DNA of 64,000 nucleotides from an uncultured archaeon. Lineage in GTDB: Archaea; Asgardarchaeota; Lokiarchaeia; Sigyniarchaeales; SOKP01. The notes under the pieces are model-generated. The model was not told where the DNA came from, did no database searches, and saw only the letters and a program-made list of their open reading frames with translations. Of the stretch, positions 1 to 64,000 are shown piece after piece. The position numbers were made by a program, and so were the translations under genes. Position 1 is the stretch's first letter. Each line of letters begins with the position of its first letter. The DNA lies in the NCBI GenBank assembly GCA_964388035.1, contig CAYLZE010000002.1:1-64000 (forward strand), read 5' to 3'.

Positions 1-1278
1 AATAGCAGGAAAAATGAACATTAATGTTCTTAACCCGAAGATTATCTCTGGCGTCACCACATCAGGAGCAAAAACAGCCCATCCGACATTCGTGAACACG
101 GTGCTAATAGCGAGAAAAATCAGTATTGTAGTAAATCGCAAGAATAACGCATTGACTCCATAATATCCTGCTTCTCTTCGCATTCCAGTAGCAATTTCAT
201 CCTCGTCTACTATATCAGACACGACCAAATCAATTATATATAAAGACCCGCTAAGCCCCATTCCAATTAAAAAGAAGACGATAAGTCCTCCAATAAAGTT
301 ATTGATGAACATTAGTGGTGTTAAGGTTGCAATCCATAATGTCATGGATATCATCCAAGATTTTCGATTACCGATTTTTTCAACCAACGGCTTCCAGAGG
401 ATGGTGATGAAAAGAGCTGCAGAAATAAATGTAAATCCTAAGAGTAAAGATATTAAGAACGTGTCTTGAATGCCTAATACGAATTTCCCATACAGTGGAA
501 CTATTGTAGGTAACATGCCATAAACAAACCAATTGCAGATTTCTGATACCATGTACCATCTGAAGGATTTGTTCCTCACGCAAAATTTGATGTTTTCCAC
601 AAATCCAGGAGCATTCTTATGATCTGCACGAAATTCTGCTCGTTCTTTAGGGCCAAATTTTAAGAAAATTAATCCAAATGCAATAATGATAACCATGCAT
701 ACAATTCCAAAGATTTGATATTGGGGGAGACTTGCCGGGCTTGAATAATCCGAGATAAAAAAACTAGGTAAGATGAAGGCTACGATTAAACCAATTATGG
801 TAAAGACTTGTCTTACATTATTTGCCTTGGTTCTTTGGTCACTTAAAATAAAAACTTCAGGAAATAATGATGTTAAATTCAAGGAATACATCGTGTAAAA
901 GAGTTCAAAGAGAATAATTATTATAAGAAAATAAATAAAATTTGCCATCTCCGCGGGATTCCCAAGCATTTTGGGCGGTGTAAAAAGCCAGAACATTGTT
1001 ATTGCTAAAGGAATGAATGCTGCCATTATATATGGAATTCGACGCCCATATCTAGTACTTGTCCTGTCCGAAATAAACCCTAACAAGGGATCATTAAGAG
1101 CATTCCACACGCTCCAAATCATGAATCCTATACTTATTAACAGAACATTTATGCCTACTACGGCATAGTAGAAGGTGAATATTAAAAACGTAAACGTCTG
1201 ATACGCAGTGACATCTCCAATCTGGCCGAAACTGTAAAATATTGCTGACTTACCAATGTTATTTTCTTGTTCTTTCAT
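1..1278 (-). CDS. GPH-family (Na+/melibiose symporter-like) MFS transporter, runs off window start
   Basis: Not in the ORF track. Manual translation from ATG 1278: MKEQENNIGKSAIFYSFGQIG...WNALNDPLLGFISDRTSTRYGRRIPY...DEDEIATGMRREAGYYG; open to position 1. Confidence 0.9.
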   Translation of the reverse strand, partial: MKEQENNIGKSAIFYSFGQIGDVTAYQTFTFLIFTFYYAVVGINVLLISIGFMIWSVWNALNDPLLGFISDRTSTRYGRRIPYIMAAFIPLAITMFWLFTPPKMLGNPAEMANFIYFLIIIILFELFYTMYSLNLTSLFPEVFILSDQRTKANNVRQVFTIIGLIVAFILPSFFISDYSSPASLPQYQIFGIVCMVIIIAFGLIFLKFGPKERAEFRADHKNAPGFVENIKFCVRNKSFRWYMVSEICNWFVYGMLPTIVPLYGKFVLGIQDTFLISLLLGFTFISAALFITILWKPLVEKIGNRKSWMISMTLWIATLTPLMFINNFIGGLIVFFLIGMGLSGSLYIIDLVVSDIVDEDEIATGMRREAGYYGVNALFLRFTTILIFLAISTVFTNVGWAVFAPDVVTPEIIFGLRTLMFIFPAI

Positions 1279-1671
1279 GATAAAATCTATTTTATTTTTT
1301 AATTTTTATTTAATTGAAATTAAATGTTAAAATAATTAAAGCTTAATAAAAAATTCATAAAAGTCATAAAAAGATAAATTCCCAATTTTTTTTTCAAATT
1401 TTAAAAATCTCGACAGAAAAACCCACTCTGATAAATAAGGAATAAAAGTAAATATTTTTCAAAGAAAGAAATTTACCGTTATTTATAATTTAAATAAGGA
1501 AGAATCAGAGAATTTAATTAAGATATTAAATCGAGGTTTAAATGATAAAGCTAAGAAATTTGTAAAAGAATCTCTCAATTTTTACAATGAGATGACAAAA
1601 AAAAGCAACTTATCATAATTTAATTTATTGTTTAATATAATATTAGATTTCTTTCTAAAAATTTATAGATT

Positions 1672-2487
1672 CTAAGATTTGGAAAATCCTCCATGATGGA
1701 ATTCGATCCTGCAATCAATTCCATTTTTTTCACAGAAATTACGAATATCTGCTTCAATGATATTCCATCTTGAGGGATCCTCTCTAAACTGCTTGTATGT
1801 TTCCAGCAAGTTAGGATATTGTTCCTTAATTAATCGATAAATGCGAGGGATATTATGCGGGCGAAAATTAAGATTCTCGAACATGTAATAGTCCGTAAAA
1901 GTTGTCGATTGATTAATTATTTCCTGATAATTAGTTATTTCGGGTAAAAACGGAGAAATAAATATATATGTTTCTAACCCGTTATCATGAAGTTCTTTCA
2001 CGGCTTGTAATCGATCTTGAGGTCTTGAAGCTACGGGTTCCAGTAATCGGGAAAATCTTTCATTTAAAGTGCTGATGGAAACCCCTACTTCGATATTTTC
2101 AAATTTCTTGAATATATCAATGTCTCTCACAACAAGCTTAGACTTCGTAAGAATGGTGATGCTCGCTTTAGTACCCATGAGGGCTTCTAAGATTTTTCGG
2201 GTATTTTGACATTTAAGTTCTAAAGGAAGATAGGGATCGGTCACGGAACTCAATAGAATGGATTTTCCATCATATTTCCTTGGTTTAATTTTGGAAAAAT
2301 CATACGTTTTCACATCTATGAACTGCCCCCATTTATCTCCTTTATGGTTGGTAAACCGTTTCATAAATTCGGCATAACAATATATGCATCCGTGTTGGCA
2401 GCCAATATAGGGATTTATTACATAATCAATCCCCGGAATATTACTTTTTGTTAGTATGCTTTTGGCTTGTTTATAATTTATTTTCAT
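1672..2487 (-). CDS. Radical SAM protein, SplB/DNA-repair photolyase-like
   Basis: INPYIGCQHGCIYCYA (CxxxCxxC), SSVTDPY, ILTKS motifs. Confidence 0.85.
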   Translation of the reverse strand: MKINYKQAKSILTKSNIPGIDYVINPYIGCQHGCIYCYAEFMKRFTNHKGDKWGQFIDVKTYDFSKIKPRKYDGKSILLSSVTDPYLPLELKCQNTRKILEALMGTKASITILTKSKLVVRDIDIFKKFENIEVGVSISTLNERFSRLLEPVASRPQDRLQAVKELHDNGLETYIFISPFLPEITNYQEIINQSTTFTDYYMFENLNFRPHNIPRIYRLIKEQYPNLLETYKQFREDPSRWNIIEADIRNFCEKNGIDCRIEFHHGGFSKS

Positions 2488-2592
2488 TAGAAATTAATGC
2501 ATTTCAAAATTTGACGTTAAAAAATAAAATATATAAAAAAAAATGAATATCCTTTTACCATCTTAAATTTTAATAATATAATAAATCCTTGC

Positions 2593-3105
2593 CTAAATAT
2601 TCTCCATTGAATTTCCATAAATATTTAAGGAAAATAGTTCATTGAAAGATTTTCTCGATCTCGCTGGTGGATCTTCATCCGCAATTCCAATAGGTAAAAG
2701 AGCTACGATTTCAAAACCAATAGGAATTTTAAAAAGCTCTTTTATTTTGTCATGATCAAAGGATCCAATCCAAATTGTTCCATATCCTAATTCTGTTGCT
2801 TGTAGGATCATCTGTTGAAATGCTATGGTTAAATCAACTTTATACCATTTCTCTCGCTCTAGCTTACCCAAACCAATGATTACGATCGAAGCATCCGAAA
2901 TAAATATTTGATGAGAAGCTAATTTACCTAATTTTTTCTTTAGTTCGGAATCCTGCACGATGATGAAGTGGTATGGCTGTTGATTGGAAGCAGAAGGGGC
3001 TAATTGAGCAGCTTGAAAGATCATCTTTAAATGATCCAAAGGGATCTCTCCTTGCTTAAATTTCCGTATACTTTTACGTTTTTTAATGATTTCTGATACA
3101 TTCAT
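2593..3105 (-). CDS. Nitroreductase family protein
   Basis: RKSIRKF, APSASNQQP, ATELGYGTIWIG. Confidence 0.9.
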   Translation of the reverse strand: MNVSEIIKKRKSIRKFKQGEIPLDHLKMIFQAAQLAPSASNQQPYHFIIVQDSELKKKLGKLASHQIFISDASIVIIGLGKLEREKWYKVDLTIAFQQMILQATELGYGTIWIGSFDHDKIKELFKIPIGFEIVALLPIGIADEDPPARSRKSFNELFSLNIYGNSMENI

Positions 3106-3142
3106 ATATATTCCCTATTTCCTCTTAATTTTTATTAAGATA

Positions 3143-3700
3143 CTATTCTTCATGAAGTTTAATGATTGCGATAAGGTCTAAAATTCTTGAAAAGTCCGTA
3201 GATTCCGGATCATCCTCTTTCGGATTCCAGCCAAATAATAATTGAGCAGCCCTGCCAAATCTGGAAACGTATGTTTTCATTATCTCTGTCTTCTGATTCA
3301 TATCCTCAAGTATCTCAACACGGGGTTTAAACGTATAAAAGCCCTTTTTTACCAATACATCATCGGGATAAGCACGTAAATTTTTCACCCAAACTGATTT
3401 CTCACCGAATGCTGAAAAAATAGTAATAATTCCATTGAACGTTCGGTATTCCAAGGGAGTCCTTCTCTTTTTGCCGGATTTTACGCTTTTAGTTGTCAAT
3501 AGGAGGATCACTTTCCCAATTCCGAAGAGAGGTAAAATATTTGCTCTATACAAGGGGATCATGAAATATTTATTTAACCCTTGCCATCTTTTTAGCTTCT
3601 TTTTCCTTGATTCCGCATCTTGAAAATGAAAATTGTACATCGTCGATCCCTCTCGTGGCAATTCTCCTCCATTCTCTTCTTTTTTATCTTCTTCGGCCAT
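3143..3700 (-). CDS. Deazaflavin (F420)-dependent nitroreductase family (DDN-like)
   Basis: LLLTTKSVKSGKKRRTPL and WVKNLRAYP motifs. Confidence 0.8.
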   Translation of the reverse strand: MAEEDKKEENGGELPREGSTMYNFHFQDAESRKKKLKRWQGLNKYFMIPLYRANILPLFGIGKVILLLTTKSVKSGKKRRTPLEYRTFNGIITIFSAFGEKSVWVKNLRAYPDDVLVKKGFYTFKPRVEILEDMNQKTEIMKTYVSRFGRAAQLLFGWNPKEDDPESTDFSRILDLIAIIKLHEE

Positions 3701-3897
3701 CTATTCTCCACGGTTTATATATTATTTAATAATTTAAAAAGTGAATATGAGTTCTAATTAATATACTTTTTTAACATAAATAGAAAAACATTCGACAAGA
3801 ATTCATGCAATTTATTTATTTTATGCACTTCTAAGGAAATTAGAAAAGTTTCCATGTTTCGAGGCACTATATTAATCCTACTTTAAAATAAAAAAAA

Positions 3898-4338
3898 TCA
3901 ATTAGTCTCTTCTAATTTATCCATCCAACCTAATATTTCTTTTTCAATATTGGGGAAATCTTGAGATAGCTGACGTAATCCTTCAAATAATAGCTTATAG
4001 TTAATATTATTGTATTGATGAACCAAAATATTTCTCATTTTTATCATTTGACTTGCTTTTATTGTTGTTTCTGGTTTTAAAATCCCTAATTTTCCAAGCA
4101 ATTTCATGCAATCAGAGTATGAATTTGGAGGGGATTCATTTGATTGTGCAATAATGTGAGTGCATACATCCAGCAAAGTCTGAGTTAATACTTCAAATAA
4201 ACGTTCTGCCTTAAGTTGGAGATCCAAATCCTCCTCTAAAGCTTTGACATCATTTTCATTAATGAGTTCAATCAGTTTATTAATATATTTTTTACTTGTC
4301 AAGAATTTTTCTTTAATTCGCAATTTATTAATCGACAT
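3898..4338 (-). CDS. hepT: HEPN (DUF86/HepT-like) ribonuclease toxin
   Basis: RNILVHQY = RX4HXY; directly downstream of an MNT gene. Confidence 0.85.
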   Translation of the reverse strand: MSINKLRIKEKFLTSKKYINKLIELINENDVKALEEDLDLQLKAERLFEVLTQTLLDVCTHIIAQSNESPPNSYSDCMKLLGKLGILKPETTIKASQMIKMRNILVHQYNNINYKLLFEGLRQLSQDFPNIEKEILGWMDKLEETN

Positions 4339-4347
4339 TTGATTGAA

Positions 4348-4764
4348 TCACCTAAAGGAATGAGAATATTTCGATTGATTTATAAGGGATTTATACCAAA
4401 TTATATGATCATAATATCGGGGAAGTAATTTTTCTAAAAATTGCTTTCTTTCATCAGTATTTTTTTCAAATATGACTATACCATCTGAAATTACATTAAA
4501 TTGAACGTGTAAAGGCATTGTTTCCAAGATAGATATCTCAACGTTTTCATAACCAGTTAAGTCTGTTGCTTCTTGGTTCAGAGTTGCTAATAAATTTAAT
4601 TGTTCTTTTGGACTTATTTTTTTAAAGCTGGGGATAGAAACAAAAATGTCTATATCACTCCACCAAGCATTGCAATTTCTTGCCCACGAGCCTCCCAGAT
4701 ACGCAAACTCAACAGAAGCAGATTTAAAAAGTTCTGCGAGTGATTTCTTTAATTGATTTGCCAA
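4348..4764 (-). CDS. mntA: Minimal nucleotidyltransferase antitoxin (MntA-like)
   Basis: GSWARNCNAWWSDID = GSX10DXD; 9 bp upstream of the HEPN gene. Confidence 0.85.
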   Translation of the reverse strand: MANQLKKSLAELFKSASVEFAYLGGSWARNCNAWWSDIDIFVSIPSFKKISPKEQLNLLATLNQEATDLTGYENVEISILETMPLHVQFNVISDGIVIFEKNTDERKQFLEKLLPRYYDHIIWYKSLINQSKYSHSFR

Positions 4765-5642
4765 ATCCCGTGCAGATAATTTTATATTATTATCTTGATT
4801 AAAAATGTTCTATTCCTCCGAAAAATCAATCAGACTCCTTCTACATTATAGAATTACTTTTTCTTATTTAAATTTTTAACTCTTTTTACAATTAAAAAGA
4901 ACACGATCAGTATTCAACTATAATTTAACCTTTAATAGAGTAGACTCGATTAAATATCAAAAAGATTTAATTTGCATAATCTGAGATTTTATAATTAACA
5001 TGTTATAATTGAATAAAATTATTTGTTAAGAAACTTACTGAGAAATATAATGAATGTAACAAGCTTTCTTCGAATAAGATCTGTTAATTCTGGTTGTCCT
5101 AATGAAGAGAAAAAAAAATGGGAATTAAATAAAAATTTATTTTTTTATGGAATATAGAAACATGTATAATGATATAACTAACAAGGGAACGTGAAGTGTG
5201 GTTAACCACCATGAATTCATGAGATTGGAAATCCCAAGATACAGGGTAATGATTCCAAAATAAATCCCGATGAAGCTCGTTACTCTGATGGTTGTTTATT
5301 TAAATTTTCTATAACTTCTGTTGATCCTTTTCTAAAGCCATGATTTTAATTTGTACTATTAATTTTTAAAGATAAGAAAAATAATTGATATTTAAAGCTT
5401 GGTAATTTTTAAGAGGAAAATAGACAAAATTGGAGCAATAAATTTACCTTTCTCTGTGACTATTCAACGATTTTAAATTTATTATTCAAATTTTGATTAA
5501 AAAAGTCTTGAAAAATAGGATAAGAGATTGAGACGAGCTCTCAATACATGGTTAAATATTTAGAAGGAATTAGTAATATTTACTCAAATACATTCTTATA
5601 GAATAAGTAAATACATCATTAAAAAAAGTTAAGAGAAAAAAA

Positions 5643-6149
5643 GTGGAAAAGAAAAAAGTTTATGCGGTCATTGGAGCAATTGTTATTGTTATGGCAAATC
5701 TGCTTGCCGTTATTCTTTTATATCCTCCCGTGCTTACCGTTGAAGGGTCTGGTGTCACTCAAAATAAAACCTACAACCTCGCTGATTTAGAATCAACTCA
5801 ATATGATCAAGTCACGAATGGCTATTTTAAATATAAAAATGATGAAGAAATTAGTAAAGTGGAAAAGTATTCTGGCTTGAGTGTATGGAGCCTACTTGCT
5901 CCAATAATTAAAGGAGATCCTAATACATTAACCGTTACAATAACAGCATCTACTGGTTATTCTCAGCGATTAAGTCTAAGCGTGATTCAAGCTGCAGGCA
6001 TAAAAATTATTCTTGCTTATGGTGGAGATAGTTTTGATGCTGCTCAAGATGGCACAATTAAACTAATCGTAGATCAGAGTGTTTTGGGTCCAAACGCAGT
6101 TAATAGTCATCTTTGGATAAGGGACGTCGTTTCCATAACAGTAGCATGA
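5643..6149 (+). CDS. Membrane-anchored protein, molybdopterin-oxidoreductase-like fold
   Basis: N-terminal TM helix; YSGLSVWSLL, ASTGY, IILAY, G-x-IKLIV, WIRDVVSITV pattern. Confidence 0.6.
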   Translation: MEKKKVYAVIGAIVIVMANLLAVILLYPPVLTVEGSGVTQNKTYNLADLESTQYDQVTNGYFKYKNDEEISKVEKYSGLSVWSLLAPIIKGDPNTLTVTITASTGYSQRLSLSVIQAAGIKIILAYGGDSFDAAQDGTIKLIVDQSVLGPNAVNSHLWIRDVVSITVA

Positions 6150-6281
6150 AATTCTTTTATTTTTTTAATATTCAATAAAATTTTCTTTTTTCTTATTCTT
6201 AGTATTTTAATAAAATAGCATTAGCAAAAGCTTCTTGATTTAAACTTCTATCAACAAATTAGAAAAAAAAAGGGGAATTAA

Positions 6282-7700
6282 TTAAAAACCTAATTGTTTC
6301 AATTTATCTTTATTCTCTTGGACTTTTTCAGGAGTTAGAGGATAGATTCGCCAAAAAATTAAAGTACCAATAAATAGAATAATCGCCGGAATAATTCCTA
6401 ATAGATATCGGATTCCCCATAATATCGGCGTTACATCCACAACCGCGACTACTAATGCTTCATAGGTATCATAGCCCGCTACAAATCCAGTGGCACCAAA
6501 AACCGCCGCAATAACTAATTCATCGAGAAAAGCTGTCACTAATCCAAAGATTGCCCAAGTCCCAATTAATAATCCTTTTTGGTTTTTTTTCGTGCGTACC
6601 ACGTAATCATCTTGAACGTTCGAGAGTATCCATGGAATACCCATTGTCCACACCGAGCCCATAAAAAATCCAGTAATAAATAAGAAAATACTGAGATCTA
6701 TCATTGTTTGAAAGAGAGTAAGCGGTATGAGCGCAGCACATAAGATAAAACTCCCCATGATATAGACTTTCCGGTTATTATTTGTCTTTCTGGTTAGTTT
6801 AATCCAAAAAGGTACAGAAATCAAGGATCCTGTCAAGAAGATAGCAAATAGAACGGTCATCATATCGGCGGAAGTCCTTAAAACAAAGGTTGTAATATAT
6901 ACAACCATTGCCGTCATTATTGTAGTAGCTATGCCAAAGCAAGAATAATGGATAAAGAAACCGATAAAGCTCCTCTGCTTTATAACCTCTAGTATGCCTT
7001 TAAAAAAAGGCATTCGTTCATATTCGGTTGAAAAATAACGATCAATGATAATTTTATCTTCACGAGCTCCCGGTAGGAATAAAATCCCACAAACAAGGGA
7101 AATTGCTGCGATTAAAATGCCCATGATGGTATATGCCATCTTACCAGTACTAAATCCAATCAATAGGGGGGGTACTGTCATTCCAATCACTTGCGCTACC
7201 ATATCAAATGGTCCGAAATAGGAGGAATATTTTCTTCTCTCAATTTCAGATCTAAATTTATCTGCTCTAAGGGTCGACACGTTAACATCCGCTAAGGTAC
7301 CAAAGGTATCCGTGAGAAGTAGCGCCATCATTAACCACCAAAAAGCAGGTAAAGGATGATTGGGATCAATATCGGGGGCGGAAAAAAGAAGGATGAACGT
7401 GAGGGGCCAAAAAATGATACCTATGAGGATCCAGGGAAAGCGTCGGCCCCACTTCCGGGTCCATTTTAAATTCCTGTCCGTTAAATAACCGATAATTGGA
7501 TCATTCAATGAAGCCCAAACAGTAGTTATTGCCGTAGCCAGGAAAATAAACCATGGATCCAGACCCACAACAGCGTGATAATAAAAAAATAAGAATAAAT
7601 TTTGCGAAGAGAACAAGATTGTCCAAGTAAATTGATAACTTCCAAATGATAAATAAGTTTTTCTAGAATGTCTATTAGACTGAATTTCTAATTCATTCAT
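6282..7700 (-). CDS. GPH-family MFS transporter
   Basis: NDPIIGYLTDR...WGRRFPW; about 12 hydrophobic segments. Confidence 0.9.
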   Translation of the reverse strand: MNELEIQSNRHSRKTYLSFGSYQFTWTILFSSQNLFLFFYYHAVVGLDPWFIFLATAITTVWASLNDPIIGYLTDRNLKWTRKWGRRFPWILIGIIFWPLTFILLFSAPDIDPNHPLPAFWWLMMALLLTDTFGTLADVNVSTLRADKFRSEIERRKYSSYFGPFDMVAQVIGMTVPPLLIGFSTGKMAYTIMGILIAAISLVCGILFLPGAREDKIIIDRYFSTEYERMPFFKGILEVIKQRSFIGFFIHYSCFGIATTIMTAMVVYITTFVLRTSADMMTVLFAIFLTGSLISVPFWIKLTRKTNNNRKVYIMGSFILCAALIPLTLFQTMIDLSIFLFITGFFMGSVWTMGIPWILSNVQDDYVVRTKKNQKGLLIGTWAIFGLVTAFLDELVIAAVFGATGFVAGYDTYEALVVAVVDVTPILWGIRYLLGIIPAIILFIGTLIFWRIYPLTPEKVQENKDKLKQLGF

Positions 7701-7963
7701 TAAATTGTCTCCCTATATCCTTTTAATCATTAACGATAGTTTAGGTATAATAAAATTTGATCTGATTCTATTTAAAGATAATGCTTCCGCATAACTATAG
7801 CAATAGTGATATTATTGGGATAGCCCATTTTATTCAAAAAACAATTATTTTGCATTCATGTTAACATTCTTTTCTTCTAGAATAAATAAAGGAAAGACCG
7901 GCTTATTGATTATTTTTTGCTAAAAAATTGGTTATTAAAACAAGGGCAATGGATTGACTCATA

Positions 7964-9646
7964 CTATACTTTAGGAGGGATTATTTTAGGAATTTTAAAT
8001 GAAAAAACACTCCCTTTTCCCAAGCTACTTTGGAACTCTATAGTTCCGCCGTGCAAATTAACGAGCTTTTTGGCTAAGGCCAATCCTAAGCCATTTCCGG
8101 GAATTGAATTAACGATGGGAGAATCGATTCTTTGGAATTCTTTGAAAATAAGGTCTTTATCTTTTTCTGCTATCCCTATTCCCGTATCTTTAACCGAAAA
8201 GATCCAGAAATCATCCTCATCTAAAACTTCTAGCGTGATACTTCCTTTCAAGGTAAATTTCACGGCATTATTTAATAAATTCGTTAATATTTGTTTGATC
8301 CTAATGGGATCGGCATATATTTCATCCACATCGTTAGAAAGTTTAATATTAAATTCTAATTCTTTTTGATTTAACATTGTTATCATGAGTGAATTAATTT
8401 GGTTTAACATGACTTGAATTTTTATCTTTTCAATTTTTAATTCTAATTTACCTGATTCGATTTTTGAAATATCTAAAATTTTACTTATCATTTCCAATAA
8501 AAGGTTTGAAGATTCTTTAATATCCTTGAGGAATTCTAGCTGCTCTCTATTTAATTTTCCATAAAGTCCTTCCAATAACAATTCCGTGAACCCTATAATG
8601 GCGTTTAGAGGAGTTCTCAATTCGTGAGACATTCTCGCCATGAAATCCGATTTAAACGCCGAAGCTTTTATAATTTCTGCCAAATATAAACTTTGGCGCG
8701 CGACTAAATCATTAAGCTCTTTTGTTCTTCTTTTTACTTCTTCTTCAAGCTTTTCTCTAAATTTTTTTTCAATTAATTCATTCTCTTTCCGTTGAGTAAT
8801 ATCTCGTATCATGCCAAAATATCCTACAAGATGTTCGTTGGAATCTTTTTTTATCGAAATTGTGGTCTCAAAAAATTTTCTTTTTTCATTCTTCTTAGTT
8901 ATTTGAATTTGCTTATTTTTATATCTTATACCCTCCTCATTTGATTCTGGACCTACTAAAAGATCTTCAGCAATGAATTCTTTATAATTTTTTCCTAATA
9001 ATTCACTGGAATCAATATTTAAAAGTTTACTTAAAGATTGATTAAAGAATGTTATATTTCCATCCAAATCTATTTCAAAATATCCTTCAATAATGCTTTC
9101 TATTATCTCTCTATATTTTTTTTCACTTTTTTTTAATAATTCAACACTTTTTTGTAACATGTCTAAATCCTCTTTTTTTTGAGACATGCTCCATAAACGG
9201 ATCTCAGGTATTTTTGAAGTAAAATCTTCAAGTTTTGATCTGGATGTAGATAATTCCTCTTCCAATCTTTTTTTATCTTTTACATTTCGTGCAATGCATA
9301 GGATCAATTCTTTTTCTTCCCGGTTTAACCTCATGCTATATCCTTCCACGGGGATTTTTTCACCTTTTATTGCTTGCAATATATACTCAAGTTCGGATCT
9401 TTCTTTTATAAGAGAAGTATAAAATGATTTTTTCTGCTTTTCATTCTTATATTGATTTTTATCGAGTATATCAAATATTGGTTTATCAATAATCTCTTTC
9501 TTATTTTTAAATTTAAGGGCTTTAAGTAGGGTGTCATTAACATCAAGAAGATTACCTTGGAGATCCATTAAAAATATTAGATCTGGAGAAATATCAAAAA
9601 AGTGTTTAAATTCTGATGAAATATCTCGCCAAATATCGAATGTCAA
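7964..9646 (-). CDS. Soluble PAS-PAS histidine kinase
   Basis: H-box MSHELRTPLN, N-box NLLNNAVKFT, DTGIG, GNGLGL; no TM segment. Confidence 0.95.
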   Translation of the reverse strand: MTFDIWRDISSEFKHFFDISPDLIFLMDLQGNLLDVNDTLLKALKFKNKKEIIDKPIFDILDKNQYKNEKQKKSFYTSLIKERSELEYILQAIKGEKIPVEGYSMRLNREEKELILCIARNVKDKKRLEEELSTSRSKLEDFTSKIPEIRLWSMSQKKEDLDMLQKSVELLKKSEKKYREIIESIIEGYFEIDLDGNITFFNQSLSKLLNIDSSELLGKNYKEFIAEDLLVGPESNEEGIRYKNKQIQITKKNEKRKFFETTISIKKDSNEHLVGYFGMIRDITQRKENELIEKKFREKLEEEVKRRTKELNDLVARQSLYLAEIIKASAFKSDFMARMSHELRTPLNAIIGFTELLLEGLYGKLNREQLEFLKDIKESSNLLLEMISKILDISKIESGKLELKIEKIKIQVMLNQINSLMITMLNQKELEFNIKLSNDVDEIYADPIRIKQILTNLLNNAVKFTLKGSITLEVLDEDDFWIFSVKDTGIGIAEKDKDLIFKEFQRIDSPIVNSIPGNGLGLALAKKLVNLHGGTIEFQSSLGKGSVFSFKIPKIIPPKV

Positions 9647-9810
9647 TTGTATTATCTCTTATATATTGAATTATTAATGATTGCTAATCTTGAAAATATA
9701 AACATCTTAACCTCAATTTTTGTTTCTCATGTATATTATCATTTTCCATCATATAAAGGGATATAAACCTCATTTTAATGATACATGTTGTATCTTGATG
9801 AATTTTCTTT

Positions 9811-10548
9811 TTAATTTTTAATTATTCTTAAATAACCTAAATAACCCGAAATGTCTCCTATTAAAACAAAAATCCAAGAGAGAAAATAAAAAATTGTAAA
9901 TCCAAACGAACCGAGAAATATATAAATACGATCAATTGATATGCATAATAAAACAAGAATATAGCTTAGTGCCATAATAAATAAGGATAAAAAAGCTTTC
10001 TTAAAGTGCGAACGGGAAGCGCTTTTATATGTCTTGAACGCTTTTATCATAAATGGAAAGTATACAATAACCATGTATCCAAAAACGGAGATAAAAACAA
10101 TTAAATCAAAAACCAACACTTCTTTTTGAAAAATAAACAATGAAATAAAAATATTAATTCCGTTATATAGCATATTTCCATATGAATAACGCCTTTCTTG
10201 TTCGCTATAAAATATCTTATCTTTCAAGTAATAGGAAAAGAAAATTGCATTAGATATAAAGACAAACGTAATTCTAAAATAGGAAATTCGTAATAAAATC
10301 CAAGATGCAGGAGTTAGAGGATCTGGCACGGTTTCATGTAAAACATAATCCATTTTTGAAAAAAGGCTCAAATATTTCGAATACCAAGAAAATAGAATGG
10401 CTAAAAAAAAATTAAGAAAAGTTAGAAACAAGAAAAGAGCTATTGCCTTCCTATTTTTAACATAGTTTAGTAGGCTTGCGATTACGATGGGTATTGTAAT
10501 TATAATTACAATTCCCTCATAGACAAGACCAATAAGATAATAGTTCAT
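9811..10548 (-). CDS. Multi-pass (about 7 TM) membrane protein of unknown function
   Basis: About seven hydrophobic stretches; co-oriented just upstream of the kinase. Confidence 0.7.
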   Translation of the reverse strand: MNYYLIGLVYEGIVIIITIPIVIASLLNYVKNRKAIALFLFLTFLNFFLAILFSWYSKYLSLFSKMDYVLHETVPDPLTPASWILLRISYFRITFVFISNAIFFSYYLKDKIFYSEQERRYSYGNMLYNGINIFISLFIFQKEVLVFDLIVFISVFGYMVIVYFPFMIKAFKTYKSASRSHFKKAFLSLFIMALSYILVLLCISIDRIYIFLGSFGFTIFYFLSWIFVLIGDISGYLGYLRIIKN

Positions 10549-11115
10549 TATTATACTGATTAATTGTTATTTCAATAATATAAAATATTTCCTTCTTCAG
10601 CAATAATTTCACTGATTTTTAAATATTATCGCATTCTATTATTTATGATGGACATTATATCCTCAATATGTATTTCTTGTTGCTCTAATTGTTTCTTTAA
10701 TTCTCATTTCACGCAGTCTGAAAGTAGTATCTCCTGATTCATCATATCTTTTTGTCCAAAATTTAAAACTATTCTTTTTTAATATAAAGATTTTATAATT
10801 TTGATATAAATCTATGTTTTTTTTGAAGCAAGTTAAGTAGTTATCATCATTCCGTGGAAAATAAGGAAATAAAGGATAAGTTTATAAAAGAAATATGTTT
10901 AAAAATAGATTCTTTTATTATGTATTACAAGAAATGATTTAAAATTATAGATTTTACAAAAAATTGATTCGCTGTTAATTCCAAATTAGATAAAAAATGT
11001 ATTCATATGTTCAATTCCTTTCAGTTGGATCTTTGACTTTTTTAAATTCAAATGGACTAATTTTAAAAATGAGTGGAGATCAAGACTTCATTTCCTAAAA
11101 GGTAGTGTAATTTTA

Positions 11116-13317
11116 ATGAATGTGAAAAAAATGGATTGCGAAAACTTATTAAAATATGCACCAGAACCTGTTATAATTGCAAATTCTAATGGGGAAATCC
11201 TTGAAAAAAATGAAGCTTTTAGAAATCTAATGGATTTTATAAATGATGGGAATAATAACAATTTAACTCTTCAAAATATTATTATATTTAAAAATAAAAA
11301 ACTTCACAAAAAGGATTTGGATCCTTTTTTAAATGAATTAAAAAACTCCAAGAAATGTGTTGAGTTTAATATCGAAATCTCAAAAAAGAAGTCCTTAGAC
11401 GTGGAAGGATTCGCAATTCCCCTTAAAGTCAATAACGAATCTCAAACTTTTATTATTTTTTTTAGAATTTTTAATGATCAACGGATTTCTCAAGAAAAGC
11501 TTAATAAATCCATGGAAGAGTTAGATAAATTATCGGAATCACTGCCAGAGTATCGATTTTGGAATCTCTTGCAAAATAAAACATCGAGTGAATTAATTGA
11601 GAAAAGTCAACAAGAATATGAAATACTTTTCCAAGAAGCACCCATAGGGTTATTGAATAGTAATAAGGAAGGTTTTATCATTAATATTAACAAGGAGGCT
11701 TTAGGGATATTTGGTCTTGAGAATTTGACGCATGAGGTTGATCGATTAAACATTTTATATGATGATCCTTTTAAATTGAGTGGTATTTCTGATATTTTTG
11801 CACGTTGCATAAATAGCAAGGAGATAATCGAGGCTGAAGCTAGAATGATGTTGGAAAGTAAGCATCCAAAGATTTTAAAATTAAAATTAGTACCTTCTAT
11901 TAATAAAAAACAAGATATTACCAATATCTTATCTGTGATAATTGAAATAACAGATTATAAGAAAAAACAAAATCTGATTAAAAAGAAAGTTAAATTAGAG
12001 AGATTAATTTCTCTTATATCTTCAAGATTTTTGAAGGAATTAGATATTGATGCGATAATAAATGAGTCATTAAAAGATATCGGTAGCTTTAGTGGAACCA
12101 GTAGGGCATATCTCTACTTAATTGATGAAAGTAAAAATGTAATGACCAATTCTCATTATTGGTATTCTCCTAAAGTAGATATGCATCAAAGATTTGTCCA
12201 AACCGTTTCCATCAATGATTTCCCTTGGGTGATACAACAGTTTCAAGAGCGAAAAGCTCTTATCATTTCAGATATTTCAAAATTACCTCCAGAAGCAAGC
12301 GCAATAAAAAAGTTCATGGAGACACAAGAAATAAAATCACTTATTGGATCCCCAATCATCATTAAAGAAGATTTGCTTGGAATTATAGGATTAGATAATA
12401 TAAAAAAAGAGAAAAAGTGGAAATCAGAGAATTTATTGCTTTTGCGTCTTTGCTCAGAAATCGTTGGTAATGCACTATTAAGGCAACAATTTTCCAAAAA
12501 ACTGGAATCGCAAGTCAATTTACGGACAAAAGAACTGAATGAAGCGTTGCAACAACAGAAACTTTATGTAGAAGAAATCACAAAAGCATCCCAATTTAAA
12601 ACGGAATTCCTTGCCACCATGTCTCATGAATTGAGGACCCCGCTGAATGCCATTATCGGCTTCACGGACCTATTATTGGAAGAGCTTTATGGCCCTTTAA
12701 ATTCTGAGCAATTGAGTTTTATGAAAGATATAAAATCCTCAGCTGAACATCAATTCGATATGATAAGTCATATCTTAAACATCTCTAAAATCGAATTAGG
12801 TCAAGTAGTATTAAAACCACAAGTCATATCGCTTGGTGAAATAGTTAATCAATTGGTTTCATCCATCAAACCTTTATATGAAAAAAAAGGAATAAATTTT
12901 AAAGTTCAGGGGTTAAAAAGTAATTTAAGAATCATTGCAGATCCTATCAAATTGAAAGAGATTTTATACAATTTATTTAGCAATGCGATTAAATTTACCA
13001 AAAATGGTAAAATTATTTTTAAATTTTCCGAAGATGTGAATAATTGGATATTTTCGGTAGAAGACTCGGGCATTGGCATCGCAGAAAAGGATTATCCTAT
13101 CATATTTAAAGATTTTAAAAGAGTCGATTCTCCCATCGTTAATTCAATTCCCGGGACGGGGTTAGGATTATCCCTTACGAAACGATTAGTCAATTTGCAC
13201 GGAGGCAACATCTTTTTTATAAGTATTATTGGAAAAGGCACAACCTTTACCTTTACTATACCAAAATCAATAACCACCCATAAATTAAGTTCTGAAGATT
13301 TTTTGGGCATTATATAA
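11116..13317 (+). CDS. PAS-PAS-GAF histidine kinase
   Basis: GAF (SRAYLY...IKSLIGSPI...GIIGLD); MSHELRTPLN; NAIKFT; GTGLGL. Confidence 0.95.
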   Translation: MNVKKMDCENLLKYAPEPVIIANSNGEILEKNEAFRNLMDFINDGNNNNLTLQNIIIFKNKKLHKKDLDPFLNELKNSKKCVEFNIEISKKKSLDVEGFAIPLKVNNESQTFIIFFRIFNDQRISQEKLNKSMEELDKLSESLPEYRFWNLLQNKTSSELIEKSQQEYEILFQEAPIGLLNSNKEGFIININKEALGIFGLENLTHEVDRLNILYDDPFKLSGISDIFARCINSKEIIEAEARMMLESKHPKILKLKLVPSINKKQDITNILSVIIEITDYKKKQNLIKKKVKLERLISLISSRFLKELDIDAIINESLKDIGSFSGTSRAYLYLIDESKNVMTNSHYWYSPKVDMHQRFVQTVSINDFPWVIQQFQERKALIISDISKLPPEASAIKKFMETQEIKSLIGSPIIIKEDLLGIIGLDNIKKEKKWKSENLLLLRLCSEIVGNALLRQQFSKKLESQVNLRTKELNEALQQQKLYVEEITKASQFKTEFLATMSHELRTPLNAIIGFTDLLLEELYGPLNSEQLSFMKDIKSSAEHQFDMISHILNISKIELGQVVLKPQVISLGEIVNQLVSSIKPLYEKKGINFKVQGLKSNLRIIADPIKLKEILYNLFSNAIKFTKNGKIIFKFSEDVNNWIFSVEDSGIGIAEKDYPIIFKDFKRVDSPIVNSIPGTGLGLSLTKRLVNLHGGNIFFISIIGKGTTFTFTIPKSITTHKLSSEDFLGII

Positions 13318-13376
13318 AATGTAAAATTGTATAATATATTTACAATGTCTATAAGAGATTAATGATTCTTATATTT

Positions 13377-14654
13377 CTACATCTCAGCTTTTTTAGTCAA
13401 ATCTTTTTTTACAAACATTTCCTTTAATTCAGACATTATCGCCATTCTGACGTTTCCTTCGGGGGGTTGCGTCTTGGGAGGAGGAGTTGATCCTTTTGGC
13501 GGAGACGGAGGTTTAAGCATAGATAATTCGGGGGCGGGGACTCCCTCACTTTCACTTTTTTTTGTTGGTCTTCCTCTTTTTCTCTTTTCCATGGTTTCCA
13601 ACCGTTTTTCCATTTCCATGACATGCGTGCTTAATTGTATCACTGCGTTGATTGCTGATTCCACGAGATTTCCTAATTCTGTTAATTTTAATTGATTTGG
13701 GTCCGTGATATTGGAATGAACAGTCATTGTATTTTTTATTAATTTTGAAAATTCTGGCTCATTAGAAATCATTGAATAGATTGAACTTAAATGCACTTCA
13801 AAATTTAATTCTTTATCCTTCAAGAGCTCTTTGATGTTATCTTTTATGAATTCGATATTTAACAATACCTCTTCGTCTTCTCTGATATCGGGATCAAATT
13901 TATGGAGAAATATTAACACATGGGGAGATTCTCCTAACTTAAGAACTTCATCGATAACTTGAGTAAAATATTTTAAAGATTCTTCATATCGTTCCGGTGC
14001 TTGTAAATCTATTACATATATGAGGAGATTCAATCCGAAGAAATATTTATCCGGAGATGCTAAATATTCATTTCGATGATCCACTTGTCCACCAAAGTCC
14101 CAAATATGAATATTTATATCTTTCGTGCGTACTTCTTGCCGGCTTATCCCACGGGTGGGTTGCAAAGATGCAAGAGTTTCAATTCCCATTTGTCCTCCAA
14201 ATTTAGATAAAATGGCTGTTTTTCCCGCATTATTAAGTCCCAATACTATAATTTTCTGGTCCGGGACTATTTCAGAAACGGTCTTGCGTTTTATTCTTTG
14301 AATGATCAAGCTAATAGTTATGCCTTTTTTTAATCGTTCTTTAAATTCAGGATCTTTCTTTTTGATTTCATTAATAAGTGCCTGCTTTTTTTTATTTCGC
14401 TTAATTTTACTAAAGGGCTTTTCTTGGTCTAAACTGGCTAAATCTTTAATAGTCTCAATTTTAAATAAGTTCCAAATTAAATCAGCATCTTCCTTAGAAA
14501 GAAATTTAAAAGCTATTAAAGGAAGAATTTCTATTTTTTTAATGGATTTTAATGATGTTGAATCTATATTTTCAGTGTCAAGAAATCTCTCAATTAGCTT
14601 TATTTTTTCTGTTTCTTCTTTACCCATAATATTTGTAGAATTTTTGATTTTCAT
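13377..14654 (-). CDS. Rag/Arf-like small GTPase with N-terminal HhH-like region and C-terminal coiled coil plus Pro-rich tail
   Basis: G1 GLNNAGKT, G2 PTRG, G3 WDFGGQ, G4 HKFD; FKIETIKDLA; PPSPPKGSTPPPKTQPP. Confidence 0.9.
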   Translation of the reverse strand: MKIKNSTNIMGKEETEKIKLIERFLDTENIDSTSLKSIKKIEILPLIAFKFLSKEDADLIWNLFKIETIKDLASLDQEKPFSKIKRNKKKQALINEIKKKDPEFKERLKKGITISLIIQRIKRKTVSEIVPDQKIIVLGLNNAGKTAILSKFGGQMGIETLASLQPTRGISRQEVRTKDINIHIWDFGGQVDHRNEYLASPDKYFFGLNLLIYVIDLQAPERYEESLKYFTQVIDEVLKLGESPHVLIFLHKFDPDIREDEEVLLNIEFIKDNIKELLKDKELNFEVHLSSIYSMISNEPEFSKLIKNTMTVHSNITDPNQLKLTELGNLVESAINAVIQLSTHVMEMEKRLETMEKRKRGRPTKKSESEGVPAPELSMLKPPSPPKGSTPPPKTQPPEGNVRMAIMSELKEMFVKKDLTKKAEM

Positions 14655-14722
14655 GTAAAAAAAAATTAATTCACAGTGGTAATAATAATCCTATTTTATA
14701 AATTTAAGGAAAAGCAAAATCT

Positions 14723-15400
14723 TCAAATCAATTTGAAGATCTCCAATACAAATTGACTAATATTTAATATTTTCAATAGGGGTTCAAAACGGGAGAAATC
14801 AAAAAATTTAAGCAGGTATCCATCAGCTTCTGTTTCCTTCAATCTTTTTATAACTTCAGTCTTAGGTATAGCTGTAATATAATATATTAAAGCATTACTG
14901 AGCCTTTCTGTCTCTCGAATTTTCTTACATGAGCTAAATCCATCGATGTCGGGTTTCATAATATCAATTAAAATAACTCTTGGAAATTATCGCTCTAATT
15001 CTTCCAAACACCTTGTTCCTGTTCTAGTACCTTTAAAACTTATTCCAAAAGATTCAAAATAATCTTTTAAAAGCAATATTGTCGATTGATCATCATCAAC
15101 TATTAAAATGTCATATGTTTGTTTATTATGAGAGGAATTTAGAAAAATTTCATCAATATGTCTCCCTAACGGTTTGCCTTTTAAATCAACTTCAAAATAT
15201 CCCTCAACCATATTTTCCATAATCTCCCGATATTTCATTTCACTCTTTTTCAATAAATCAACGCTTCTTTCTAACAGATCTAAATTATCTTTACTTTGAG
15301 AAAGGTTCGATAAACGTATTTCGGGTATTTTGGAAGAGAGATTTTCTAATTCGGATTTCATCTTATTTAACTCTTCCTTTAATTGTCTTATATCCCTTGT
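14723..15400 (-). pseudogene. Chimeric relic: PAS-kinase fragment fused to a response-regulator fragment, with an in-frame stop
   Basis: SKIPEIRL...EGYFEVDLKG matches 7964..9646; IDEIFLN...DDD...ER*FPRVILIDIMKPDIDG matches 18670..19434; TAA at 14987-14989 separates two same-frame ORFs. Confidence 0.85.
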
Positions 15401-15405
15401 ACTCG

Positions 15406-15442
15406 TAGGAAACCCTTCCCTTCAGGGAGGGGGGTCATTTCA
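15406..15442 (+). mobile_element. Possible IS200/IS605-family end remnant (subterminal hairpin)
   Basis: TAGGAAACCCTTCCC-TTCA-GGGAGGGGGGTCATTTCA: GC-rich hairpin in AT-rich DNA, ending in TTCA, at the truncation point of the relic. Confidence 0.55.
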
Positions 15443-15695
15443 TGAATAAAAAGGAAAAGAAGAGAAAATTTAAAAAAAATAGGTTTAATAAAGGATAATT
15501 TCATTAATTTTTTATAAAAATGGTTTTTAAATATAGTATAGATCTAAATAGAAAGAGAATCCAAAATAAGATTTTATAAATTCCCTCCCTTCATAAAAAA
15601 ATGTATTTCTTTGCACTATTATCATTATTAGGCGCTTTATTTACATTTTTCTTGGGTACATTTATTTTAGCAAAAAGTAACAAGCAAAAATTAAA

Positions 15696-15863
15696 TCTCC
15701 TTATGTTGCCTCTACTTCAGGAACAGGTTTGGGATTGGCTTTAACAAAGAGATTAGTAAACTTGCAAGGTGGCGAAATTGGTTTTAACAGTATTTTGAGA
15801 AAAGGAACAACTTTCTTTTTCACAATTCCTAAAATAAAAGCTCAATTATCCATGAAAATTTAA
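15696..15863 (+). pseudogene. Histidine kinase HATPase C-terminal remnant
   Basis: SPYVASTSGTGLGLALTKRLVNLQGGEIGFNSILRKGTTFFFTIPK; no upstream gene body. Confidence 0.9.
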
Positions 15864-15900
15864 TTATTAATAGTCTTGATGATCGAATAGGATAGATAAA

Positions 15901-16000
15901 AATGTTTTAAAATACTCACCAGAACCAATTTTTATTGTCAATCTAAAGGGAGAAATATTAGACGGTAATGAGTATTTTGAAAGGATTATTGATAAAAAAA
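15901..16000 (+). pseudogene. N-terminal PAS remnant of a kinase paralogous to 11116..13317
   Basis: NVLKYSPEPIFIVNLKGEILDGNEYF vs NLLKYAPEPVIIANSNGEILEKNEAF. Confidence 0.8.
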
Positions 16001-16004
16001 CAAC

Positions 16005-16106
16005 AGGTACTACTTCAGAAATAGTCTTATTTCGGATTCTTTGAATAATTAAACTAATTGTGATCGCTTTTTTAACTCTTTCTTCGAACTCAGGCTCTTT
16101 ATGCAA
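16005..16106 (-). pseudogene. Remnant of a GTPase paralogous to 13377..14654
   Basis: KEPEFEERVKKAITISLIIQRIRNKTISEVVP vs KDPEFKERLKKGITISLIIQRIKRKTVSEIVP. Confidence 0.9.
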
Positions 16107-16294
16107 AAATTTTATTCGATTCTAAAAGTCTTTAACAATACATATTATAAAAAAAAATAATGAATTTAACAATCCTTAGTTAAAAATGAACTATCAAAAA
16201 AAGAATATATAAAGATTTAAATTTATTTATTACTACCTTTTTGTTAAAATAGTTTAATGAAATTTCCTCTATCTTTAAATTAAAAATATTCCCA

Positions 16295-18658
16295 ATGAGA
16301 GAAATGAGTAAGAAATCCATTAATATTGCATTAATTGAAGATAATTCCGGTGATGTTCGTCTAATCATGGAGTATCTAAAAGAGACAGAATTTATTACAT
16401 CATCGTTGCAGCATTTTGGAACTCTTTCTGAAGCATTAAAGATGATTAATAAGAATAATCTGGATGTGATTCTTTTAGATCTGAATCTACCCGATAGTTT
16501 TGGAATGAATACCATAGAAAAAATTCTTTCGAATATAAAAGAGGTTCCAATTATTGCATTAACAATGATAAACGAGCAGTCCATCGCAATCGAAGCTTTA
16601 AAAAAGGGAATTCAAGATTATCTTGTTAAGGAATATCTTGATAGCTACAATTTGATAAGAGCTATAACATTTGCTATAGAACGAAAAAAAATTGAAAATA
16701 CTCGTATAAAAAAAGATAGCGAATTAAAAGGATTATATAAAGAACTCGAAGGGATGTTTAGCAAAAACAAGCAAGATTTGAGAGGAGTAAAAAAAGGTTA
16801 TACCTCATTATTACAGGAATTTGATTTGATAATAGATTCAATTCCCGGCATGATCTTTTATAAGGATGACAAGAATAATCTTTTAAAAGTTAATGCATAT
16901 TTTGCGGCTACTCACGGATTTGCTAAAGAAGAGTTTGAAGAGAAAAATTGTTGTGATCTATATTCCAATGAATTAGCACAAAAATACTGGAAAGATGATT
17001 TAGAAGTAATTAAAACGGGAAAACCAAAAGAAGGTATAGAAGAGCTTTGGGAAAAAGACGGAGTAAGAAAATGGTTGCTAACTAATAAAATACCGCATTT
17101 TAAAAAGGAGGGAGAAATAGTCGGGATCATTGGATTTTCAATTGATATAACTAAACTTAAAATAACAGAACAAGAATTAATCAAATCCGAAAATGAATAT
17201 CGTACTTTAGTAGAGAGTGCTTTAGAAGGAATTTGGAAAATTGATGAAAATGGAGTCACTACATTTGTTAATCAAAGGATGGAGGAAATTTTTGGATATA
17301 AGAAGAATGAGATGATCGGTAAACACTTATTTGAATTTATGGATAAAAATTCAGTGGAATTATGCAAATATTATTTAAAACGTAGAGAACAAGGTATTGG
17401 TGAAATCCACGATTTTGAATTCATTCGCAAAGATGGAACCAAGATACATGCACAATTAAAAGCAAATCCGATTTTCGACGAAAAAGGAATTTATAAAGGG
17501 GCGTTAGCTTATCTTTCTGACATTTCTAAACAAGTAAAATTCGAAAAAGAATTACAGGATAGCCTGATCTTATTCGAAAAAACCCTTAATAGCATGCCGG
17601 ATGCTATTTTTATTCTAAACACAGATGATCCCCCTTTAATACTAAGTTGTAATCATGCAGCCGAAGAAATGTTTGATTATACTTTTAGGGAATTAATTGG
17701 AAAAGACATTACTATCTTATACAGAGATCTTGAACATTATAATCTTTTTCAACAATACACTTATGCCGATATAAAACAAGCGGGACTAATAAGGAATTTT
17801 AGATTCAAAATGAAAAAAAAAGGAGGATCAATTTTTCCTACTGAACATACTATTTTTCGCACACATGACGAGGAGAAAAAACCCACAGGATGGATTAGCT
17901 TTGTACATGATTTAACTGAAGTTCAAGATGTGGAAAAAAGATCCAAAGAACTTGAAAATTTAAGAAATGATTTTGTATACCGAGCTTCTCATGAATTAAA
18001 AACACCTCTCACCTCTATCTATAGTGCAACACAATTATTAAATTCTGATTTTAACGATTTATCTCCAAATCGTGCAAAAAAATTAATTGCAATTATATAT
18101 GATGGCGCCAAAAGATTGAGGAGGTTAATTGAGAATCTTTTAGATATTTCTAGAATAGAATCTGATCAAATGAAATTAGAATTTTCAAGGATAGAAATCA
18201 ACGCCATTATCCATAAGACAATACAATCATTGGAATTTCTTATTGAAGAAAGGAATTTATCATTAAAACTTACTCTACCCGATAAAATTATCATTAATAT
18301 TGATGAGAATCGGATTGAACAAGTATTCATTAATATATTATCTAATGCGATAAATTATACTCCTCCTGGTGGAGAGATCACTATAAAATTAGAAGACTTA
18401 AAAGAATATTTAATGATTATAATACAAGATACGGGGATTGGATTTACACCGGAAGAGATAAAAAAAAGTTTTAAGAAATTTGGTAAAATAGAAAGATTTG
18501 GAGAAGGAATGGAAATTATTACAGAAGGTTCTGGGTTAGGATTATATATCTCAAAAGAAATTGTAATGAACCATGGAGGCACCATGTGGATTGAATCGGA
18601 AGGACGAAATAAAGGGTCTTCAATATTTATAAAATTGCCGAAAAAGCAAATCAATTAA
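16295..18658 (+). CDS. REC-PAS-PAS-PAS hybrid histidine kinase
   Basis: IEDN...LLDLNLPD receiver; ASHELKTPL; NAINYT; GSGLGL. Confidence 0.95.
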   Translation: MREMSKKSINIALIEDNSGDVRLIMEYLKETEFITSSLQHFGTLSEALKMINKNNLDVILLDLNLPDSFGMNTIEKILSNIKEVPIIALTMINEQSIAIEALKKGIQDYLVKEYLDSYNLIRAITFAIERKKIENTRIKKDSELKGLYKELEGMFSKNKQDLRGVKKGYTSLLQEFDLIIDSIPGMIFYKDDKNNLLKVNAYFAATHGFAKEEFEEKNCCDLYSNELAQKYWKDDLEVIKTGKPKEGIEELWEKDGVRKWLLTNKIPHFKKEGEIVGIIGFSIDITKLKITEQELIKSENEYRTLVESALEGIWKIDENGVTTFVNQRMEEIFGYKKNEMIGKHLFEFMDKNSVELCKYYLKRREQGIGEIHDFEFIRKDGTKIHAQLKANPIFDEKGIYKGALAYLSDISKQVKFEKELQDSLILFEKTLNSMPDAIFILNTDDPPLILSCNHAAEEMFDYTFRELIGKDITILYRDLEHYNLFQQYTYADIKQAGLIRNFRFKMKKKGGSIFPTEHTIFRTHDEEKKPTGWISFVHDLTEVQDVEKRSKELENLRNDFVYRASHELKTPLTSIYSATQLLNSDFNDLSPNRAKKLIAIIYDGAKRLRRLIENLLDISRIESDQMKLEFSRIEINAIIHKTIQSLEFLIEERNLSLKLTLPDKIIINIDENRIEQVFINILSNAINYTPPGGEITIKLEDLKEYLMIIIQDTGIGFTPEEIKKSFKKFGKIERFGEGMEIITEGSGLGLYISKEIVMNHGGTMWIESEGRNKGSSIFIKLPKKQIN

Positions 18659-18669
18659 AACTTTCAAAA

Positions 18670-19434
18670 TTATTCACGATTATAATCAACTTCTAACATT
18701 TCCAATAATGGATTGAATACTGAAAAATCAAATGGTTTTAAAATATATCCATCAGCTCCCGTTTCTTTAAGTTTCTTTCTTACTTCTGTATGAGGTATGG
18801 CTGTTATATAATATATTAACACCCTTTGAAATTCCTTTTTTGCTTTTATAATTTTACACAATTCAAATCCATCAATATCTGGAATCATTATATCTAATAA
18901 AATTAGCTTTGGAATAGCTTTTTCAATTTCTTCTAAACAACTTTTTCCTGTTCGAACTCCATAACAGATTATACCATAAGAGTCGAAAAAATCTTTTAGA
19001 ACCATAATAGTAGGAGCATCATCATCAACCAATAAAACATCATACTTTTGACTTTTATCAACCGTATTAAGAAAGATCTCATCAATTTTTCTTTCCAATA
19101 ATTTGCTCTGTTCATAAATCTCCTTAATTCTTATTAATACATCAGGAGATACCTTGTCAGCATGATGTTGTAAGATGATGTGGGAAAATCCATTTATCAC
19201 AGTTAAAGGTTCTTTTAGCATGTGAGATATTTTATTCGATTCTTCGAAATAAGAAATTCTTGGTGAATTCTTAATGTAAAAATCGACTGAGTTACGAATT
19301 AATTTTGATATAGATGTAAATTCTTTTGCATCGGCAAATTCCTGCCATTTATTTTTTGATTCTTCAGAAATTAATAAGGTAATTCTTTCGTTTTTTTTTT
19401 CACTCTTTAAGTGATCTTGACTTTTTTCTACCAC
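18670..19434 (-). CDS. RHH - HisKA(DHp) - REC response regulator (no HATPase)
   Basis: ERITLLISEESKNKWQEFA...SISKLIRNSV (ribbon-helix-helix pattern); ISHMLKEPLTVINGF; VDDD...LLDIMIPD...KPF. Confidence 0.85.
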   Translation of the reverse strand: MVEKSQDHLKSEKKNERITLLISEESKNKWQEFADAKEFTSISKLIRNSVDFYIKNSPRISYFEESNKISHMLKEPLTVINGFSHIILQHHADKVSPDVLIRIKEIYEQSKLLERKIDEIFLNTVDKSQKYDVLLVDDDAPTIMVLKDFFDSYGIICYGVRTGKSCLEEIEKAIPKLILLDIMIPDIDGFELCKIIKAKKEFQRVLIYYITAIPHTEVRKKLKETGADGYILKPFDFSVFNPLLEMLEVDYNRE

Positions 19435-19846
19435 TCACGGTTACCTTCGTATTATTTAATCAATTCACATATTTATTTAAGATAATATTATACTACATTC
19501 TAATTTATTTTTTCAATTAGCAATTATATTTTCTTCTGATTTTAATTGCTTATGAATTATATAATGTATTAAGGGGGTTATTTGGTTTTTTCTTTATCTA
19601 ATATTATAATAAGGCATGATCATTAATTAAATTATTGCAATTTTCTATTGTTTTTATAGGAGAGATTGTCATAAAAAGTATTGATAAATATGGAATGTGA
19701 TATGCTTTTTAGGATTTCCTTAAGGATCATTATAATTAGACTTAAATTTATCTATAAATTCTATTATTATAATAATAAAAGAACATGAAAAATACTGTAT
19801 ATTATAAGGATTATAAAAGAAATTTATAATAAAACTGGACTTTACG

Positions 19847-20491
19847 ATGGATATTACATATAAGTTACACAAAGACGATTTGGAGAAATTGCCATTCTTG
19901 GTAATAATTGGAAAGTATGATCAGATTTTGGGGCCTAGAGCCCTTTATTCTTCTGTCGAAATGAAGGATGGAGAATTTATTAGAAATCTGCTGAGGGATG
20001 CTTTAAATACTAAAAATAAATTTGTCATTTTAGATTTTTATAAATTTTACTCTCAAATATGTAAGATTGAAGTGGAAGATAAAAATGCTCGAGGTGGAAA
20101 ACAACTATATGCTCTTATTTTATTACGTCATGAAGATTATCCCATGATTCCTATACTTCATTTTAAAAAGATTGAAATGATGTTTCATAAAATTGGAAAT
20201 AAAAAAATACTCTCTGATGATTTAAAAGCTTTTAAGAAATTCATAGATGAAGTAAAGGAAATTTACATTGATAAGAGCACGATCCTCCCTCTTGAATCGA
20301 TAAACCTCCAAATACGCAGTGGTATAAATACTATCCAAGGATTCTGTGAACTTATATTGGAAGAAAAACGAAATGATGGTAAAATTTCCGAAGATACCAT
20401 TCAAACATACCTTGAATTGATGTTAGATTCATGTGATGATATTATTGAAACATTAGAAGGAGATAACTTAAATGGTTCTATTAATAAATAA
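19847..20491 (+). CDS. uDENN/longin-like domain fused to a His-less HisKA-like helical hairpin
   Basis: YDQILGPRALY and EDKNARGGKQLYALILL; C-terminal INLQIRSGINTIQGFCELILE aligns with MSHELRTPLNAIIGFTDLLLE. Confidence 0.75.
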   Translation: MDITYKLHKDDLEKLPFLVIIGKYDQILGPRALYSSVEMKDGEFIRNLLRDALNTKNKFVILDFYKFYSQICKIEVEDKNARGGKQLYALILLRHEDYPMIPILHFKKIEMMFHKIGNKKILSDDLKAFKKFIDEVKEIYIDKSTILPLESINLQIRSGINTIQGFCELILEEKRNDGKISEDTIQTYLELMLDSCDDIIETLEGDNLNGSINK

Positions 20492-20700
20492 TCAATCCAT
20501 TAGTAATTGAAGCAAATTTCAGGTTCTTCTAAAAAATAGGAAAGAAAAGAAATATGTACACAAAAAATGAATATCGGTCCAAAGGCAACTAACAAATATT
20601 TAAATAAAAGTTTTTTTATCAAAGAATATGAAAAAAGTAAAAATGACAAAAAAGCAAGACCGCGTTATTAATACATTTTCTTTTTAAATATTTACACCCT

Positions 20701-23700
20701 TTGGAGGAGTTAAGTAATTTGATTCAAAATTTTGACCCTATATTTAGAAATATATTCGATAAAATGGAACAACTTATTTATATCTCTGATCCTAATAATT
20801 ATGAAATTTTATATACTAATGATGCAGTGAATAATCTTTTCGGCGAAAGGTTAGAGGGAAAAAAATGCTATGAAATTTTCCAAGATTTAAAATCTCCTTG
20901 TTCTTTTTGTACAAATCATATTTTGTTTGGAGAGGAAGTCACATCTCCTCACGTTTGGGAGTATCATAATAAAAAAATTAATAGATGGTATCGCTGTATC
21001 GACCAAGCAGTTAAATGGGATGATAAGCGCATGGTTCGATTTGAAATGGCTGTCGATATCACGGATCAAAAGCAAATTGAGCTAGAATTAGAAAGAACTA
21101 AGATGCAATACGATTCTATTTTAGCAAGCATTAAAGATCCGATCTTGGTATTATCTTTAGAAAACGAGATCTTATATGCAAATAATAATGCCTTGGAATT
21201 ATTTGGAAAGGATATAGTTGGGAAAAAATGCCATAAGATTATAAAAGGTATTGATGATGCATGCAAATTATGTCCCGTTCCCAGATTTTTAAACCAAGAA
21301 ATTTGCTCCTATCGACTTCAGCAATGTGTTAAATTACCTGGTGTTGAAGACATTCACTTTTTTGATATAAAAATTTCGAAATTGGAAGTTTATGATGGAA
21401 AAAGTGCAATTATAGAAGTTCTACGAGATGTTACAAAACAACACCAATTAACCGGACAATTAAAAAATTCAGAAGCTGATTTAAAGCAACTGTCAACGGA
21501 ATTTGAAACAATTATCGATAGCATGCCAAAATTAGTTTTCTACAAGGATGATAAAAATAATTTCGTGAGGGTCAATAAATACACTGCTGATGCTTACAGT
21601 TTATCAAAAAAAGAATTAGAAGGAAAGAGCCTTTTTGAATTGTATCCTAAAGAGCAAGCTGATGCCTATTGGAAAGATGATTTAGAAGTAATTAACAGCG
21701 GTAAGCCTAAAATCAACATTATCGAGCCTAGGAACACTGATAAAGGTAAAGCTTGGGTGAGTACGAGTAAAATTCCTTTTATTAATAAGGAAGGTAAAAT
21801 TGTTGGCATAATTGGCGTCTCAATGGATATTACCGAACAGAAGGAAGCTGAGTTGACAATTTCTCGACAGGCTCACATTTTGGAAGCGATTAATATCATA
21901 TTCAAAACTGCTCTCACTGTAGAGATGGAAGATGAGTTAGCTAAGAAATGTTTGGAAGTTGTAGAAAACCTAACAGGAGCAAAATTTGGATTCTTTGGAG
22001 AGTTAAATAAGAACGGTAAATTTGACACAATTGCTATAAGTAATCCGGGATGGGATGCTTGTAAAATGCCTGATACTAAAGCAACATTATTATTAAAAAA
22101 TATGGAGCTAAGAGGAATATGGAGTACAATTCTGAAAGATGAAAAATCATATATTTTTAATCAACCAAATACACATCCATCATCAGTCGGAGTTCCAGAA
22201 AGTCATCCTCCCATTTCATCATTTCTAGGTGTTCCCTTAAAACAATTTGGGAAAACATTTGGAATGATAGGGGTTGCAAATAAAGAAGGGGGGTTTACCA
22301 AATTCAATCAAGAAGCAATTGAACAGTTATCCATCGCTATCGTAGAAACATTAATGCGAAAGCGGGCAGAAATCGAGCTTGAAAAACATCGAAAACACCT
22401 TGAATATTTAGTCAATGAACGTATTAAAGAATTAAAGTGTATCTATAACATATCCGAATTAATTGAAAAACAAGGCTCATCAATTGATCACGTATTAAAA
22501 GAACTAATCTCTATCATTCCGGCGGGATATCAATTTCCAGAAATAACAGGCGTTAGAATAATTTATGAGAGTGAGGAGTATAAGACGGACAATTTTGAAA
22601 AAACCAAATGGTGTCAGGAAAGTAATATAGTAGTAGAAAAGAAGATTGTTGGTAATATTGAAGTGTGTTATTTGGAAGAAAAGCCTGTTTTTGATGAAGG
22701 TCCTTTTCTAAATGAAGAAAGAGATTTGATTAAAACAATCTCTGATTTTTTAGGAAGATATATTCAAAGAGAAATTATTCAAACTCAATTAATCAATAGT
22801 GAGAAGTATATCAGGGAAATCACCTCAAACGTTCCAGGAATAATATTTCAATATGAAATTGATACCGCTGGGAAAGAAAAGTTTAACTTTCTAAGTGATG
22901 GCATAAAAAAGTTAATGGAATTAGAATCTGAAGCTATTTTAAGTGATGGTAGTGCAATTTGGGAAATTTGTTTAAAAGGATACTTGCCAGATTTGCGTGA
23001 AAAGATTAAAAAATCTCGAATTGAATTAGTTCCATGGAAAGCCGAGTATCAAATAAAAACACCAATCACGGGAACAACTAAATGGGTTGAAGGAAGGGGA
23101 ATCCCAAAAAGATTAATTAGCGGAGAAACGATTTGGAACGGGTGGATACGTGATATTGCAGATCAGAAGAATTCAGAATTAATTCTAAAAAATACTATGG
23201 AACAATTAAAAAAATCAAATGAGGAATTGGAACAATTCGCCTATGTCGCATCCCACGATCTACAGGAACCATTGCGAATGGTTTCTAGCTTCACTCAGTT
23301 ATTGCAAAGACGATATGCGGATAAATTGGATAAAGATGCAAACGAATTTATAAATTTTGCAGTAGATGGAGCAACTAGAATGCAGAGTTTAATTAGTGAT
23401 TTGCTGATCTACTCCCGTGTTGGTACTAGAGGGAATCCATTTAAGCGCACGGATATGAACGTGATTTTAGAAGATGTTTTACTGAATTTAAAAAGTGCTA
23501 TTGAAGAGACAAGAGCGAATATTACCAATGATCCTTTACCCATTATAAAAGCAGATGAATCTCAAATGATCCAACTCATGCAAAATTTACTTTCAAATGC
23601 TATCAAATTTCATGGAATAGAATCGCCAAAGATATATGTATCCGCTGAAATTAAACAAGATAAATTCATTTTTTCCGTTAAGGATAATGGGATAGGAATA

Positions 23701-23892
23701 GAATCACAATATTTTGAACGTATTTTTATAATCTTTCAAAGACTCCATAAAAAGGGAGAATATGAGGGTACAGGGATAGGATTATCAGTTTGTAAAAAAA
23801 TTGTTCAACGACATAAAGGAGAAATTTGGTTGGAGTCTGAACTTGGAAAGGGAACAACATTTTATTTTTCAATCCCCAGAAATATCAATTAA
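20701..23892 (+). CDS. Multi-PAS/GAF histidine kinase, Cph1/BphP-type kinase core
   Basis: FAYVASHDLQEPLRMV, FIIFQRLH, GTGIGL; four PAS domains plus GAF. Confidence 0.95.
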   Translation: MEELSNLIQNFDPIFRNIFDKMEQLIYISDPNNYEILYTNDAVNNLFGERLEGKKCYEIFQDLKSPCSFCTNHILFGEEVTSPHVWEYHNKKINRWYRCIDQAVKWDDKRMVRFEMAVDITDQKQIELELERTKMQYDSILASIKDPILVLSLENEILYANNNALELFGKDIVGKKCHKIIKGIDDACKLCPVPRFLNQEICSYRLQQCVKLPGVEDIHFFDIKISKLEVYDGKSAIIEVLRDVTKQHQLTGQLKNSEADLKQLSTEFETIIDSMPKLVFYKDDKNNFVRVNKYTADAYSLSKKELEGKSLFELYPKEQADAYWKDDLEVINSGKPKINIIEPRNTDKGKAWVSTSKIPFINKEGKIVGIIGVSMDITEQKEAELTISRQAHILEAINIIFKTALTVEMEDELAKKCLEVVENLTGAKFGFFGELNKNGKFDTIAISNPGWDACKMPDTKATLLLKNMELRGIWSTILKDEKSYIFNQPNTHPSSVGVPESHPPISSFLGVPLKQFGKTFGMIGVANKEGGFTKFNQEAIEQLSIAIVETLMRKRAEIELEKHRKHLEYLVNERIKELKCIYNISELIEKQGSSIDHVLKELISIIPAGYQFPEITGVRIIYESEEYKTDNFEKTKWCQESNIVVEKKIVGNIEVCYLEEKPVFDEGPFLNEERDLIKTISDFLGRYIQREIIQTQLINSEKYIREITSNVPGIIFQYEIDTAGKEKFNFLSDGIKKLMELESEAILSDGSAIWEICLKGYLPDLREKIKKSRIELVPWKAEYQIKTPITGTTKWVEGRGIPKRLISGETIWNGWIRDIADQKNSELILKNTMEQLKKSNEELEQFAYVASHDLQEPLRMVSSFTQLLQRRYADKLDKDANEFINFAVDGATRMQSLISDLLIYSRVGTRGNPFKRTDMNVILEDVLLNLKSAIEETRANITNDPLPIIKADESQMIQLMQNLLSNAIKFHGIESPKIYVSAEIKQDKFIFSVKDNGIGIESQYFERIFIIFQRLHKKGEYEGTGIGLSVCKKIVQRHKGEIWLESELGKGTTFYFSIPRNIN

Positions 23893-23949
23893 TCGATTTT
23901 TTAAATTGTAATAAAAATAATAAAAATAATATAAAAAAAATAGAAAACT

Positions 23950-24414
23950 GTGAAAAAAATGGATAAAAATATAAGTATAAAACCTGTTGAGATCTTATTA
24001 ATCGAAGATAATCCGGGAGATGTACGATTAACTGTTGAAGCTTTAAAAGAAGGCAAGATCCTTAATAATTTAAATGTTGTATATGATGGAGTGGAAGCCA
24101 TGGAATATTTAAAAAGAGAGAGAGAATTCAAGGATAAACCCCGTCCAGAATTAATAATTTTAGACCTTAATTTACCTAAAAAAGATGGACGTGAAGTATT
24201 AGAAGAGATTAAGCAAGATGATAAACTAAAACGGATACCCGTGGTAATTTTAACCACATCAGAAGCAGATAGAGATATATTAAAGACGTATAATCTTCAC
24301 GCAAATTGTTACATTACTAAACCAGTGGATATGGACCAATTTATAAAGGTAGTGAAGTCTGTTTCGGATTTATGGTTCAGTATTGTAAAATTACCCCCTA
24401 ATGGACAGGGATAA
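23950..24414 (+). CDS. Single-domain response regulator, Rcp1-like
   Basis: IEDNPGD, ILDLNLPKKDG, LTTS, ANCYITKP; adjacent to the Cph1-type kinase. Confidence 0.95.
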   Translation: MKKMDKNISIKPVEILLIEDNPGDVRLTVEALKEGKILNNLNVVYDGVEAMEYLKREREFKDKPRPELIILDLNLPKKDGREVLEEIKQDDKLKRIPVVILTTSEADRDILKTYNLHANCYITKPVDMDQFIKVVKSVSDLWFSIVKLPPNGQG

Positions 24415-24473
24415 GAAAGATTTAGCTGTAAAAAAGTTATACGTATAATAACGATTAAAATGAGGAGGATAAG

Positions 24474-25667
24474 ATGGAAGATATTAAAGGAGTAATTGAG
24501 AAAAATATTGAAAATGCTAATAATAATATACTGCAAAGAGAGATTGAGATCCTCATGATTGAAGATAATCTTGGAGATGTTCGATTAATTGAAGAAATGT
24601 TAAATATTAAAATACAAAAGCAATTTAGAATTACAAATTCGTTTTCCTTAAATGAAGGGATAACATTATTAAACAAAGGAGGTTTCGATATCCTCTTTTT
24701 AGATTTGTCTTTACCCGATAGTCAAGGATTAGAATCACTTAAACTCATTTATAATAATAATATTGACCTTCCAATTATTATTCTTACCGGTATAGATGAT
24801 GAAGTTACCGCTATAAAGGCGGTCCAAATGGGTGCTCAAGATTACATCGTAAAAGGATCTGTTAATTCTAAGCTACTAGAACGATTTATATTTCATTCTA
24901 TTGAAAGGTTTCAGATAGAAAGAAAATTAAAGGAATCAAAAGAGGAACTGCAAAATGCATTTAAAAAGACAGAATTCTTAAAGGACATATTATCACATGA
25001 TATTAACAATATATTTCAAAATATCTTATGTGCTACTGAAATAATTAAAAAAATCTTAACGAAAGCTAATAATGAGCTTGACATATCTGATTTTTTACAT
25101 CATATTGAAGAAGTTATTGATAAGGGGGCCAAGCTAATCTCTAATACAAAATTGATTTCTCAAATAAAAAATGAAAGTTTAGAATCAAATCAAATAAATA
25201 TTTTAGAAACCTTAGAAAAAGTAATTCAAGAGCTTAAATACGAATTTCCAGAAAAGAGAATAGAAGTTAAATTTTCATTAAAAATTATCACTTCTTTTTT
25301 GAATAGGGACACATTTTTTGATGAAATTTTTTATAATGTTTTGAAAAATGCAATAATACACAATAATAACACAAATGTAGAAATTGAAATAAACACTTTT
25401 GAAATTAAAATTGATAATCTCCCATATATTAGATTAGAATTTATTGATAACGGTATTGGTATTGTGGATTATCGTAAAGAAAGGATTTTCTTAAGAGGCC
25501 TTGATGAGGATGAGAGCATCTACGGCACGGGATTGGGATTATCCGTAGTGAAGCGGATTTTAGACAAGTATCAAGGACAAATTTGGGTTGAAGATAAAGT
25601 TAGTGGAGATTATTCGAAAGGTAGTAAATTTGTAATTGTATTCCCCGAGGTGAAGCAAGATCGTTAG
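24474..25667 (+). CDS. REC-HisKA-HATPase hybrid kinase
   Basis: FLDLSLPD; LSHDINN; KNAIIH; DNGIG; GTGLGL. Confidence 0.93.
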   Translation: MEDIKGVIEKNIENANNNILQREIEILMIEDNLGDVRLIEEMLNIKIQKQFRITNSFSLNEGITLLNKGGFDILFLDLSLPDSQGLESLKLIYNNNIDLPIIILTGIDDEVTAIKAVQMGAQDYIVKGSVNSKLLERFIFHSIERFQIERKLKESKEELQNAFKKTEFLKDILSHDINNIFQNILCATEIIKKILTKANNELDISDFLHHIEEVIDKGAKLISNTKLISQIKNESLESNQINILETLEKVIQELKYEFPEKRIEVKFSLKIITSFLNRDTFFDEIFYNVLKNAIIHNNNTNVEIEINTFEIKIDNLPYIRLEFIDNGIGIVDYRKERIFLRGLDEDESIYGTGLGLSVVKRILDKYQGQIWVEDKVSGDYSKGSKFVIVFPEVKQDR

Positions 25668-26022
25668 TATTTTTATCGTTGAAGACGACGTTTCCATGTG
25701 TAGAATGTATAAGATCCTCTTGGAAATAGAGGGATTTACCGTTTTAGGTTGGGCGAATAATGGGGATGAAGCACTGAAAATGCTTAATTCTGAGGAAATA
25801 AATCCCGATGTCATTCTAATGGATCATAGAATGCCCGTAAGAAATGGGTTTGATACTGCATTAAATTTATTAAAAAACAATAAAAATTTAAAAATTATAT
25901 TTATAAGTGCAGATAATAGCATTAAAGATAAAGCTTTAAAATTGGGAGCACTCCACTTTATTGAAAAACCTTTTCATAATCAGGATTTAATAAAAATAAT
26001 AAATAATATTATTATGGCTTAA
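25660..26022 (+). CDS. Single-domain CheY-like response regulator (probable non-ATG start at 25660)
   Basis: In-frame IVSIFIVEDD lies upstream of the track ATG (25696); LMDHRMP, ISA, KPF. Confidence 0.85.
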   Translation: MVSIFIVEDDVSMCRMYKILLEIEGFTVLGWANNGDEALKMLNSEEINPDVILMDHRMPVRNGFDTALNLLKNNKNLKIIFISADNSIKDKALKLGALHFIEKPFHNQDLIKIINNIIMA

Positions 26023-26233
26023 GTAATTACATCTTAAATCTTTTTAGTAAAAAACTTCTAAATTATTGTAAGAAGAATAGATTATATTCCGTTTTTAAGA
26101 TATTCTATTCTCAATTTAAGGCAACTCTTAGATAAATAATGGAAAGTCAAATTAGAAGGAATTAATATAAAGATATATAACTATGTTTTAACATAATATT
26201 AATTAGTATTTTGTTGAAACAAAAGTTATTAGC

Positions 26234-28795
26234 ATGAATGAACGAAATAGTAAAGGAAAATCTTATAATTATTATGCTATTGGTATTTTACTAATAGAAG
26301 ATAACATAGGAGATGCTAGGATAATAAGCGAATTATTACGAGATGTTAAAGATTTCAATTTTTCCTTGACTCATGTGCAAACATTAAATGAAGGTCTATT
26401 ACTTCTAGAAAAAAGTACATATGATGTAATTCTTCTGGATTTAGGATTACCCGATAGTATTGGATATGAAACCATTTCTAAAGCACGTGAAAAAGCTCAA
26501 AATATCCCAATTGTAATTTTAACAGGATCTGCTGACGAAAAAGTAGAAAGAATAGCGGTCCAATCGGGGATTCAAGATTACTTAATTAAAGGGCAGATTG
26601 AGAGCAGTCCTTTAGCAAAATCGATATATCATGCCATTGATAGGCATAAAATGATAAAAACTATTGAATCCTTAGCCAAAGAAGTGCAGGAAAATGAACG
26701 CAAATTAAATTCCATAATAGAAGGAAATGCAGATGGTATCATTATAGTAGATAATCAAGGATTGATTCAGTTTGTGAATTCTGCAGCGGAAAAGCTTTTG
26801 TCCAAGGGAAAGGAACCATTATTTGGGACTCAATTTAAATTTGTTTTGGAAAAAGGGAAAAAGAAGGAGATAGAAGTGAAAGACATTCATGATAATATTA
26901 ACTATGTCGAGCTTAATATCGCAGAAATTCCATGGGAAGGGCAATTAATGAATCTTATTACTTTAAGAGATATTACGGATCGAAAAAATATAGAAAATAT
27001 AGTTAAAGAATTAGCAAAATTTCCTTCAGAAAATCCCGCTCCAGTTCTAAAGATAGATAGATATAAAGTAATTTATATAAATGAAGCTGGTAGGACTAAT
27101 TATGGTATTGAAATCGGAGACGATATCCCCACTTTTTTAAAAGAAACCGTAATTGAAGTCATTACAAGTGGAGCCACTATAGAAAAAGAGTTGGAGATAA
27201 ATAATAATTATTATTCTTTAATTTTCAAACCTATCGAGGATTCCACTCATATCAATATCTATGGAATGGACATTACAGGAAGAAAAAAAGCAAATATTGC
27301 TTTAAAAGAATCGGAAATAAAATTTCGTAGCTTAATTGAAAATCTAGATTCAGGAATTATTTGCATGGATAAAAAGGGAATTTTTACAATTGTTAATGAG
27401 AAAGCTGCTAGGATTCGTGGCAAAAAACCACAAGATTTTTTGGGAAAATCAATCTTTGAAGTATTTCCTAGGGAAATTGCTGAGCAAGAACAAAATATTA
27501 ATATAGATATATTTAGGAGTGGAAAGGGAATCATTTATGAAGAAACCTTTGATTCACCAGACGGAAATAAAACCTTCTTTGTTAATAAACAACCTCTAAT
27601 GGATGATAAAGGAGAAATCATTGGCATTCAAAATGTGATGCTAGATGTTACTAAAGTTAAGGAATCAGAACAGGAAGTAAAAAAACTCGAAGAAACTCTA
27701 TTTGAATTAAATGCACTCTTAGAACATGCTCCTTTAGCTATTTTTTTAATTGATAAAACAGGTAAAATTTTAAGAGCAAATGAAATAGCTAAAGTTCTAC
27801 TCGAAAGTAATAATGATATACTAAACTATAATATCTATGATTTTTTTAATTCTGATTCTAAAGTTAAAATGATTAAATATTATAAAGAAGATGTTTATAA
27901 TCCTGGAGTTCGGGATAATGTGGAAGCAAAGATTAAAACTATAAGAGGGAATACTATAGATGTTGAAATCTACTCAACAATTATAAAAATTGCGGATAAT
28001 ATCATCATTCAATCTTTTTTTTCCGATATTTCCAAAAGAAAAGCTTTTGAGATGCATAGAGAACAATTATTGGATGAACTAATTACAAATTTAGAATTTA
28101 AGTCCAAATTTCTTGCTACTATATCTCATGAATTAAGGACACCATTAAATGCAATATTGGGATTCTCCGAACTTCTTTTGGAGGGAAGTTATGGAGAGAT
28201 TAATCCCGAGCAAGCAGACTTTTTAAATGATATCCTTTCAGCAGGAAATCATCTATTAAATCTAATTAATTCAATTTTAGATATCTCTAAAATTGATGCG
28301 GGCAAGTTTGAATTAAATATTAAAAGTTCTAATCTAATAAATGTAATTAAAGAAGCTGAAAACATGCTTAGTCCCCTTTTAAGAAAGAAAAATATTGAGA
28401 TTAGTATTAATGGAGTATCTGAAGATGCTACCGTTCCAGTGGATGAATTACGTTTTAAACAAATAATTTTCAACTTGTTATCAAATTCTGTTAAATTTAC
28501 AAATGAAGGGTTCATTAATATAAAGGTAATAGAAAAGAAAAGTTTATGGGAATTTCAAATGAAAGATACTGGCATTGGGATTGCAAAAGAAGATTTTCCT
28601 ATAATTTTCAAAGAATTTGGCAGGATTGAAAATGATACGACTAGAACAATACCAGGAATTGGATTAGGGTTAGCACTTACGAAGCGATTGATAAATCTTC
28701 ATGGGGGCGAAATTTGGTTTGAAAGTGAATTGGGAAAAGGAACCACGTTTTACTTTACAATACCAAAAAATGAATCATGTGCAATAAATAATTGA
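26234..28795 (+). CDS. REC-multi-PAS hybrid histidine kinase
   Basis: LLDLGLPD; several PAS domains; ISHELRTPLN; NSVKFT; GIGLGL. Confidence 0.95.
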   Translation: MNERNSKGKSYNYYAIGILLIEDNIGDARIISELLRDVKDFNFSLTHVQTLNEGLLLLEKSTYDVILLDLGLPDSIGYETISKAREKAQNIPIVILTGSADEKVERIAVQSGIQDYLIKGQIESSPLAKSIYHAIDRHKMIKTIESLAKEVQENERKLNSIIEGNADGIIIVDNQGLIQFVNSAAEKLLSKGKEPLFGTQFKFVLEKGKKKEIEVKDIHDNINYVELNIAEIPWEGQLMNLITLRDITDRKNIENIVKELAKFPSENPAPVLKIDRYKVIYINEAGRTNYGIEIGDDIPTFLKETVIEVITSGATIEKELEINNNYYSLIFKPIEDSTHINIYGMDITGRKKANIALKESEIKFRSLIENLDSGIICMDKKGIFTIVNEKAARIRGKKPQDFLGKSIFEVFPREIAEQEQNINIDIFRSGKGIIYEETFDSPDGNKTFFVNKQPLMDDKGEIIGIQNVMLDVTKVKESEQEVKKLEETLFELNALLEHAPLAIFLIDKTGKILRANEIAKVLLESNNDILNYNIYDFFNSDSKVKMIKYYKEDVYNPGVRDNVEAKIKTIRGNTIDVEIYSTIIKIADNIIIQSFFSDISKRKAFEMHREQLLDELITNLEFKSKFLATISHELRTPLNAILGFSELLLEGSYGEINPEQADFLNDILSAGNHLLNLINSILDISKIDAGKFELNIKSSNLINVIKEAENMLSPLLRKKNIEISINGVSEDATVPVDELRFKQIIFNLLSNSVKFTNEGFINIKVIEKKSLWEFQMKDTGIGIAKEDFPIIFKEFGRIENDTTRTIPGIGLGLALTKRLINLHGGEIWFESELGKGTTFYFTIPKNESCAINN

Positions 28796-28819
28796 AATTC
28801 AATTTAATGCTAAAAATGT

Positions 28820-30859
28820 TTGAATGAATTAAATATAATTTGTGATAATTCAAAAATGTACCAATTAGTTGATATTTTAGCAAATAATGTTAATCAATTA
28901 ATTCAGATTTTGGATAAAGAATTTAGAATTGATTTTATCAATGAAAATATTCACTATAAATTATTAGGATTTAACAAGGAAGAGTTGATTGGTAAAAATT
29001 TCTTCGAAATGGTTGATCCTTCTGTTATATCTCAAGATAAAGAAAAAATATTGGAATTTCTTCAAGAGGGAGAATTTAAAAGTACATTAAAATTACTGAA
29101 TAAAAATAAAGAACCAATATGGATAGATATAAAATCAATTCCTTTTTATAACGAAAAAGGAGAAAAACAAATATTATTAATCGCTAACAAAAGTATACAT
29201 CAAGAGAATGATAGCTCCAAGGATTTTAAAGTTATTAGCGCAAATGAAAAGTTAAAACTCCATGATGAGCCTTTAAAATCCGCTTTAGAAAAATTAAAAT
29301 TAATATACGATTTTGTAAATGATTTTATTGTTGTTTTAAACGAGAAGGGGAAATTCATAGAAATTAATCAAAAAGTCGTGGAATTATTGGGCTATTCCAA
29401 AGAGGAATTGTTAGAGATGAGCCCTATAGACATAAGTATATCTGAAGAAGCTCAATTAGTAGAGGAAAGAATAAAAGATACATTCAAAGATGGTGCAAAT
29501 TTGTTTGAAATAAAACTTTATGATTACAAAAAAAGAATTATCCCCTTAGAATTAAATGCTAAATTACTTCAATTTAATGATGAACCAGCGATCATAGCTG
29601 TTGGGCGAAATATACTTGAAAGAAAACGTATGGAGTCATCAATTAAGGAATCCGAGTTAAAATATCGCTCAATTCTTGAAAATATTAGAGAAGGATATTA
29701 TGAAATTGATATAAATGGTGATTTCACCTTCTTGAATAATTATTTTTCCGAACTGCTAAATTACTCTCCAGAACAATTGTTTCATAAAAATCTTATTGAT
29801 CTTATAGATACACCTTTCAAAAATTTATTTCTTCAGGCTTTAAATTTCGTACGCTTGAAAAAAGCGCATTTAAAAAACGTTCAACTTGAATTAATTAAAG
29901 GGAATGGATATAAAATATATTTAGAAATATCTATCGATCTACGATTGAGTGAAGAGGGAAATGAATTGGGTTTTTTCGGCTTGGTAAGGGATATATCAGA
30001 TCAAAAGAAAACACAAATATTAGAAAGTAAGTTCAAAGAAGAATTAGAGAAAGAAGTAGAACTAAGAACGAAAGAACTTAACCAAGCACTGGAATTACAA
30101 GAGCTATACCTTGACGAATTAGCAAAAAGTTCCCATTTTAAGACTGAATTTTTAGCTACAATGTCTCATGAATTAAGAACTCCTTTAAATGCCATTATTG
30201 GATTCACGGATTTATTATTAGAACAATGCTATGGTGAATTAAATATGGATCAGTTAGAATTTCTTAATGATATTAAGTCATCTGCTGAGCATCAGTTAGA
30301 TATGATAAAAAACATATTAGATATTACGAAAATCGAATCGGGAAAGATGGTGCTAAATTTAAGCACGTTCTCATTAAACACCCTTGTCAATCAAATTCTT
30401 TCAAATTTAAAACCTTTATATTCCAAAAAAAATCTTTATTTAGAAGTGATTGGATTACATGATGAGAGAGAAATTAAAGCAGATCCTATAAAATTCAAAG
30501 AGATCTTGTTTAATCTTTTAAGTAATGCTATTAAATTTACCATAAAGGGAGGGATCACTCTTATTTTTCAACAAAATTCTAATGAGTGGGTTTTTAAGGT
30601 TAAAGATACAGGGATTGGGATTGCAGAAAGTGATCATGACATTATCTTTAAAGAATTTAAAAGAGTTAATAATCCTTATGTGAATTCAATCCAGGGTACG
30701 GGACTAGGATTATCATTGACTAAACGACTAGTTGTTCTTCATGGGGGTACAATCACGTTTGAGAGTGAATTAGGTAAGGGGTCAACTTTTACTTTTACCA
30801 TCCCAAAGTCAGGTAAAAGGAAAAAAGTTAATGTAGAAGATTTTTTAACATTCTTCTAA
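28820..30859 (+). CDS. PAS-PAS-PAS histidine kinase
   Basis: MSHELRTPLN; NAIKFT; GTGLGL. Confidence 0.95.
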   Translation: MNELNIICDNSKMYQLVDILANNVNQLIQILDKEFRIDFINENIHYKLLGFNKEELIGKNFFEMVDPSVISQDKEKILEFLQEGEFKSTLKLLNKNKEPIWIDIKSIPFYNEKGEKQILLIANKSIHQENDSSKDFKVISANEKLKLHDEPLKSALEKLKLIYDFVNDFIVVLNEKGKFIEINQKVVELLGYSKEELLEMSPIDISISEEAQLVEERIKDTFKDGANLFEIKLYDYKKRIIPLELNAKLLQFNDEPAIIAVGRNILERKRMESSIKESELKYRSILENIREGYYEIDINGDFTFLNNYFSELLNYSPEQLFHKNLIDLIDTPFKNLFLQALNFVRLKKAHLKNVQLELIKGNGYKIYLEISIDLRLSEEGNELGFFGLVRDISDQKKTQILESKFKEELEKEVELRTKELNQALELQELYLDELAKSSHFKTEFLATMSHELRTPLNAIIGFTDLLLEQCYGELNMDQLEFLNDIKSSAEHQLDMIKNILDITKIESGKMVLNLSTFSLNTLVNQILSNLKPLYSKKNLYLEVIGLHDEREIKADPIKFKEILFNLLSNAIKFTIKGGITLIFQQNSNEWVFKVKDTGIGIAESDHDIIFKEFKRVNNPYVNSIQGTGLGLSLTKRLVVLHGGTITFESELGKGSTFTFTIPKSGKRKKVNVEDFLTFF

Positions 30860-31027
30860 ATATTAATTTCCAATTATCGATAATTATATTAATATTATTT
30901 TAAATTTCGGGAAGAGAAAATTGGATGATCATTATAACTGACTCAGATTTAAATATTAACAATATATATTATTACTATTATAAGATTTTTCTAAAAAGGA
31001 TAGATTTTAATCCGAAAACAAAAAGAC

Positions 31028-31936
31028 TTGATCCTAATTAAGAGATTAATGGAAAAAAAGAAAATTATACTCATTGGCCCTCCAAGTACTGGAAAAACAA
31101 CAATCAAGCTTGCTTTTTTTGATAATGCAGATCCTGTCAAGCTGTTCAAAAATTCACTTAAACCAACAAGGGGGATAAATTCTGATATCTATACTTTCTT
31201 CGATTATACTCTGGGTATTTTTGATTTGGCAGGTCAAGAAAGTGAGAACTGGTTAACTTTAGATAAAGAAGTGTTCACGGATTCAAGTGCCATAATAGTT
31301 GTATTTGATGTTCATAACTCCCTTGAATCAATGTTACAATTTTTAGTTAAAATCATGAGAATTAAAAAAGAAATATTATCTGCAAATACACCTATATATA
31401 TTTTAATTCATAAAATAGATTTATTAAGTCAAAAATATATTGATTTAAAGATCAATAAGATCTTAGATTTTTTTAAGATGCAATTTTCTGAAGAGATGAA
31501 TTACATTAAAATTTTTAAAACTTCTATTGTTGAGCAATATTATTATGAATCTTTTTTCCACATTTTAGAAATATTATTGACTATAATCAATAAAACAAAG
31601 GTACTTATATCGAATTCAGAATTTGAAGCCTTGAAAATTGATTTATCATTCATATTGAAATTAGATACGCAGCTAGAACATGATAAGATTAAAGTATGCC
31701 CTAATTTTCATTTATCAGAGGATCAAATGGAATATCATTTACAAAGATTGCAAAAATTAGGCTTTATAACTTTGAGAAAGGAGGGTGCCCTTAAATTTAG
31801 GTTTACAAAAAGAGCAGAACTCTTTAAGGTTGGTATCATAAAAGAAAAGGAGACCTTGAATGCATTATTAGATCTAAGAAATTTTGAACTTTTACATTCG
31901 TTTTTAAATTTTGAAAAAATCTCGATTGATGTTTGA
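31028..31936 (+). CDS. Rag/Gtr-like GTPase with C-terminal winged helix (start may be ATG 31049)
   Basis: GPPSTGKT, PTRG, DLAGQE, HKID; LSEDQMEYHLQRLQKLGFI...FRFTKRA. Confidence 0.85.
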   Translation: MILIKRLMEKKKIILIGPPSTGKTTIKLAFFDNADPVKLFKNSLKPTRGINSDIYTFFDYTLGIFDLAGQESENWLTLDKEVFTDSSAIIVVFDVHNSLESMLQFLVKIMRIKKEILSANTPIYILIHKIDLLSQKYIDLKINKILDFFKMQFSEEMNYIKIFKTSIVEQYYYESFFHILEILLTIINKTKVLISNSEFEALKIDLSFILKLDTQLEHDKIKVCPNFHLSEDQMEYHLQRLQKLGFITLRKEGALKFRFTKRAELFKVGIIKEKETLNALLDLRNFELLHSFLNFEKISIDV

Positions 31937-31972
31937 TTATCTGATAAAAAATAGATATTCTAATATTAAAAA

Positions 31973-33505
31973 TTAAGTTAGATAACTAAGCTGTAGATCT
32001 CTTGCTCTCTTTGCTAAATATTTCAATTCTTCAAAATCTTCGTTTACTGTTGCTTTTAACAAATTTATTTTAATTTCTTTAATTTTTTCTAATTTTATTC
32101 CCATTTTCAATTTGATTTCACTGTAAATATCATCCATATCTTTATATAATTTATTAGCTTGGGCAATATCGCATAACTCTAAATTTGAAACCATGTGTTC
32201 ATAATTATTATTTAAGTCCGATAACCATTCTCTGCCATATTGCTCAATCTCTCCAAATGATTCTAAAGAATGATTTTGTTTAAAATCATCAAATTGAACT
32301 TTAAACCTCTCAAAGAGTCCGAGAAAAAAATCAATTATTTTATACTCTATGGATTTTAAATTGATATTTGGATTTGTAAAAAGAGTTACTGTATACTCAT
32401 TAAAACTGAATATTTGCATTTTTAAATTCGAACCATTCAAATTAAACCCAGAGAGATCTTTAATATTTACTTCTTTTGAAAATTTTTCCAGAGCACTTAT
32501 AAACATTGGGATTAATTGAATATCAAAATCAGGTTTTTTTTCAAAAAATACATTATCTTCTGCTAAAAAGGAGATTAAGGCATTTTCATAAACATCTGTT
32601 GATAGGATGGTTATTCCATCCTTATTAGCAATAAAATACCCCACGAATGGCGGAATGATCTTTTCTTCAAGTTCCACATCGTTCAATGTTTCATTCTTGG
32701 TTTTAAATAGGGAACTAAGGGAGAATTCATTTACTATCTTTTTAAAATAAGTTTTACCTTTATTAGTTAAAGTGATGATTCTTTCATTATTATTACCTGT
32801 TATCGAAATAAAATCCAGTCTACTTAGAAAGTCTAAAATTTCTAATAATTTTTCTTCAGTTAGGATGAAAATTTTTTGTAATTCTCTTAAGGATATTGCT
32901 AATTCTTGGTCAATATGATATAGAATTTCAACCGCCTTCGTAAGCAAATTAAAGTCCACATTTTGAGTTGACAATTCATTACTAATACAGCTTTTTAATA
33001 TAGTTATAAAAATAGAAAAAGTTTGGGTAATATATTTCTTTTTAATGCTTGTGAAGGATAAGATAATTTGTTTTTCGGTTCGGATAACATGGTTAATTTC
33101 CAATTTTAAGGTTTCTAAAGTTCTTTTATCAATAAGATCAATTTTGTGTCCTAAAAGGAATATTTTCGATAAGGGAGTAAGTTCATTTCTAATAGCAATT
33201 ATTTTTTTTATGAATTCTAATATTTCCTTAATTGAAGTTGCTTTTACATCAAAAACAACAATAATCACTTCCGTATTATCAAAAATTTTTTTATCTCCGG
33301 TTTCAAACCACCTATAATTTTCTTGACCGGCTAAATCAAAAATACCAATATCATCTTTTAATCTTAATATTAAAGATTCTTCACCAAAAGTGGGATCTAA
33401 GGCATATTCTAATAATCGGGTTGAATTTTCTCCTTCGAAAAATATTTTTCTAAGAGTGGTTTTTCCCGCTCCTGGCGGGCCTACAAAAATTATTTTTTTA
33501 CTCAT
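31973..33505 (-). CDS. Rag/Gtr-like GTPase - winged helix - longin-like - coiled coil
   Basis: GPPGAGKT, PTFG, DLAGQE, HKID; ISLRELQKIF...LDFLSRLDFI...ITLTNKG; YFIANKDGITI...LIPMFISALEKFSKEV. Confidence 0.85.
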   Translation of the reverse strand: MSKKIIFVGPPGAGKTTLRKIFFEGENSTRLLEYALDPTFGEESLILRLKDDIGIFDLAGQENYRWFETGDKKIFDNTEVIIVVFDVKATSIKEILEFIKKIIAIRNELTPLSKIFLLGHKIDLIDKRTLETLKLEINHVIRTEKQIILSFTSIKKKYITQTFSIFITILKSCISNELSTQNVDFNLLTKAVEILYHIDQELAISLRELQKIFILTEEKLLEILDFLSRLDFISITGNNNERIITLTNKGKTYFKKIVNEFSLSSLFKTKNETLNDVELEEKIIPPFVGYFIANKDGITILSTDVYENALISFLAEDNVFFEKKPDFDIQLIPMFISALEKFSKEVNIKDLSGFNLNGSNLKMQIFSFNEYTVTLFTNPNINLKSIEYKIIDFFLGLFERFKVQFDDFKQNHSLESFGEIEQYGREWLSDLNNNYEHMVSNLELCDIAQANKLYKDMDDIYSEIKLKMGIKLEKIKEIKINLLKATVNEDFEELKYLAKRARDLQLSYLT

Positions 33506-34820
33506 TATTATTGCCGTCTACATTTTTAAGGAAATAAATCTTATTAATTTCTAATCGTATTCTTCCTGCTAATCCTATTAATTTATTAGCATTAAGATCT
33601 TCAGCAATACAGATTAAATTTTTAAGATTAAATTTAGTAATATTTAAACTATTCATGATAATATTCAAATTTTTTTTACCAGAAATAATTAAATGAGAGA
33701 TTTCGTCTTTATCTGTCATATCCTGAAAAGTTTTATTTAATTGAACTATAAGTTTATGAGAATGGTTAATAAGCAAAGGAGAAAAATCGGGAGTCATGGT
33801 CTGCAAAATGATACTATTATTTTGATTAGTAATAAAACACATAATTTTAGGGGTATCCTTTATAATATTATCAATTGCTGCCTTTAAATAAGAAGTCTCG
33901 CGGGAAAAACTACTTAAAATGTCATAAAATGCATTGTAGAGGTTATATATTAAATCGGGATGGATGCTCGTAAAATAAATCTTCAATTTTAATTGATTTT
34001 CGAATACTTCACGTATTTGATCAAATTCCTGGTTCCGAATTTCTTGATTGATGAGATCAATTTTATGAAGAAAAATAATTAATTTTGCTTTATTTTCCAT
34101 AGCATGGATTAGTGATTTTATATGATTTACTTCTTGGATTATATCCTCTTTTTTTGACATCCAAGTTGATATATCAATTAAATATATCACGATCTCCGTA
34201 TTTTCAAATGCTAAATTTTGCTCTTCTTTATCAGTTAATAAAAAATTCAATTCTTGACCAGCAGAATCAAATATTCCCAATTGAAGATCAAACCAAGAAT
34301 ACACGGTAGGAGTTATGCCTCGCGTGGGTTCCAAAGGATTGAATAATAATTCCTTAGGAGACAATCCTTCAAATACGATTTTTTTGATGGTAGTTTTTCC
34401 TGTTTCCGCCCTTCCCAAGAGCAGTAACTTCTTAGCAGTAGACTTTGGCACGAATTTATCTGCATTTTGTAAAAAAAATACTTTTCGAGATTCTCTATCA
34501 TGTTGAAAAAGATTTTTTGCAAAATTTAATAATACTCTTTTAAGGGTAAATAGATTGGGTTTTTCCTTTTCATGTAACATGAGAATTAAAATCTCATATC
34601 CAAATTTAGGAACTCGTGCCTTATCGCAGTAGGAGAGAATTATTTTATCTTCATAATTAATTTCGATTAATTCTTCAGAATCTTTTTTTTCTCCATAAGA
34701 ATGAGTCATATATATTTTATTCAAAAGTGTAATACCAATATTAAATGTATTGGGATATTGTACCTCTAAAATAGCGCCAATTTTATAATCCCAATTAAAA
34801 AGTGCTAATCCAATGCTCAT
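33498..34820 (-). CDS. uDENN/longin-like - Rag/Gtr-like GTPase - roadblock-like protein
   Basis: ATG 34820 preferred (track start 34862). IGLALFNWDYKIGAILEVQYP; GRAETGKT, PTRG, DSAGQE, HKID; C-terminal MCFITNQNNSIILQT. Confidence 0.85.
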   Translation of the reverse strand: MSIGLALFNWDYKIGAILEVQYPNTFNIGITLLNKIYMTHSYGEKKDSEELIEINYEDKIILSYCDKARVPKFGYEILILMLHEKEKPNLFTLKRVLLNFAKNLFQHDRESRKVFFLQNADKFVPKSTAKKLLLLGRAETGKTTIKKIVFEGLSPKELLFNPLEPTRGITPTVYSWFDLQLGIFDSAGQELNFLLTDKEEQNLAFENTEIVIYLIDISTWMSKKEDIIQEVNHIKSLIHAMENKAKLIIFLHKIDLINQEIRNQEFDQIREVFENQLKLKIYFTSIHPDLIYNLYNAFYDILSSFSRETSYLKAAIDNIIKDTPKIMCFITNQNNSIILQTMTPDFSPLLINHSHKLIVQLNKTFQDMTDKDEISHLIISGKKNLNIIMNSLNITKFNLKNLICIAEDLNANKLIGLAGRIRLEINKIYFLKNVDGNNNE

Positions 34821-34967
34821 GAGCTCATATAAATATTTTTTTGATTTAGAATTTATTATCAATATAAAAATTATTAAATATATTCTTTTATATTTAGATT
34901 AACTAAAATAAAAATAAAAAAAGTATAATTTTCATTTAAAAAAAAATTAAAAATTATAATTTTATTT

Positions 34968-35348
34968 GTGGTAAGTAAAATTATGGTAAAAAAAGTATAT
35001 GTTATAGAAGATAATGATAAAAATTTAAAATTATTCAAAGCGATATTAAATAAAATACCTGGTATTGAATTATACACCGAGACAAGGGGAGATACAGGCT
35101 TAGAACTAGTTAAATCAGGAGATCCTGATTTGATTATTTTAGATATTCAACTTCCCGAAATAAGTGGTATTGATATATGCAAAGAATTGAGAACTCTGGA
35201 AAAGTTTAAAGAGATACCTATCTTGGCAGTGACCTCATTTGCAATGAAGGGTGATAAAGAAAGGATAATGTCAGCGGGCTTTACAAAATACATTTCCAAA
35301 CCAATTAAAGTTCAAGAGTTTAGAGAAGTTATTCTTGAGTTTATCTAG
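34968..35348 (+). CDS. Single-domain response regulator, DivK-like (start may be ATG 34983)
   Basis: IEDN, ILDIQLPEISG, AVTSFAMKGDKERIMSAG, ISKPI. Confidence 0.92.
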   Translation: MVSKIMVKKVYVIEDNDKNLKLFKAILNKIPGIELYTETRGDTGLELVKSGDPDLIILDIQLPEISGIDICKELRTLEKFKEIPILAVTSFAMKGDKERIMSAGFTKYISKPIKVQEFREVILEFI

Positions 35349-35456
35349 TATATAAATATGCTTTAAATTTTATTGTGCTATGGTTTATTTATATACTATA
35401 ATAATCGATTTTGAACCCTATAATTAATTAAAATTTTAAAATAGTAGGTTTGTAGG

Positions 35457-36425
35457 ATGGATTCTAACGAAAATTTTGATGGAAAAAAACTTGTTTCAGA
35501 TACTTCTAAGAAGCATAATATTAAAAAGAAAGTTTTGTTATTGGGTAAACCGGAAACAGGAAAATCAAGTATTAAAAAAGTTATTTTTGAAGGAGTAGAT
35601 CCAATGGAAATAATCGTTAATCCCTTAACTCCCACGAGAGGAATCGATCCTTCAGTTCATTCCTGGTTTGATTTAACAATAGGTCTATTTGATACTTCTG
35701 GCCAGGAATTGAGGAGTTTATTTTCAGATTCTGCAGAACAAGAATTAGCATTTCAAAATTGTGATATTATTATTTATTTGTTCGATTATTATCAATGGAT
35801 TATCGATAAAAAAGAAATATTGGAAGATATAAAGATAATTTCATTAATTAAAGAAAAGTTAAAGATAAATGCAAGGGTAATAACTTTTTTTCATAAAATA
35901 GACTTAATCGAAGTAAAAACGAGAGAAAGCCAAATAAAAGACATTAAAAAAATCTTTGACATTCCTATTTATTTTACTAGTGTTAAATATGAATTGTTAT
36001 ACCGTTTATATGAAGCATTTTATGATATTTTAAGTAATTTTTCTGAAGAAACCTCACGAATTAAGAACATATTGGATGAGAAATTAACCGTATTTCCAAA
36101 ATCCATGTTTTTTATTACGAATGCAAACAACAATATTGTTGTCCAAACATCTTCTAAAGATTTTAATTTGTCACACATTAATTATATTCATTATTTAATT
36201 GCGATGTTAAATCTTACCTTAGAAAAAATGAGAGCCAACGATAAAATTGACCATTTAATCCTTCAAACCCAAAATAATTATAATATTATCATGAAACATT
36301 TAGAACTTTTAGATTACAATTTAAAAAGTATTATATGTATTTCAGAAACCTTGTCATCTAATAAATTAATCTGGTTAGTAGGAGAAATAGCCTTACAGTT
36401 AAATAGTTTTTACCATCTAGAATAA
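35457..36425 (+). CDS. Rag/Gtr-like GTPase with roadblock-like C-terminal domain
   Basis: GKPETGKS, PTRG, DTSGQE, HKID; MFFITNANNNIVVQT; paralogue of 33498 without the N-terminal domain. Confidence 0.88.
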   Translation: MDSNENFDGKKLVSDTSKKHNIKKKVLLLGKPETGKSSIKKVIFEGVDPMEIIVNPLTPTRGIDPSVHSWFDLTIGLFDTSGQELRSLFSDSAEQELAFQNCDIIIYLFDYYQWIIDKKEILEDIKIISLIKEKLKINARVITFFHKIDLIEVKTRESQIKDIKKIFDIPIYFTSVKYELLYRLYEAFYDILSNFSEETSRIKNILDEKLTVFPKSMFFITNANNNIVVQTSSKDFNLSHINYIHYLIAMLNLTLEKMRANDKIDHLILQTQNNYNIIMKHLELLDYNLKSIICISETLSSNKLIWLVGEIALQLNSFYHLE

Positions 36426-36477
36426 TATTAAGCTTGTAAAAGACCCGTTATTATAAAAGGTTTGAGATTATCTCCAG

Positions 36478-37770
36478 TCATCTTTTCCTTTTTAATTCTC
36501 GAAATTCTTGGATTTTGGAACGTATTAAGGCTTTTTTTTGTATGAGTGTTAAATCCATGGAATTTATCAATTCCTCTAATTTTTCCCGATATTGTTCAAC
36601 ATTTAAATTTAAATCAAAAATTTCATCTAGAGGATTCTGTTTTTGGCTTTCGCCATCTTTTAAGTTATCTTTTCCAATAACAGGATTCTTATATACTTCA
36701 AATCTAATTTTGTTGTCTTTAACTTGGATGTTTTTAGGATCCAAGAGCCTATCAATAAATTTCATGAGAAAGTTCTTTAATATGGGTTTAAGATCATTTA
36801 TCCAAGCAATACCATCTAATTTTTTATATTTTTCTAAATCTTCCCTTTCTCTTAATTCACTAGAGATTAACATTTTTAAATAGCTTTCTTGATATAAGGG
36901 TTTAAAATTATCTGTTAATCCCGTGAGAATATCTTCAGTTAGACTTTGAACTAAAACATCGATTATTTCAGGATACTCATAGAATTGACCGAATTTAAAA
37001 TAAGAATTAAGGAATTGCTCAATGGATTTCTCCAACTCTTTTGGTTCCAAGGTTCCTTTTTTGATTAGAAAGGTTTTTATTATTCTCTCGAGTAGAGTAC
37101 CCCTAAATTTTCCGTCATATTCAGTTGTATCAACATTAATTGCTGGGAGCGAGTTCTTTTTCCTTATATTATCCTTTCTTGAATAAAGAATATTAACATA
37201 ATCTTTAACGATCACATTTGAAAGCCCCATTCTTAATGTTATAATATTAATATGCAATGGCTCATCTGACGAAGATTGGGGATAATTTTTTTCATATTTA
37301 TTCAATATATCTTCAATCTTTAAAACTTCCGCAACATAATCATTGAAAAAAATTTCATAAAGTGCAGCAATTTCATATTCCTTGATTTCTTTTTCTAATA
37401 ATTTTCTTAAAAAACGATCATAATTTAAGAAAAAACAAGAGATACAATCATCAATAGCGAGTGCTAAATCATCATTCGGATAATTAGTTTGTACTAGATA
37501 TTTCTTATATTCAAGTCGAATTTTTTGAGCGCGAATCCATTCTAAAGTAAAATCGAATATTTCCCTATTAAAAGTTAATTTATTCTCAAAATGTCTAAGA
37601 ATTTCAAGAACTTCATGAGATGTCGTGCCAATAGATTGACTGCTTAAAAATTTAGCTGCTAATTGAAGATTGCTGAGGTTTTGAAATTTTTGTTTCATCC
37701 TATGATAATAGGATGCTAATCTTTCCTCATCTATGGTAAATAAATTGTCTACTTCTTCTTGTTCTGGCAT
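36478..37770 (-). CDS. Hypothetical protein (predicted mostly helical)
   Basis: 430-aa ORF co-oriented with the Rab/longin genes; no motif recognised. Confidence 0.75.
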   Translation of the reverse strand: MPEQEEVDNLFTIDEERLASYYHRMKQKFQNLSNLQLAAKFLSSQSIGTTSHEVLEILRHFENKLTFNREIFDFTLEWIRAQKIRLEYKKYLVQTNYPNDDLALAIDDCISCFFLNYDRFLRKLLEKEIKEYEIAALYEIFFNDYVAEVLKIEDILNKYEKNYPQSSSDEPLHINIITLRMGLSNVIVKDYVNILYSRKDNIRKKNSLPAINVDTTEYDGKFRGTLLERIIKTFLIKKGTLEPKELEKSIEQFLNSYFKFGQFYEYPEIIDVLVQSLTEDILTGLTDNFKPLYQESYLKMLISSELREREDLEKYKKLDGIAWINDLKPILKNFLMKFIDRLLDPKNIQVKDNKIRFEVYKNPVIGKDNLKDGESQKQNPLDEIFDLNLNVEQYREKLEELINSMDLTLIQKKALIRSKIQEFRELKRKR

Positions 37771-37808
37771 GATTTTTTACAATATGCGCCCATTAAAGTT
37801 TACCATTT

Positions 37809-38849
37809 CTAATTTTTATTGTCTAACAACATGTTAATCTGATTAAGATCGGCATCTGATATTAGGTTCCATCCAAAATCTGAGAAGTTAGTGTTGAATA
37901 CTTTTAAATTATGCTTCATTTGTTCATCATTATCTAATATGGTCCTTACCTTTTTTTGATAAAAGATTATATCGGTAATTTCTTCAAAATCGACATTCTT
38001 CAGGGGAATTAAAATACATCCTATACTTCGTTTTATACCTTCCTTTACGCAGAAATCTTCAATATATAATACTTCTTTTTCTTTTAAGGTTAGATCAATT
38101 TGGCGAAGGTTAGGAAAAATACCTTTTTTATCAAATATGATTAAGGTATCATTTAGCAAATTTTCATAATAATCGGGTAATATTGCCATCACGTAAAAGG
38201 AAGGAATGAGATCTAAAATTTGTCTTCTTATTGAATCCTCTGTCTTAAAAGTGTATAATTTCGAACTTTTTATATTTTCACCAATTTTCCTTTCAATTAA
38301 TCCGATACAATAATAAGTCCTCTTTTCTTTCCAATAAATCTTTCTCGAAGAACCGAGATAATATTCCATTAAATGTAATCCTCTGATTAATTCTTCCTTA
38401 ATCAATTTTTCCCGACTATAATTACCCTCTGAAAGCTTAAAGTTGAAATATATTTCTTGAATTATGCTAGGATGGACATATTCTCTTAACTTTTGAAATA
38501 ATATTTTTAAATCTTCAGTATAAGAAGAGCCGACTAATGCAAATAAATTTGTTAGTTCTCCTTTCTTAGATTCAATTGTCGAATTCAAAGCGAAAAAAGT
38601 TTGTAATACATCAGCATTAATTGTACCTTTTTGTTTTAATGAAATTGAATATTCGATAAAATCTATTTTCCAAGAACCCTCCTTTCCATTAGCGGCAGTC
38701 ATAAAAATTGGTCCTAAATATTGAAATGGAAGCATTTTCAATTTACTCTTTTGTTCAATTGTTAATTCTTCTTCATATTTAATCTCCTCAAAAACGAGGT
38801 TAGATTCATCCGAAAAGAATAAGGCTAATATCGTATTCGATTCATTCAT
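37809..38849 (-). CDS. Hypothetical protein
   Basis: 346-aa ORF, alpha/beta pattern; no motif recognised with confidence. Confidence 0.75.
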   Translation of the reverse strand: MNESNTILALFFSDESNLVFEEIKYEEELTIEQKSKLKMLPFQYLGPIFMTAANGKEGSWKIDFIEYSISLKQKGTINADVLQTFFALNSTIESKKGELTNLFALVGSSYTEDLKILFQKLREYVHPSIIQEIYFNFKLSEGNYSREKLIKEELIRGLHLMEYYLGSSRKIYWKEKRTYYCIGLIERKIGENIKSSKLYTFKTEDSIRRQILDLIPSFYVMAILPDYYENLLNDTLIIFDKKGIFPNLRQIDLTLKEKEVLYIEDFCVKEGIKRSIGCILIPLKNVDFEEITDIIFYQKKVRTILDNDEQMKHNLKVFNTNFSDFGWNLISDADLNQINMLLDNKN

Positions 38850-38956
38850 TTTCTTATGAAATAATACATGATGTTTTTTTTAAGAGTTTTTAATCAAATA
38901 ATAAACTCAAAATTATTTAATTTAAATTTTAGGGATATTATTTTCGTTTATATATA

Positions 38957-39802
38957 TTAAATTAATATAAATTGTTTTATTAGAAATGGTTCAAGATTTA
39001 AATGTCGGATTAATATCCAGTTATTGAATATGTAATGGAACACCTTGCTCATACGAAAATATTTTATAGTTAAATCCTCACCTAATTGATTTTTCATTAT
39101 ATTAATAATCTCAGTAAGTAAATTAACCAGAAAAACTTTCACTAGCAGGGGATCACATTTAGTTGGATTAATTTTAAAAATATTAATACCTTTCTCTCTT
39201 TCAAAATATAATTTTTGTAGTTCTGGATCGTCTTTTACCTCAGATTCATTTTTAAATGTATTAAAGAATTCCTCAACTTTTTGATAAATTTCTTCTTTTT
39301 GCCTCTCTGAGATATAGGATATCAAAATCTTTTGAATTAAATTAAATAATTGTTGAAAAATTCCGAGAAGATCATAAAAATCAGCTAAAACATTCATAAT
39401 TTCTGCGTCTTCCCATTGAAAATAAATTTTTTCAATTATTTGATTAAATTTATCATAAATTCTAAGATTTCCATCCCATTGTTTTCCTTTTGTTTTCCAT
39501 ATCTCTTCGAATTCCTTAATAAAGCTATCTTTAATTGTACTTAACCTTGCTCTCAAAATGTATGCGGTTATGTCTTTCGTATCCGCAGCAATATATAATA
39601 AATCATGTTCCGCATCTAAGATATATATCCAACGTAATCCCGCCATTTCAATAGATTCTATTGGTTGTTGAAATTCAACCATCGTAAACTGATTAAATGC
39701 CGATAATAATCCGCTTAGGAGTTCATTATTAACTGTAATTTTCATAAATGATTTATATAGTAACTTTAAACCCGAAGAACTTTCAATAATCCATACATTC
39801 AT
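38957..39802 (-). CDS. Longin-domain protein with helical C-terminus
   Basis: VWIIESSSGLKLLYK...LLSGLLSAFNQF...IESIEMAGLRWIY, typical Asgard longin pattern. Confidence 0.8.
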   Translation of the reverse strand: MNVWIIESSSGLKLLYKSFMKITVNNELLSGLLSAFNQFTMVEFQQPIESIEMAGLRWIYILDAEHDLLYIAADTKDITAYILRARLSTIKDSFIKEFEEIWKTKGKQWDGNLRIYDKFNQIIEKIYFQWEDAEIMNVLADFYDLLGIFQQLFNLIQKILISYISERQKEEIYQKVEEFFNTFKNESEVKDDPELQKLYFEREKGINIFKINPTKCDPLLVKVFLVNLLTEIINIMKNQLGEDLTIKYFRMSKVFHYIFNNWILIRHLNLEPFLIKQFILI

Positions 39803-39825
39803 TTTTTATCTTCTCTATCGACTTA

Positions 39826-40341
39826 TCATTGATAAATTTCTTTCTCACGGTTAAGAATTTTTTTAGTGAGAGATTCGAAAGCTTCTGAGACATTTATGCC
39901 ATTTTTAGAAGATACCTTCTTATATTCAAATAGATTATGTTTCTCCATTAGTGAATTCGGAACCTGATCCTCAACCGAAATTTTTTCTTGAAGGTCTAAT
40001 TTTGAACCAATAAAAATAATCGGGAGTTTCTTATCATACATCCTGCAAATTTCGACCCACTCACCTATATTTTCTAATGTGTCCCTACGGGTCAAATCAA
40101 ATACAATTAGAGCCCCTTTCGCACCCAATGCATATCTTTTAAGTAAATGGCGAAAATGTTCTTGTCCTCCAAAATCCCATAACTGGAGCATGATATGTAA
40201 TTCATTAATATCTAATTCTTTAATAATAAATTCTACTCCGAGAGTAGTCTGTGTATGAGAGAGAAAGATGCCTTTCACATATCTATTTAATAAGGTAGTT
40301 TTCCCGACACCCTCATCTCCAGCTGTAATTATTTTTAACAC
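39826..40341 (-). CDS. Rab-like small GTPase
   Basis: GDEGVGKT, TLGVEF, LQLWDFGGQE, SKLD, SSK. Confidence 0.93.
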   Translation of the reverse strand: MLKIITAGDEGVGKTTLLNRYVKGIFLSHTQTTLGVEFIIKELDINELHIMLQLWDFGGQEHFRHLLKRYALGAKGALIVFDLTRRDTLENIGEWVEICRMYDKKLPIIFIGSKLDLQEKISVEDQVPNSLMEKHNLFEYKKVSSKNGINVSEAFESLTKKILNREKEIYQ

Positions 40342-40619
40342 AATGGACGTGTTTAATTCCTCTCTTTATTTTTTTACATTTTTATTAAAACAAATAGAAT
40401 TATTTTGGTGAAGCTCATTTTTTAAAAATCTTGTGATTTGACTCTACTTTTAATGATATAAGGGATTTTCCTATTATTTGCGTAAATGAAAATGTATATA
40501 TACATTTTTTTTTATTATATTTTTGTAGTTTTTATGACAATTATATATATAAAAAAGGAGTATTAATTATTTTTCTACTTTTAATCGATAATTGATTTAA
40601 AAAAAAATATTTAAAAATT

Positions 40620-41552
40620 ATGCGCAGAAAAATATGTTTGATAGGGAGAGCGGGAACAGGAAAAACAAGTATTAAAAAGGTGTTATTTGAAGGAATAGAG
40701 CCTAAAAACATCATGCTTCATTCACCTGAACCCACCCGAGGTATTGAAATAAATATTTATGATTGGTTAGATCTTGAGGTAGGACTTATTGATACATCGG
40801 GGCAAGAGTTATCTTTTTTCTTAGAAAACAAGGAAGAAAAAAATCAAATTTTTGAAAATTCAAATATAGTATTATATCTCTTGGATTACCCCACATGGAC
40901 ATTTAAATCAACTGAAATTATAAAAGAGATTAAAAAGGTATATAATATTCTTAAGGAAGAATATCCAAATGCCCAATTAATTATAATCTTTCATAAAATT
41001 GACTTAATAAATCAGAAAATTGACGGAAATTACCAAAACTATCGAGATTCATTGTCTTCACAATTAGAAATTCCTGAAAAAATTAAAATATTTTTTACAA
41101 GTATTCATCCAGAATTAATATTTAGCTTATTTAATGCAATTTCAGAAATATTAGCCACATTATCCCAAGAGACAAAAGTAATGAAGGATATATTAGATAA
41201 ATTTTTATTAAATGTAGCGCAAACGATATGTATCATTATAAATACTGATAATAGCATTTTAGTCCAATCCTTTACACCAGATTTTGATACTAAAATAGTT
41301 TATTCCATTCAACGAAAATTACATTCTTTCATTCAAAGTCTTGAAATATCGCTAGAAAAAGAATATGTCATATGTTTTATAGATTGCGGAAGAAAAGTTT
41401 TAAGAATAATTTTAGGAGATATTCACAGTTTAGATCCATGCTTGGGTAAATTAATTTGTTTATCTGAAGATTTTGATAGAGAAAAGATAATTATGTTATT
41501 TCAAAAAATTAGAAACAATTTGAGAACAATTAAAATAGCTAATAATAAATAA
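40620..41552 (+). CDS. Rag/Gtr-like GTPase with roadblock-like C-terminal domain
   Basis: GRAGTGKT, PTRG, DTSGQE, HKID; ICIIINTDNSILVQS. Confidence 0.88.
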   Translation: MRRKICLIGRAGTGKTSIKKVLFEGIEPKNIMLHSPEPTRGIEINIYDWLDLEVGLIDTSGQELSFFLENKEEKNQIFENSNIVLYLLDYPTWTFKSTEIIKEIKKVYNILKEEYPNAQLIIIFHKIDLINQKIDGNYQNYRDSLSSQLEIPEKIKIFFTSIHPELIFSLFNAISEILATLSQETKVMKDILDKFLLNVAQTICIIINTDNSILVQSFTPDFDTKIVYSIQRKLHSFIQSLEISLEKEYVICFIDCGRKVLRIILGDIHSLDPCLGKLICLSEDFDREKIIMLFQKIRNNLRTIKIANNK

Positions 41553-41561
41553 TAAAGGGAC

Positions 41562-42611
41562 GTGAAAGTGCTAAGACAAGTATACATCATAAAAAATGAA
41601 TCGGTTTTAATAAAAAGAATCTATGGAAAAGGGTTAAATGATAATGAACTTGAGACTGCTTTGGGTGATTTGAAAAAGGAAAGAATTTCAAAAGTACGTA
41701 ATGAAATGGGATTTTTCACATTTTTTAAATATAAATTATCTTTTCTCATTGCAAAAGAGCATGAGTTAATTTTTATATTAATTACGGGATTAGGTGATAG
41801 CATAGATAGAATTAAGACAGAAATATTGAAACTGAAAAATAACTTTTTAAATTATTTTTCCGAGATTATAGATAATTCTATTGATCAAAAAACGTTAGAA
41901 GTTTTTATTCCATTTTTAGATTCCATTCATAGAAATTTAAAGCCCAAGATTTCTCTCGTAGGATTTTCGGGAGTTGGGAAAACGACAATAACGAACTTAA
42001 TTAAAGCTAAGGAAATTCCTATTGAACACATTCCTACTATTACGGGTGATGTTGCTACCATTAAAATTGGAAAATTAGAATACTTATTATGGGATTTCGC
42101 AGGGCAAGAGCAATTTAGTTTCTTATGGAATAAGTTTATTCAAGGAAGTGATGCAATCTTAATAATTACAGATTCTACTCTTATGAATGTAGAAAAAAGT
42201 AAGTTCTTCTTGGAATTAATTAATGAAGAAGCCCCTTATTCCCATGTCGCTGTAATAGCAAATAAACAAGATTTACCTGATGCTTTGAAAACAGAAAATA
42301 TTGAACAAATCATGGGATTGAAAACGTACTCTATTGTGGCTATTGATCCTAATAATAGACAAAGAATATTCAACATAATAGCTGATGTTTTAGAAATGAG
42401 CGCACAAATTTCTCCTCTTCTAAGTCCTTTGTTACAGAGAGATGAGTTGCTCGCTAAAGCTGAAAAAGCTTTAGAAGAAGATAGATTGAAAGAAACCATA
42501 GAAATATTTCAAAAGATATCTGATCTTTGCATTGAACTAGGGGATGATACGTTAGCCACTGAATTTTACCAAAAATCAATGATTTTTAAAAGTCATCTTG
42601 AATCGTTTTGA
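41562..42611 (+). CDS. Longin - Arf-like GTPase - TPR-like helical hairpin
   Basis: N-terminal LRQVYIIK...LIFILITG; GFSGVGKT, PTIT, WDFAGQE, NKQD; C-terminal AEKALEE...LCIELGD. Confidence 0.85.
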   Translation: MKVLRQVYIIKNESVLIKRIYGKGLNDNELETALGDLKKERISKVRNEMGFFTFFKYKLSFLIAKEHELIFILITGLGDSIDRIKTEILKLKNNFLNYFSEIIDNSIDQKTLEVFIPFLDSIHRNLKPKISLVGFSGVGKTTITNLIKAKEIPIEHIPTITGDVATIKIGKLEYLLWDFAGQEQFSFLWNKFIQGSDAILIITDSTLMNVEKSKFFLELINEEAPYSHVAVIANKQDLPDALKTENIEQIMGLKTYSIVAIDPNNRQRIFNIIADVLEMSAQISPLLSPLLQRDELLAKAEKALEEDRLKETIEIFQKISDLCIELGDDTLATEFYQKSMIFKSHLESF

Positions 42612-42630
42612 ATAAAATTAAATGGAATTC

Positions 42631-43185
42631 TTAATTTAACTGACCCGACAATTGCATCATTTTATGAGCAATTGATGCAAATAAAGTTTCCACATTTTCT
42701 CCTGTTTTAGAAGAACATTCGATAAAATCATATAGATTATGTTCTTTCCCAAATTTTCCGGCATATTCTCTTTCAATAGATCTTTTTCCTTCATTTTCCA
42801 AATCCAGCTTTCCTCCTACTAATAAAATTGGAAAAGATTGTTCTTGGAACTCTTGGTTTTTATTAATGACCTTTAGCCAACTTTCTAAATTCTTTAAACT
42901 TGAGAACCTAGTAATATCAAACATGAAAACACCTCCAGAAGCACCAATCACGTAATTAGGTAAGAGTGATTTAAATTGTTGCTCTCCGGCAAAATCCCAT
43001 ATTTGAAGTTGGGCTTTTTTTCCTTCAATTTCAACGATCTTGGTATAAAACTCGACACCAATAGTCATTTGAAAATTATCTCGGTATTTCCCTGTGACGT
43101 ACCGATTTACTAATGTTGTCTTTCCTACTCCACCATCTCCGAAAATACACGTCTTATAGCGGAGAAAGTCCTTTTGATCGTTCAA
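42631..43185 (-). CDS. Rab-like small GTPase
   Basis: GDGGVGKT, TIGVEF, LQIWDFAGEQ, GKLD, SSK. Confidence 0.93.
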   Translation of the reverse strand: MNDQKDFLRYKTCIFGDGGVGKTTLVNRYVTGKYRDNFQMTIGVEFYTKIVEIEGKKAQLQIWDFAGEQQFKSLLPNYVIGASGGVFMFDITRFSSLKNLESWLKVINKNQEFQEQSFPILLVGGKLDLENEGKRSIEREYAGKFGKEHNLYDFIECSSKTGENVETLFASIAHKMMQLSGQLN

Positions 43186-43250
43186 TTTTTAGACCTTTTT
43201 TTTTTAAATTATAATTATATTGTTTGTATTAAAACAGAAACAATCATTAT

Positions 43251-43586
43251 TTATTTTTTTACTAGCTTATTAATTTTTTCTTGTAAAAGAATGTTCTCAT
43301 CCCTTAATCTTTCAATTTCTAACATTAAAGTATTAGTTATCAATAATACTTGTTCTTTAGAAAAAATATCATCATCTGCCAGCTTTTTAGTTTCCACGCC
43401 CCTTATTTCTAAATTTTTATCAAGATACAAGGTGGTTAATATATCTTTTAATTCTCCGTGTAAATAAACATAGGGAAATGGAAATTCGGATTGATTCTTA
43501 ATTATGGATTTCTGAAGCATTATTTCGTGAATAGCATTACAATAGGGACATTTGTAATTTCTTGAAATACAGCTTTTTTGATCCAT
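43251..43586 (-). CDS. Small putative zinc-binding protein with C-terminal coiled coil
   Basis: CPYCNAIH...PFPYVYLHG...LYLDKNLEIRG; heptad-like tail. Confidence 0.75.
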   Translation of the reverse strand: MDQKSCISRNYKCPYCNAIHEIMLQKSIIKNQSEFPFPYVYLHGELKDILTTLYLDKNLEIRGVETKKLADDDIFSKEQVLLITNTLMLEIERLRDENILLQEKINKLVKK

Positions 43587-43902
43587 TTTTGAAAATTAAA
43601 TATCTTTTGTTGTAATATGAATATGACTTGATATAAGCATGTAGAAATTTTAGAACTATAGAAATAATATACCACAAATATAAAAATTTAAAGAAATGCA
43701 AAAGGATATTTATTTAAACAAGGATCTTTATTTTGACTAATCCTTTAATCAATTATATTAGATGGGCACCAATTTAATTCTACTTAAAACTTATAATCGA
43801 GTTTCATTAATAAGGGGCCTTAAGAGGGCAGATTCCTTTTAATGGGGATTTTGGAGTATATCCCCGGGAGGATAATGAAATTATTGAAATATTTTAGCGA
43901 GA

Positions 43903-44139
43903 ATGTTAGTAACAGATCGTTATAAATATATCTGGAATGATGGAGATTTGGACGAGTTGCATGAATTAAAAGAGGACCCATTTGAGATGAATAATATCAT
44001 CAATGTTCAAGCATATGAAGTTATATTGAAAGAAATGAGAAAACGCTTGGAAATATGGCGAAAAAAGACGGGGGTTGATATCACCTCCGAAATGATTAAG
44101 GGAAGGAAATTAAAGAGAAAAATACCAAATCATTATTAG
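43903..44139 (+). pseudogene. Sulfatase C-terminal fragment
   Basis: MLVTDRYKYIWN...DELHELKEDPFEMNN; catalytic N-terminal part absent. Confidence 0.75.
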
Positions 44140-44570
44140 AATGGCATTAATATTAAGAATTTTTGTGTTTTCAATCCTTTTTGAATCACATGAGTTCGTT
44201 TAAAAACTATGATATTTTACTTATAGGTATTCTTTCTTCTTTTCAAATTCTCGATTTAAGCTTAAGATATGCCACGAATCTGCTTTAATTCATTAAAAGA
44301 ATTATTTCATTGAATCTCTAAATCTTTCAAAGCATCGATCTCTTGAGAGAATAAAATAGCGATTATATGCACTTTCAAATCCGAAAGAAGGGAAGATCAA
44401 CCTTTAAATAGAATTATTTAGGTATTATATTAATGGCATTGTTAAATCTAAATACTCATGAATATAACATCTTATTTCTTCTTAAGATTATTTTATTAGG
44501 TATTAAGCTAACTATTTCTATATTTTGAAAAAAGAAAAGAAAAAAAAATCATAAAATGAGGTCATAATCT

Positions 44571-45977
44571 TCACATTTTTAACTCCTTTAGTTTAATGAC
44601 ATTTTCGTCCATTTCTTCGGGTGTAATTTTATAGAGCAAGGAAAAAACTATAACTCCAATTCCCAAAATAATTATTGGAAAAATGCCCACTTGAATCCGT
44701 AATCCTATTAACTGTTCGGGTGTATTGTTACCTTGAGGATTGTAATTGAAAAATGTTTGAACAATCCAAAAAATACCCGACTGAATTGCTATCGATATGC
44801 GAGAAAAGAAAATCCATGTTCCTCGATAAAGTCCTTCGCGCCGAGATCCCGAATTAATGGTGGCTTTATCTACCACGGATGAAAAGAGCGGCCACGTCAT
44901 GGTAATAATGGCTCCATCCGCGGTTCCCGCAGCAAGAAATCCGATAATTACGATGGGAATTCCGGATACACCTACAGGAATAAACAGAAATAACAACATG
45001 ATGCTTCCTAAAATGATTCCTCCAATCATGACGGTTCTTTTTATCCCAAGTTTAAAAGAAGCTTTGTACCAAAACGGAGTTGCTACGATCACCGCAAGAA
45101 TATAGAAAAGCACGAATAGTTCTCCAATTTTGGAAAGTTGGAGGAAATCTCTTACCACAAAGGGTAAAGAGGCCATAACAAGGCCCATGCAGCTCGAATA
45201 ACATACAAAAAAGAACATATGCCCCAAGAAGTTTCTGTCTGTCAATGCCGTCTTCATGTTACCAAAAAAAGGTTCAGGTTTTTTATCTTTCTCCATTTGT
45301 AATCTCCGATCTATCATTTCTTTATCCTCTCTCACCCCTGGAATCATTCCTATCATGGCTCCAACTGCAATGATTGCAATTATTATCGACATGTAAGTGT
45401 ATCCAATTTCTGTCCCATATGTTTCTATTATTAACACAGGCACTAGCACGCCCGTGAGGATTCCGAATGTCTCAAGGTATGTTTCTAAGGTACCCGCAAT
45501 TCTCCTATCTTTATTATGACGGAATTTGTCGGGAAAAAGCGCATATCGATTAATATCATAGAGCGAGAAGAATGTGTCCATCAAGCATTGGGAGAGAAGA
45601 AACCATAGAAATACGGTCGATTGTCCTGCTTGAGCAGCTTTAGGAGCAGTATAGATAATAATTACCATGAAACAATACGGAATGGCGCCCGTGATGATAA
45701 ACGGAAATCTTTTACCCCATTTTTTGACAAATCGAGTTGATCTATCGCAAAAATAGCCCATGATTGGGTCATTAAACATGTTGAAAAGCATGTAGATTAC
45801 TTGTGCAATAAAGTAGAACGTGATGGCAATCCCTATTTCGCTCTGATAATAAAAAGCTAATTGCTGTGAATACATCTGACTCATCATCAAGTTTACAAAA
45901 TTCCCCAGCTGAAAGCTGGCAAGGATCTTTTTTGAATACCGTTTAATATCCGCTTTCCCTAATTCTTCTTTTTCCAT
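44571..45977 (-). CDS. GPH-family MFS transporter
   Basis: NDPIMGYFCDR...WGKRFPF; SGSRREGLY. Confidence 0.9.
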   Translation of the reverse strand: MEKEELGKADIKRYSKKILASFQLGNFVNLMMSQMYSQQLAFYYQSEIGIAITFYFIAQVIYMLFNMFNDPIMGYFCDRSTRFVKKWGKRFPFIITGAIPYCFMVIIIYTAPKAAQAGQSTVFLWFLLSQCLMDTFFSLYDINRYALFPDKFRHNKDRRIAGTLETYLETFGILTGVLVPVLIIETYGTEIGYTYMSIIIAIIAVGAMIGMIPGVREDKEMIDRRLQMEKDKKPEPFFGNMKTALTDRNFLGHMFFFVCYSSCMGLVMASLPFVVRDFLQLSKIGELFVLFYILAVIVATPFWYKASFKLGIKRTVMIGGIILGSIMLLFLFIPVGVSGIPIVIIGFLAAGTADGAIITMTWPLFSSVVDKATINSGSRREGLYRGTWIFFSRISIAIQSGIFWIVQTFFNYNPQGNNTPEQLIGLRIQVGIFPIIILGIGVIVFSLLYKITPEEMDENVIKLKELKM

Positions 45978-46253
45978 ATTTACTACGTTTTTTATTTTTA
46001 ATTTTTAATTGAATATGTTGTTTTTAGCTTGGAAAGTATTAAAAACTTTGCCTTGGATTTTTCTTGTTTAAAGTAAAATCAAGTGAGATCGCAATTTAAA
46101 AAAGAATTTTTTTACTTTCTCATATTAAAGGGATTCAAATAACATAATAATATTTTTGTATATTAGAATGCTATTGTGATAAGATTAATAAACTAGTAAT
46201 ATCAATTTAAATAACAATAACTAATCTATAATAAAAAATGGGAATTAAATAAT

Positions 46254-46988
46254 ATGGGAATTGAAGCTTTAACGGATATAGAGATATTACAAGGCAGTTT
46301 TACCTTGGTGTTTGTGATAATCTCAATTTTACTGGGCTTGATCATTCTTTCTAAATATTTTTCGTTAAAAAAGCAGGAATTCATCTATGTGGGTTTAGCT
46401 TGGGTTTTTCTTAGTTCCGGATGGTGGGGAAGCTCGTTTTCCTTTCTCTCGATTCTTCTCATTGGTGTTGCATTTTCTTCATCTTTATTTATTCTAATTG
46501 CTAATGTCTTCATTCCGATCGCAATAATTTGTTGGATGAATGCTATTGGAATACTCATGTTTAAAGAACAAAAGAAGAAGATCAATATAATTACCTTGTT
46601 AATCTGTATCCCTTATGATGTCGTTATTATAATACTACTTTTCATCGATCCTCTTTTGTTAGGAGAAATTAAGCAATCATTTTATTATCAACCCGCTCTG
46701 CTTCCATTGATCTTTCAGATTTGTGCACTTTTAGTTACTATTTCTACGGGAATATTATTTTCAGTGCGATCCATGAAAACTAGTGATCTCTTGGTGAAAT
46801 GGAAAGCAAAATTTTTATTAATAGGATTCATATCATTCACAATCGGTGCGTTTATTGATGCAACCATCGCCATGGGTGCGTTATTACTTGTCTTAGTGAG
46901 ACTCATCCTAATTTTTAGTGCGTTGATGTATTTCTTAGGATTCTTGCTTCCCGATAAGATTGCTAAACTTTTAATCGCTGAAAAATAA
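46254..46988 (+). CDS. About 7-TM membrane protein of unknown function
   Basis: Seven hydrophobic segments; size and layout similar to 9811..10548. Confidence 0.75.
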   Translation: MGIEALTDIEILQGSFTLVFVIISILLGLIILSKYFSLKKQEFIYVGLAWVFLSSGWWGSSFSFLSILLIGVAFSSSLFILIANVFIPIAIICWMNAIGILMFKEQKKKINIITLLICIPYDVVIIILLFIDPLLLGEIKQSFYYQPALLPLIFQICALLVTISTGILFSVRSMKTSDLLVKWKAKFLLIGFISFTIGAFIDATIAMGALLLVLVRLILIFSALMYFLGFLLPDKIAKLLIAEK

Positions 46989-47196
46989 TAATTTTATTTT
47001 TTTCTTTCTTTTTTATTTACATAAATTGCGGTTTCCTAAATTTATCACTTTTTATTGCAAGAATTATTTCAAATAAAAGGTTCTAAAATGGAGTGTTTCT
47101 AAGTTGGAATTTATTACAATATTTGAAAGTTATAGAAATTAAATAATTAAACTTGCTTTCATTTTGTCAATATTAATAATAGAAAAATTAAGAGAA

Positions 47197-48129
47197 ATGT
47201 CAGAATATAATTTAAAGACCAAAATGAATGATTGGGGACCGTGGGGTGAAAAAGAATCTCGTTGCCTCATTTTTTCCGTTGGTAATCCAAATGAAGGACA
47301 CGGATATGCTATTCCACGGAATATTGACGATTTACACGCTAAAAAAGCATCCTATGATCTTGAATTTCACACGGGGCAACGTTACATAGCACATATTCCT
47401 TATACTACGGATAGATGTGGTTCCGTAGCAAAAGATTGGTCTCCCTCTTACATACCATTTGAGGAATTCTTGCAGAAATCCATTGATTTTATGAAGTATC
47501 ATATTAATTTCATTAGAGAGCGTGGAGAGGACATCTCGTTAATAATGTTAATCACGGGTCATGGTGGAAATGCTCAGATTTTGGAGAGAAAAAATCAAAA
47601 ACTCATTCAACAAGAATTAGGAGTAAAAAAATTTATTTCAAATACCGCGTTAGTTGATAGGAGAGATGCGGGAAGAGTTCTAGAAAAAGTAAAAAAGCTG
47701 GCAATAAGCGTGATAGATACTCAAGGTTCTCGATTTGGCATCAATTCGGCTGAGAATTTGGCAGATCTTTACACTAAGATTCTTCTTTCGGCAGGTCATG
47801 CAAGTCATGCGGAGCATAGCCTTGCTGCTGCATTAAACGTGTTAGATTTGAAAAAGGTGGAAGTAATGAATGAATTATTAGAAAAGAATTTTGAAGCCGC
47901 ACTTCGAAAGTGGCCCCCTATTGGCGGACTTGGTGGGTACTTATTACTCGGAGGGAAGTATACCGAAGCGTTGGGAACTGAGGATAATGATAAATTCGGT
48001 TTATGGAATTGTCTTAAGGGCTTAAGAAATTTAAATAGAGGAAAGTTAATCATCGCTCCCGAACTCGGCCATCTCATCCATCAATTAAGTGTGGAAATTA
48101 AAACAGAGATCATAAATAAGTACATTTAA
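47197..48129 (+). CDS. Creatininase/ArfB-like amidohydrolase, paralogue 1
   Basis: GNPNEGHGYAIP..DD, GHGGN, GHASHAEHS; ATG 47197 matches the paralogue start (track start 47164). Confidence 0.75.
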   Translation: MSEYNLKTKMNDWGPWGEKESRCLIFSVGNPNEGHGYAIPRNIDDLHAKKASYDLEFHTGQRYIAHIPYTTDRCGSVAKDWSPSYIPFEEFLQKSIDFMKYHINFIRERGEDISLIMLITGHGGNAQILERKNQKLIQQELGVKKFISNTALVDRRDAGRVLEKVKKLAISVIDTQGSRFGINSAENLADLYTKILLSAGHASHAEHSLAAALNVLDLKKVEVMNELLEKNFEAALRKWPPIGGLGGYLLLGGKYTEALGTEDNDKFGLWNCLKGLRNLNRGKLIIAPELGHLIHQLSVEIKTEIINKYI

Positions 48130-48177
48130 TCATAACATTAGAAGGGTTTATCACAAAATAAAAAAAAGCGTGAGAAG

Positions 48178-49110
48178 ATGGAATATTTAAATCTAAAGGG
48201 AAAAATGATGAATTGGGGCCCTTTCGAGGAGAATGAATCGAAATGGTTAATCTTTTCCGTGGGTAATCCCAATGAAGGGCATGGACCCGCAATTCCAAGA
48301 GCCACGGACGATTTTCTAGCTAAAAAAGCGGCATATGATCTTGAATTTCATACTGGGCAACGCTATGTAGCTCATATTCCTTTTACCACGGATAGTGTAG
48401 GGGTTGTTGCTAAAGATTGGTCTCCTGCTTACATTCCTTGGGAAGATTTTTTTACAAAAACGATTGAATATTTGAAATATCACATTAATTTGATTAAGGA
48501 AAGAAATGAAGATGTTTCGCGAGTATTATTAATAAATGGACACGGAGGGAATCGACAACTCTTCGAAAGAAAAAATCAAAAGGCAATCCAAAAAGAATTA
48601 GGTGTGAGTACCTTTCTCGCTGTTACAGCCTTAGTCGATAGAAAAGATGCTGCGCCCGTCTTAGAAGAAGTTAAGATAGTTGCCAATAAAATGATCGAAA
48701 CTAAAGGGAATAGATTTGGATGTTCAACTTCAGAAGATCTTAATGATTTTTACACCAAACTCTTATTATCAGCAGGACATGCATCCCATGTGGAACATTC
48801 TCTGATGGCAGCATTAGGCATGTGCGACATGCAAAAAATCGAAGTAATGAACAAAGTATTGGCGAGTGATTTTGATCAAGCTTTCAAACTCTGGCCTCCG
48901 ATAGGAGGGTTAGGAGGGTACCTTTTAGCGGGAGGAAAATATCTGGAAGCATTAAAAACCATCGCTCCGAATGAAGCAGCCCTATGGAATTGTTTTAATG
49001 GATTAAAGACCTTGAATCAGGGTAAATTGATTATTGCACCAGAATTAGGAGAGCTCATTTTCAAAATTAGTTTGGAGAAAAAAACCGCTTTAATCAAAAA
49101 ATATTTATAA
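48178..49110 (+). CDS. Creatininase/ArfB-like amidohydrolase, paralogue 2
   Basis: GNPNEGHGPAIP..DD, NGHGGN, GHASHVEHS; colinear with the upstream gene. Confidence 0.75.
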   Translation: MEYLNLKGKMMNWGPFEENESKWLIFSVGNPNEGHGPAIPRATDDFLAKKAAYDLEFHTGQRYVAHIPFTTDSVGVVAKDWSPAYIPWEDFFTKTIEYLKYHINLIKERNEDVSRVLLINGHGGNRQLFERKNQKAIQKELGVSTFLAVTALVDRKDAAPVLEEVKIVANKMIETKGNRFGCSTSEDLNDFYTKLLLSAGHASHVEHSLMAALGMCDMQKIEVMNKVLASDFDQAFKLWPPIGGLGGYLLAGGKYLEALKTIAPNEAALWNCFNGLKTLNQGKLIIAPELGELIFKISLEKKTALIKKYL

Positions 49111-49169
49111 TTATTAAGGAAAAAAGGAAAAGAAGGGATTAAATTAAAAAAAAGAAAGATTGTTTCTTT

Positions 49170-50213
49170 TTATTCTACTGATTCTGGTGTTGGTTTTAAA
49201 GCGTTCGCCTTTTCATTTTTATGCAATTTCATGTAGTAATTCATCCCATAAAACGCTAAAAATATCATTAGTGGGACGAAAAGGATAAAAACGGCTATAT
49301 TCTTGAAAAGGCTTGCTTCCATATTTGGAAGTGCTTCAGCAAATCGGAACGATGCCGTGCTAAACATCAACCATAGAAGAATTGTATCCCATTTGAATAT
49401 TCTGAGCTTGCTTGCCAGTAGCTCTGATTGTTCTCCGAGAAGGTTACCAAAACTATTTAATATTAGTATGAGGTTCCCGATGAAAATGACCACCGTTATA
49501 GCCATAGCGTAACCACTTCCATCATCAGGTTGTAATGCCGATGTTATGCTATACATTTGATAGCCAGCATATACGGCAACCCCCAAGAAGAAGACTCCTA
49601 TCCAAGAATTGAACGCACCACGCAAATTGAGAATTCCAGTGACAACCGCTAGAATGATAATAGAGATGATTAATATCCATGCAATGCCATACGGATTAAA
49701 GGTAGTTTCATCAATCGTATATCCCAATAAATTATGCAGGACAAAAGCCGTTCCATAAATTATTGCTATTGAAATAACGGTTCCTCCTAAAAAAATACTC
49801 CATTGCGAGAATTCTTTAACTCCTCTTGGTAATTTATTCGTTCCATCATAAATTTTCACACCGGTCTTGTAACACGTGTACATGGTAAAAAATGCCGTAA
49901 GAAAAATGTAGGAAATAAAGGATACGTAAAAGAGATAAATGCCTATGTAAAAGAGAATAATGATAAATGGGAGCGTAATAATTACATGTAGAAATATTCG
50001 CTTATTGCTAAATTGATCGACAGTTTTTCTAGTAAATAAAGAGGCGAAGAAGAAAATGAGACAAATTGCCATTAAAGGAAGGAATATTATTACGCTAACG
50101 AGGGGAGGCAAGAATTCATTTACGGTAAATCCAATCAATGTCCATATGACCAATATCAGATAGATGTTGTTTTTTCCTTGTGTTAACTTTTTTAAGTTTG
50201 AAAAACTACTCAT
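49170..50213 (-). CDS. Polytopic membrane protein of unknown function
   Basis: About 10 hydrophobic segments. Confidence 0.75.
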   Translation of the reverse strand: MSSFSNLKKLTQGKNNIYLILVIWTLIGFTVNEFLPPLVSVIIFLPLMAICLIFFFASLFTRKTVDQFSNKRIFLHVIITLPFIIILFYIGIYLFYVSFISYIFLTAFFTMYTCYKTGVKIYDGTNKLPRGVKEFSQWSIFLGGTVISIAIIYGTAFVLHNLLGYTIDETTFNPYGIAWILIISIIILAVVTGILNLRGAFNSWIGVFFLGVAVYAGYQMYSITSALQPDDGSGYAMAITVVIFIGNLILILNSFGNLLGEQSELLASKLRIFKWDTILLWLMFSTASFRFAEALPNMEASLFKNIAVFILFVPLMIFLAFYGMNYYMKLHKNEKANALKPTPESVE

Positions 50214-50523
50214 GAAACTATAATAAAATTATCTTTATTTAAAGATTCACCAAAATTACCCTCGACCATGCTAATAAAGAAAAAAAAATTTGTAGGAATT
50301 TTGACAATGTATTTAGAAAAATAGAAATTTCACCTCACGCTACGAGATTTTTATTATCATGAGTTTCATTTTAATCATTTTTTTGATTTTCTCTATAATG
50401 CCATTGAATGATTGATTAAGAAAAAAACTATATTGTATCTCCTTGTCTAAATTTTTTGACTTGTATTGTAAAATATTCTTGTTAAAAAGTTATTTAAAAC
50501 CGTGATGACAAACAAAATTTGAG

Positions 50524-51084
50524 GTGATTATTATGGCAATCATGTCAGAAGAAGTTATTTTTCATGGTTTAAATCATCAAATTAGACGTGAAATCTTATA
50601 TATCTTAAATAATAGTCCTAAAACATTCTCCGAATTACTAAATTATTTTGATATCTCTTCGGGGAAATTAGATTATCATTTAAAGCAGATCAAGGGATTT
50701 ATAAAGAAAAATGATAAAAACACTTATGAATTAACCATCTTAGGAAATAAAGCCCTCGAAATCTTATCATCAATTCGGAAAGAACTTACGTATAATGAGC
50801 GTGGTTTATTGAAAGAGGCGTATATCTCTCAAATAGAGAGCTCGCGCCCCATAATCCTCCAAGGGATCAATCTGGGGATAGGTGGTATTGCGTTTATTAT
50901 GGGAATCACAATATTTTTGATAATCGTATTCATACTGGTTCAAGATTCTCCAATATTCGTATGGCCTATCCTCATAACTATGTTAGCGGGTGAAACTATA
51001 GGCTTAATCTGGACGTTTCGCTTGAGAAAGGCAGCACCTGTTTTCATGGACCGAATTAGTAAACATTTAATGAATGGAGATTAA
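50524..51084 (+). CDS. ArsR-like wHTH regulator with two C-terminal TM helices
   Basis: LNHQIRREIL...TFSELL...SSGKLDYHLKQI...YELTILG; two hydrophobic helices. Confidence 0.85.
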   Translation: MIIMAIMSEEVIFHGLNHQIRREILYILNNSPKTFSELLNYFDISSGKLDYHLKQIKGFIKKNDKNTYELTILGNKALEILSSIRKELTYNERGLLKEAYISQIESSRPIILQGINLGIGGIAFIMGITIFLIIVFILVQDSPIFVWPILITMLAGETIGLIWTFRLRKAAPVFMDRISKHLMNGD

Positions 51085-51359
51085 AAATATCTTAAAATAC
51101 TTAATTTTATAAAATTACTTTTTTTTCCTTAATATTCTCGATAGAAAAAGATCTAAACAAAACTTATCTCCATGTTATTTTATAATGATCCAAGCGGAAA
51201 TTTGAGGGAAAGTTTTAGTATAAAAAGGTAAAGGTAAAAAGAAAAAAATAAGACCGAGGGGTTCAAAAAATTAAAAAAGTTACTAAGTTATAAATACATC
51301 AATAGATAATTCCTTTTTAAGTGTGAATTATAATTATATTTTTTATAAAATCAGAAAGT

Positions 51360-52157
51360 ATGAATATTAAAGAACTTCTGATTCCAAGGAGTATTGGTGG
51401 TACTCTTAGTGCCATTCAATACTTTTCTTCTAAATCTCCTCCAAGTTCTATCAAGGGGAAAGCTCCCTTGTTAATATCATGTCATGGGTTTACGGGCGAT
51501 AAATATGAAGTGGAACGGTTTCCTAAAGTATCTAAGGCCTTCAATCAAGAGGGCTTTGATACGCTCATTTTTGACTTTTCTGGCTCGGGAGAAAATCCTA
51601 GAGAAGTTGTGACTCTTTCCAAGCAAGTTAGAGATTTGAAAGATGTACATGATTGGGCTGAAAAGCAAGAATATACGTGGATTGCATTATTAGGGTTGTC
51701 TTTTGGAGGTTTAACTTCAGTTGCTGCAAATTTATCTGATATTAAGGCCATGATCTTATGGGCTCCCGTATTAGATTATCATGAAACCTTTGAAAATGAA
51801 AATTTAAATCTCTTTAAAGCTTTAGATAATCTTTGGAAACGACCTTTAAAATTACCTACTTCTGGAAAAGGGGGAAAAATATTAGTAGATAAAAGTTTTT
51901 CTGAGGATCTCTTAAAGCATGATGTGAAATCCTTATTAAAAAAACAAAACATACCAACTTTGATAATTCAAGGAACAAATGATTCCGTTGTTAAACTTGA
52001 GACTACAAGAAGTGCTTTCAAGTTGTTTCCTCGAGATGATTTACACGTTTTAGTGGAAGTAGAAGGAGCAACCCATGATTTTAATAATAAGCATTTAGAC
52101 CAATTCATTGCAATTTCGATTAATTGGATGACCAAAATCATGAATATTGCTACATGA
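51360..52157 (+). CDS. Alpha/beta hydrolase
   Basis: HGFTG, GLSFG nucleophile elbow, QGTND, GATH. Confidence 0.9.
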   Translation: MNIKELLIPRSIGGTLSAIQYFSSKSPPSSIKGKAPLLISCHGFTGDKYEVERFPKVSKAFNQEGFDTLIFDFSGSGENPREVVTLSKQVRDLKDVHDWAEKQEYTWIALLGLSFGGLTSVAANLSDIKAMILWAPVLDYHETFENENLNLFKALDNLWKRPLKLPTSGKGGKILVDKSFSEDLLKHDVKSLLKKQNIPTLIIQGTNDSVVKLETTRSAFKLFPRDDLHVLVEVEGATHDFNNKHLDQFIAISINWMTKIMNIAT

Positions 52158-52201
52158 TTGGTTGCTTAATTTGATAAAAAAAAGGGATTAAGAGTAATAT
52201 T

Positions 52202-53431
52202 TTAGTGCTCTTCCGTTAGATAATGCAAGGCCGTGAGTGCAAATAATTTGGTAGTATTCATTAAGTCCTCAACATGTACAAACTCATCCTGCGCGTGAAC
52301 ATTATTATCCCCTCGGGATGATCCAATCAAAATAGTTTCAATTCCTCGTTCTTGAAACCAATGAGCATCCGTGGATGGTAAGAAGAGCTTGAATTCTCTC
52401 TCTTCTTTAAATGCCGCTTTTGTAGCATTTTTAACCGCTCGTGCAAAAGGGGATTTCTCATCAATTACTTGAGGCTCGAACACTACGGGCATCTGAACTG
52501 TAATGTCTAAATAGGGATCTTCCTTTTTTAATTTTTCAACATGCTCCAGTATTCTTGACTGTATGCTCGCCACATCTTGTTCTGGAATGGTATTAATACT
52601 GCAATGCATGAAACACTTATCTGGCACGGTGGTAATCTTGTTCCCACCATGGATTTCTGCGATATTAATACTGCTAACGGCAGCATTCCACCCAGGAGGT
52701 AACGAATATTTTGTTTCCTTCTTTAAAAATTCTTGCTTGAGTTCTAATAAGAAATTCTGTATTTTCACCATTTTTTCAATTGCATTTATACCTGAATGTT
52801 CATTACGATAAGGAGAGGGTAAATCAGGAAATCCCAATCCATGAGCTTGTTTTCCTTTGATAGTAAAGGTAATATACATGGTGCCACCGCAATAGCCAAA
52901 GGGATAATCACAAGGAGCATCTCCCAGTAGACAAGCATCCCCATTAATGAATTGTTTATCCAGGAGATAATCCACCCCTCTATAACCTCCCGTTTCTTCA
53001 TCGACCGCAGCCGTAAGAATCAATTTTCCCTTTAATTTAGTAGTTTGTTCCAATAATGCTTTAGTCGCAAAGATTTCTGCAGTCACGCTGGATTTATCAT
53101 CTGAAGAACCACGACCATAAATTTTCCCATCCACTAACTCTCCTCCAAAGGGATCTTTACTCCAACCTCCAAATGCTTCTACCGTATCTAAATGTCCATA
53201 AAGTATGAGGGTGGGACCTTTATCCCCTTTAATTTCTCCAATAACATTATCCCTTTTCACGCTTGAATCTAAACCTAATTCTTTAAAAATTGTCAAAATA
53301 TAATTTGAAAGCTCTTTATATTTTCGAGGAGGATTTTCAGAAGGGATTTGTATTATTTTTTGATGAAAAGCAATAATTTCCTCCTGCATTTCATCTATAC
53401 GCTTCAATATCTTTTGCTCTAACTCATTCAT
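52202..53431 (-). CDS. M20 family metallopeptidase/deacylase (DapE/ArgE-like)
   Basis: GHLDTV, GRGSSDDK, DEETG, AHG, VHAQDE. Confidence 0.92.
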   Translation of the reverse strand: MNELEQKILKRIDEMQEEIIAFHQKIIQIPSENPPRKYKELSNYILTIFKELGLDSSVKRDNVIGEIKGDKGPTLILYGHLDTVEAFGGWSKDPFGGELVDGKIYGRGSSDDKSSVTAEIFATKALLEQTTKLKGKLILTAAVDEETGGYRGVDYLLDKQFINGDACLLGDAPCDYPFGYCGGTMYITFTIKGKQAHGLGFPDLPSPYRNEHSGINAIEKMVKIQNFLLELKQEFLKKETKYSLPPGWNAAVSSINIAEIHGGNKITTVPDKCFMHCSINTIPEQDVASIQSRILEHVEKLKKEDPYLDITVQMPVVFEPQVIDEKSPFARAVKNATKAAFKEEREFKLFLPSTDAHWFQERGIETILIGSSRGDNNVHAQDEFVHVEDLMNTTKLFALTALHYLTEEH

Positions 53432-53715
53432 AATACTGATAATAATTTCAATTAATTTTTTGTATTAATTAAAATAAATCAACGAATAATTATATATTCT
53501 TTAGACGAGTTTGTTCTAAAACGATATCGATTGCGAATCAATTAGTTAGAATTAATGTTCTTTAGAAAAATAATTAATTTTCTCAGTAGGGAAAATTCTC
53601 CCCATAATTAAAAGAAACTTAATTGATTTGGGGAAAATGGTAAATTGGCTGTTTGAAATTATCATTTAATCTTATAATAATAATAAAAAAATTGTTTTTT
53701 ATCTTCTGCATAGGG

Positions 53716-53934
53716 ATTATTATCCCTTCACGATGCTCCAATTAAAATGGTTTCAATTTCTCGTTCTTGAAACCATTAAGCATCTGTAAAAGGTAAAAAG
53801 AGCTTAAATTCTCTCTCTTTATTAAATACTGCTTTCGTCGCATTTTTAACCGCTTGAGCAAACGGAAAATTCTCATCAATTACTTGAGACTCGAACACCA
53901 CGAGCGTTTGAACTTTAAGATCTAAATATAGGGA
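53716..53934 (-). pseudogene. Degenerate duplicate of the M20 gene, C-terminal part
   Basis: Nucleotide match to about 52301-52518; His codon changed to TAA. Confidence 0.85.
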
Positions 53935-54153
53935 CCACCAGGCTGCCGTATTCTTAAGCTCAATTAGAAGAATTTCGAAAATACTTAAAAAATAAATATA
54001 AAAAAGATCCGACGTGGAACCTTTACTTTTCTAAGAAATAAATTGCTTTTCCTTCCATTGAATAAAATAAGGACCATAGGTTTACTAAAATTTTTATTTT
54101 ATATTATAGCTAAAATTTTTTTGATTTAGATTATTAATTTAGTTAAATTACTC

Positions 54154-55047
54154 ATGCCCCGAATAATGAAAGTCATAAAAGGTCCCTTGAGCTCAGCGAG
54201 GTTTGTTACGTTTTTTCGTGCCTGTTCTTATAAGGAGAAGAATGAATTTTTACATAGTGCAGATAATTATGCTCAACAATTCATAAGTACTTTAGGACGA
54301 TTAGCTTTATGGTTTTCTCCAATTATTATTCCGATCATTAAAAAGTCGGCTCTTGGCTCATATGATTGGATAGTTGCACGTACTTTATATTTGGATCATA
54401 TTATGGGAAAAGCTCAAGAATTGAATTTTGAGCAGATAGTCATTTTAGGGGCAGGATTTGATAGTCGATCTTTAAGATTTGGGAAAAATTTGAACACTTT
54501 CCCGTTTTTTGAAGTGGATTTATGTCAAACTCAACTTGAGAAAATAAAAGCGTTAAAAAATAAAAAAATATTAATTCCTCTTAATTTACATTTTGTTTCC
54601 GTCGATTTTAACTCTCAAAAACTTGATGTAGAACTATTTAAAAGTGGATTTAAGAAAGATGCTAAAAACCTATTTATATGGGAAGGTGTAACCAGATATT
54701 TAACTCAAGAAGGCATAGACGCTACTCTTAAATCTATCCATTCAATATCAGCGACTGGTAGTGAAGTTGCTTTAACATATCATATACGATATCAAAGTAA
54801 GAAAGAAAATAAAAAATTAAGAAAAAGTGAAAAATATATAAAAAAATGGATTAGAAGAAGGGGAACATCGTTTGATTTTAGTTTGGAGGAAAATGAAATA
54901 AAAAATTTCCTTCGTGATCGTGGTTTTAGACTTCTTGAAAATAAGATGGCTCAAGATTTGGATGAGTTATACTTTAAAAAGGCAAATGGAAAGTTTGCGG
55001 GGCATGTTACACTTCACAGCGCTATAGCTCTTGTAGAAGTTTTATAA
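54154..55047 (+). CDS. LCM-family SAM-dependent methyltransferase
   Basis: ARTLYLD, QIVILGAGFDSR, FEVD, WEGVTRYL. Confidence 0.9.
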   Translation: MPRIMKVIKGPLSSARFVTFFRACSYKEKNEFLHSADNYAQQFISTLGRLALWFSPIIIPIIKKSALGSYDWIVARTLYLDHIMGKAQELNFEQIVILGAGFDSRSLRFGKNLNTFPFFEVDLCQTQLEKIKALKNKKILIPLNLHFVSVDFNSQKLDVELFKSGFKKDAKNLFIWEGVTRYLTQEGIDATLKSIHSISATGSEVALTYHIRYQSKKENKKLRKSEKYIKKWIRRRGTSFDFSLEENEIKNFLRDRGFRLLENKMAQDLDELYFKKANGKFAGHVTLHSAIALVEVL

Positions 55048-55099
55048 TTCATTTTGCAATTAAATAATCATCTAATACTAGAGTTAATTAACTAAAAAT

Positions 55100-55230
55100 T
55101 AATTTGAAATTTCTTTCTATTTTCGAGGAGGATTTTCGGAAGAGATTTGTATTATTTTTTGATGAAATGAAACAATTTCCTTCGGCATTTCATTCATTAT
55201 TTTTATTATTTTTTGCTCTAACTCCTTCAA
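55100..55230 (-). pseudogene. Degenerate duplicate of the M20 gene, N-terminal part (similarity continues through upstream DNA to about 55325)
   Basis: Nucleotide match to about 53301-53431 (TTTTCGAGGAGGATTTTC...TTTTGCTCTAACTC). Confidence 0.85.
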
Positions 55231-55570
55231 AGTATTAACAATATTTTCAGATTTTTTATATTAATAAACGATAAATCAATGAGAATTATATAATTCGTTG
55301 GATGGGTTTTTTCTAAAGAGATCTCGTCCGTGATTATATCTTTGAATCTCATATTTTTTCAAAGAATATCAATTATTTACCTATGACTGTAACTCTCTCT
55401 TTAGTAACTAACAAAATGAAATTCAGGTGTTTTGGGAAGATGATATATCATATGATTGTGGAATTTTATCTATAATTTATTCTGCTTTATATTGCTCAAA
55501 ATATATAAAAAAAGAACGAGAGAATGTAATAAAAAAAGTAAAAATAGTATTTACAAATTTAAAGCATTAT

Positions 55571-57151
55571 TTACCATACAATATTCGCTATTACGTCTTT
55601 AGCCTTGTCCGCCTCTTTCTGCTTTAAGATCTTTTTGATCCGGAGATCATTTATCGCATCTTCAAGTAACGTGTCAAGATTTTTCATTTCTATTAAATTA
55701 GCTTCTTGACTTTGATTTTCAACCAGATCAACCATTGGAGGGAATTTATTCATGAGATCCCGGATTTTATCTCGAAACCCATCCGTGATTTTATTGTGAA
55801 GCACTCTGTCTTTTTCGATCATCACGGGAAATACTGGGGCTCTTTCTACGCTTTTTTTAGTATCGGGATTAACGAACAAGAAAATGAAAATCGGGATGCC
55901 TACTACGATATTCTTAGTTTTTATTTCTAGAGTATAATTTTGCAAGAATTGTTGCATGCTACTTAAATCGGCGTCCTTAATCGTTTCAATATTGTTTAAA
56001 CACGACTGCTTTTCTTCACGGATTTTCACGACAATATCTTCCGTGGTAGCCACTTCACTACTCAAATTACTGTGCTTTTCCTCAATTTGTTTTTGAACAT
56101 CATATATTTTCGATTCTAAATTCGATATTTTCTGCTTGTGAACCTTCTCTGCCTGATATAGTTCATTATCCAGATTTTTCTTTAATTGATTAATTTCTGT
56201 CTTATAACGATCAATAGAGCTACCTAAATTCCTATATTGAAGATCCACATTACTCATAGCTTCATCAAAAAGGAATAGATTTTGCTTACTAACTGCATTC
56301 TTTAGCTTATCTATAGCTGCCTTCAACGTATTAAGATCATTTAATAAATCTCCTGTCTTATCATTTATTTTATATTTTCCTGTAGCAAGTAATTCATTTC
56401 GATCTTTTTCGATCTTTTTTTCCTTTTCTGCTTGAAGTTCCTTGTTCAGTACTGCTAATTGCTTTTCCTCTTCACGCGTATCTACTTTAGAAGCCCTTAA
56501 CTCTCCTGATCTTTGCGACATTTTGGATATCCATTGGTCACATAGTGAAGAAATTTGATCTTTATAATTATCAAGCATTTTGATATCTTTTAAGTCTACA
56601 AAATCTTGGATCTCTTGAACAATTTTAATTTGATCAACACTTTTTGCGATAGGTTCTCCTTCAAGAATGAAATATTTTTCACCAAGTGCGTTTAAATTAT
56701 ACATGTTAAAGAAAAAATTCTTAAAATAATCAACCTCGTTTGCATTAAAGAGCGCTTCTTGTACTACCGTATTTCTCTTATAATTTTTACTTTTCGCTAA
56801 GTAATTAGAGTTATAGGATCTTAGGGCATCCAAAAAGGAATTCGCATCTGCCGCTTTTATGACGTTTTCTGGAGGAGGAGGGGAAACGGAAAAAGTTCCT
56901 ACATTCAACTTTTCTACTTTATTTAATAAATAGCTACACACGCATGCACGAGTATCCGTCAATGGGATAAGTCGTACAGGCCAAAAACTCATTGCTATTC
57001 TATTGATTTTTCCCATTTTTTTTATTTTCTTCCCATAAATGCCAAGACACTCAATTAATGCCATCCCAATTTCATTGAGCAGCGTTCCTTTACTGCGTGC
57101 AGGGCTGGGCTCGCCAATGTTGATTAAGAAGGGAACAATTTGATCAACCAT
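55571..57151 (-). CDS. Hypothetical protein with long central coiled coil
   Basis: 526 aa; globular ends (FWPVRLIP; GIPIFIF) around heptad-rich core; GGTGA SD upstream. Confidence 0.8.
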   Translation of the reverse strand: MVDQIVPFLINIGEPSPARSKGTLLNEIGMALIECLGIYGKKIKKMGKINRIAMSFWPVRLIPLTDTRACVCSYLLNKVEKLNVGTFSVSPPPPENVIKAADANSFLDALRSYNSNYLAKSKNYKRNTVVQEALFNANEVDYFKNFFFNMYNLNALGEKYFILEGEPIAKSVDQIKIVQEIQDFVDLKDIKMLDNYKDQISSLCDQWISKMSQRSGELRASKVDTREEEKQLAVLNKELQAEKEKKIEKDRNELLATGKYKINDKTGDLLNDLNTLKAAIDKLKNAVSKQNLFLFDEAMSNVDLQYRNLGSSIDRYKTEINQLKKNLDNELYQAEKVHKQKISNLESKIYDVQKQIEEKHSNLSSEVATTEDIVVKIREEKQSCLNNIETIKDADLSSMQQFLQNYTLEIKTKNIVVGIPIFIFLFVNPDTKKSVERAPVFPVMIEKDRVLHNKITDGFRDKIRDLMNKFPPMVDLVENQSQEANLIEMKNLDTLLEDAINDLRIKKILKQKEADKAKDVIANIVW

Positions 57152-57572
57152 GTAGAATCACCTTAAATTATTAAAATAGCTAATATAATTAAGTTTTGCT
57201 ATGGGTAAAATTTTTAGATGTCGTCGATTTCTTTTTTAATTTATCTTTAAAGATAAATTTATTCATCTTTTCCGTCCTCTTTTTAATTATTTTGAACATG
57301 GAATAAGAATCAAATATGGTTAAAATAGAGAAAAGGAGTGAGAATCTTCTAATTTCAACAAAATCTTTCTATAGACTTGCTAGAATTAAAAAAAGATATT
57401 ATTCTAAATTTGATTTTTAATCATATTTGAAAGAAACTTTTATAAATTTGAAATTAATCAAGATACTCGTATAAGTGCTGCATTACATCTATAGATTAAT
57501 CTTTATAGGTTTAGAGGTCTAGAGAAATAACAATTTTCTCCTCACTATCCAAAAAATTCCGTTTCAATTATA

Positions 57573-57868
57573 TTGGCGGGGATTTCCGTGATCTTTCCCA
57601 TAATTTTAATGATTGTTGTTGTTTTTAATGGGATAGTTCATTTGGTTTCTATTTTAAGAACCGAAAATATAATCCCGGATTAGTTGTTAACGTAATAGGA
57701 AATCTTCCATTAGGGTTATATGTATTGATTGGATTATGCTTAACTGGTATGGCTTCCAGCATCGAATTAATTATTGGTGTACTAATCAGTTCCGTTCTTA
57801 ATCTGCTTTTACTTGTTCTTCTTTTTTCTAGAAGAAGAAAAGGAGCTATAAATAGAAATAAATCCTAA
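57573..57868 (+). pseudogene. HXXEE-family membrane protein C-terminal remnant, frameshifted
   Basis: ...VFNGIVHLVSILRT / frameshift / YNPGLVVNVIGNLPLGLY...; N-terminus absent. Confidence 0.6.
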
Positions 57869-57989
57869 ACTGAGAAAAAAAAAATAATGGAGGGGAGGTT
57901 GGAATAACCATCCATAAATTCAAAATTAATTTTTATTAATTATTGCTATCTTTTAATTCCACATTAAATCATCAATTTTGACGATTAAA

Positions 57990-58499
57990 TTACTTAACGA
58001 ATTCAAATCTAAATGTTCTATAACATTTGCCTTCAGAGACCATCATGCACCCATTTACTTGGGGATCTACCTTATAATTTAATCTTAATTCTTCGAACCA
58101 TCCCTTTAATCTTTCAAATATTCCACATTCATATTGTTCTATCACCCCTATCCTCTTTACTCCGTCATATGCAAAGCAGTTATTCATCGTAAATTTTAAG
58201 ATATTAAATTCAGGAAATTCATATTCAAAGTCCATAAACTTAGCTTTAACCACTTTAAACAGGGTATTTGCAAATTCTTTAAATTCTGAAAAGGATTGAA
58301 TTTTTTCGACACTCAAAGCAGCCATTATTCTCCTAAGTTCAACTTTTGCCATGGAACGTACTGCTGCTTTATTTATTTTATTTGCTTTTTCAATACCACA
58401 TTCCTGCAGGCAATGCAAAAACCACATCCCATCATGCGTCATCCAATTTTTAAATAAGAGTTCTCTTAATTCATCTTCCTCTAAAACTCTTAGGCTCAT
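57990..58499 (-). CDS. DUF6125/V4R-like protein
   Basis: WMTHDGMWF, NCFAY, YECG, C-x5-C; ATG 58499 overlaps the upstream stop (ATGA). Confidence 0.75.
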   Translation of the reverse strand: MSLRVLEEDELRELLFKNWMTHDGMWFLHCLQECGIEKANKINKAAVRSMAKVELRRIMAALSVEKIQSFSEFKEFANTLFKVVKAKFMDFEYEFPEFNILKFTMNNCFAYDGVKRIGVIEQYECGIFERLKGWFEELRLNYKVDPQVNGCMMVSEGKCYRTFRFEFVK

Positions 58500-59020
58500 T
58501 CCTTCCATCTTTTCACATTCACCAGAATGTTGCATTCTTTATCTCCCTCCTTGAGGCAGGTTAAACATTCTTCTTTCACGCGTAGCCCTAAAGCTTTATA
58601 CCATCCTTGTCGCATTGCAAAACATCCACATTCATAAAATTCAGTCACTCCAATGCTTTTTATTTGATCAATAACAGCACATTTTTTTATAACTGCTAAG
58701 AGTTGCATATCCGTGTTTTTTTTAAATTCATATAACATTATAGGAGAGGGATAATAGAAGTCTACTGCCGCGGAACAAATATCCATGAATTCCTCAGGGC
58801 TCCTTATATCTTCTATACTAAGTGCATTTTTCAAGCGAAACATCATTGTTTTTCCCATTTCCGTGATAATCTGCTTATTTAATTTATTTGCTTCTTCCCA
58901 ACCAAATCGTTGCACGATAGTCATTTGATATTTCGCATCATGGGACATCCAATTTTTTCTCAATATTTCGATTTTCTTTTTATCACTTAATTGGTCGGAT
59001 AATTTTATAGGAACATTCAT
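58496..59020 (-). CDS. DUF6125/V4R-like protein
   Basis: WMSHDAKY, KCAV, YECGC, CLKEGDKEC. Confidence 0.75.
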   Translation of the reverse strand: MNVPIKLSDQLSDKKKIEILRKNWMSHDAKYQMTIVQRFGWEEANKLNKQIITEMGKTMMFRLKNALSIEDIRSPEEFMDICSAAVDFYYPSPIMLYEFKKNTDMQLLAVIKKCAVIDQIKSIGVTEFYECGCFAMRQGWYKALGLRVKEECLTCLKEGDKECNILVNVKRWKE

Positions 59021-59116
59021 GATCTAGATCATTATTTTTGCTTTTAAATTGATTTCCGATCCAATTCAACCTTTTTTTAGTGTTAAATTTTAAAATTAGA
59101 GAAGGAGCCATTTCCC

Positions 59117-59302
59117 TTACGATCGTTCGATTTCTTTCATCTGCTCTACGATCTCCGGGATAATGTTCAAGGTAGCAGTCCTGCAGAGCATAAATTCCTC
59201 ATCTCCTATAAAGAGTTGTGACCGATCTAGAATCAGCTTTATCGTTAGTACTTCACGTCCATTCTGGTCCCGAACGGAAAACTGCCGCTTTATTTCGCTC
59301 AT
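59117..59302 (-). CDS. Small hypothetical protein
   Basis: 61-aa ORF with ATG and coding-like composition. Confidence 0.5.
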   Translation of the reverse strand: MSEIKRQFSVRDQNGREVLTIKLILDRSQLFIGDEEFMLCRTATLNIIPEIVEQMKEIERS

Positions 59303-59515
59303 TTTTTATCCTAAAAAAAAATTTGTATTGTAAAAACAATATTCCATTGGCATTTTAAATTTTAGGGTGTTCCGAGTTTTTTGGTTTTTGAACTTATTTA
59401 TCATGTTAAGAAGTACATATAAACAAATACAAGAAGAGGTTCTTGAAAGATTCAAGAGATCTTGACTTCTACGGAAACCATTTTTCCATGTACTAAAAAA
59501 AATAATATAGCCATC

Positions 59516-60406
59516 TCAAATGTCCATATACTCGAATGTCCATATATTTAAGTATTTATCACGAAGGTTTTTTGCTAGCAATGGATCATTTAAACTAATG
59601 CAAGATAAGATTCTTGAGGGATTTAAGGGATCTTGAACTTTAAGTAATACTCTTTTTCCATCAAGAATGTCAAATAACGTGGTCATTCGGGCTGAATAAA
59701 ATTTCATTTTAATTAAGGAAGAATCTTTGGATAAATTCATTAACTCATAAAATTTATTAACGATCTTAAAATAAAGTGCTTTATCATGGTCCAATTCTTC
59801 TGCTTTTAATGGTCTCTCATCATGTTGAGTAGTCCATAAAATTTTAACGTTAATACCACGCTCAGCAACCTCCAGAATTCCTTTAAATAAATTTATTCCT
59901 CGTGTCATTATTTTGGGAGTGTTTTTATCAATGAAATAATAAAGTAACAATTCTTCTTTTAAATCAAAAAAGTATCGTAAATACATAGAAAAAATAGACT
60001 GATAACCATATACTGTTGTCCAAAAAGGTTCAATTTCTCCGATATTTTTTTTTATCTCACTCAAATGGTGTAATCTAGCTTCCAACACATCGGCTTCATT
60101 TTTTAAAATTTCTGTTTTTTTATTATGGATATTATCTAAATAGGAAATTAAATTGCTTATGGCGGTAGTAAATTTAAAAGCTTTATAGAACTTAGGATGA
60201 GAAGGAATGATTTGAATCATGGTTTTATCACTTAATTGAGTTAATACCTCGTAAATTCTGCCGATTGGAATATTGGATTGTTGACTTAAATCTCTTGCAG
60301 ATAATTCATTAAACCGTAATAAAGTTAAATAGGCTTTTATCTCATAAGAAGATAATTTAATCGATTTTAACAATCGTTTAATTTCGGAAAGTGTTTCTTT
60401 TGACAT
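59516..60406 (-). CDS. TrmB-family transcriptional regulator
   Basis: LSSYEIKAYLTLL...SARDLS...IPIGRIYEVL...PKFYKA; PLD-like effector domain (ILDGKRV). Confidence 0.9.
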   Translation of the reverse strand: MSKETLSEIKRLLKSIKLSSYEIKAYLTLLRFNELSARDLSQQSNIPIGRIYEVLTQLSDKTMIQIIPSHPKFYKAFKFTTAISNLISYLDNIHNKKTEILKNEADVLEARLHHLSEIKKNIGEIEPFWTTVYGYQSIFSMYLRYFFDLKEELLLYYFIDKNTPKIMTRGINLFKGILEVAERGINVKILWTTQHDERPLKAEELDHDKALYFKIVNKFYELMNLSKDSSLIKMKFYSARMTTLFDILDGKRVLLKVQDPLNPSRILSCISLNDPLLAKNLRDKYLNIWTFEYMDI

Positions 60407-60745
60407 GCAAGATCTTAAAAAATATATTAAAAAAAAGGTTTATATATTTTAATTCTATTATGAGAAAAAGAAGAATTCTAGATATCTGGAGATTTCAACC
60501 TTTTTTTTGGTTTAACCTTCCTCGAAAACATTAGAAAAATTAATTGCCCTTGTTTTTCCTTCGGTATCAATTCTTATTTTTTGATTCCTCATATTAGGAT
60601 ATTTAAAGCTAACAGAGAAAAAATAGACATTATTAATAATTTCAAGCAAAATTTATTTTATCCAAAAAACAAGATTTAAATGTTATTAATATGGAAATTC
60701 AAGTAATAGTTAACCAAATAAAAGAATAAAAAAAGGTGATTTTAA

Positions 60746-61567
60746 GTGGTTGAAAAATTTTTAGAAGGTAAAGGAGCCGTGATCACGGGCGGTGCTTCAG
60801 GCTTCGGTAGAGGCGTGGGATATGCTTTTGCAGAACGAGGTGCTGACGTGATATTAGTAGATATTAATAAAGAGTTATTAGAAGAGACAGCTAAAAACAT
60901 CGCAGCTAAACATGGAAGAAAAGTAATTCCGATTGTATGTGATGTTTCTCAATCGGATCAAGTAGATGCCATGGTAAAACAAGCGTCAAAAGAATTAGAC
61001 AACATCTTCTTTTTATTTAACAATGCTGGTATAGGGCTTTCTTATGGGAAAAATATCGTTCGCATAAAGGAGGATGATTGGGATAAAATAATGGGAGTTA
61101 ATTTGAAGGGGCAATGGTTAGTGGCTAAAGCGTTTTGGAGAAAACTCAAATCGAATAATTTTGAGCCAATTGCCGGAAAAATAGTATGTACTGCTTCTAT
61201 AGCGGGTATGGTAGTAGATCCCAAGCTTCCGGATTATAGTATTACCAAAGCAGGGGTGATCGCTTTAACTCAGCTTCTTGCAAAAACTTTGGCTCCTAAA
61301 GTAACGGCAAACGCAATTGCCCCGGGATTTCATGTCACGGGCATTTATTTAAATCGAAGAGAAGATATGAAATTGACTTATCTCGATGGAAATGTCAAGA
61401 CACCTTTAAGTAGATTTGGCACGGTAGAAGATGTAGTGAATGTAGTTGTTTTCTTGGCATCTCCCAGTTCTGATTTCATTACGGGACATATCTTTCCCGT
61501 AGATGGTGGAATAGCAGAAGTCGGGGTTCCCCCCAATGATATTTCCGATTCCATATATGATGAATAA
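60746..61567 (+). CDS. Short-chain dehydrogenase/reductase
   Basis: TGGASGFG, NNAG, YSITK, ITGHIFPVDGG. Confidence 0.95.
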   Translation: MVEKFLEGKGAVITGGASGFGRGVGYAFAERGADVILVDINKELLEETAKNIAAKHGRKVIPIVCDVSQSDQVDAMVKQASKELDNIFFLFNNAGIGLSYGKNIVRIKEDDWDKIMGVNLKGQWLVAKAFWRKLKSNNFEPIAGKIVCTASIAGMVVDPKLPDYSITKAGVIALTQLLAKTLAPKVTANAIAPGFHVTGIYLNRREDMKLTYLDGNVKTPLSRFGTVEDVVNVVVFLASPSSDFITGHIFPVDGGIAEVGVPPNDISDSIYDE

Positions 61568-61703
61568 TTTTTTTGATGTAATTAGAATATAGTTATTTTT
61601 TTTATTTTTTTTATAATAGTATTACTATAAAAATTCAAAATAATAAATAATCGAACAAATTAAAATCATAATTGAATAATTATAAGACATATTGAATCAA
61701 AAT

Positions 61704-62261
61704 TCATAGGAATTGTGATAAATTGCTCCTTGTACTAATTACTTCCTCAAAACCGAGCCCTTTCATGAAAGTATAAGCAATCTTATTTTCTGAAAATACC
61801 TTGCATTTTAATTTCTTAGTATTATTGCTCTTAAAGAAATCCCAAGCAGCGATTCCTAATGCAGTTCCAATCCCATCGTGCCGATTTTCGGATAAAACAC
61901 CGATGCCCACGATATTTCCCGTTTTTAGATAATTCTCTTCTATTTTTAATATGATGAATCCTATATCTATTGCGTTTTTACTGGCGATCAGGAAAGATAT
62001 ATTGGGATTTTTTAGGGAATTGGATAAGGTGGATGATTTTATAGGAGTAAACGGCATTGTAGCAACGGACCAAGAAGTATTGTAAAGATATTGTAATGTA
62101 TCAATATCCTCTTTAGAAGCGACCCGAATTTTTAGTTCCATGAGAGATCTTGCATATTTTTTCCGTATAGAATCCTCAAACTTGGGTGTGATTTTATTGG
62201 CAGAAAGTTCCATTTCAATGAAATGCTTACCACTTTTTGCATCGATTAGAGAATTTTCCAT
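61704..62261 (-). CDS. GNAT N-acetyltransferase
   Basis: IGVLSENRHDGIGTAL; N..AYTFMKGLGF. Confidence 0.85.
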   Translation of the reverse strand: MENSLIDAKSGKHFIEMELSANKITPKFEDSIRKKYARSLMELKIRVASKEDIDTLQYLYNTSWSVATMPFTPIKSSTLSNSLKNPNISFLIASKNAIDIGFIILKIEENYLKTGNIVGIGVLSENRHDGIGTALGIAAWDFFKSNNTKKLKCKVFSENKIAYTFMKGLGFEEVISTRSNLSQFL

Positions 62262-62557
62262 TGCATCAAAATGGCGAGTAAAAGAATCCTTTTTTTGCTT
62301 AAACCAATTCTTAAATTTTTATAACATTACAATTTATAGGTTTAAAGAGAGTTTCTTTATATTAAAGAAAATAATAAGTTCTTTATATTAAAATAAGCGG
62401 AAATGCATAATAATCAGAATAAAATTATTAAAGGAAATTTCGGTTGTTTCCTTATAATTTTGTAATATATTATTATTTAGTAGGGAATAGAAATTTTTAA
62501 ATTTCCTTAAAGCGTAAATAAGATTATTAACCAATAATAAAAAAGAGTGAAAAAAAG

Positions 62558-62959
62558 TTGTTTGAAATAGTAATAGCTATATTACAGATTTTAATCGGAA
62601 TAGGTTTTATAGGTTTTTGGCTGATGTTTTATTTTACCGAATATAATCCTGAAAAGCGAAAGATGGACGAGGTTTCATATAAACATGAATTATCTTTTCC
62701 TCTTCCAGATTTGGGATGGGTTACTCCATGTTTATTTATTGCAGCCATTGCCCTTCTTTTGGGACAACGGATTGGTTATTTCTTTAGCGCTTTAGCGGGT
62801 GCAGGGATGATATTTTTGGGGCTAATTGATTTTGCATTCGATTTGCAGAATAAGGTGTTTAAAAAGCGGGACATGGACATGTACATGGCGGTTTTCATTA
62901 TTGCACTCGTTTTAATTTTCGGTCCGATCTTTATCGTATATGCGTGGGTGAATTTATAA
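62558..62959 (+). CDS. Small 4-TM membrane protein
   Basis: Four hydrophobic helices; HELSFPLPD. Confidence 0.7.
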   Translation: MFEIVIAILQILIGIGFIGFWLMFYFTEYNPEKRKMDEVSYKHELSFPLPDLGWVTPCLFIAAIALLLGQRIGYFFSALAGAGMIFLGLIDFAFDLQNKVFKKRDMDMYMAVFIIALVLIFGPIFIVYAWVNL

Positions 62960-63010
62960 GCTCTCTGTCTTAATAAATAGCAAGGAATTATAAGTAAGAG
63001 TGATGAAAAT

Positions 63011-63862
63011 ATGGTAAAGGAAAAATTAATCGCAACCCAACCGTTTAAAAACAAGACTGCAATAGTATGTGGTGGTTCTACAGGCATGGGGAAAGCCGTG
63101 GCAAAACAAATCGCACAATTAGGAGGAAACGTGTGTATAATCGCCAGAAGGATGGATGTGTTGAAGGAAGCCGCAAGTGAAATTGAAAGTGTAAAAAGTG
63201 CTGCTTCCACTTTTGTAGAGATAATCTCTTGTGATACTACTGATATGGATAAATTAAAGCCCCTATTAGAGGATTTTATAACCAAGCATGGTATTCCAGA
63301 TTATTTGTTCAATGCCGTGGGATTTGCCATCTCAAAGTACGTTCAAGATTATACCCTTGATGATTTTAAAAATAACATGAATGTCAACTACTATGGGCAA
63401 CTTATACCTACAATAATCTTGTTACCTCATTTCATGAAAGAGAAGAGAGGGCATATTATCTTTTTTTCTAGCATGATGGGATATTTTGGAATAATGGGAT
63501 ACGCAGCTTATACTCCTACGAAGCATGCCTTGGTGGGATTATCTGAATCTCTACGGAATGAATTAATACCTTATAACATCAAAATCTCGGTGGTTTATCC
63601 TCCCGATACTAATACTCCTGGATTGAAAACAGAAAATGAGATAAAACCAGAAGAATGCAAAATGATGTCTGAAGGTGCCAAGATGTTGGAGCCGGATGAG
63701 GTAGCAAACGTTGTAATATCAGGCGTCTTAAAAGAAAAGTTTAACATCTTACCGGGAGAAGCAAAATTAATCTGGAGGCTTTTCCGTCATTTTCCAAAAA
63801 TCGTGAGATCCGTCATCGATAGTGATTATAAAAAAGCGCGAAAGAAATTAGGCAAGGAATAA
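63011..63862 (+). CDS. SDR, 3-ketodihydrosphingosine reductase (KDSR)-like subfamily
   Basis: GGSTGMG, YTPTK, YPPDTNTPGLKTENEIKP. Confidence 0.8.
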   Translation: MVKEKLIATQPFKNKTAIVCGGSTGMGKAVAKQIAQLGGNVCIIARRMDVLKEAASEIESVKSAASTFVEIISCDTTDMDKLKPLLEDFITKHGIPDYLFNAVGFAISKYVQDYTLDDFKNNMNVNYYGQLIPTIILLPHFMKEKRGHIIFFSSMMGYFGIMGYAAYTPTKHALVGLSESLRNELIPYNIKISVVYPPDTNTPGLKTENEIKPEECKMMSEGAKMLEPDEVANVVISGVLKEKFNILPGEAKLIWRLFRHFPKIVRSVIDSDYKKARKKLGKE

Positions 63863-63917
63863 AAGAATTATTTTTTTTATCTATTTTTTACACCATAGGA
63901 AGTTATAATACAGGAAG

Positions 63918-64000
63918 ATGGAAAATTCTGAATTTAATGTTTGGAAAAGAAAATCTCATAAAGAGATATCCGAGCTTTCTATTGAAGTAAGTCACGTTTT
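63918..64000 (+). CDS. Start of an ORF running off the window end
   Basis: AGGAAG-ATG then MENSEFNVWKRKSHKEISELSIEVSHV, open to the end. Confidence 0.4.
   Translation, partial: MENSEFNVWKRKSHKEISELSIEVSHV

Follow-up and report, generated by a model that had tools for sequence, protein, structure and literature searches.

The window, the whole 64,000-nucleotide stretch of Lokiarchaeial DNA that was analysed, carries between positions 7964 and 43586 an island of signalling genes (Table 1), with ordinary metabolic or housekeeping genes on its flanks and two MFS transporters at its edges. Pfam counted seven soluble histidine kinases, four receiver proteins and nine small GTPases, six of them Rag-like, all six with an HKxD motif. 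These figures agree with the initial annotation (seven kinases, four response regulators, six HKxD Rag-like, one Arf-like and two Rab-like GTPases), which had also seen no intact metabolic gene in between: none was found from 7.9 to 43.6 kb. The kinases had been described as devoid of transmembrane helices, and none of the seven showed a TM-like hydrophobic segment (highest 19-aa Kyte-Doolittle mean at most 1.42). The kinase/GTPase adjacencies at 11116/13377 and 28820/31028 are real: HK2 and G1 are convergent with a spacing of 60 bp, and HK7 ends 169 bp upstream of G2. Equally real is the receiver gene among the GTPases; RR4 is divergent from G4. As for the longin-like domains, the fold was shown only for LonDHp and the N-terminus of G4; the 'uDENN' and 'roadblock' labels of other ORFs are putative, and the 111-aa ORF labelled 'roadblock' had no Pfam or PDB match.

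Table 1. Position, strand and description of the island features within the window
Feature	Position	Strand	Description
HK1	7964-9646	-	Soluble PAS-HisKA-HATPase kinase; H-box SHELRTPL (Pfam, sequence)
245-aa protein	9811-10548	-	Likely membrane protein; Kyte-Doolittle 2.69 at residue 185
HK2	11116-13317	+	Soluble PAS-GAF-HisKA-HATPase kinase with H-box (Pfam, sequence)
G1	13377-14654	-	Rag-like GTPase, HKFD; Pfam Gtr1_RagA, E 2e-22
Debris of island paralogs	14650-16300		Broken RR1-like receiver gene, pieces of both kinase termini, piece of G1 N-extension
HK3	16295-18658	+	REC-PAS x3-HisKA-HATPase kinase (Pfam)
RR1	18670-19434	-	DHp-like helix with His (SHMLKEPL) and receiver, without ATPase domain
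LonDHp	19847-20491	+	NPRL2/FLCN-type longin and histidine-less DHp hairpin; marker gene of the conserved cluster
HK4	20701-23892	+	PAS-GAF-PAS-HisKA-HATPase kinase, 1063 aa (Pfam)
RR2	23950-24414	+	Single-domain receiver, acceptor Asp present (Pfam, sequence)
HK5	24474-25667	+	REC-(SHDINN-type helix)-HATPase kinase (Pfam, sequence)
RR3	25696-26022	+	Single-domain receiver, acceptor Asp present (Pfam, sequence)
HK6	26234-28795	+	REC-PAS-HisKA-HATPase kinase (Pfam)
HK7	28820-30859	+	PAS x3-HisKA-HATPase kinase (Pfam)
G2	31028-31936	+	RagA/Gtr1-like GTPase, HKID (Pfam)
G3	31973-33505	-	Rag-like GTPase, HKID; 340-aa C-terminal extension (Pfam)
G4	33498-34862	-	Longin, Rag-like GTPase and C-terminal domain in a single chain; HKxD
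RR4	34968-35348	+	Single-domain receiver; Pfam E 9e-24
G5	35457-36425	+	Rag-like GTPase, HKID (Pfam)
Co-directional module	36478-40341	-	Rab-like GTPase and the three further proteins below
Protein	36478-37770	-	No Pfam or PDB match
Protein	37809-38849	-	No Pfam or PDB match
Protein	38957-39802	-	No Pfam or PDB match
Rab-like GTPase	39826-40341	-	Pfam Ras, E 5e-41
G6	40620-41552	+	Rag-like GTPase, HKID (Pfam)
G7	41562-42611	+	Arf-like GTPase, NKQD, 125-aa N-extension (Pfam)
Rab-like GTPase	42631-43185	-	Pfam Ras, E 3e-45
111-aa ORF	43251-43586	-	Precedes Rab-like GTPase gene; no Pfam or PDB match

The island kinases derive from at least four lineages. HK1, HK2, HK6 and HK7 belong to one common subfamily, HK4 to a different lineage, sister to C34:21250, and HK5 to a separate one; three of the seven kinases carry a receiver domain at the N-terminus. 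RR1 matched Response_reg (E 6e-20) and HisKA (E 4e-4) in Pfam, and a ribbon-helix-helix at its N-terminus is only suspected. The debris at 14.65-16.3 kb gave blastx identities of 58% to RR1, 69% to HK2 and 69-75% to G1. The 245-aa protein at 9811-10548 had no Pfam match and lies outside the conserved cluster described below.

LonDHp is an NPRL2/folliculin-type longin joined to a kinase dimerisation hairpin lacking the phospho-histidine. Its N-terminal half has the longin fold, nearest to NPRL2 (Z 13.1-13.6) and FLCN (Z 12.4); Npr2 and a Loki longin also outrank generic longins (Z at most 11). Folliculin was the sole Pfam family matched by all 14 members tested, the match of the present LonDHp lying below the curated cut-off, as does its match to HisKA. 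Residues G29-P30 and R82 are conserved in 29 of 29 orthologs, and a GP motif plus an Arg are the two motifs that define GAP longins (PMC12290439); a putative GAP action through Arg82 is unlikely in our estimation. The C-terminal half was matched by the DHp profile of the genome's own kinases (hhalign 91.5%, score 33, against at most 15 for decoys), the hairpin being closest to the H-box region of the island's kinases. The position of the DHp histidine is occupied by L, M, I or V in every one of the 29 orthologs (here Leu154). LonDHp is single-copy, and its counterparts in families f1, f2 and f4 share 51-76% identity with it over the full length; a search of 226 genomes from 28 further families of the phylum did not find it.

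Among the Rag-like GTPases, G1 is extended by 131 aa at its N-terminus and ends in a Pro-rich tail. A PDB profile search with G2 matched Gtr1/RagA (E 1e-13); its C-terminal domain, which looks like a winged helix (HTH_5 was weakly matched in two of seven G2 orthologs in Pfam), is common to the C-terminal extension of G3 (hhalign G3C-G2C 65%). The G3 and G4 genes overlap by 8 bp. The best Foldseek matches of G4 were Gtr1/Gtr2, RagA/C and LokiRagO; its N-terminus matched NPRL2, and its longin part contains an invariant W24-D25. G4, G5 and G6 have a C-terminal domain in common (hhalign 100%).

Conservation was assessed in 28 neighbourhoods around LonDHp, from three families, and for comparison in 20 control regions taken from those genomes. 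GTPase and kinase/receiver genes occurred together in 26 of the 28 neighbourhoods versus none of the 20 controls, with densities per 20 kb of 4.3 / 2.9 / 2.3 versus 0.55 / 0.10 / 0.15; the linkage proposed by the initial annotation is thus kept in relatives as far as the core is concerned. The order conserved across the three families is RR1< G1< LonDHp> G2> HK> HK> G3< G4< RR4>, and the same gene set was found again where the order is shuffled: soluble PAS/GAF kinases, receivers RR4/RR3, the DHp(His)-receiver RR1, four Rag-like orthogroups (G1-G4) and LonDHp. G1-like genes were present in 23 of the 28 neighbourhoods (adjacent and divergent to LonDHp in 13), G2-like genes and an HK7-like kinase in 20 each, G4-like genes in 19, G3-like and RR4-like genes in 16 each, and RR1-like genes in 11. 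In 19 of the 28, G2 immediately follows LonDHp in the same orientation; where start codons had been refined, 30-97 bp separate the two genes. In the window this usual pairing is broken, LonDHp being followed by a kinase. The relatives also display the HK3-like/RR1-like pair, RR4 orthologs (55-74% identity) adjoining the G4/G3 pair and, within the cluster of other genera, HK6 orthologs (46-57% identity). The HK4/RR2 pair is present in the clusters of genus g9 and was not found in a same-genus cluster (L018).

Within this Lokiarchaeial order the signalling cluster is accessory, and the core of the island (~13.4-36.4 kb) is a version of it that has been enlarged and rearranged. Genomes gain or lose the cluster as a whole: its presence and absence are mixed within genera, and LonDHp and full-length G4 orthologs were both found in 25 genomes, neither in 25, with six discordant cases. 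Co-loss of linked genes can result from single deletions and does not require a shared function.

The island is composite, the core standing beside an unrelated Rab/Arf-GTPase module (36.5-43.6 kb). The latter is linked to the core within the genus and in none of the relatives outside it, and the 'one integrated 35-kb circuit' of the initial annotation does not hold for this right-hand third. In this module, the N-extension of G7 is homologous to the N-terminus of the 38957-39802 protein (hhalign 95%), and the 37809 and 36478 gene pair has three occurrences in the genome. The three proteins at 36478-39802 gave atlas leads only (NPR2/C9orf72, 0.85; Roadblock/Fuz_longin, 0.80).

The whole genome contains ~80 small GTPases, 47 kinase ORFs and 23 receiver ORFs. 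Five GTPase clusters were near kinase/receiver genes, versus 2.7-3.5 expected from random placement (P 0.14-0.27). For the Rag-like GTPases alone, three were observed versus 0.6-0.8 expected (P ~0.02-0.03), an excess made up mostly of the present island; on contig C29, five Rag-like genes form a cluster with no kinase nearby. Genome-wide enrichment, for which the initial annotation had proposed a test, was not found: in this genome kinase-GTPase proximity is not a general rule.

The best overall explanation, which we hold to be moderately likely, is a copy of the accessory cluster, with a LonDHp-linked phosphorelay and Rag-like GTPases, beside an unrelated Rab/Arf module. Functional coupling within the core is well supported because its linkage is conserved and domains of both kinds are fused in one chain, and we consider it likely that the core genes act in one pathway. 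That LonDHp bridges the phosphorelay and the GTPases is quite possible, if just short of probable. We infer the direction of wiring and the binding as follows. The kinases would sense cytoplasmic signals via PAS/GAF domains and then phosphorylate the receivers. The pseudo-DHp hairpin of LonDHp would read the state of the phosphorelay, either by receiver docking, as in a kinase DHp, or by pairing with a kinase or RR1 hairpin. This reading would control how the longin acts on the Rag-like GTPase of the adjacent gene (G2 in most genomes), and the longin domain within G4 may be a partner of LonDHp in this. Likely outputs would be the winged-helix-like tails of G2/G3, and RR1.

Two expanded paralog arrays, one of kinases (8-31 kb) and one of GTPases (31-43 kb), could have come to lie side by side by chance. 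Such a coincidence would fit the abundance of both families in the genome, the non-significant proximity at the level of clusters and the merely local position of the right-hand module. It is very improbable: the linkage of the core across families contradicts it there, leaving it to stand for 36.5-43.6 kb only, and kinases of several lineages are not one tandem expansion. The genes may instead form a co-inherited signalling island without direct cross-talk, the kinases/receivers and the GTPases being parallel, separate pathways that travel together as a block gained or lost in one piece, or under common regulation. The patchy distribution within genera, which points to a unit of gain and loss, the recombination debris, the lineage-specific insertions of unrelated kinase lineages and the missing genome-wide association agree with this. 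Yet the orthogroups are retained across genera although gene order is reshuffled, the single LonDHp chain has both the fold of a GTPase regulator and a hairpin of kinase origin, and same-strand kinases with short gaps lie between LonDHp/G2 and G3/G4; we regard such independence as unlikely, though not negligible.

The wiring might also be reversed, the longin-set nucleotide state of the Rag-like GTPases controlling the kinases, with LonDHp as a kinase inhibitor or modulator forming mixed dimers via its dead DHp hairpin. There is a precedent in the Streptomyces conservon, where a GTPase and a roadblock protein contact the kinase (PMC4316618), and the resemblance of the hairpin to the H-box region of the island's kinases goes in the same direction, as does the fact that several cluster kinases begin with a receiver domain and would therefore themselves be regulated. 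We judge this arrangement improbable, the cluster having no membrane kinase, no Pfam-detectable Robl_LC7-type protein and no MglA-type GTPase. Under the preferred LonDHp-linked relay, the conserved cluster and LonDHp name testable partners for kinase-GTPase coupling.

A general link between longins and two-component systems is already known. Liu et al. 2020 (bioRxiv 10.1101/2020.10.19.343400) present, in their Fig. 5c, Asgard NPRL2-like longins fused to two-component domains, and propose that two-component systems, together with 'eukaryotic' regulators, stand at the centre of Asgard growth control. Like these fusions, LonDHp combines an NPRL2/FLCN-like longin with a kinase-derived domain. What the relevant part of that preprint gives is domain architectures, without the cluster, the Rag-like partners, the His-less DHp or the receiver/kinase set. 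The reading of the initial annotation is supported in part, by the conserved linkage of the core, and its claim to a new principle is weakened because the link was in print.

Among eukaryotic systems, LonDHp recalls GATOR1 (NPRL2-NPRL3), FLCN-FNIP and SMCR8-C9orf72, its longin being nearest NPRL2/FLCN (Z 12-13.6), and it shares with the GP-motif Asgard longins the invariant GP between strands 1 and 2 and the loop Arg (PMC12290439). Its gene has Rag-like HKxD GTPase genes as neighbours, which recalls the Rag/Arf GTPases served by those longin GAP complexes, and G4, through a longin of its own, could supply the partner subunit. Unlike these GAPs, LonDHp has no DENN or NPRL2 C-terminal domain and carries a pseudo-DHp in its C-terminal half; the cluster lacks the DEPDC5, Ragulator or TOR context of a GATOR1-type setting; and G2/G3 have a winged-helix-like domain instead of the roadblock domain of canonical Rags.

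The actinobacterial conservon (CvnA-CvnD) is likewise a conserved cluster of a histidine kinase, a small Ras-superfamily GTPase and a longin/roadblock-superfamily regulator; in Streptomyces the interaction of the GTPase and roadblock protein with the kinase depends on catalytic activities (PMC4316618). The conservon is a fixed four-gene operon for a membrane HAMP kinase (CvnA), a roadblock protein (CvnB), CvnC and an MglA-family GTPase (CvnD), whereas the Loki cluster has several soluble PAS/GAF kinases, receivers, four Rag-like orthogroups and a longin-pseudoDHp fusion. The Myxococcus Frz-RomR/FrzX/FrzZ-MglA/MglB system, although made of unclustered genes, with MglA as the GTPase, MglB as the regulator and no longin-DHp fusion, resembles the Loki cluster in that receiver proteins relay a two-component-type output to a GTPase and its roadblock-type regulator (PMC3441718, PMC4316618).

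By the ORF listing and Pfam scans, the gene content of the island (7,964-43,586) is what the initial annotation had announced: seven histidine kinases, all soluble (maximum 19-residue Kyte-Doolittle mean of 1.42 or less), four receiver proteins (its response regulators), six Rag-like GTPases, one Arf-like GTPase with an N-extension of 125 residues (its longin-Arf-like GTPase) and two Ras/Rab-like ones, without any metabolic gene in between. For the six Rag-like proteins the best Pfam family was Gtr1_RagA (PF04670, above its cut-off in each) and the G4 motif, not to be confused with the gene G4, was of the HKxD type in 6/6 (HKFD or HKID). The two kinase/GTPase adjacencies it had pointed out are also real: HK2 and G1 converge with a gap of 60 bp, and HK7 and G2 are co-directional with a gap of 169 bp; a receiver gene, RR4, does lie amid the GTPase genes. 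HisKA and HATPase_c were above the Pfam cut-offs for six of the seven kinases; in HK5, HATPase_c is combined with a helix of the non-canonical SHDINN type. The H-box reads SHELRTPL in HK1, HK2, HK6 and HK7, and SHELKTPL in HK3; three of the seven kinases start with a receiver domain. Response_reg was above cut-off in seven domains of the island, with an invariant acceptor Asp column in their alignment. By domains and phospho-acceptor residues, the kinases and receivers are a two-component system, within which phosphotransfer between partners is predicted.

Coordinates of the features in the window (C2:1-64000 of the genome, G000) and elsewhere in G000
Feature	Coordinates (strand)	Description
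HK1	7964-9646 (-)	histidine kinase
HK2	11116-13317 (+)	histidine kinase
HK3	16295-18658 (+)	histidine kinase
HK4	20701-23892 (+)	histidine kinase
HK5	24474-25667 (+)	histidine kinase
HK6	26234-28795 (+)	histidine kinase
HK7	28820-30859 (+)	histidine kinase
RR1	18670-19434 (-)	receiver protein
RR2	23950-24414 (+)	receiver protein
RR3	25696-26022 (+)	receiver protein
RR4	34968-35348 (+)	receiver protein
G1	13377-14654 (-)	Rag-like GTPase
G2	31028-31936 (+)	Rag-like GTPase
G3	31973-33505 (-)	Rag-like GTPase
G4	33498-34862 (-)	Rag-like GTPase
G5	35457-36425 (+)	Rag-like GTPase
G6	40620-41552 (+)	Rag-like GTPase
G7	41562-42611 (+)	Arf-like GTPase; N-extension 41562-41939
LonDHp	19847-20491 (+)	longin + histidine-less kinase dimerisation hairpin (DHp)
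Rab-like GTPases	39826-40341; 42631-43185
281-aa protein	38957-39802	N-terminal domain 38957-39340
Debris	14650-16300	RR1-like receiver in two ORFs, with an HK1-like PAS piece joined to it; pieces of kinase C- and N-termini; piece of the G1 N-extension
Gene pair, window copy	36478-38849	36478-37770 and 37809-38849
Gene pair, second copy	G000:C12:24231-26308
Gene pair, third copy	G000:C1:135465-137754	second gene broken
HepT/MNT pair	3898-4764 (-)	HepT-like RNase + nucleotidyltransferase
LCM gene	54154-55047 (+)	leucine carboxyl methyltransferase family
Rag-like cluster	G000:C29:18383-39632	five Rag-like GTPase genes
Second kinase-GTPase module	G000:C96:13641-18361 (L063:1641-6361)	ArsR-type winged helix, 111 aa; small Arf/Rag-like GTPase, 176 aa; membrane MASE3-PAS kinase, 858 aa; receiver protein, 320 aa
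CheB locus	G000:C7:64167-66970 (L061:4168-6971)	CheB methylesterase (receiver + CheB); Roadblock-Ras fusion GTPase, 317 aa

With the Pfam threshold relaxed to E 10, neither 9811-10548 nor the N-extensions of G1, G4 and G7 had a usable match, and Robl_LC7 was not hit anywhere in the island. The flanks are ordinary (radical SAM, nitroreductase, a HepT/MNT pair, two edge MFS transporters, peptidases, dehydrogenases). The two MFS transporters are just 31% identical to each other and so do not hint that an insertion recently took place between two duplicated copies. The HepT/MNT pair, just beyond the island, is type VII toxin-antitoxin-like, and the window also carries an LCM family gene (Pfam E 9e-32). 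That family includes the eukaryotic PP2A methyltransferase.

The proximity of the two gene classes was then considered within the genome itself (a 5.47-Mb, 211-contig assembly, 96.7% complete with 7.3% contamination). Profiles made from the window's own domains detected about 80 small GTPase, 47 kinase and 23 receiver ORFs; 7 or 8 of the 23 receiver ORFs are in the island. GTPases were collapsed into clusters, which were randomly placed in their own genome. An enrichment of kinase or receiver genes near GTPase genes, which the initial annotation had suggested testing genome-wide for the Rag-like ones, was not significant for GTPase clusters in general: five clusters were within 1-2 kb of a kinase or receiver gene against 2.7-3.5 expected (P 0.14-0.27). 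When only Rag-like GTPases were considered, three were near a kinase or receiver gene against 0.6-0.8 expected (P about 0.02-0.03), two of them being the island itself. With cluster proximity weak and the Rag signal coming mostly from the island, proximity of kinases and GTPases is not a general rule in this genome. Rag-like arrays exist without two-component genes too, as illustrated by the five-gene cluster on C29, with neither kinases nor receivers encoded within 15 kb of it. Two other loci were encountered. On C96, a second and different kinase-GTPase module, with all genes on one strand, looks like a split counterpart of the GTPase-winged-helix fusion of G2. On C7, a CheB methylesterase gene adjoins that of a Roadblock-Ras fusion GTPase (Robl_LC7 E 5e-5, Ras E 6e-37).

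The comparison across genomes was centred on LonDHp, a single-copy marker gene found with 51-76% full-length identity in relatives from three families of the order; a profile search gave no match to it in 226 genomes belonging to 28 other families of the phylum. In 28 LonDHp neighbourhoods, many of them cut by contig ends, ORFs were labelled with our profiles and by their best match to the window proteins. A GTPase gene and a kinase or receiver gene were both present in 26 of the 28 loci (in the two exceptions LonDHp is near a contig end) versus none of 20 control regions, positioned at fixed offsets along the same contigs in six of the LonDHp genomes; the three densities per 20 kb were 4.3, 2.9 and 2.3 in the loci versus 0.55, 0.10 and 0.15 in the controls. 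That the core is a chance pairing of two paralog arrays, a reading that the permutation within the genome seemed to favour, is overturned by this comparison. The commonest order was [RR1< G1< LonDHp> G2> HK> HK> G3< G4< RR4>]. Some genera, and the other two families, have a reshuffled order; the gene set recurs, with G1-like genes in 23 loci, G2-like and HK7-like in 20 each, G4-like in 19, and G3-like and RR4-like in 16 each. G2 was the immediate same-strand downstream gene of LonDHp in 19/28 neighbourhoods, and G1 its divergent upstream neighbour in 13/28.

Of the genomes in which LonDHp and full-length G4 orthologs were both looked for, 25 had both, 25 had neither and 6 were discordant, counts that are not independent tests given that the genomes are related. 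Most of the discordant ones are fragmented assemblies or pseudogene carriers, and on contigs of sufficient length the two genes are less than 12 kb apart. Single genera include genomes with and without the cluster, which makes it an accessory unit that was repeatedly gained or lost. A stronger argument than these phyletic counts is that the gene set is kept through rearrangement. A conserved, rearranging cluster keeps soluble PAS/GAF kinases, receivers, a DHp(His)-receiver protein, four Rag-like orthogroups and LonDHp together, and the core of the island is an expanded instance of it. Compared with a same-genus relative, the window adds HK4, RR2 and HK5 between LonDHp and RR3, and its G2 is placed after the kinases and not after LonDHp. 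A single local tandem expansion of the kinases was considered and rejected: HK1, HK2, HK6 and HK7 belong to one subfamily but HK3, HK4 and HK5 come from others, so that at least four lineages are represented. At 14.65-16.3 kb, 1.6 kb of sequence is pieced together from broken island-gene copies, which points to recent recombination between island paralogs.

The right-hand part (36.5-43.6 kb) behaves differently. The 346-residue protein encoded at 37809-38849 is from a multi-copy family whose distribution does not track LonDHp; outside the same genus it is on other contigs or more than 100 kb away, and this part is therefore a separate module. The initial annotation had proposed one integrated kinase-GTPase circuit, with conservation of the neighbourhood in relatives as a check: the linkage holds for the core, but for the 36.5-43.6 kb part it is limited to the same genus, so that the circuit cannot be extended to the whole island. 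Genes of the 37809-38849 and 36478-37770 types are found side by side at three places in the genome, twice beside a Rab-like GTPase (the C1 and C2 copies); from Atlas leads to NPR2/C9orf72, the pair may be a heterodimeric longin-type regulator. The longin, DENN and roadblock labels given to the module come from weak Atlas leads (NPR2/C9orf72 0.85, Roadblock/Fuz_longin 0.80). At E up to 10, Pfam had no usable match for 36478-37770, 37809-38849, 38957-39802 or 43251-43586, and PDB sequence searches with the first, third and fourth of these gave chance-level matches only; both Rab-like GTPases have co-directional neighbours without Pfam or PDB match. The N-terminal domain of the 281-aa protein and the N-extension of G7 are homologs (hhalign 95%, 118 columns), and the protein is itself from an Asgard-wide family of ~280-aa hypothetical proteins (Atlas score 0.97). 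The module may be related to the Asgard operon of Liu et al. 2020, in which a Rab-like GTPase gene is accompanied by genes for a LAMTOR1-like roadblock protein and a DENN-domain protein.

The AlphaFold2 model of LonDHp (14-sequence alignment, mean pLDDT 72) has a longin fold (~14-140, in the order beta-beta-alpha-beta-beta-beta-alpha) followed by a C-terminal helical hairpin. Its top structural neighbours were NPRL2 in GATOR1 (Z 13.1-13.6, 133-135 residues, rmsd 3.1-3.3), then FLCN (Z 12.4), yeast Npr2 and a Lokiarchaeal longin, against Z of 11 or less for generic longins (VAMP7, Sec22b, AP sigma, Fuzzy). As modelled, the fold is most similar to the GAP longins of the FLCN/NPRL2/SMCR8 type, a group whose known members act as longin heterodimers that stimulate GTP hydrolysis by Rag or Arf GTPases. 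Folliculin was the sole Pfam family matched by 14/14 members, the window copy being below the curated cut-off, and a sequence search with the LonDHp profile brought up neither FLCN nor NPRL2 chains. A GP motif, situated in the loop that joins strands 1 and 2, and an arginine finger are the signature of FLCN, NPRL2, SMCR8 and a class of Asgard longins, for which the GTPase family served was posed as a question (PMC12290439). G29-P30, between strands 18-25 and 29-35, and R82, in loop 78-84, are kept in 29/29 LonDHp orthologs; R82 would fall at about NPRL2 73-81, a rough placement from alignment ranges (model 14-147 to NPRL2 5-146). The C-terminal 65 residues match the genome's own kinase DHp profile (hhalign 91.5%, score 33, versus 15 or less for reversed and column-shuffled decoys), and the phospho-His position is occupied by Leu154 in the window and by L, M, I or V in 29/29 orthologs. 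Shallow profile-profile comparisons did not join the LonDHp longin to the G4 N-terminus, to 37809-38849 or to other unknown ORFs.

For the candidate partners, the G domain of G2 was nearest to Gtr1/RagA (profile search, E 1e-13). The G4 model shows a longin, a G domain and a C-terminal domain; its best structure matches were full-length Gtr1/Gtr2, RagA/RagC and a crystallised Lokiarchaeal RagA-like protein, with NPRL2 for the N-terminus, and 260-310 columns were aligned with full-length Gtr1/RagA, the C-terminus being at pLDDT below 50. W24-D25, invariant in the G4 longin, is a lead, being reminiscent of the WD motif described for C9orf72, a non-catalytic subunit (PMC12290439). In Rag/Gtr GTPases the C-terminal domain is a roadblock through which (hetero)dimers form. 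G4, G5 and G6 have one C-terminal domain in common; that shared by G2 and G3 is different, winged-helix-like, with weak ArsR-type HTH matches in 2/7 orthologs.

Put together, these features suggest how the cluster could work. The dead hairpin of LonDHp would read the phosphorelay state, either by docking a receiver in the fashion of a kinase DHp or by pairing with the hairpin of a kinase or of RR1; this reading would gate the action of the longin on the neighbouring Rag-like GTPase, with outputs possibly via the winged-helix-like tails of G2/G3 and via RR1. In its fullest version, LonDHp would be a phosphorelay-gated GAP (Arg82 + GP motif) for G2, with the G4-fused longin, and the cluster a complete prokaryotic pathway (PAS/GAF kinase, receiver, longin GAP, Rag-like switch, transcription) and a living model of what preceded GATOR1/FLCN-Rag nutrient signalling: we regard this version as improbable. 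By analogy with the Streptomyces conservon, the wiring may also be the reverse, GTPase state controlling the kinases. Or else the cluster, gained or lost as a unit, may be a co-inherited island of non-interacting members.

Rag-, Arf- and Rab-like GTPases and longin/roadblock proteins are many in Asgard archaea; we know of none with an established regulator-target pair or input signal. The cluster provides a concrete candidate set: LonDHp beside the RagA-like G2, with G1, G3 and G4 as further candidate partners, and defined kinases and receivers as candidate inputs. The published question of the partner GTPase and input of GP-motif Asgard longins is thereby turned into defined protein pairs to test. 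If the coupling is true, a Rag-longin switch under a bacterial-type phosphorelay predates eukaryotes, and the improbable GAP version would in addition put a two-component system in place of the TOR-pathway inputs. If it is false, conserved neighbourhood in Asgard signalling islands is a poor guide to function.

In the literature, we found no paper joining an Asgard small GTPase or longin with a histidine kinase or response regulator, and no account of the LonDHp cluster or its Rag-like partners. Liu et al. 2020 suggested that Asgard growth regulation stays centred on two-component systems, and described NPRL2-like longins fused to two-component domains; LonDHp fits the latter, with both in one polypeptide. 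In bacteria, small GTPases and two-component systems are linked in Frz-RomR-MglA/MglB, the conservons and Rup group 1 (PMC4316618). The actinobacterial conservon is a four-gene operon for a membrane HAMP kinase, an MglB-type roadblock protein, CvnC and an MglA-family GTPase, whereas the island has soluble PAS/GAF kinases and Rag-like GTPases, and lacks a Robl_LC7 match: it is an analogue of the conservon, not a member.
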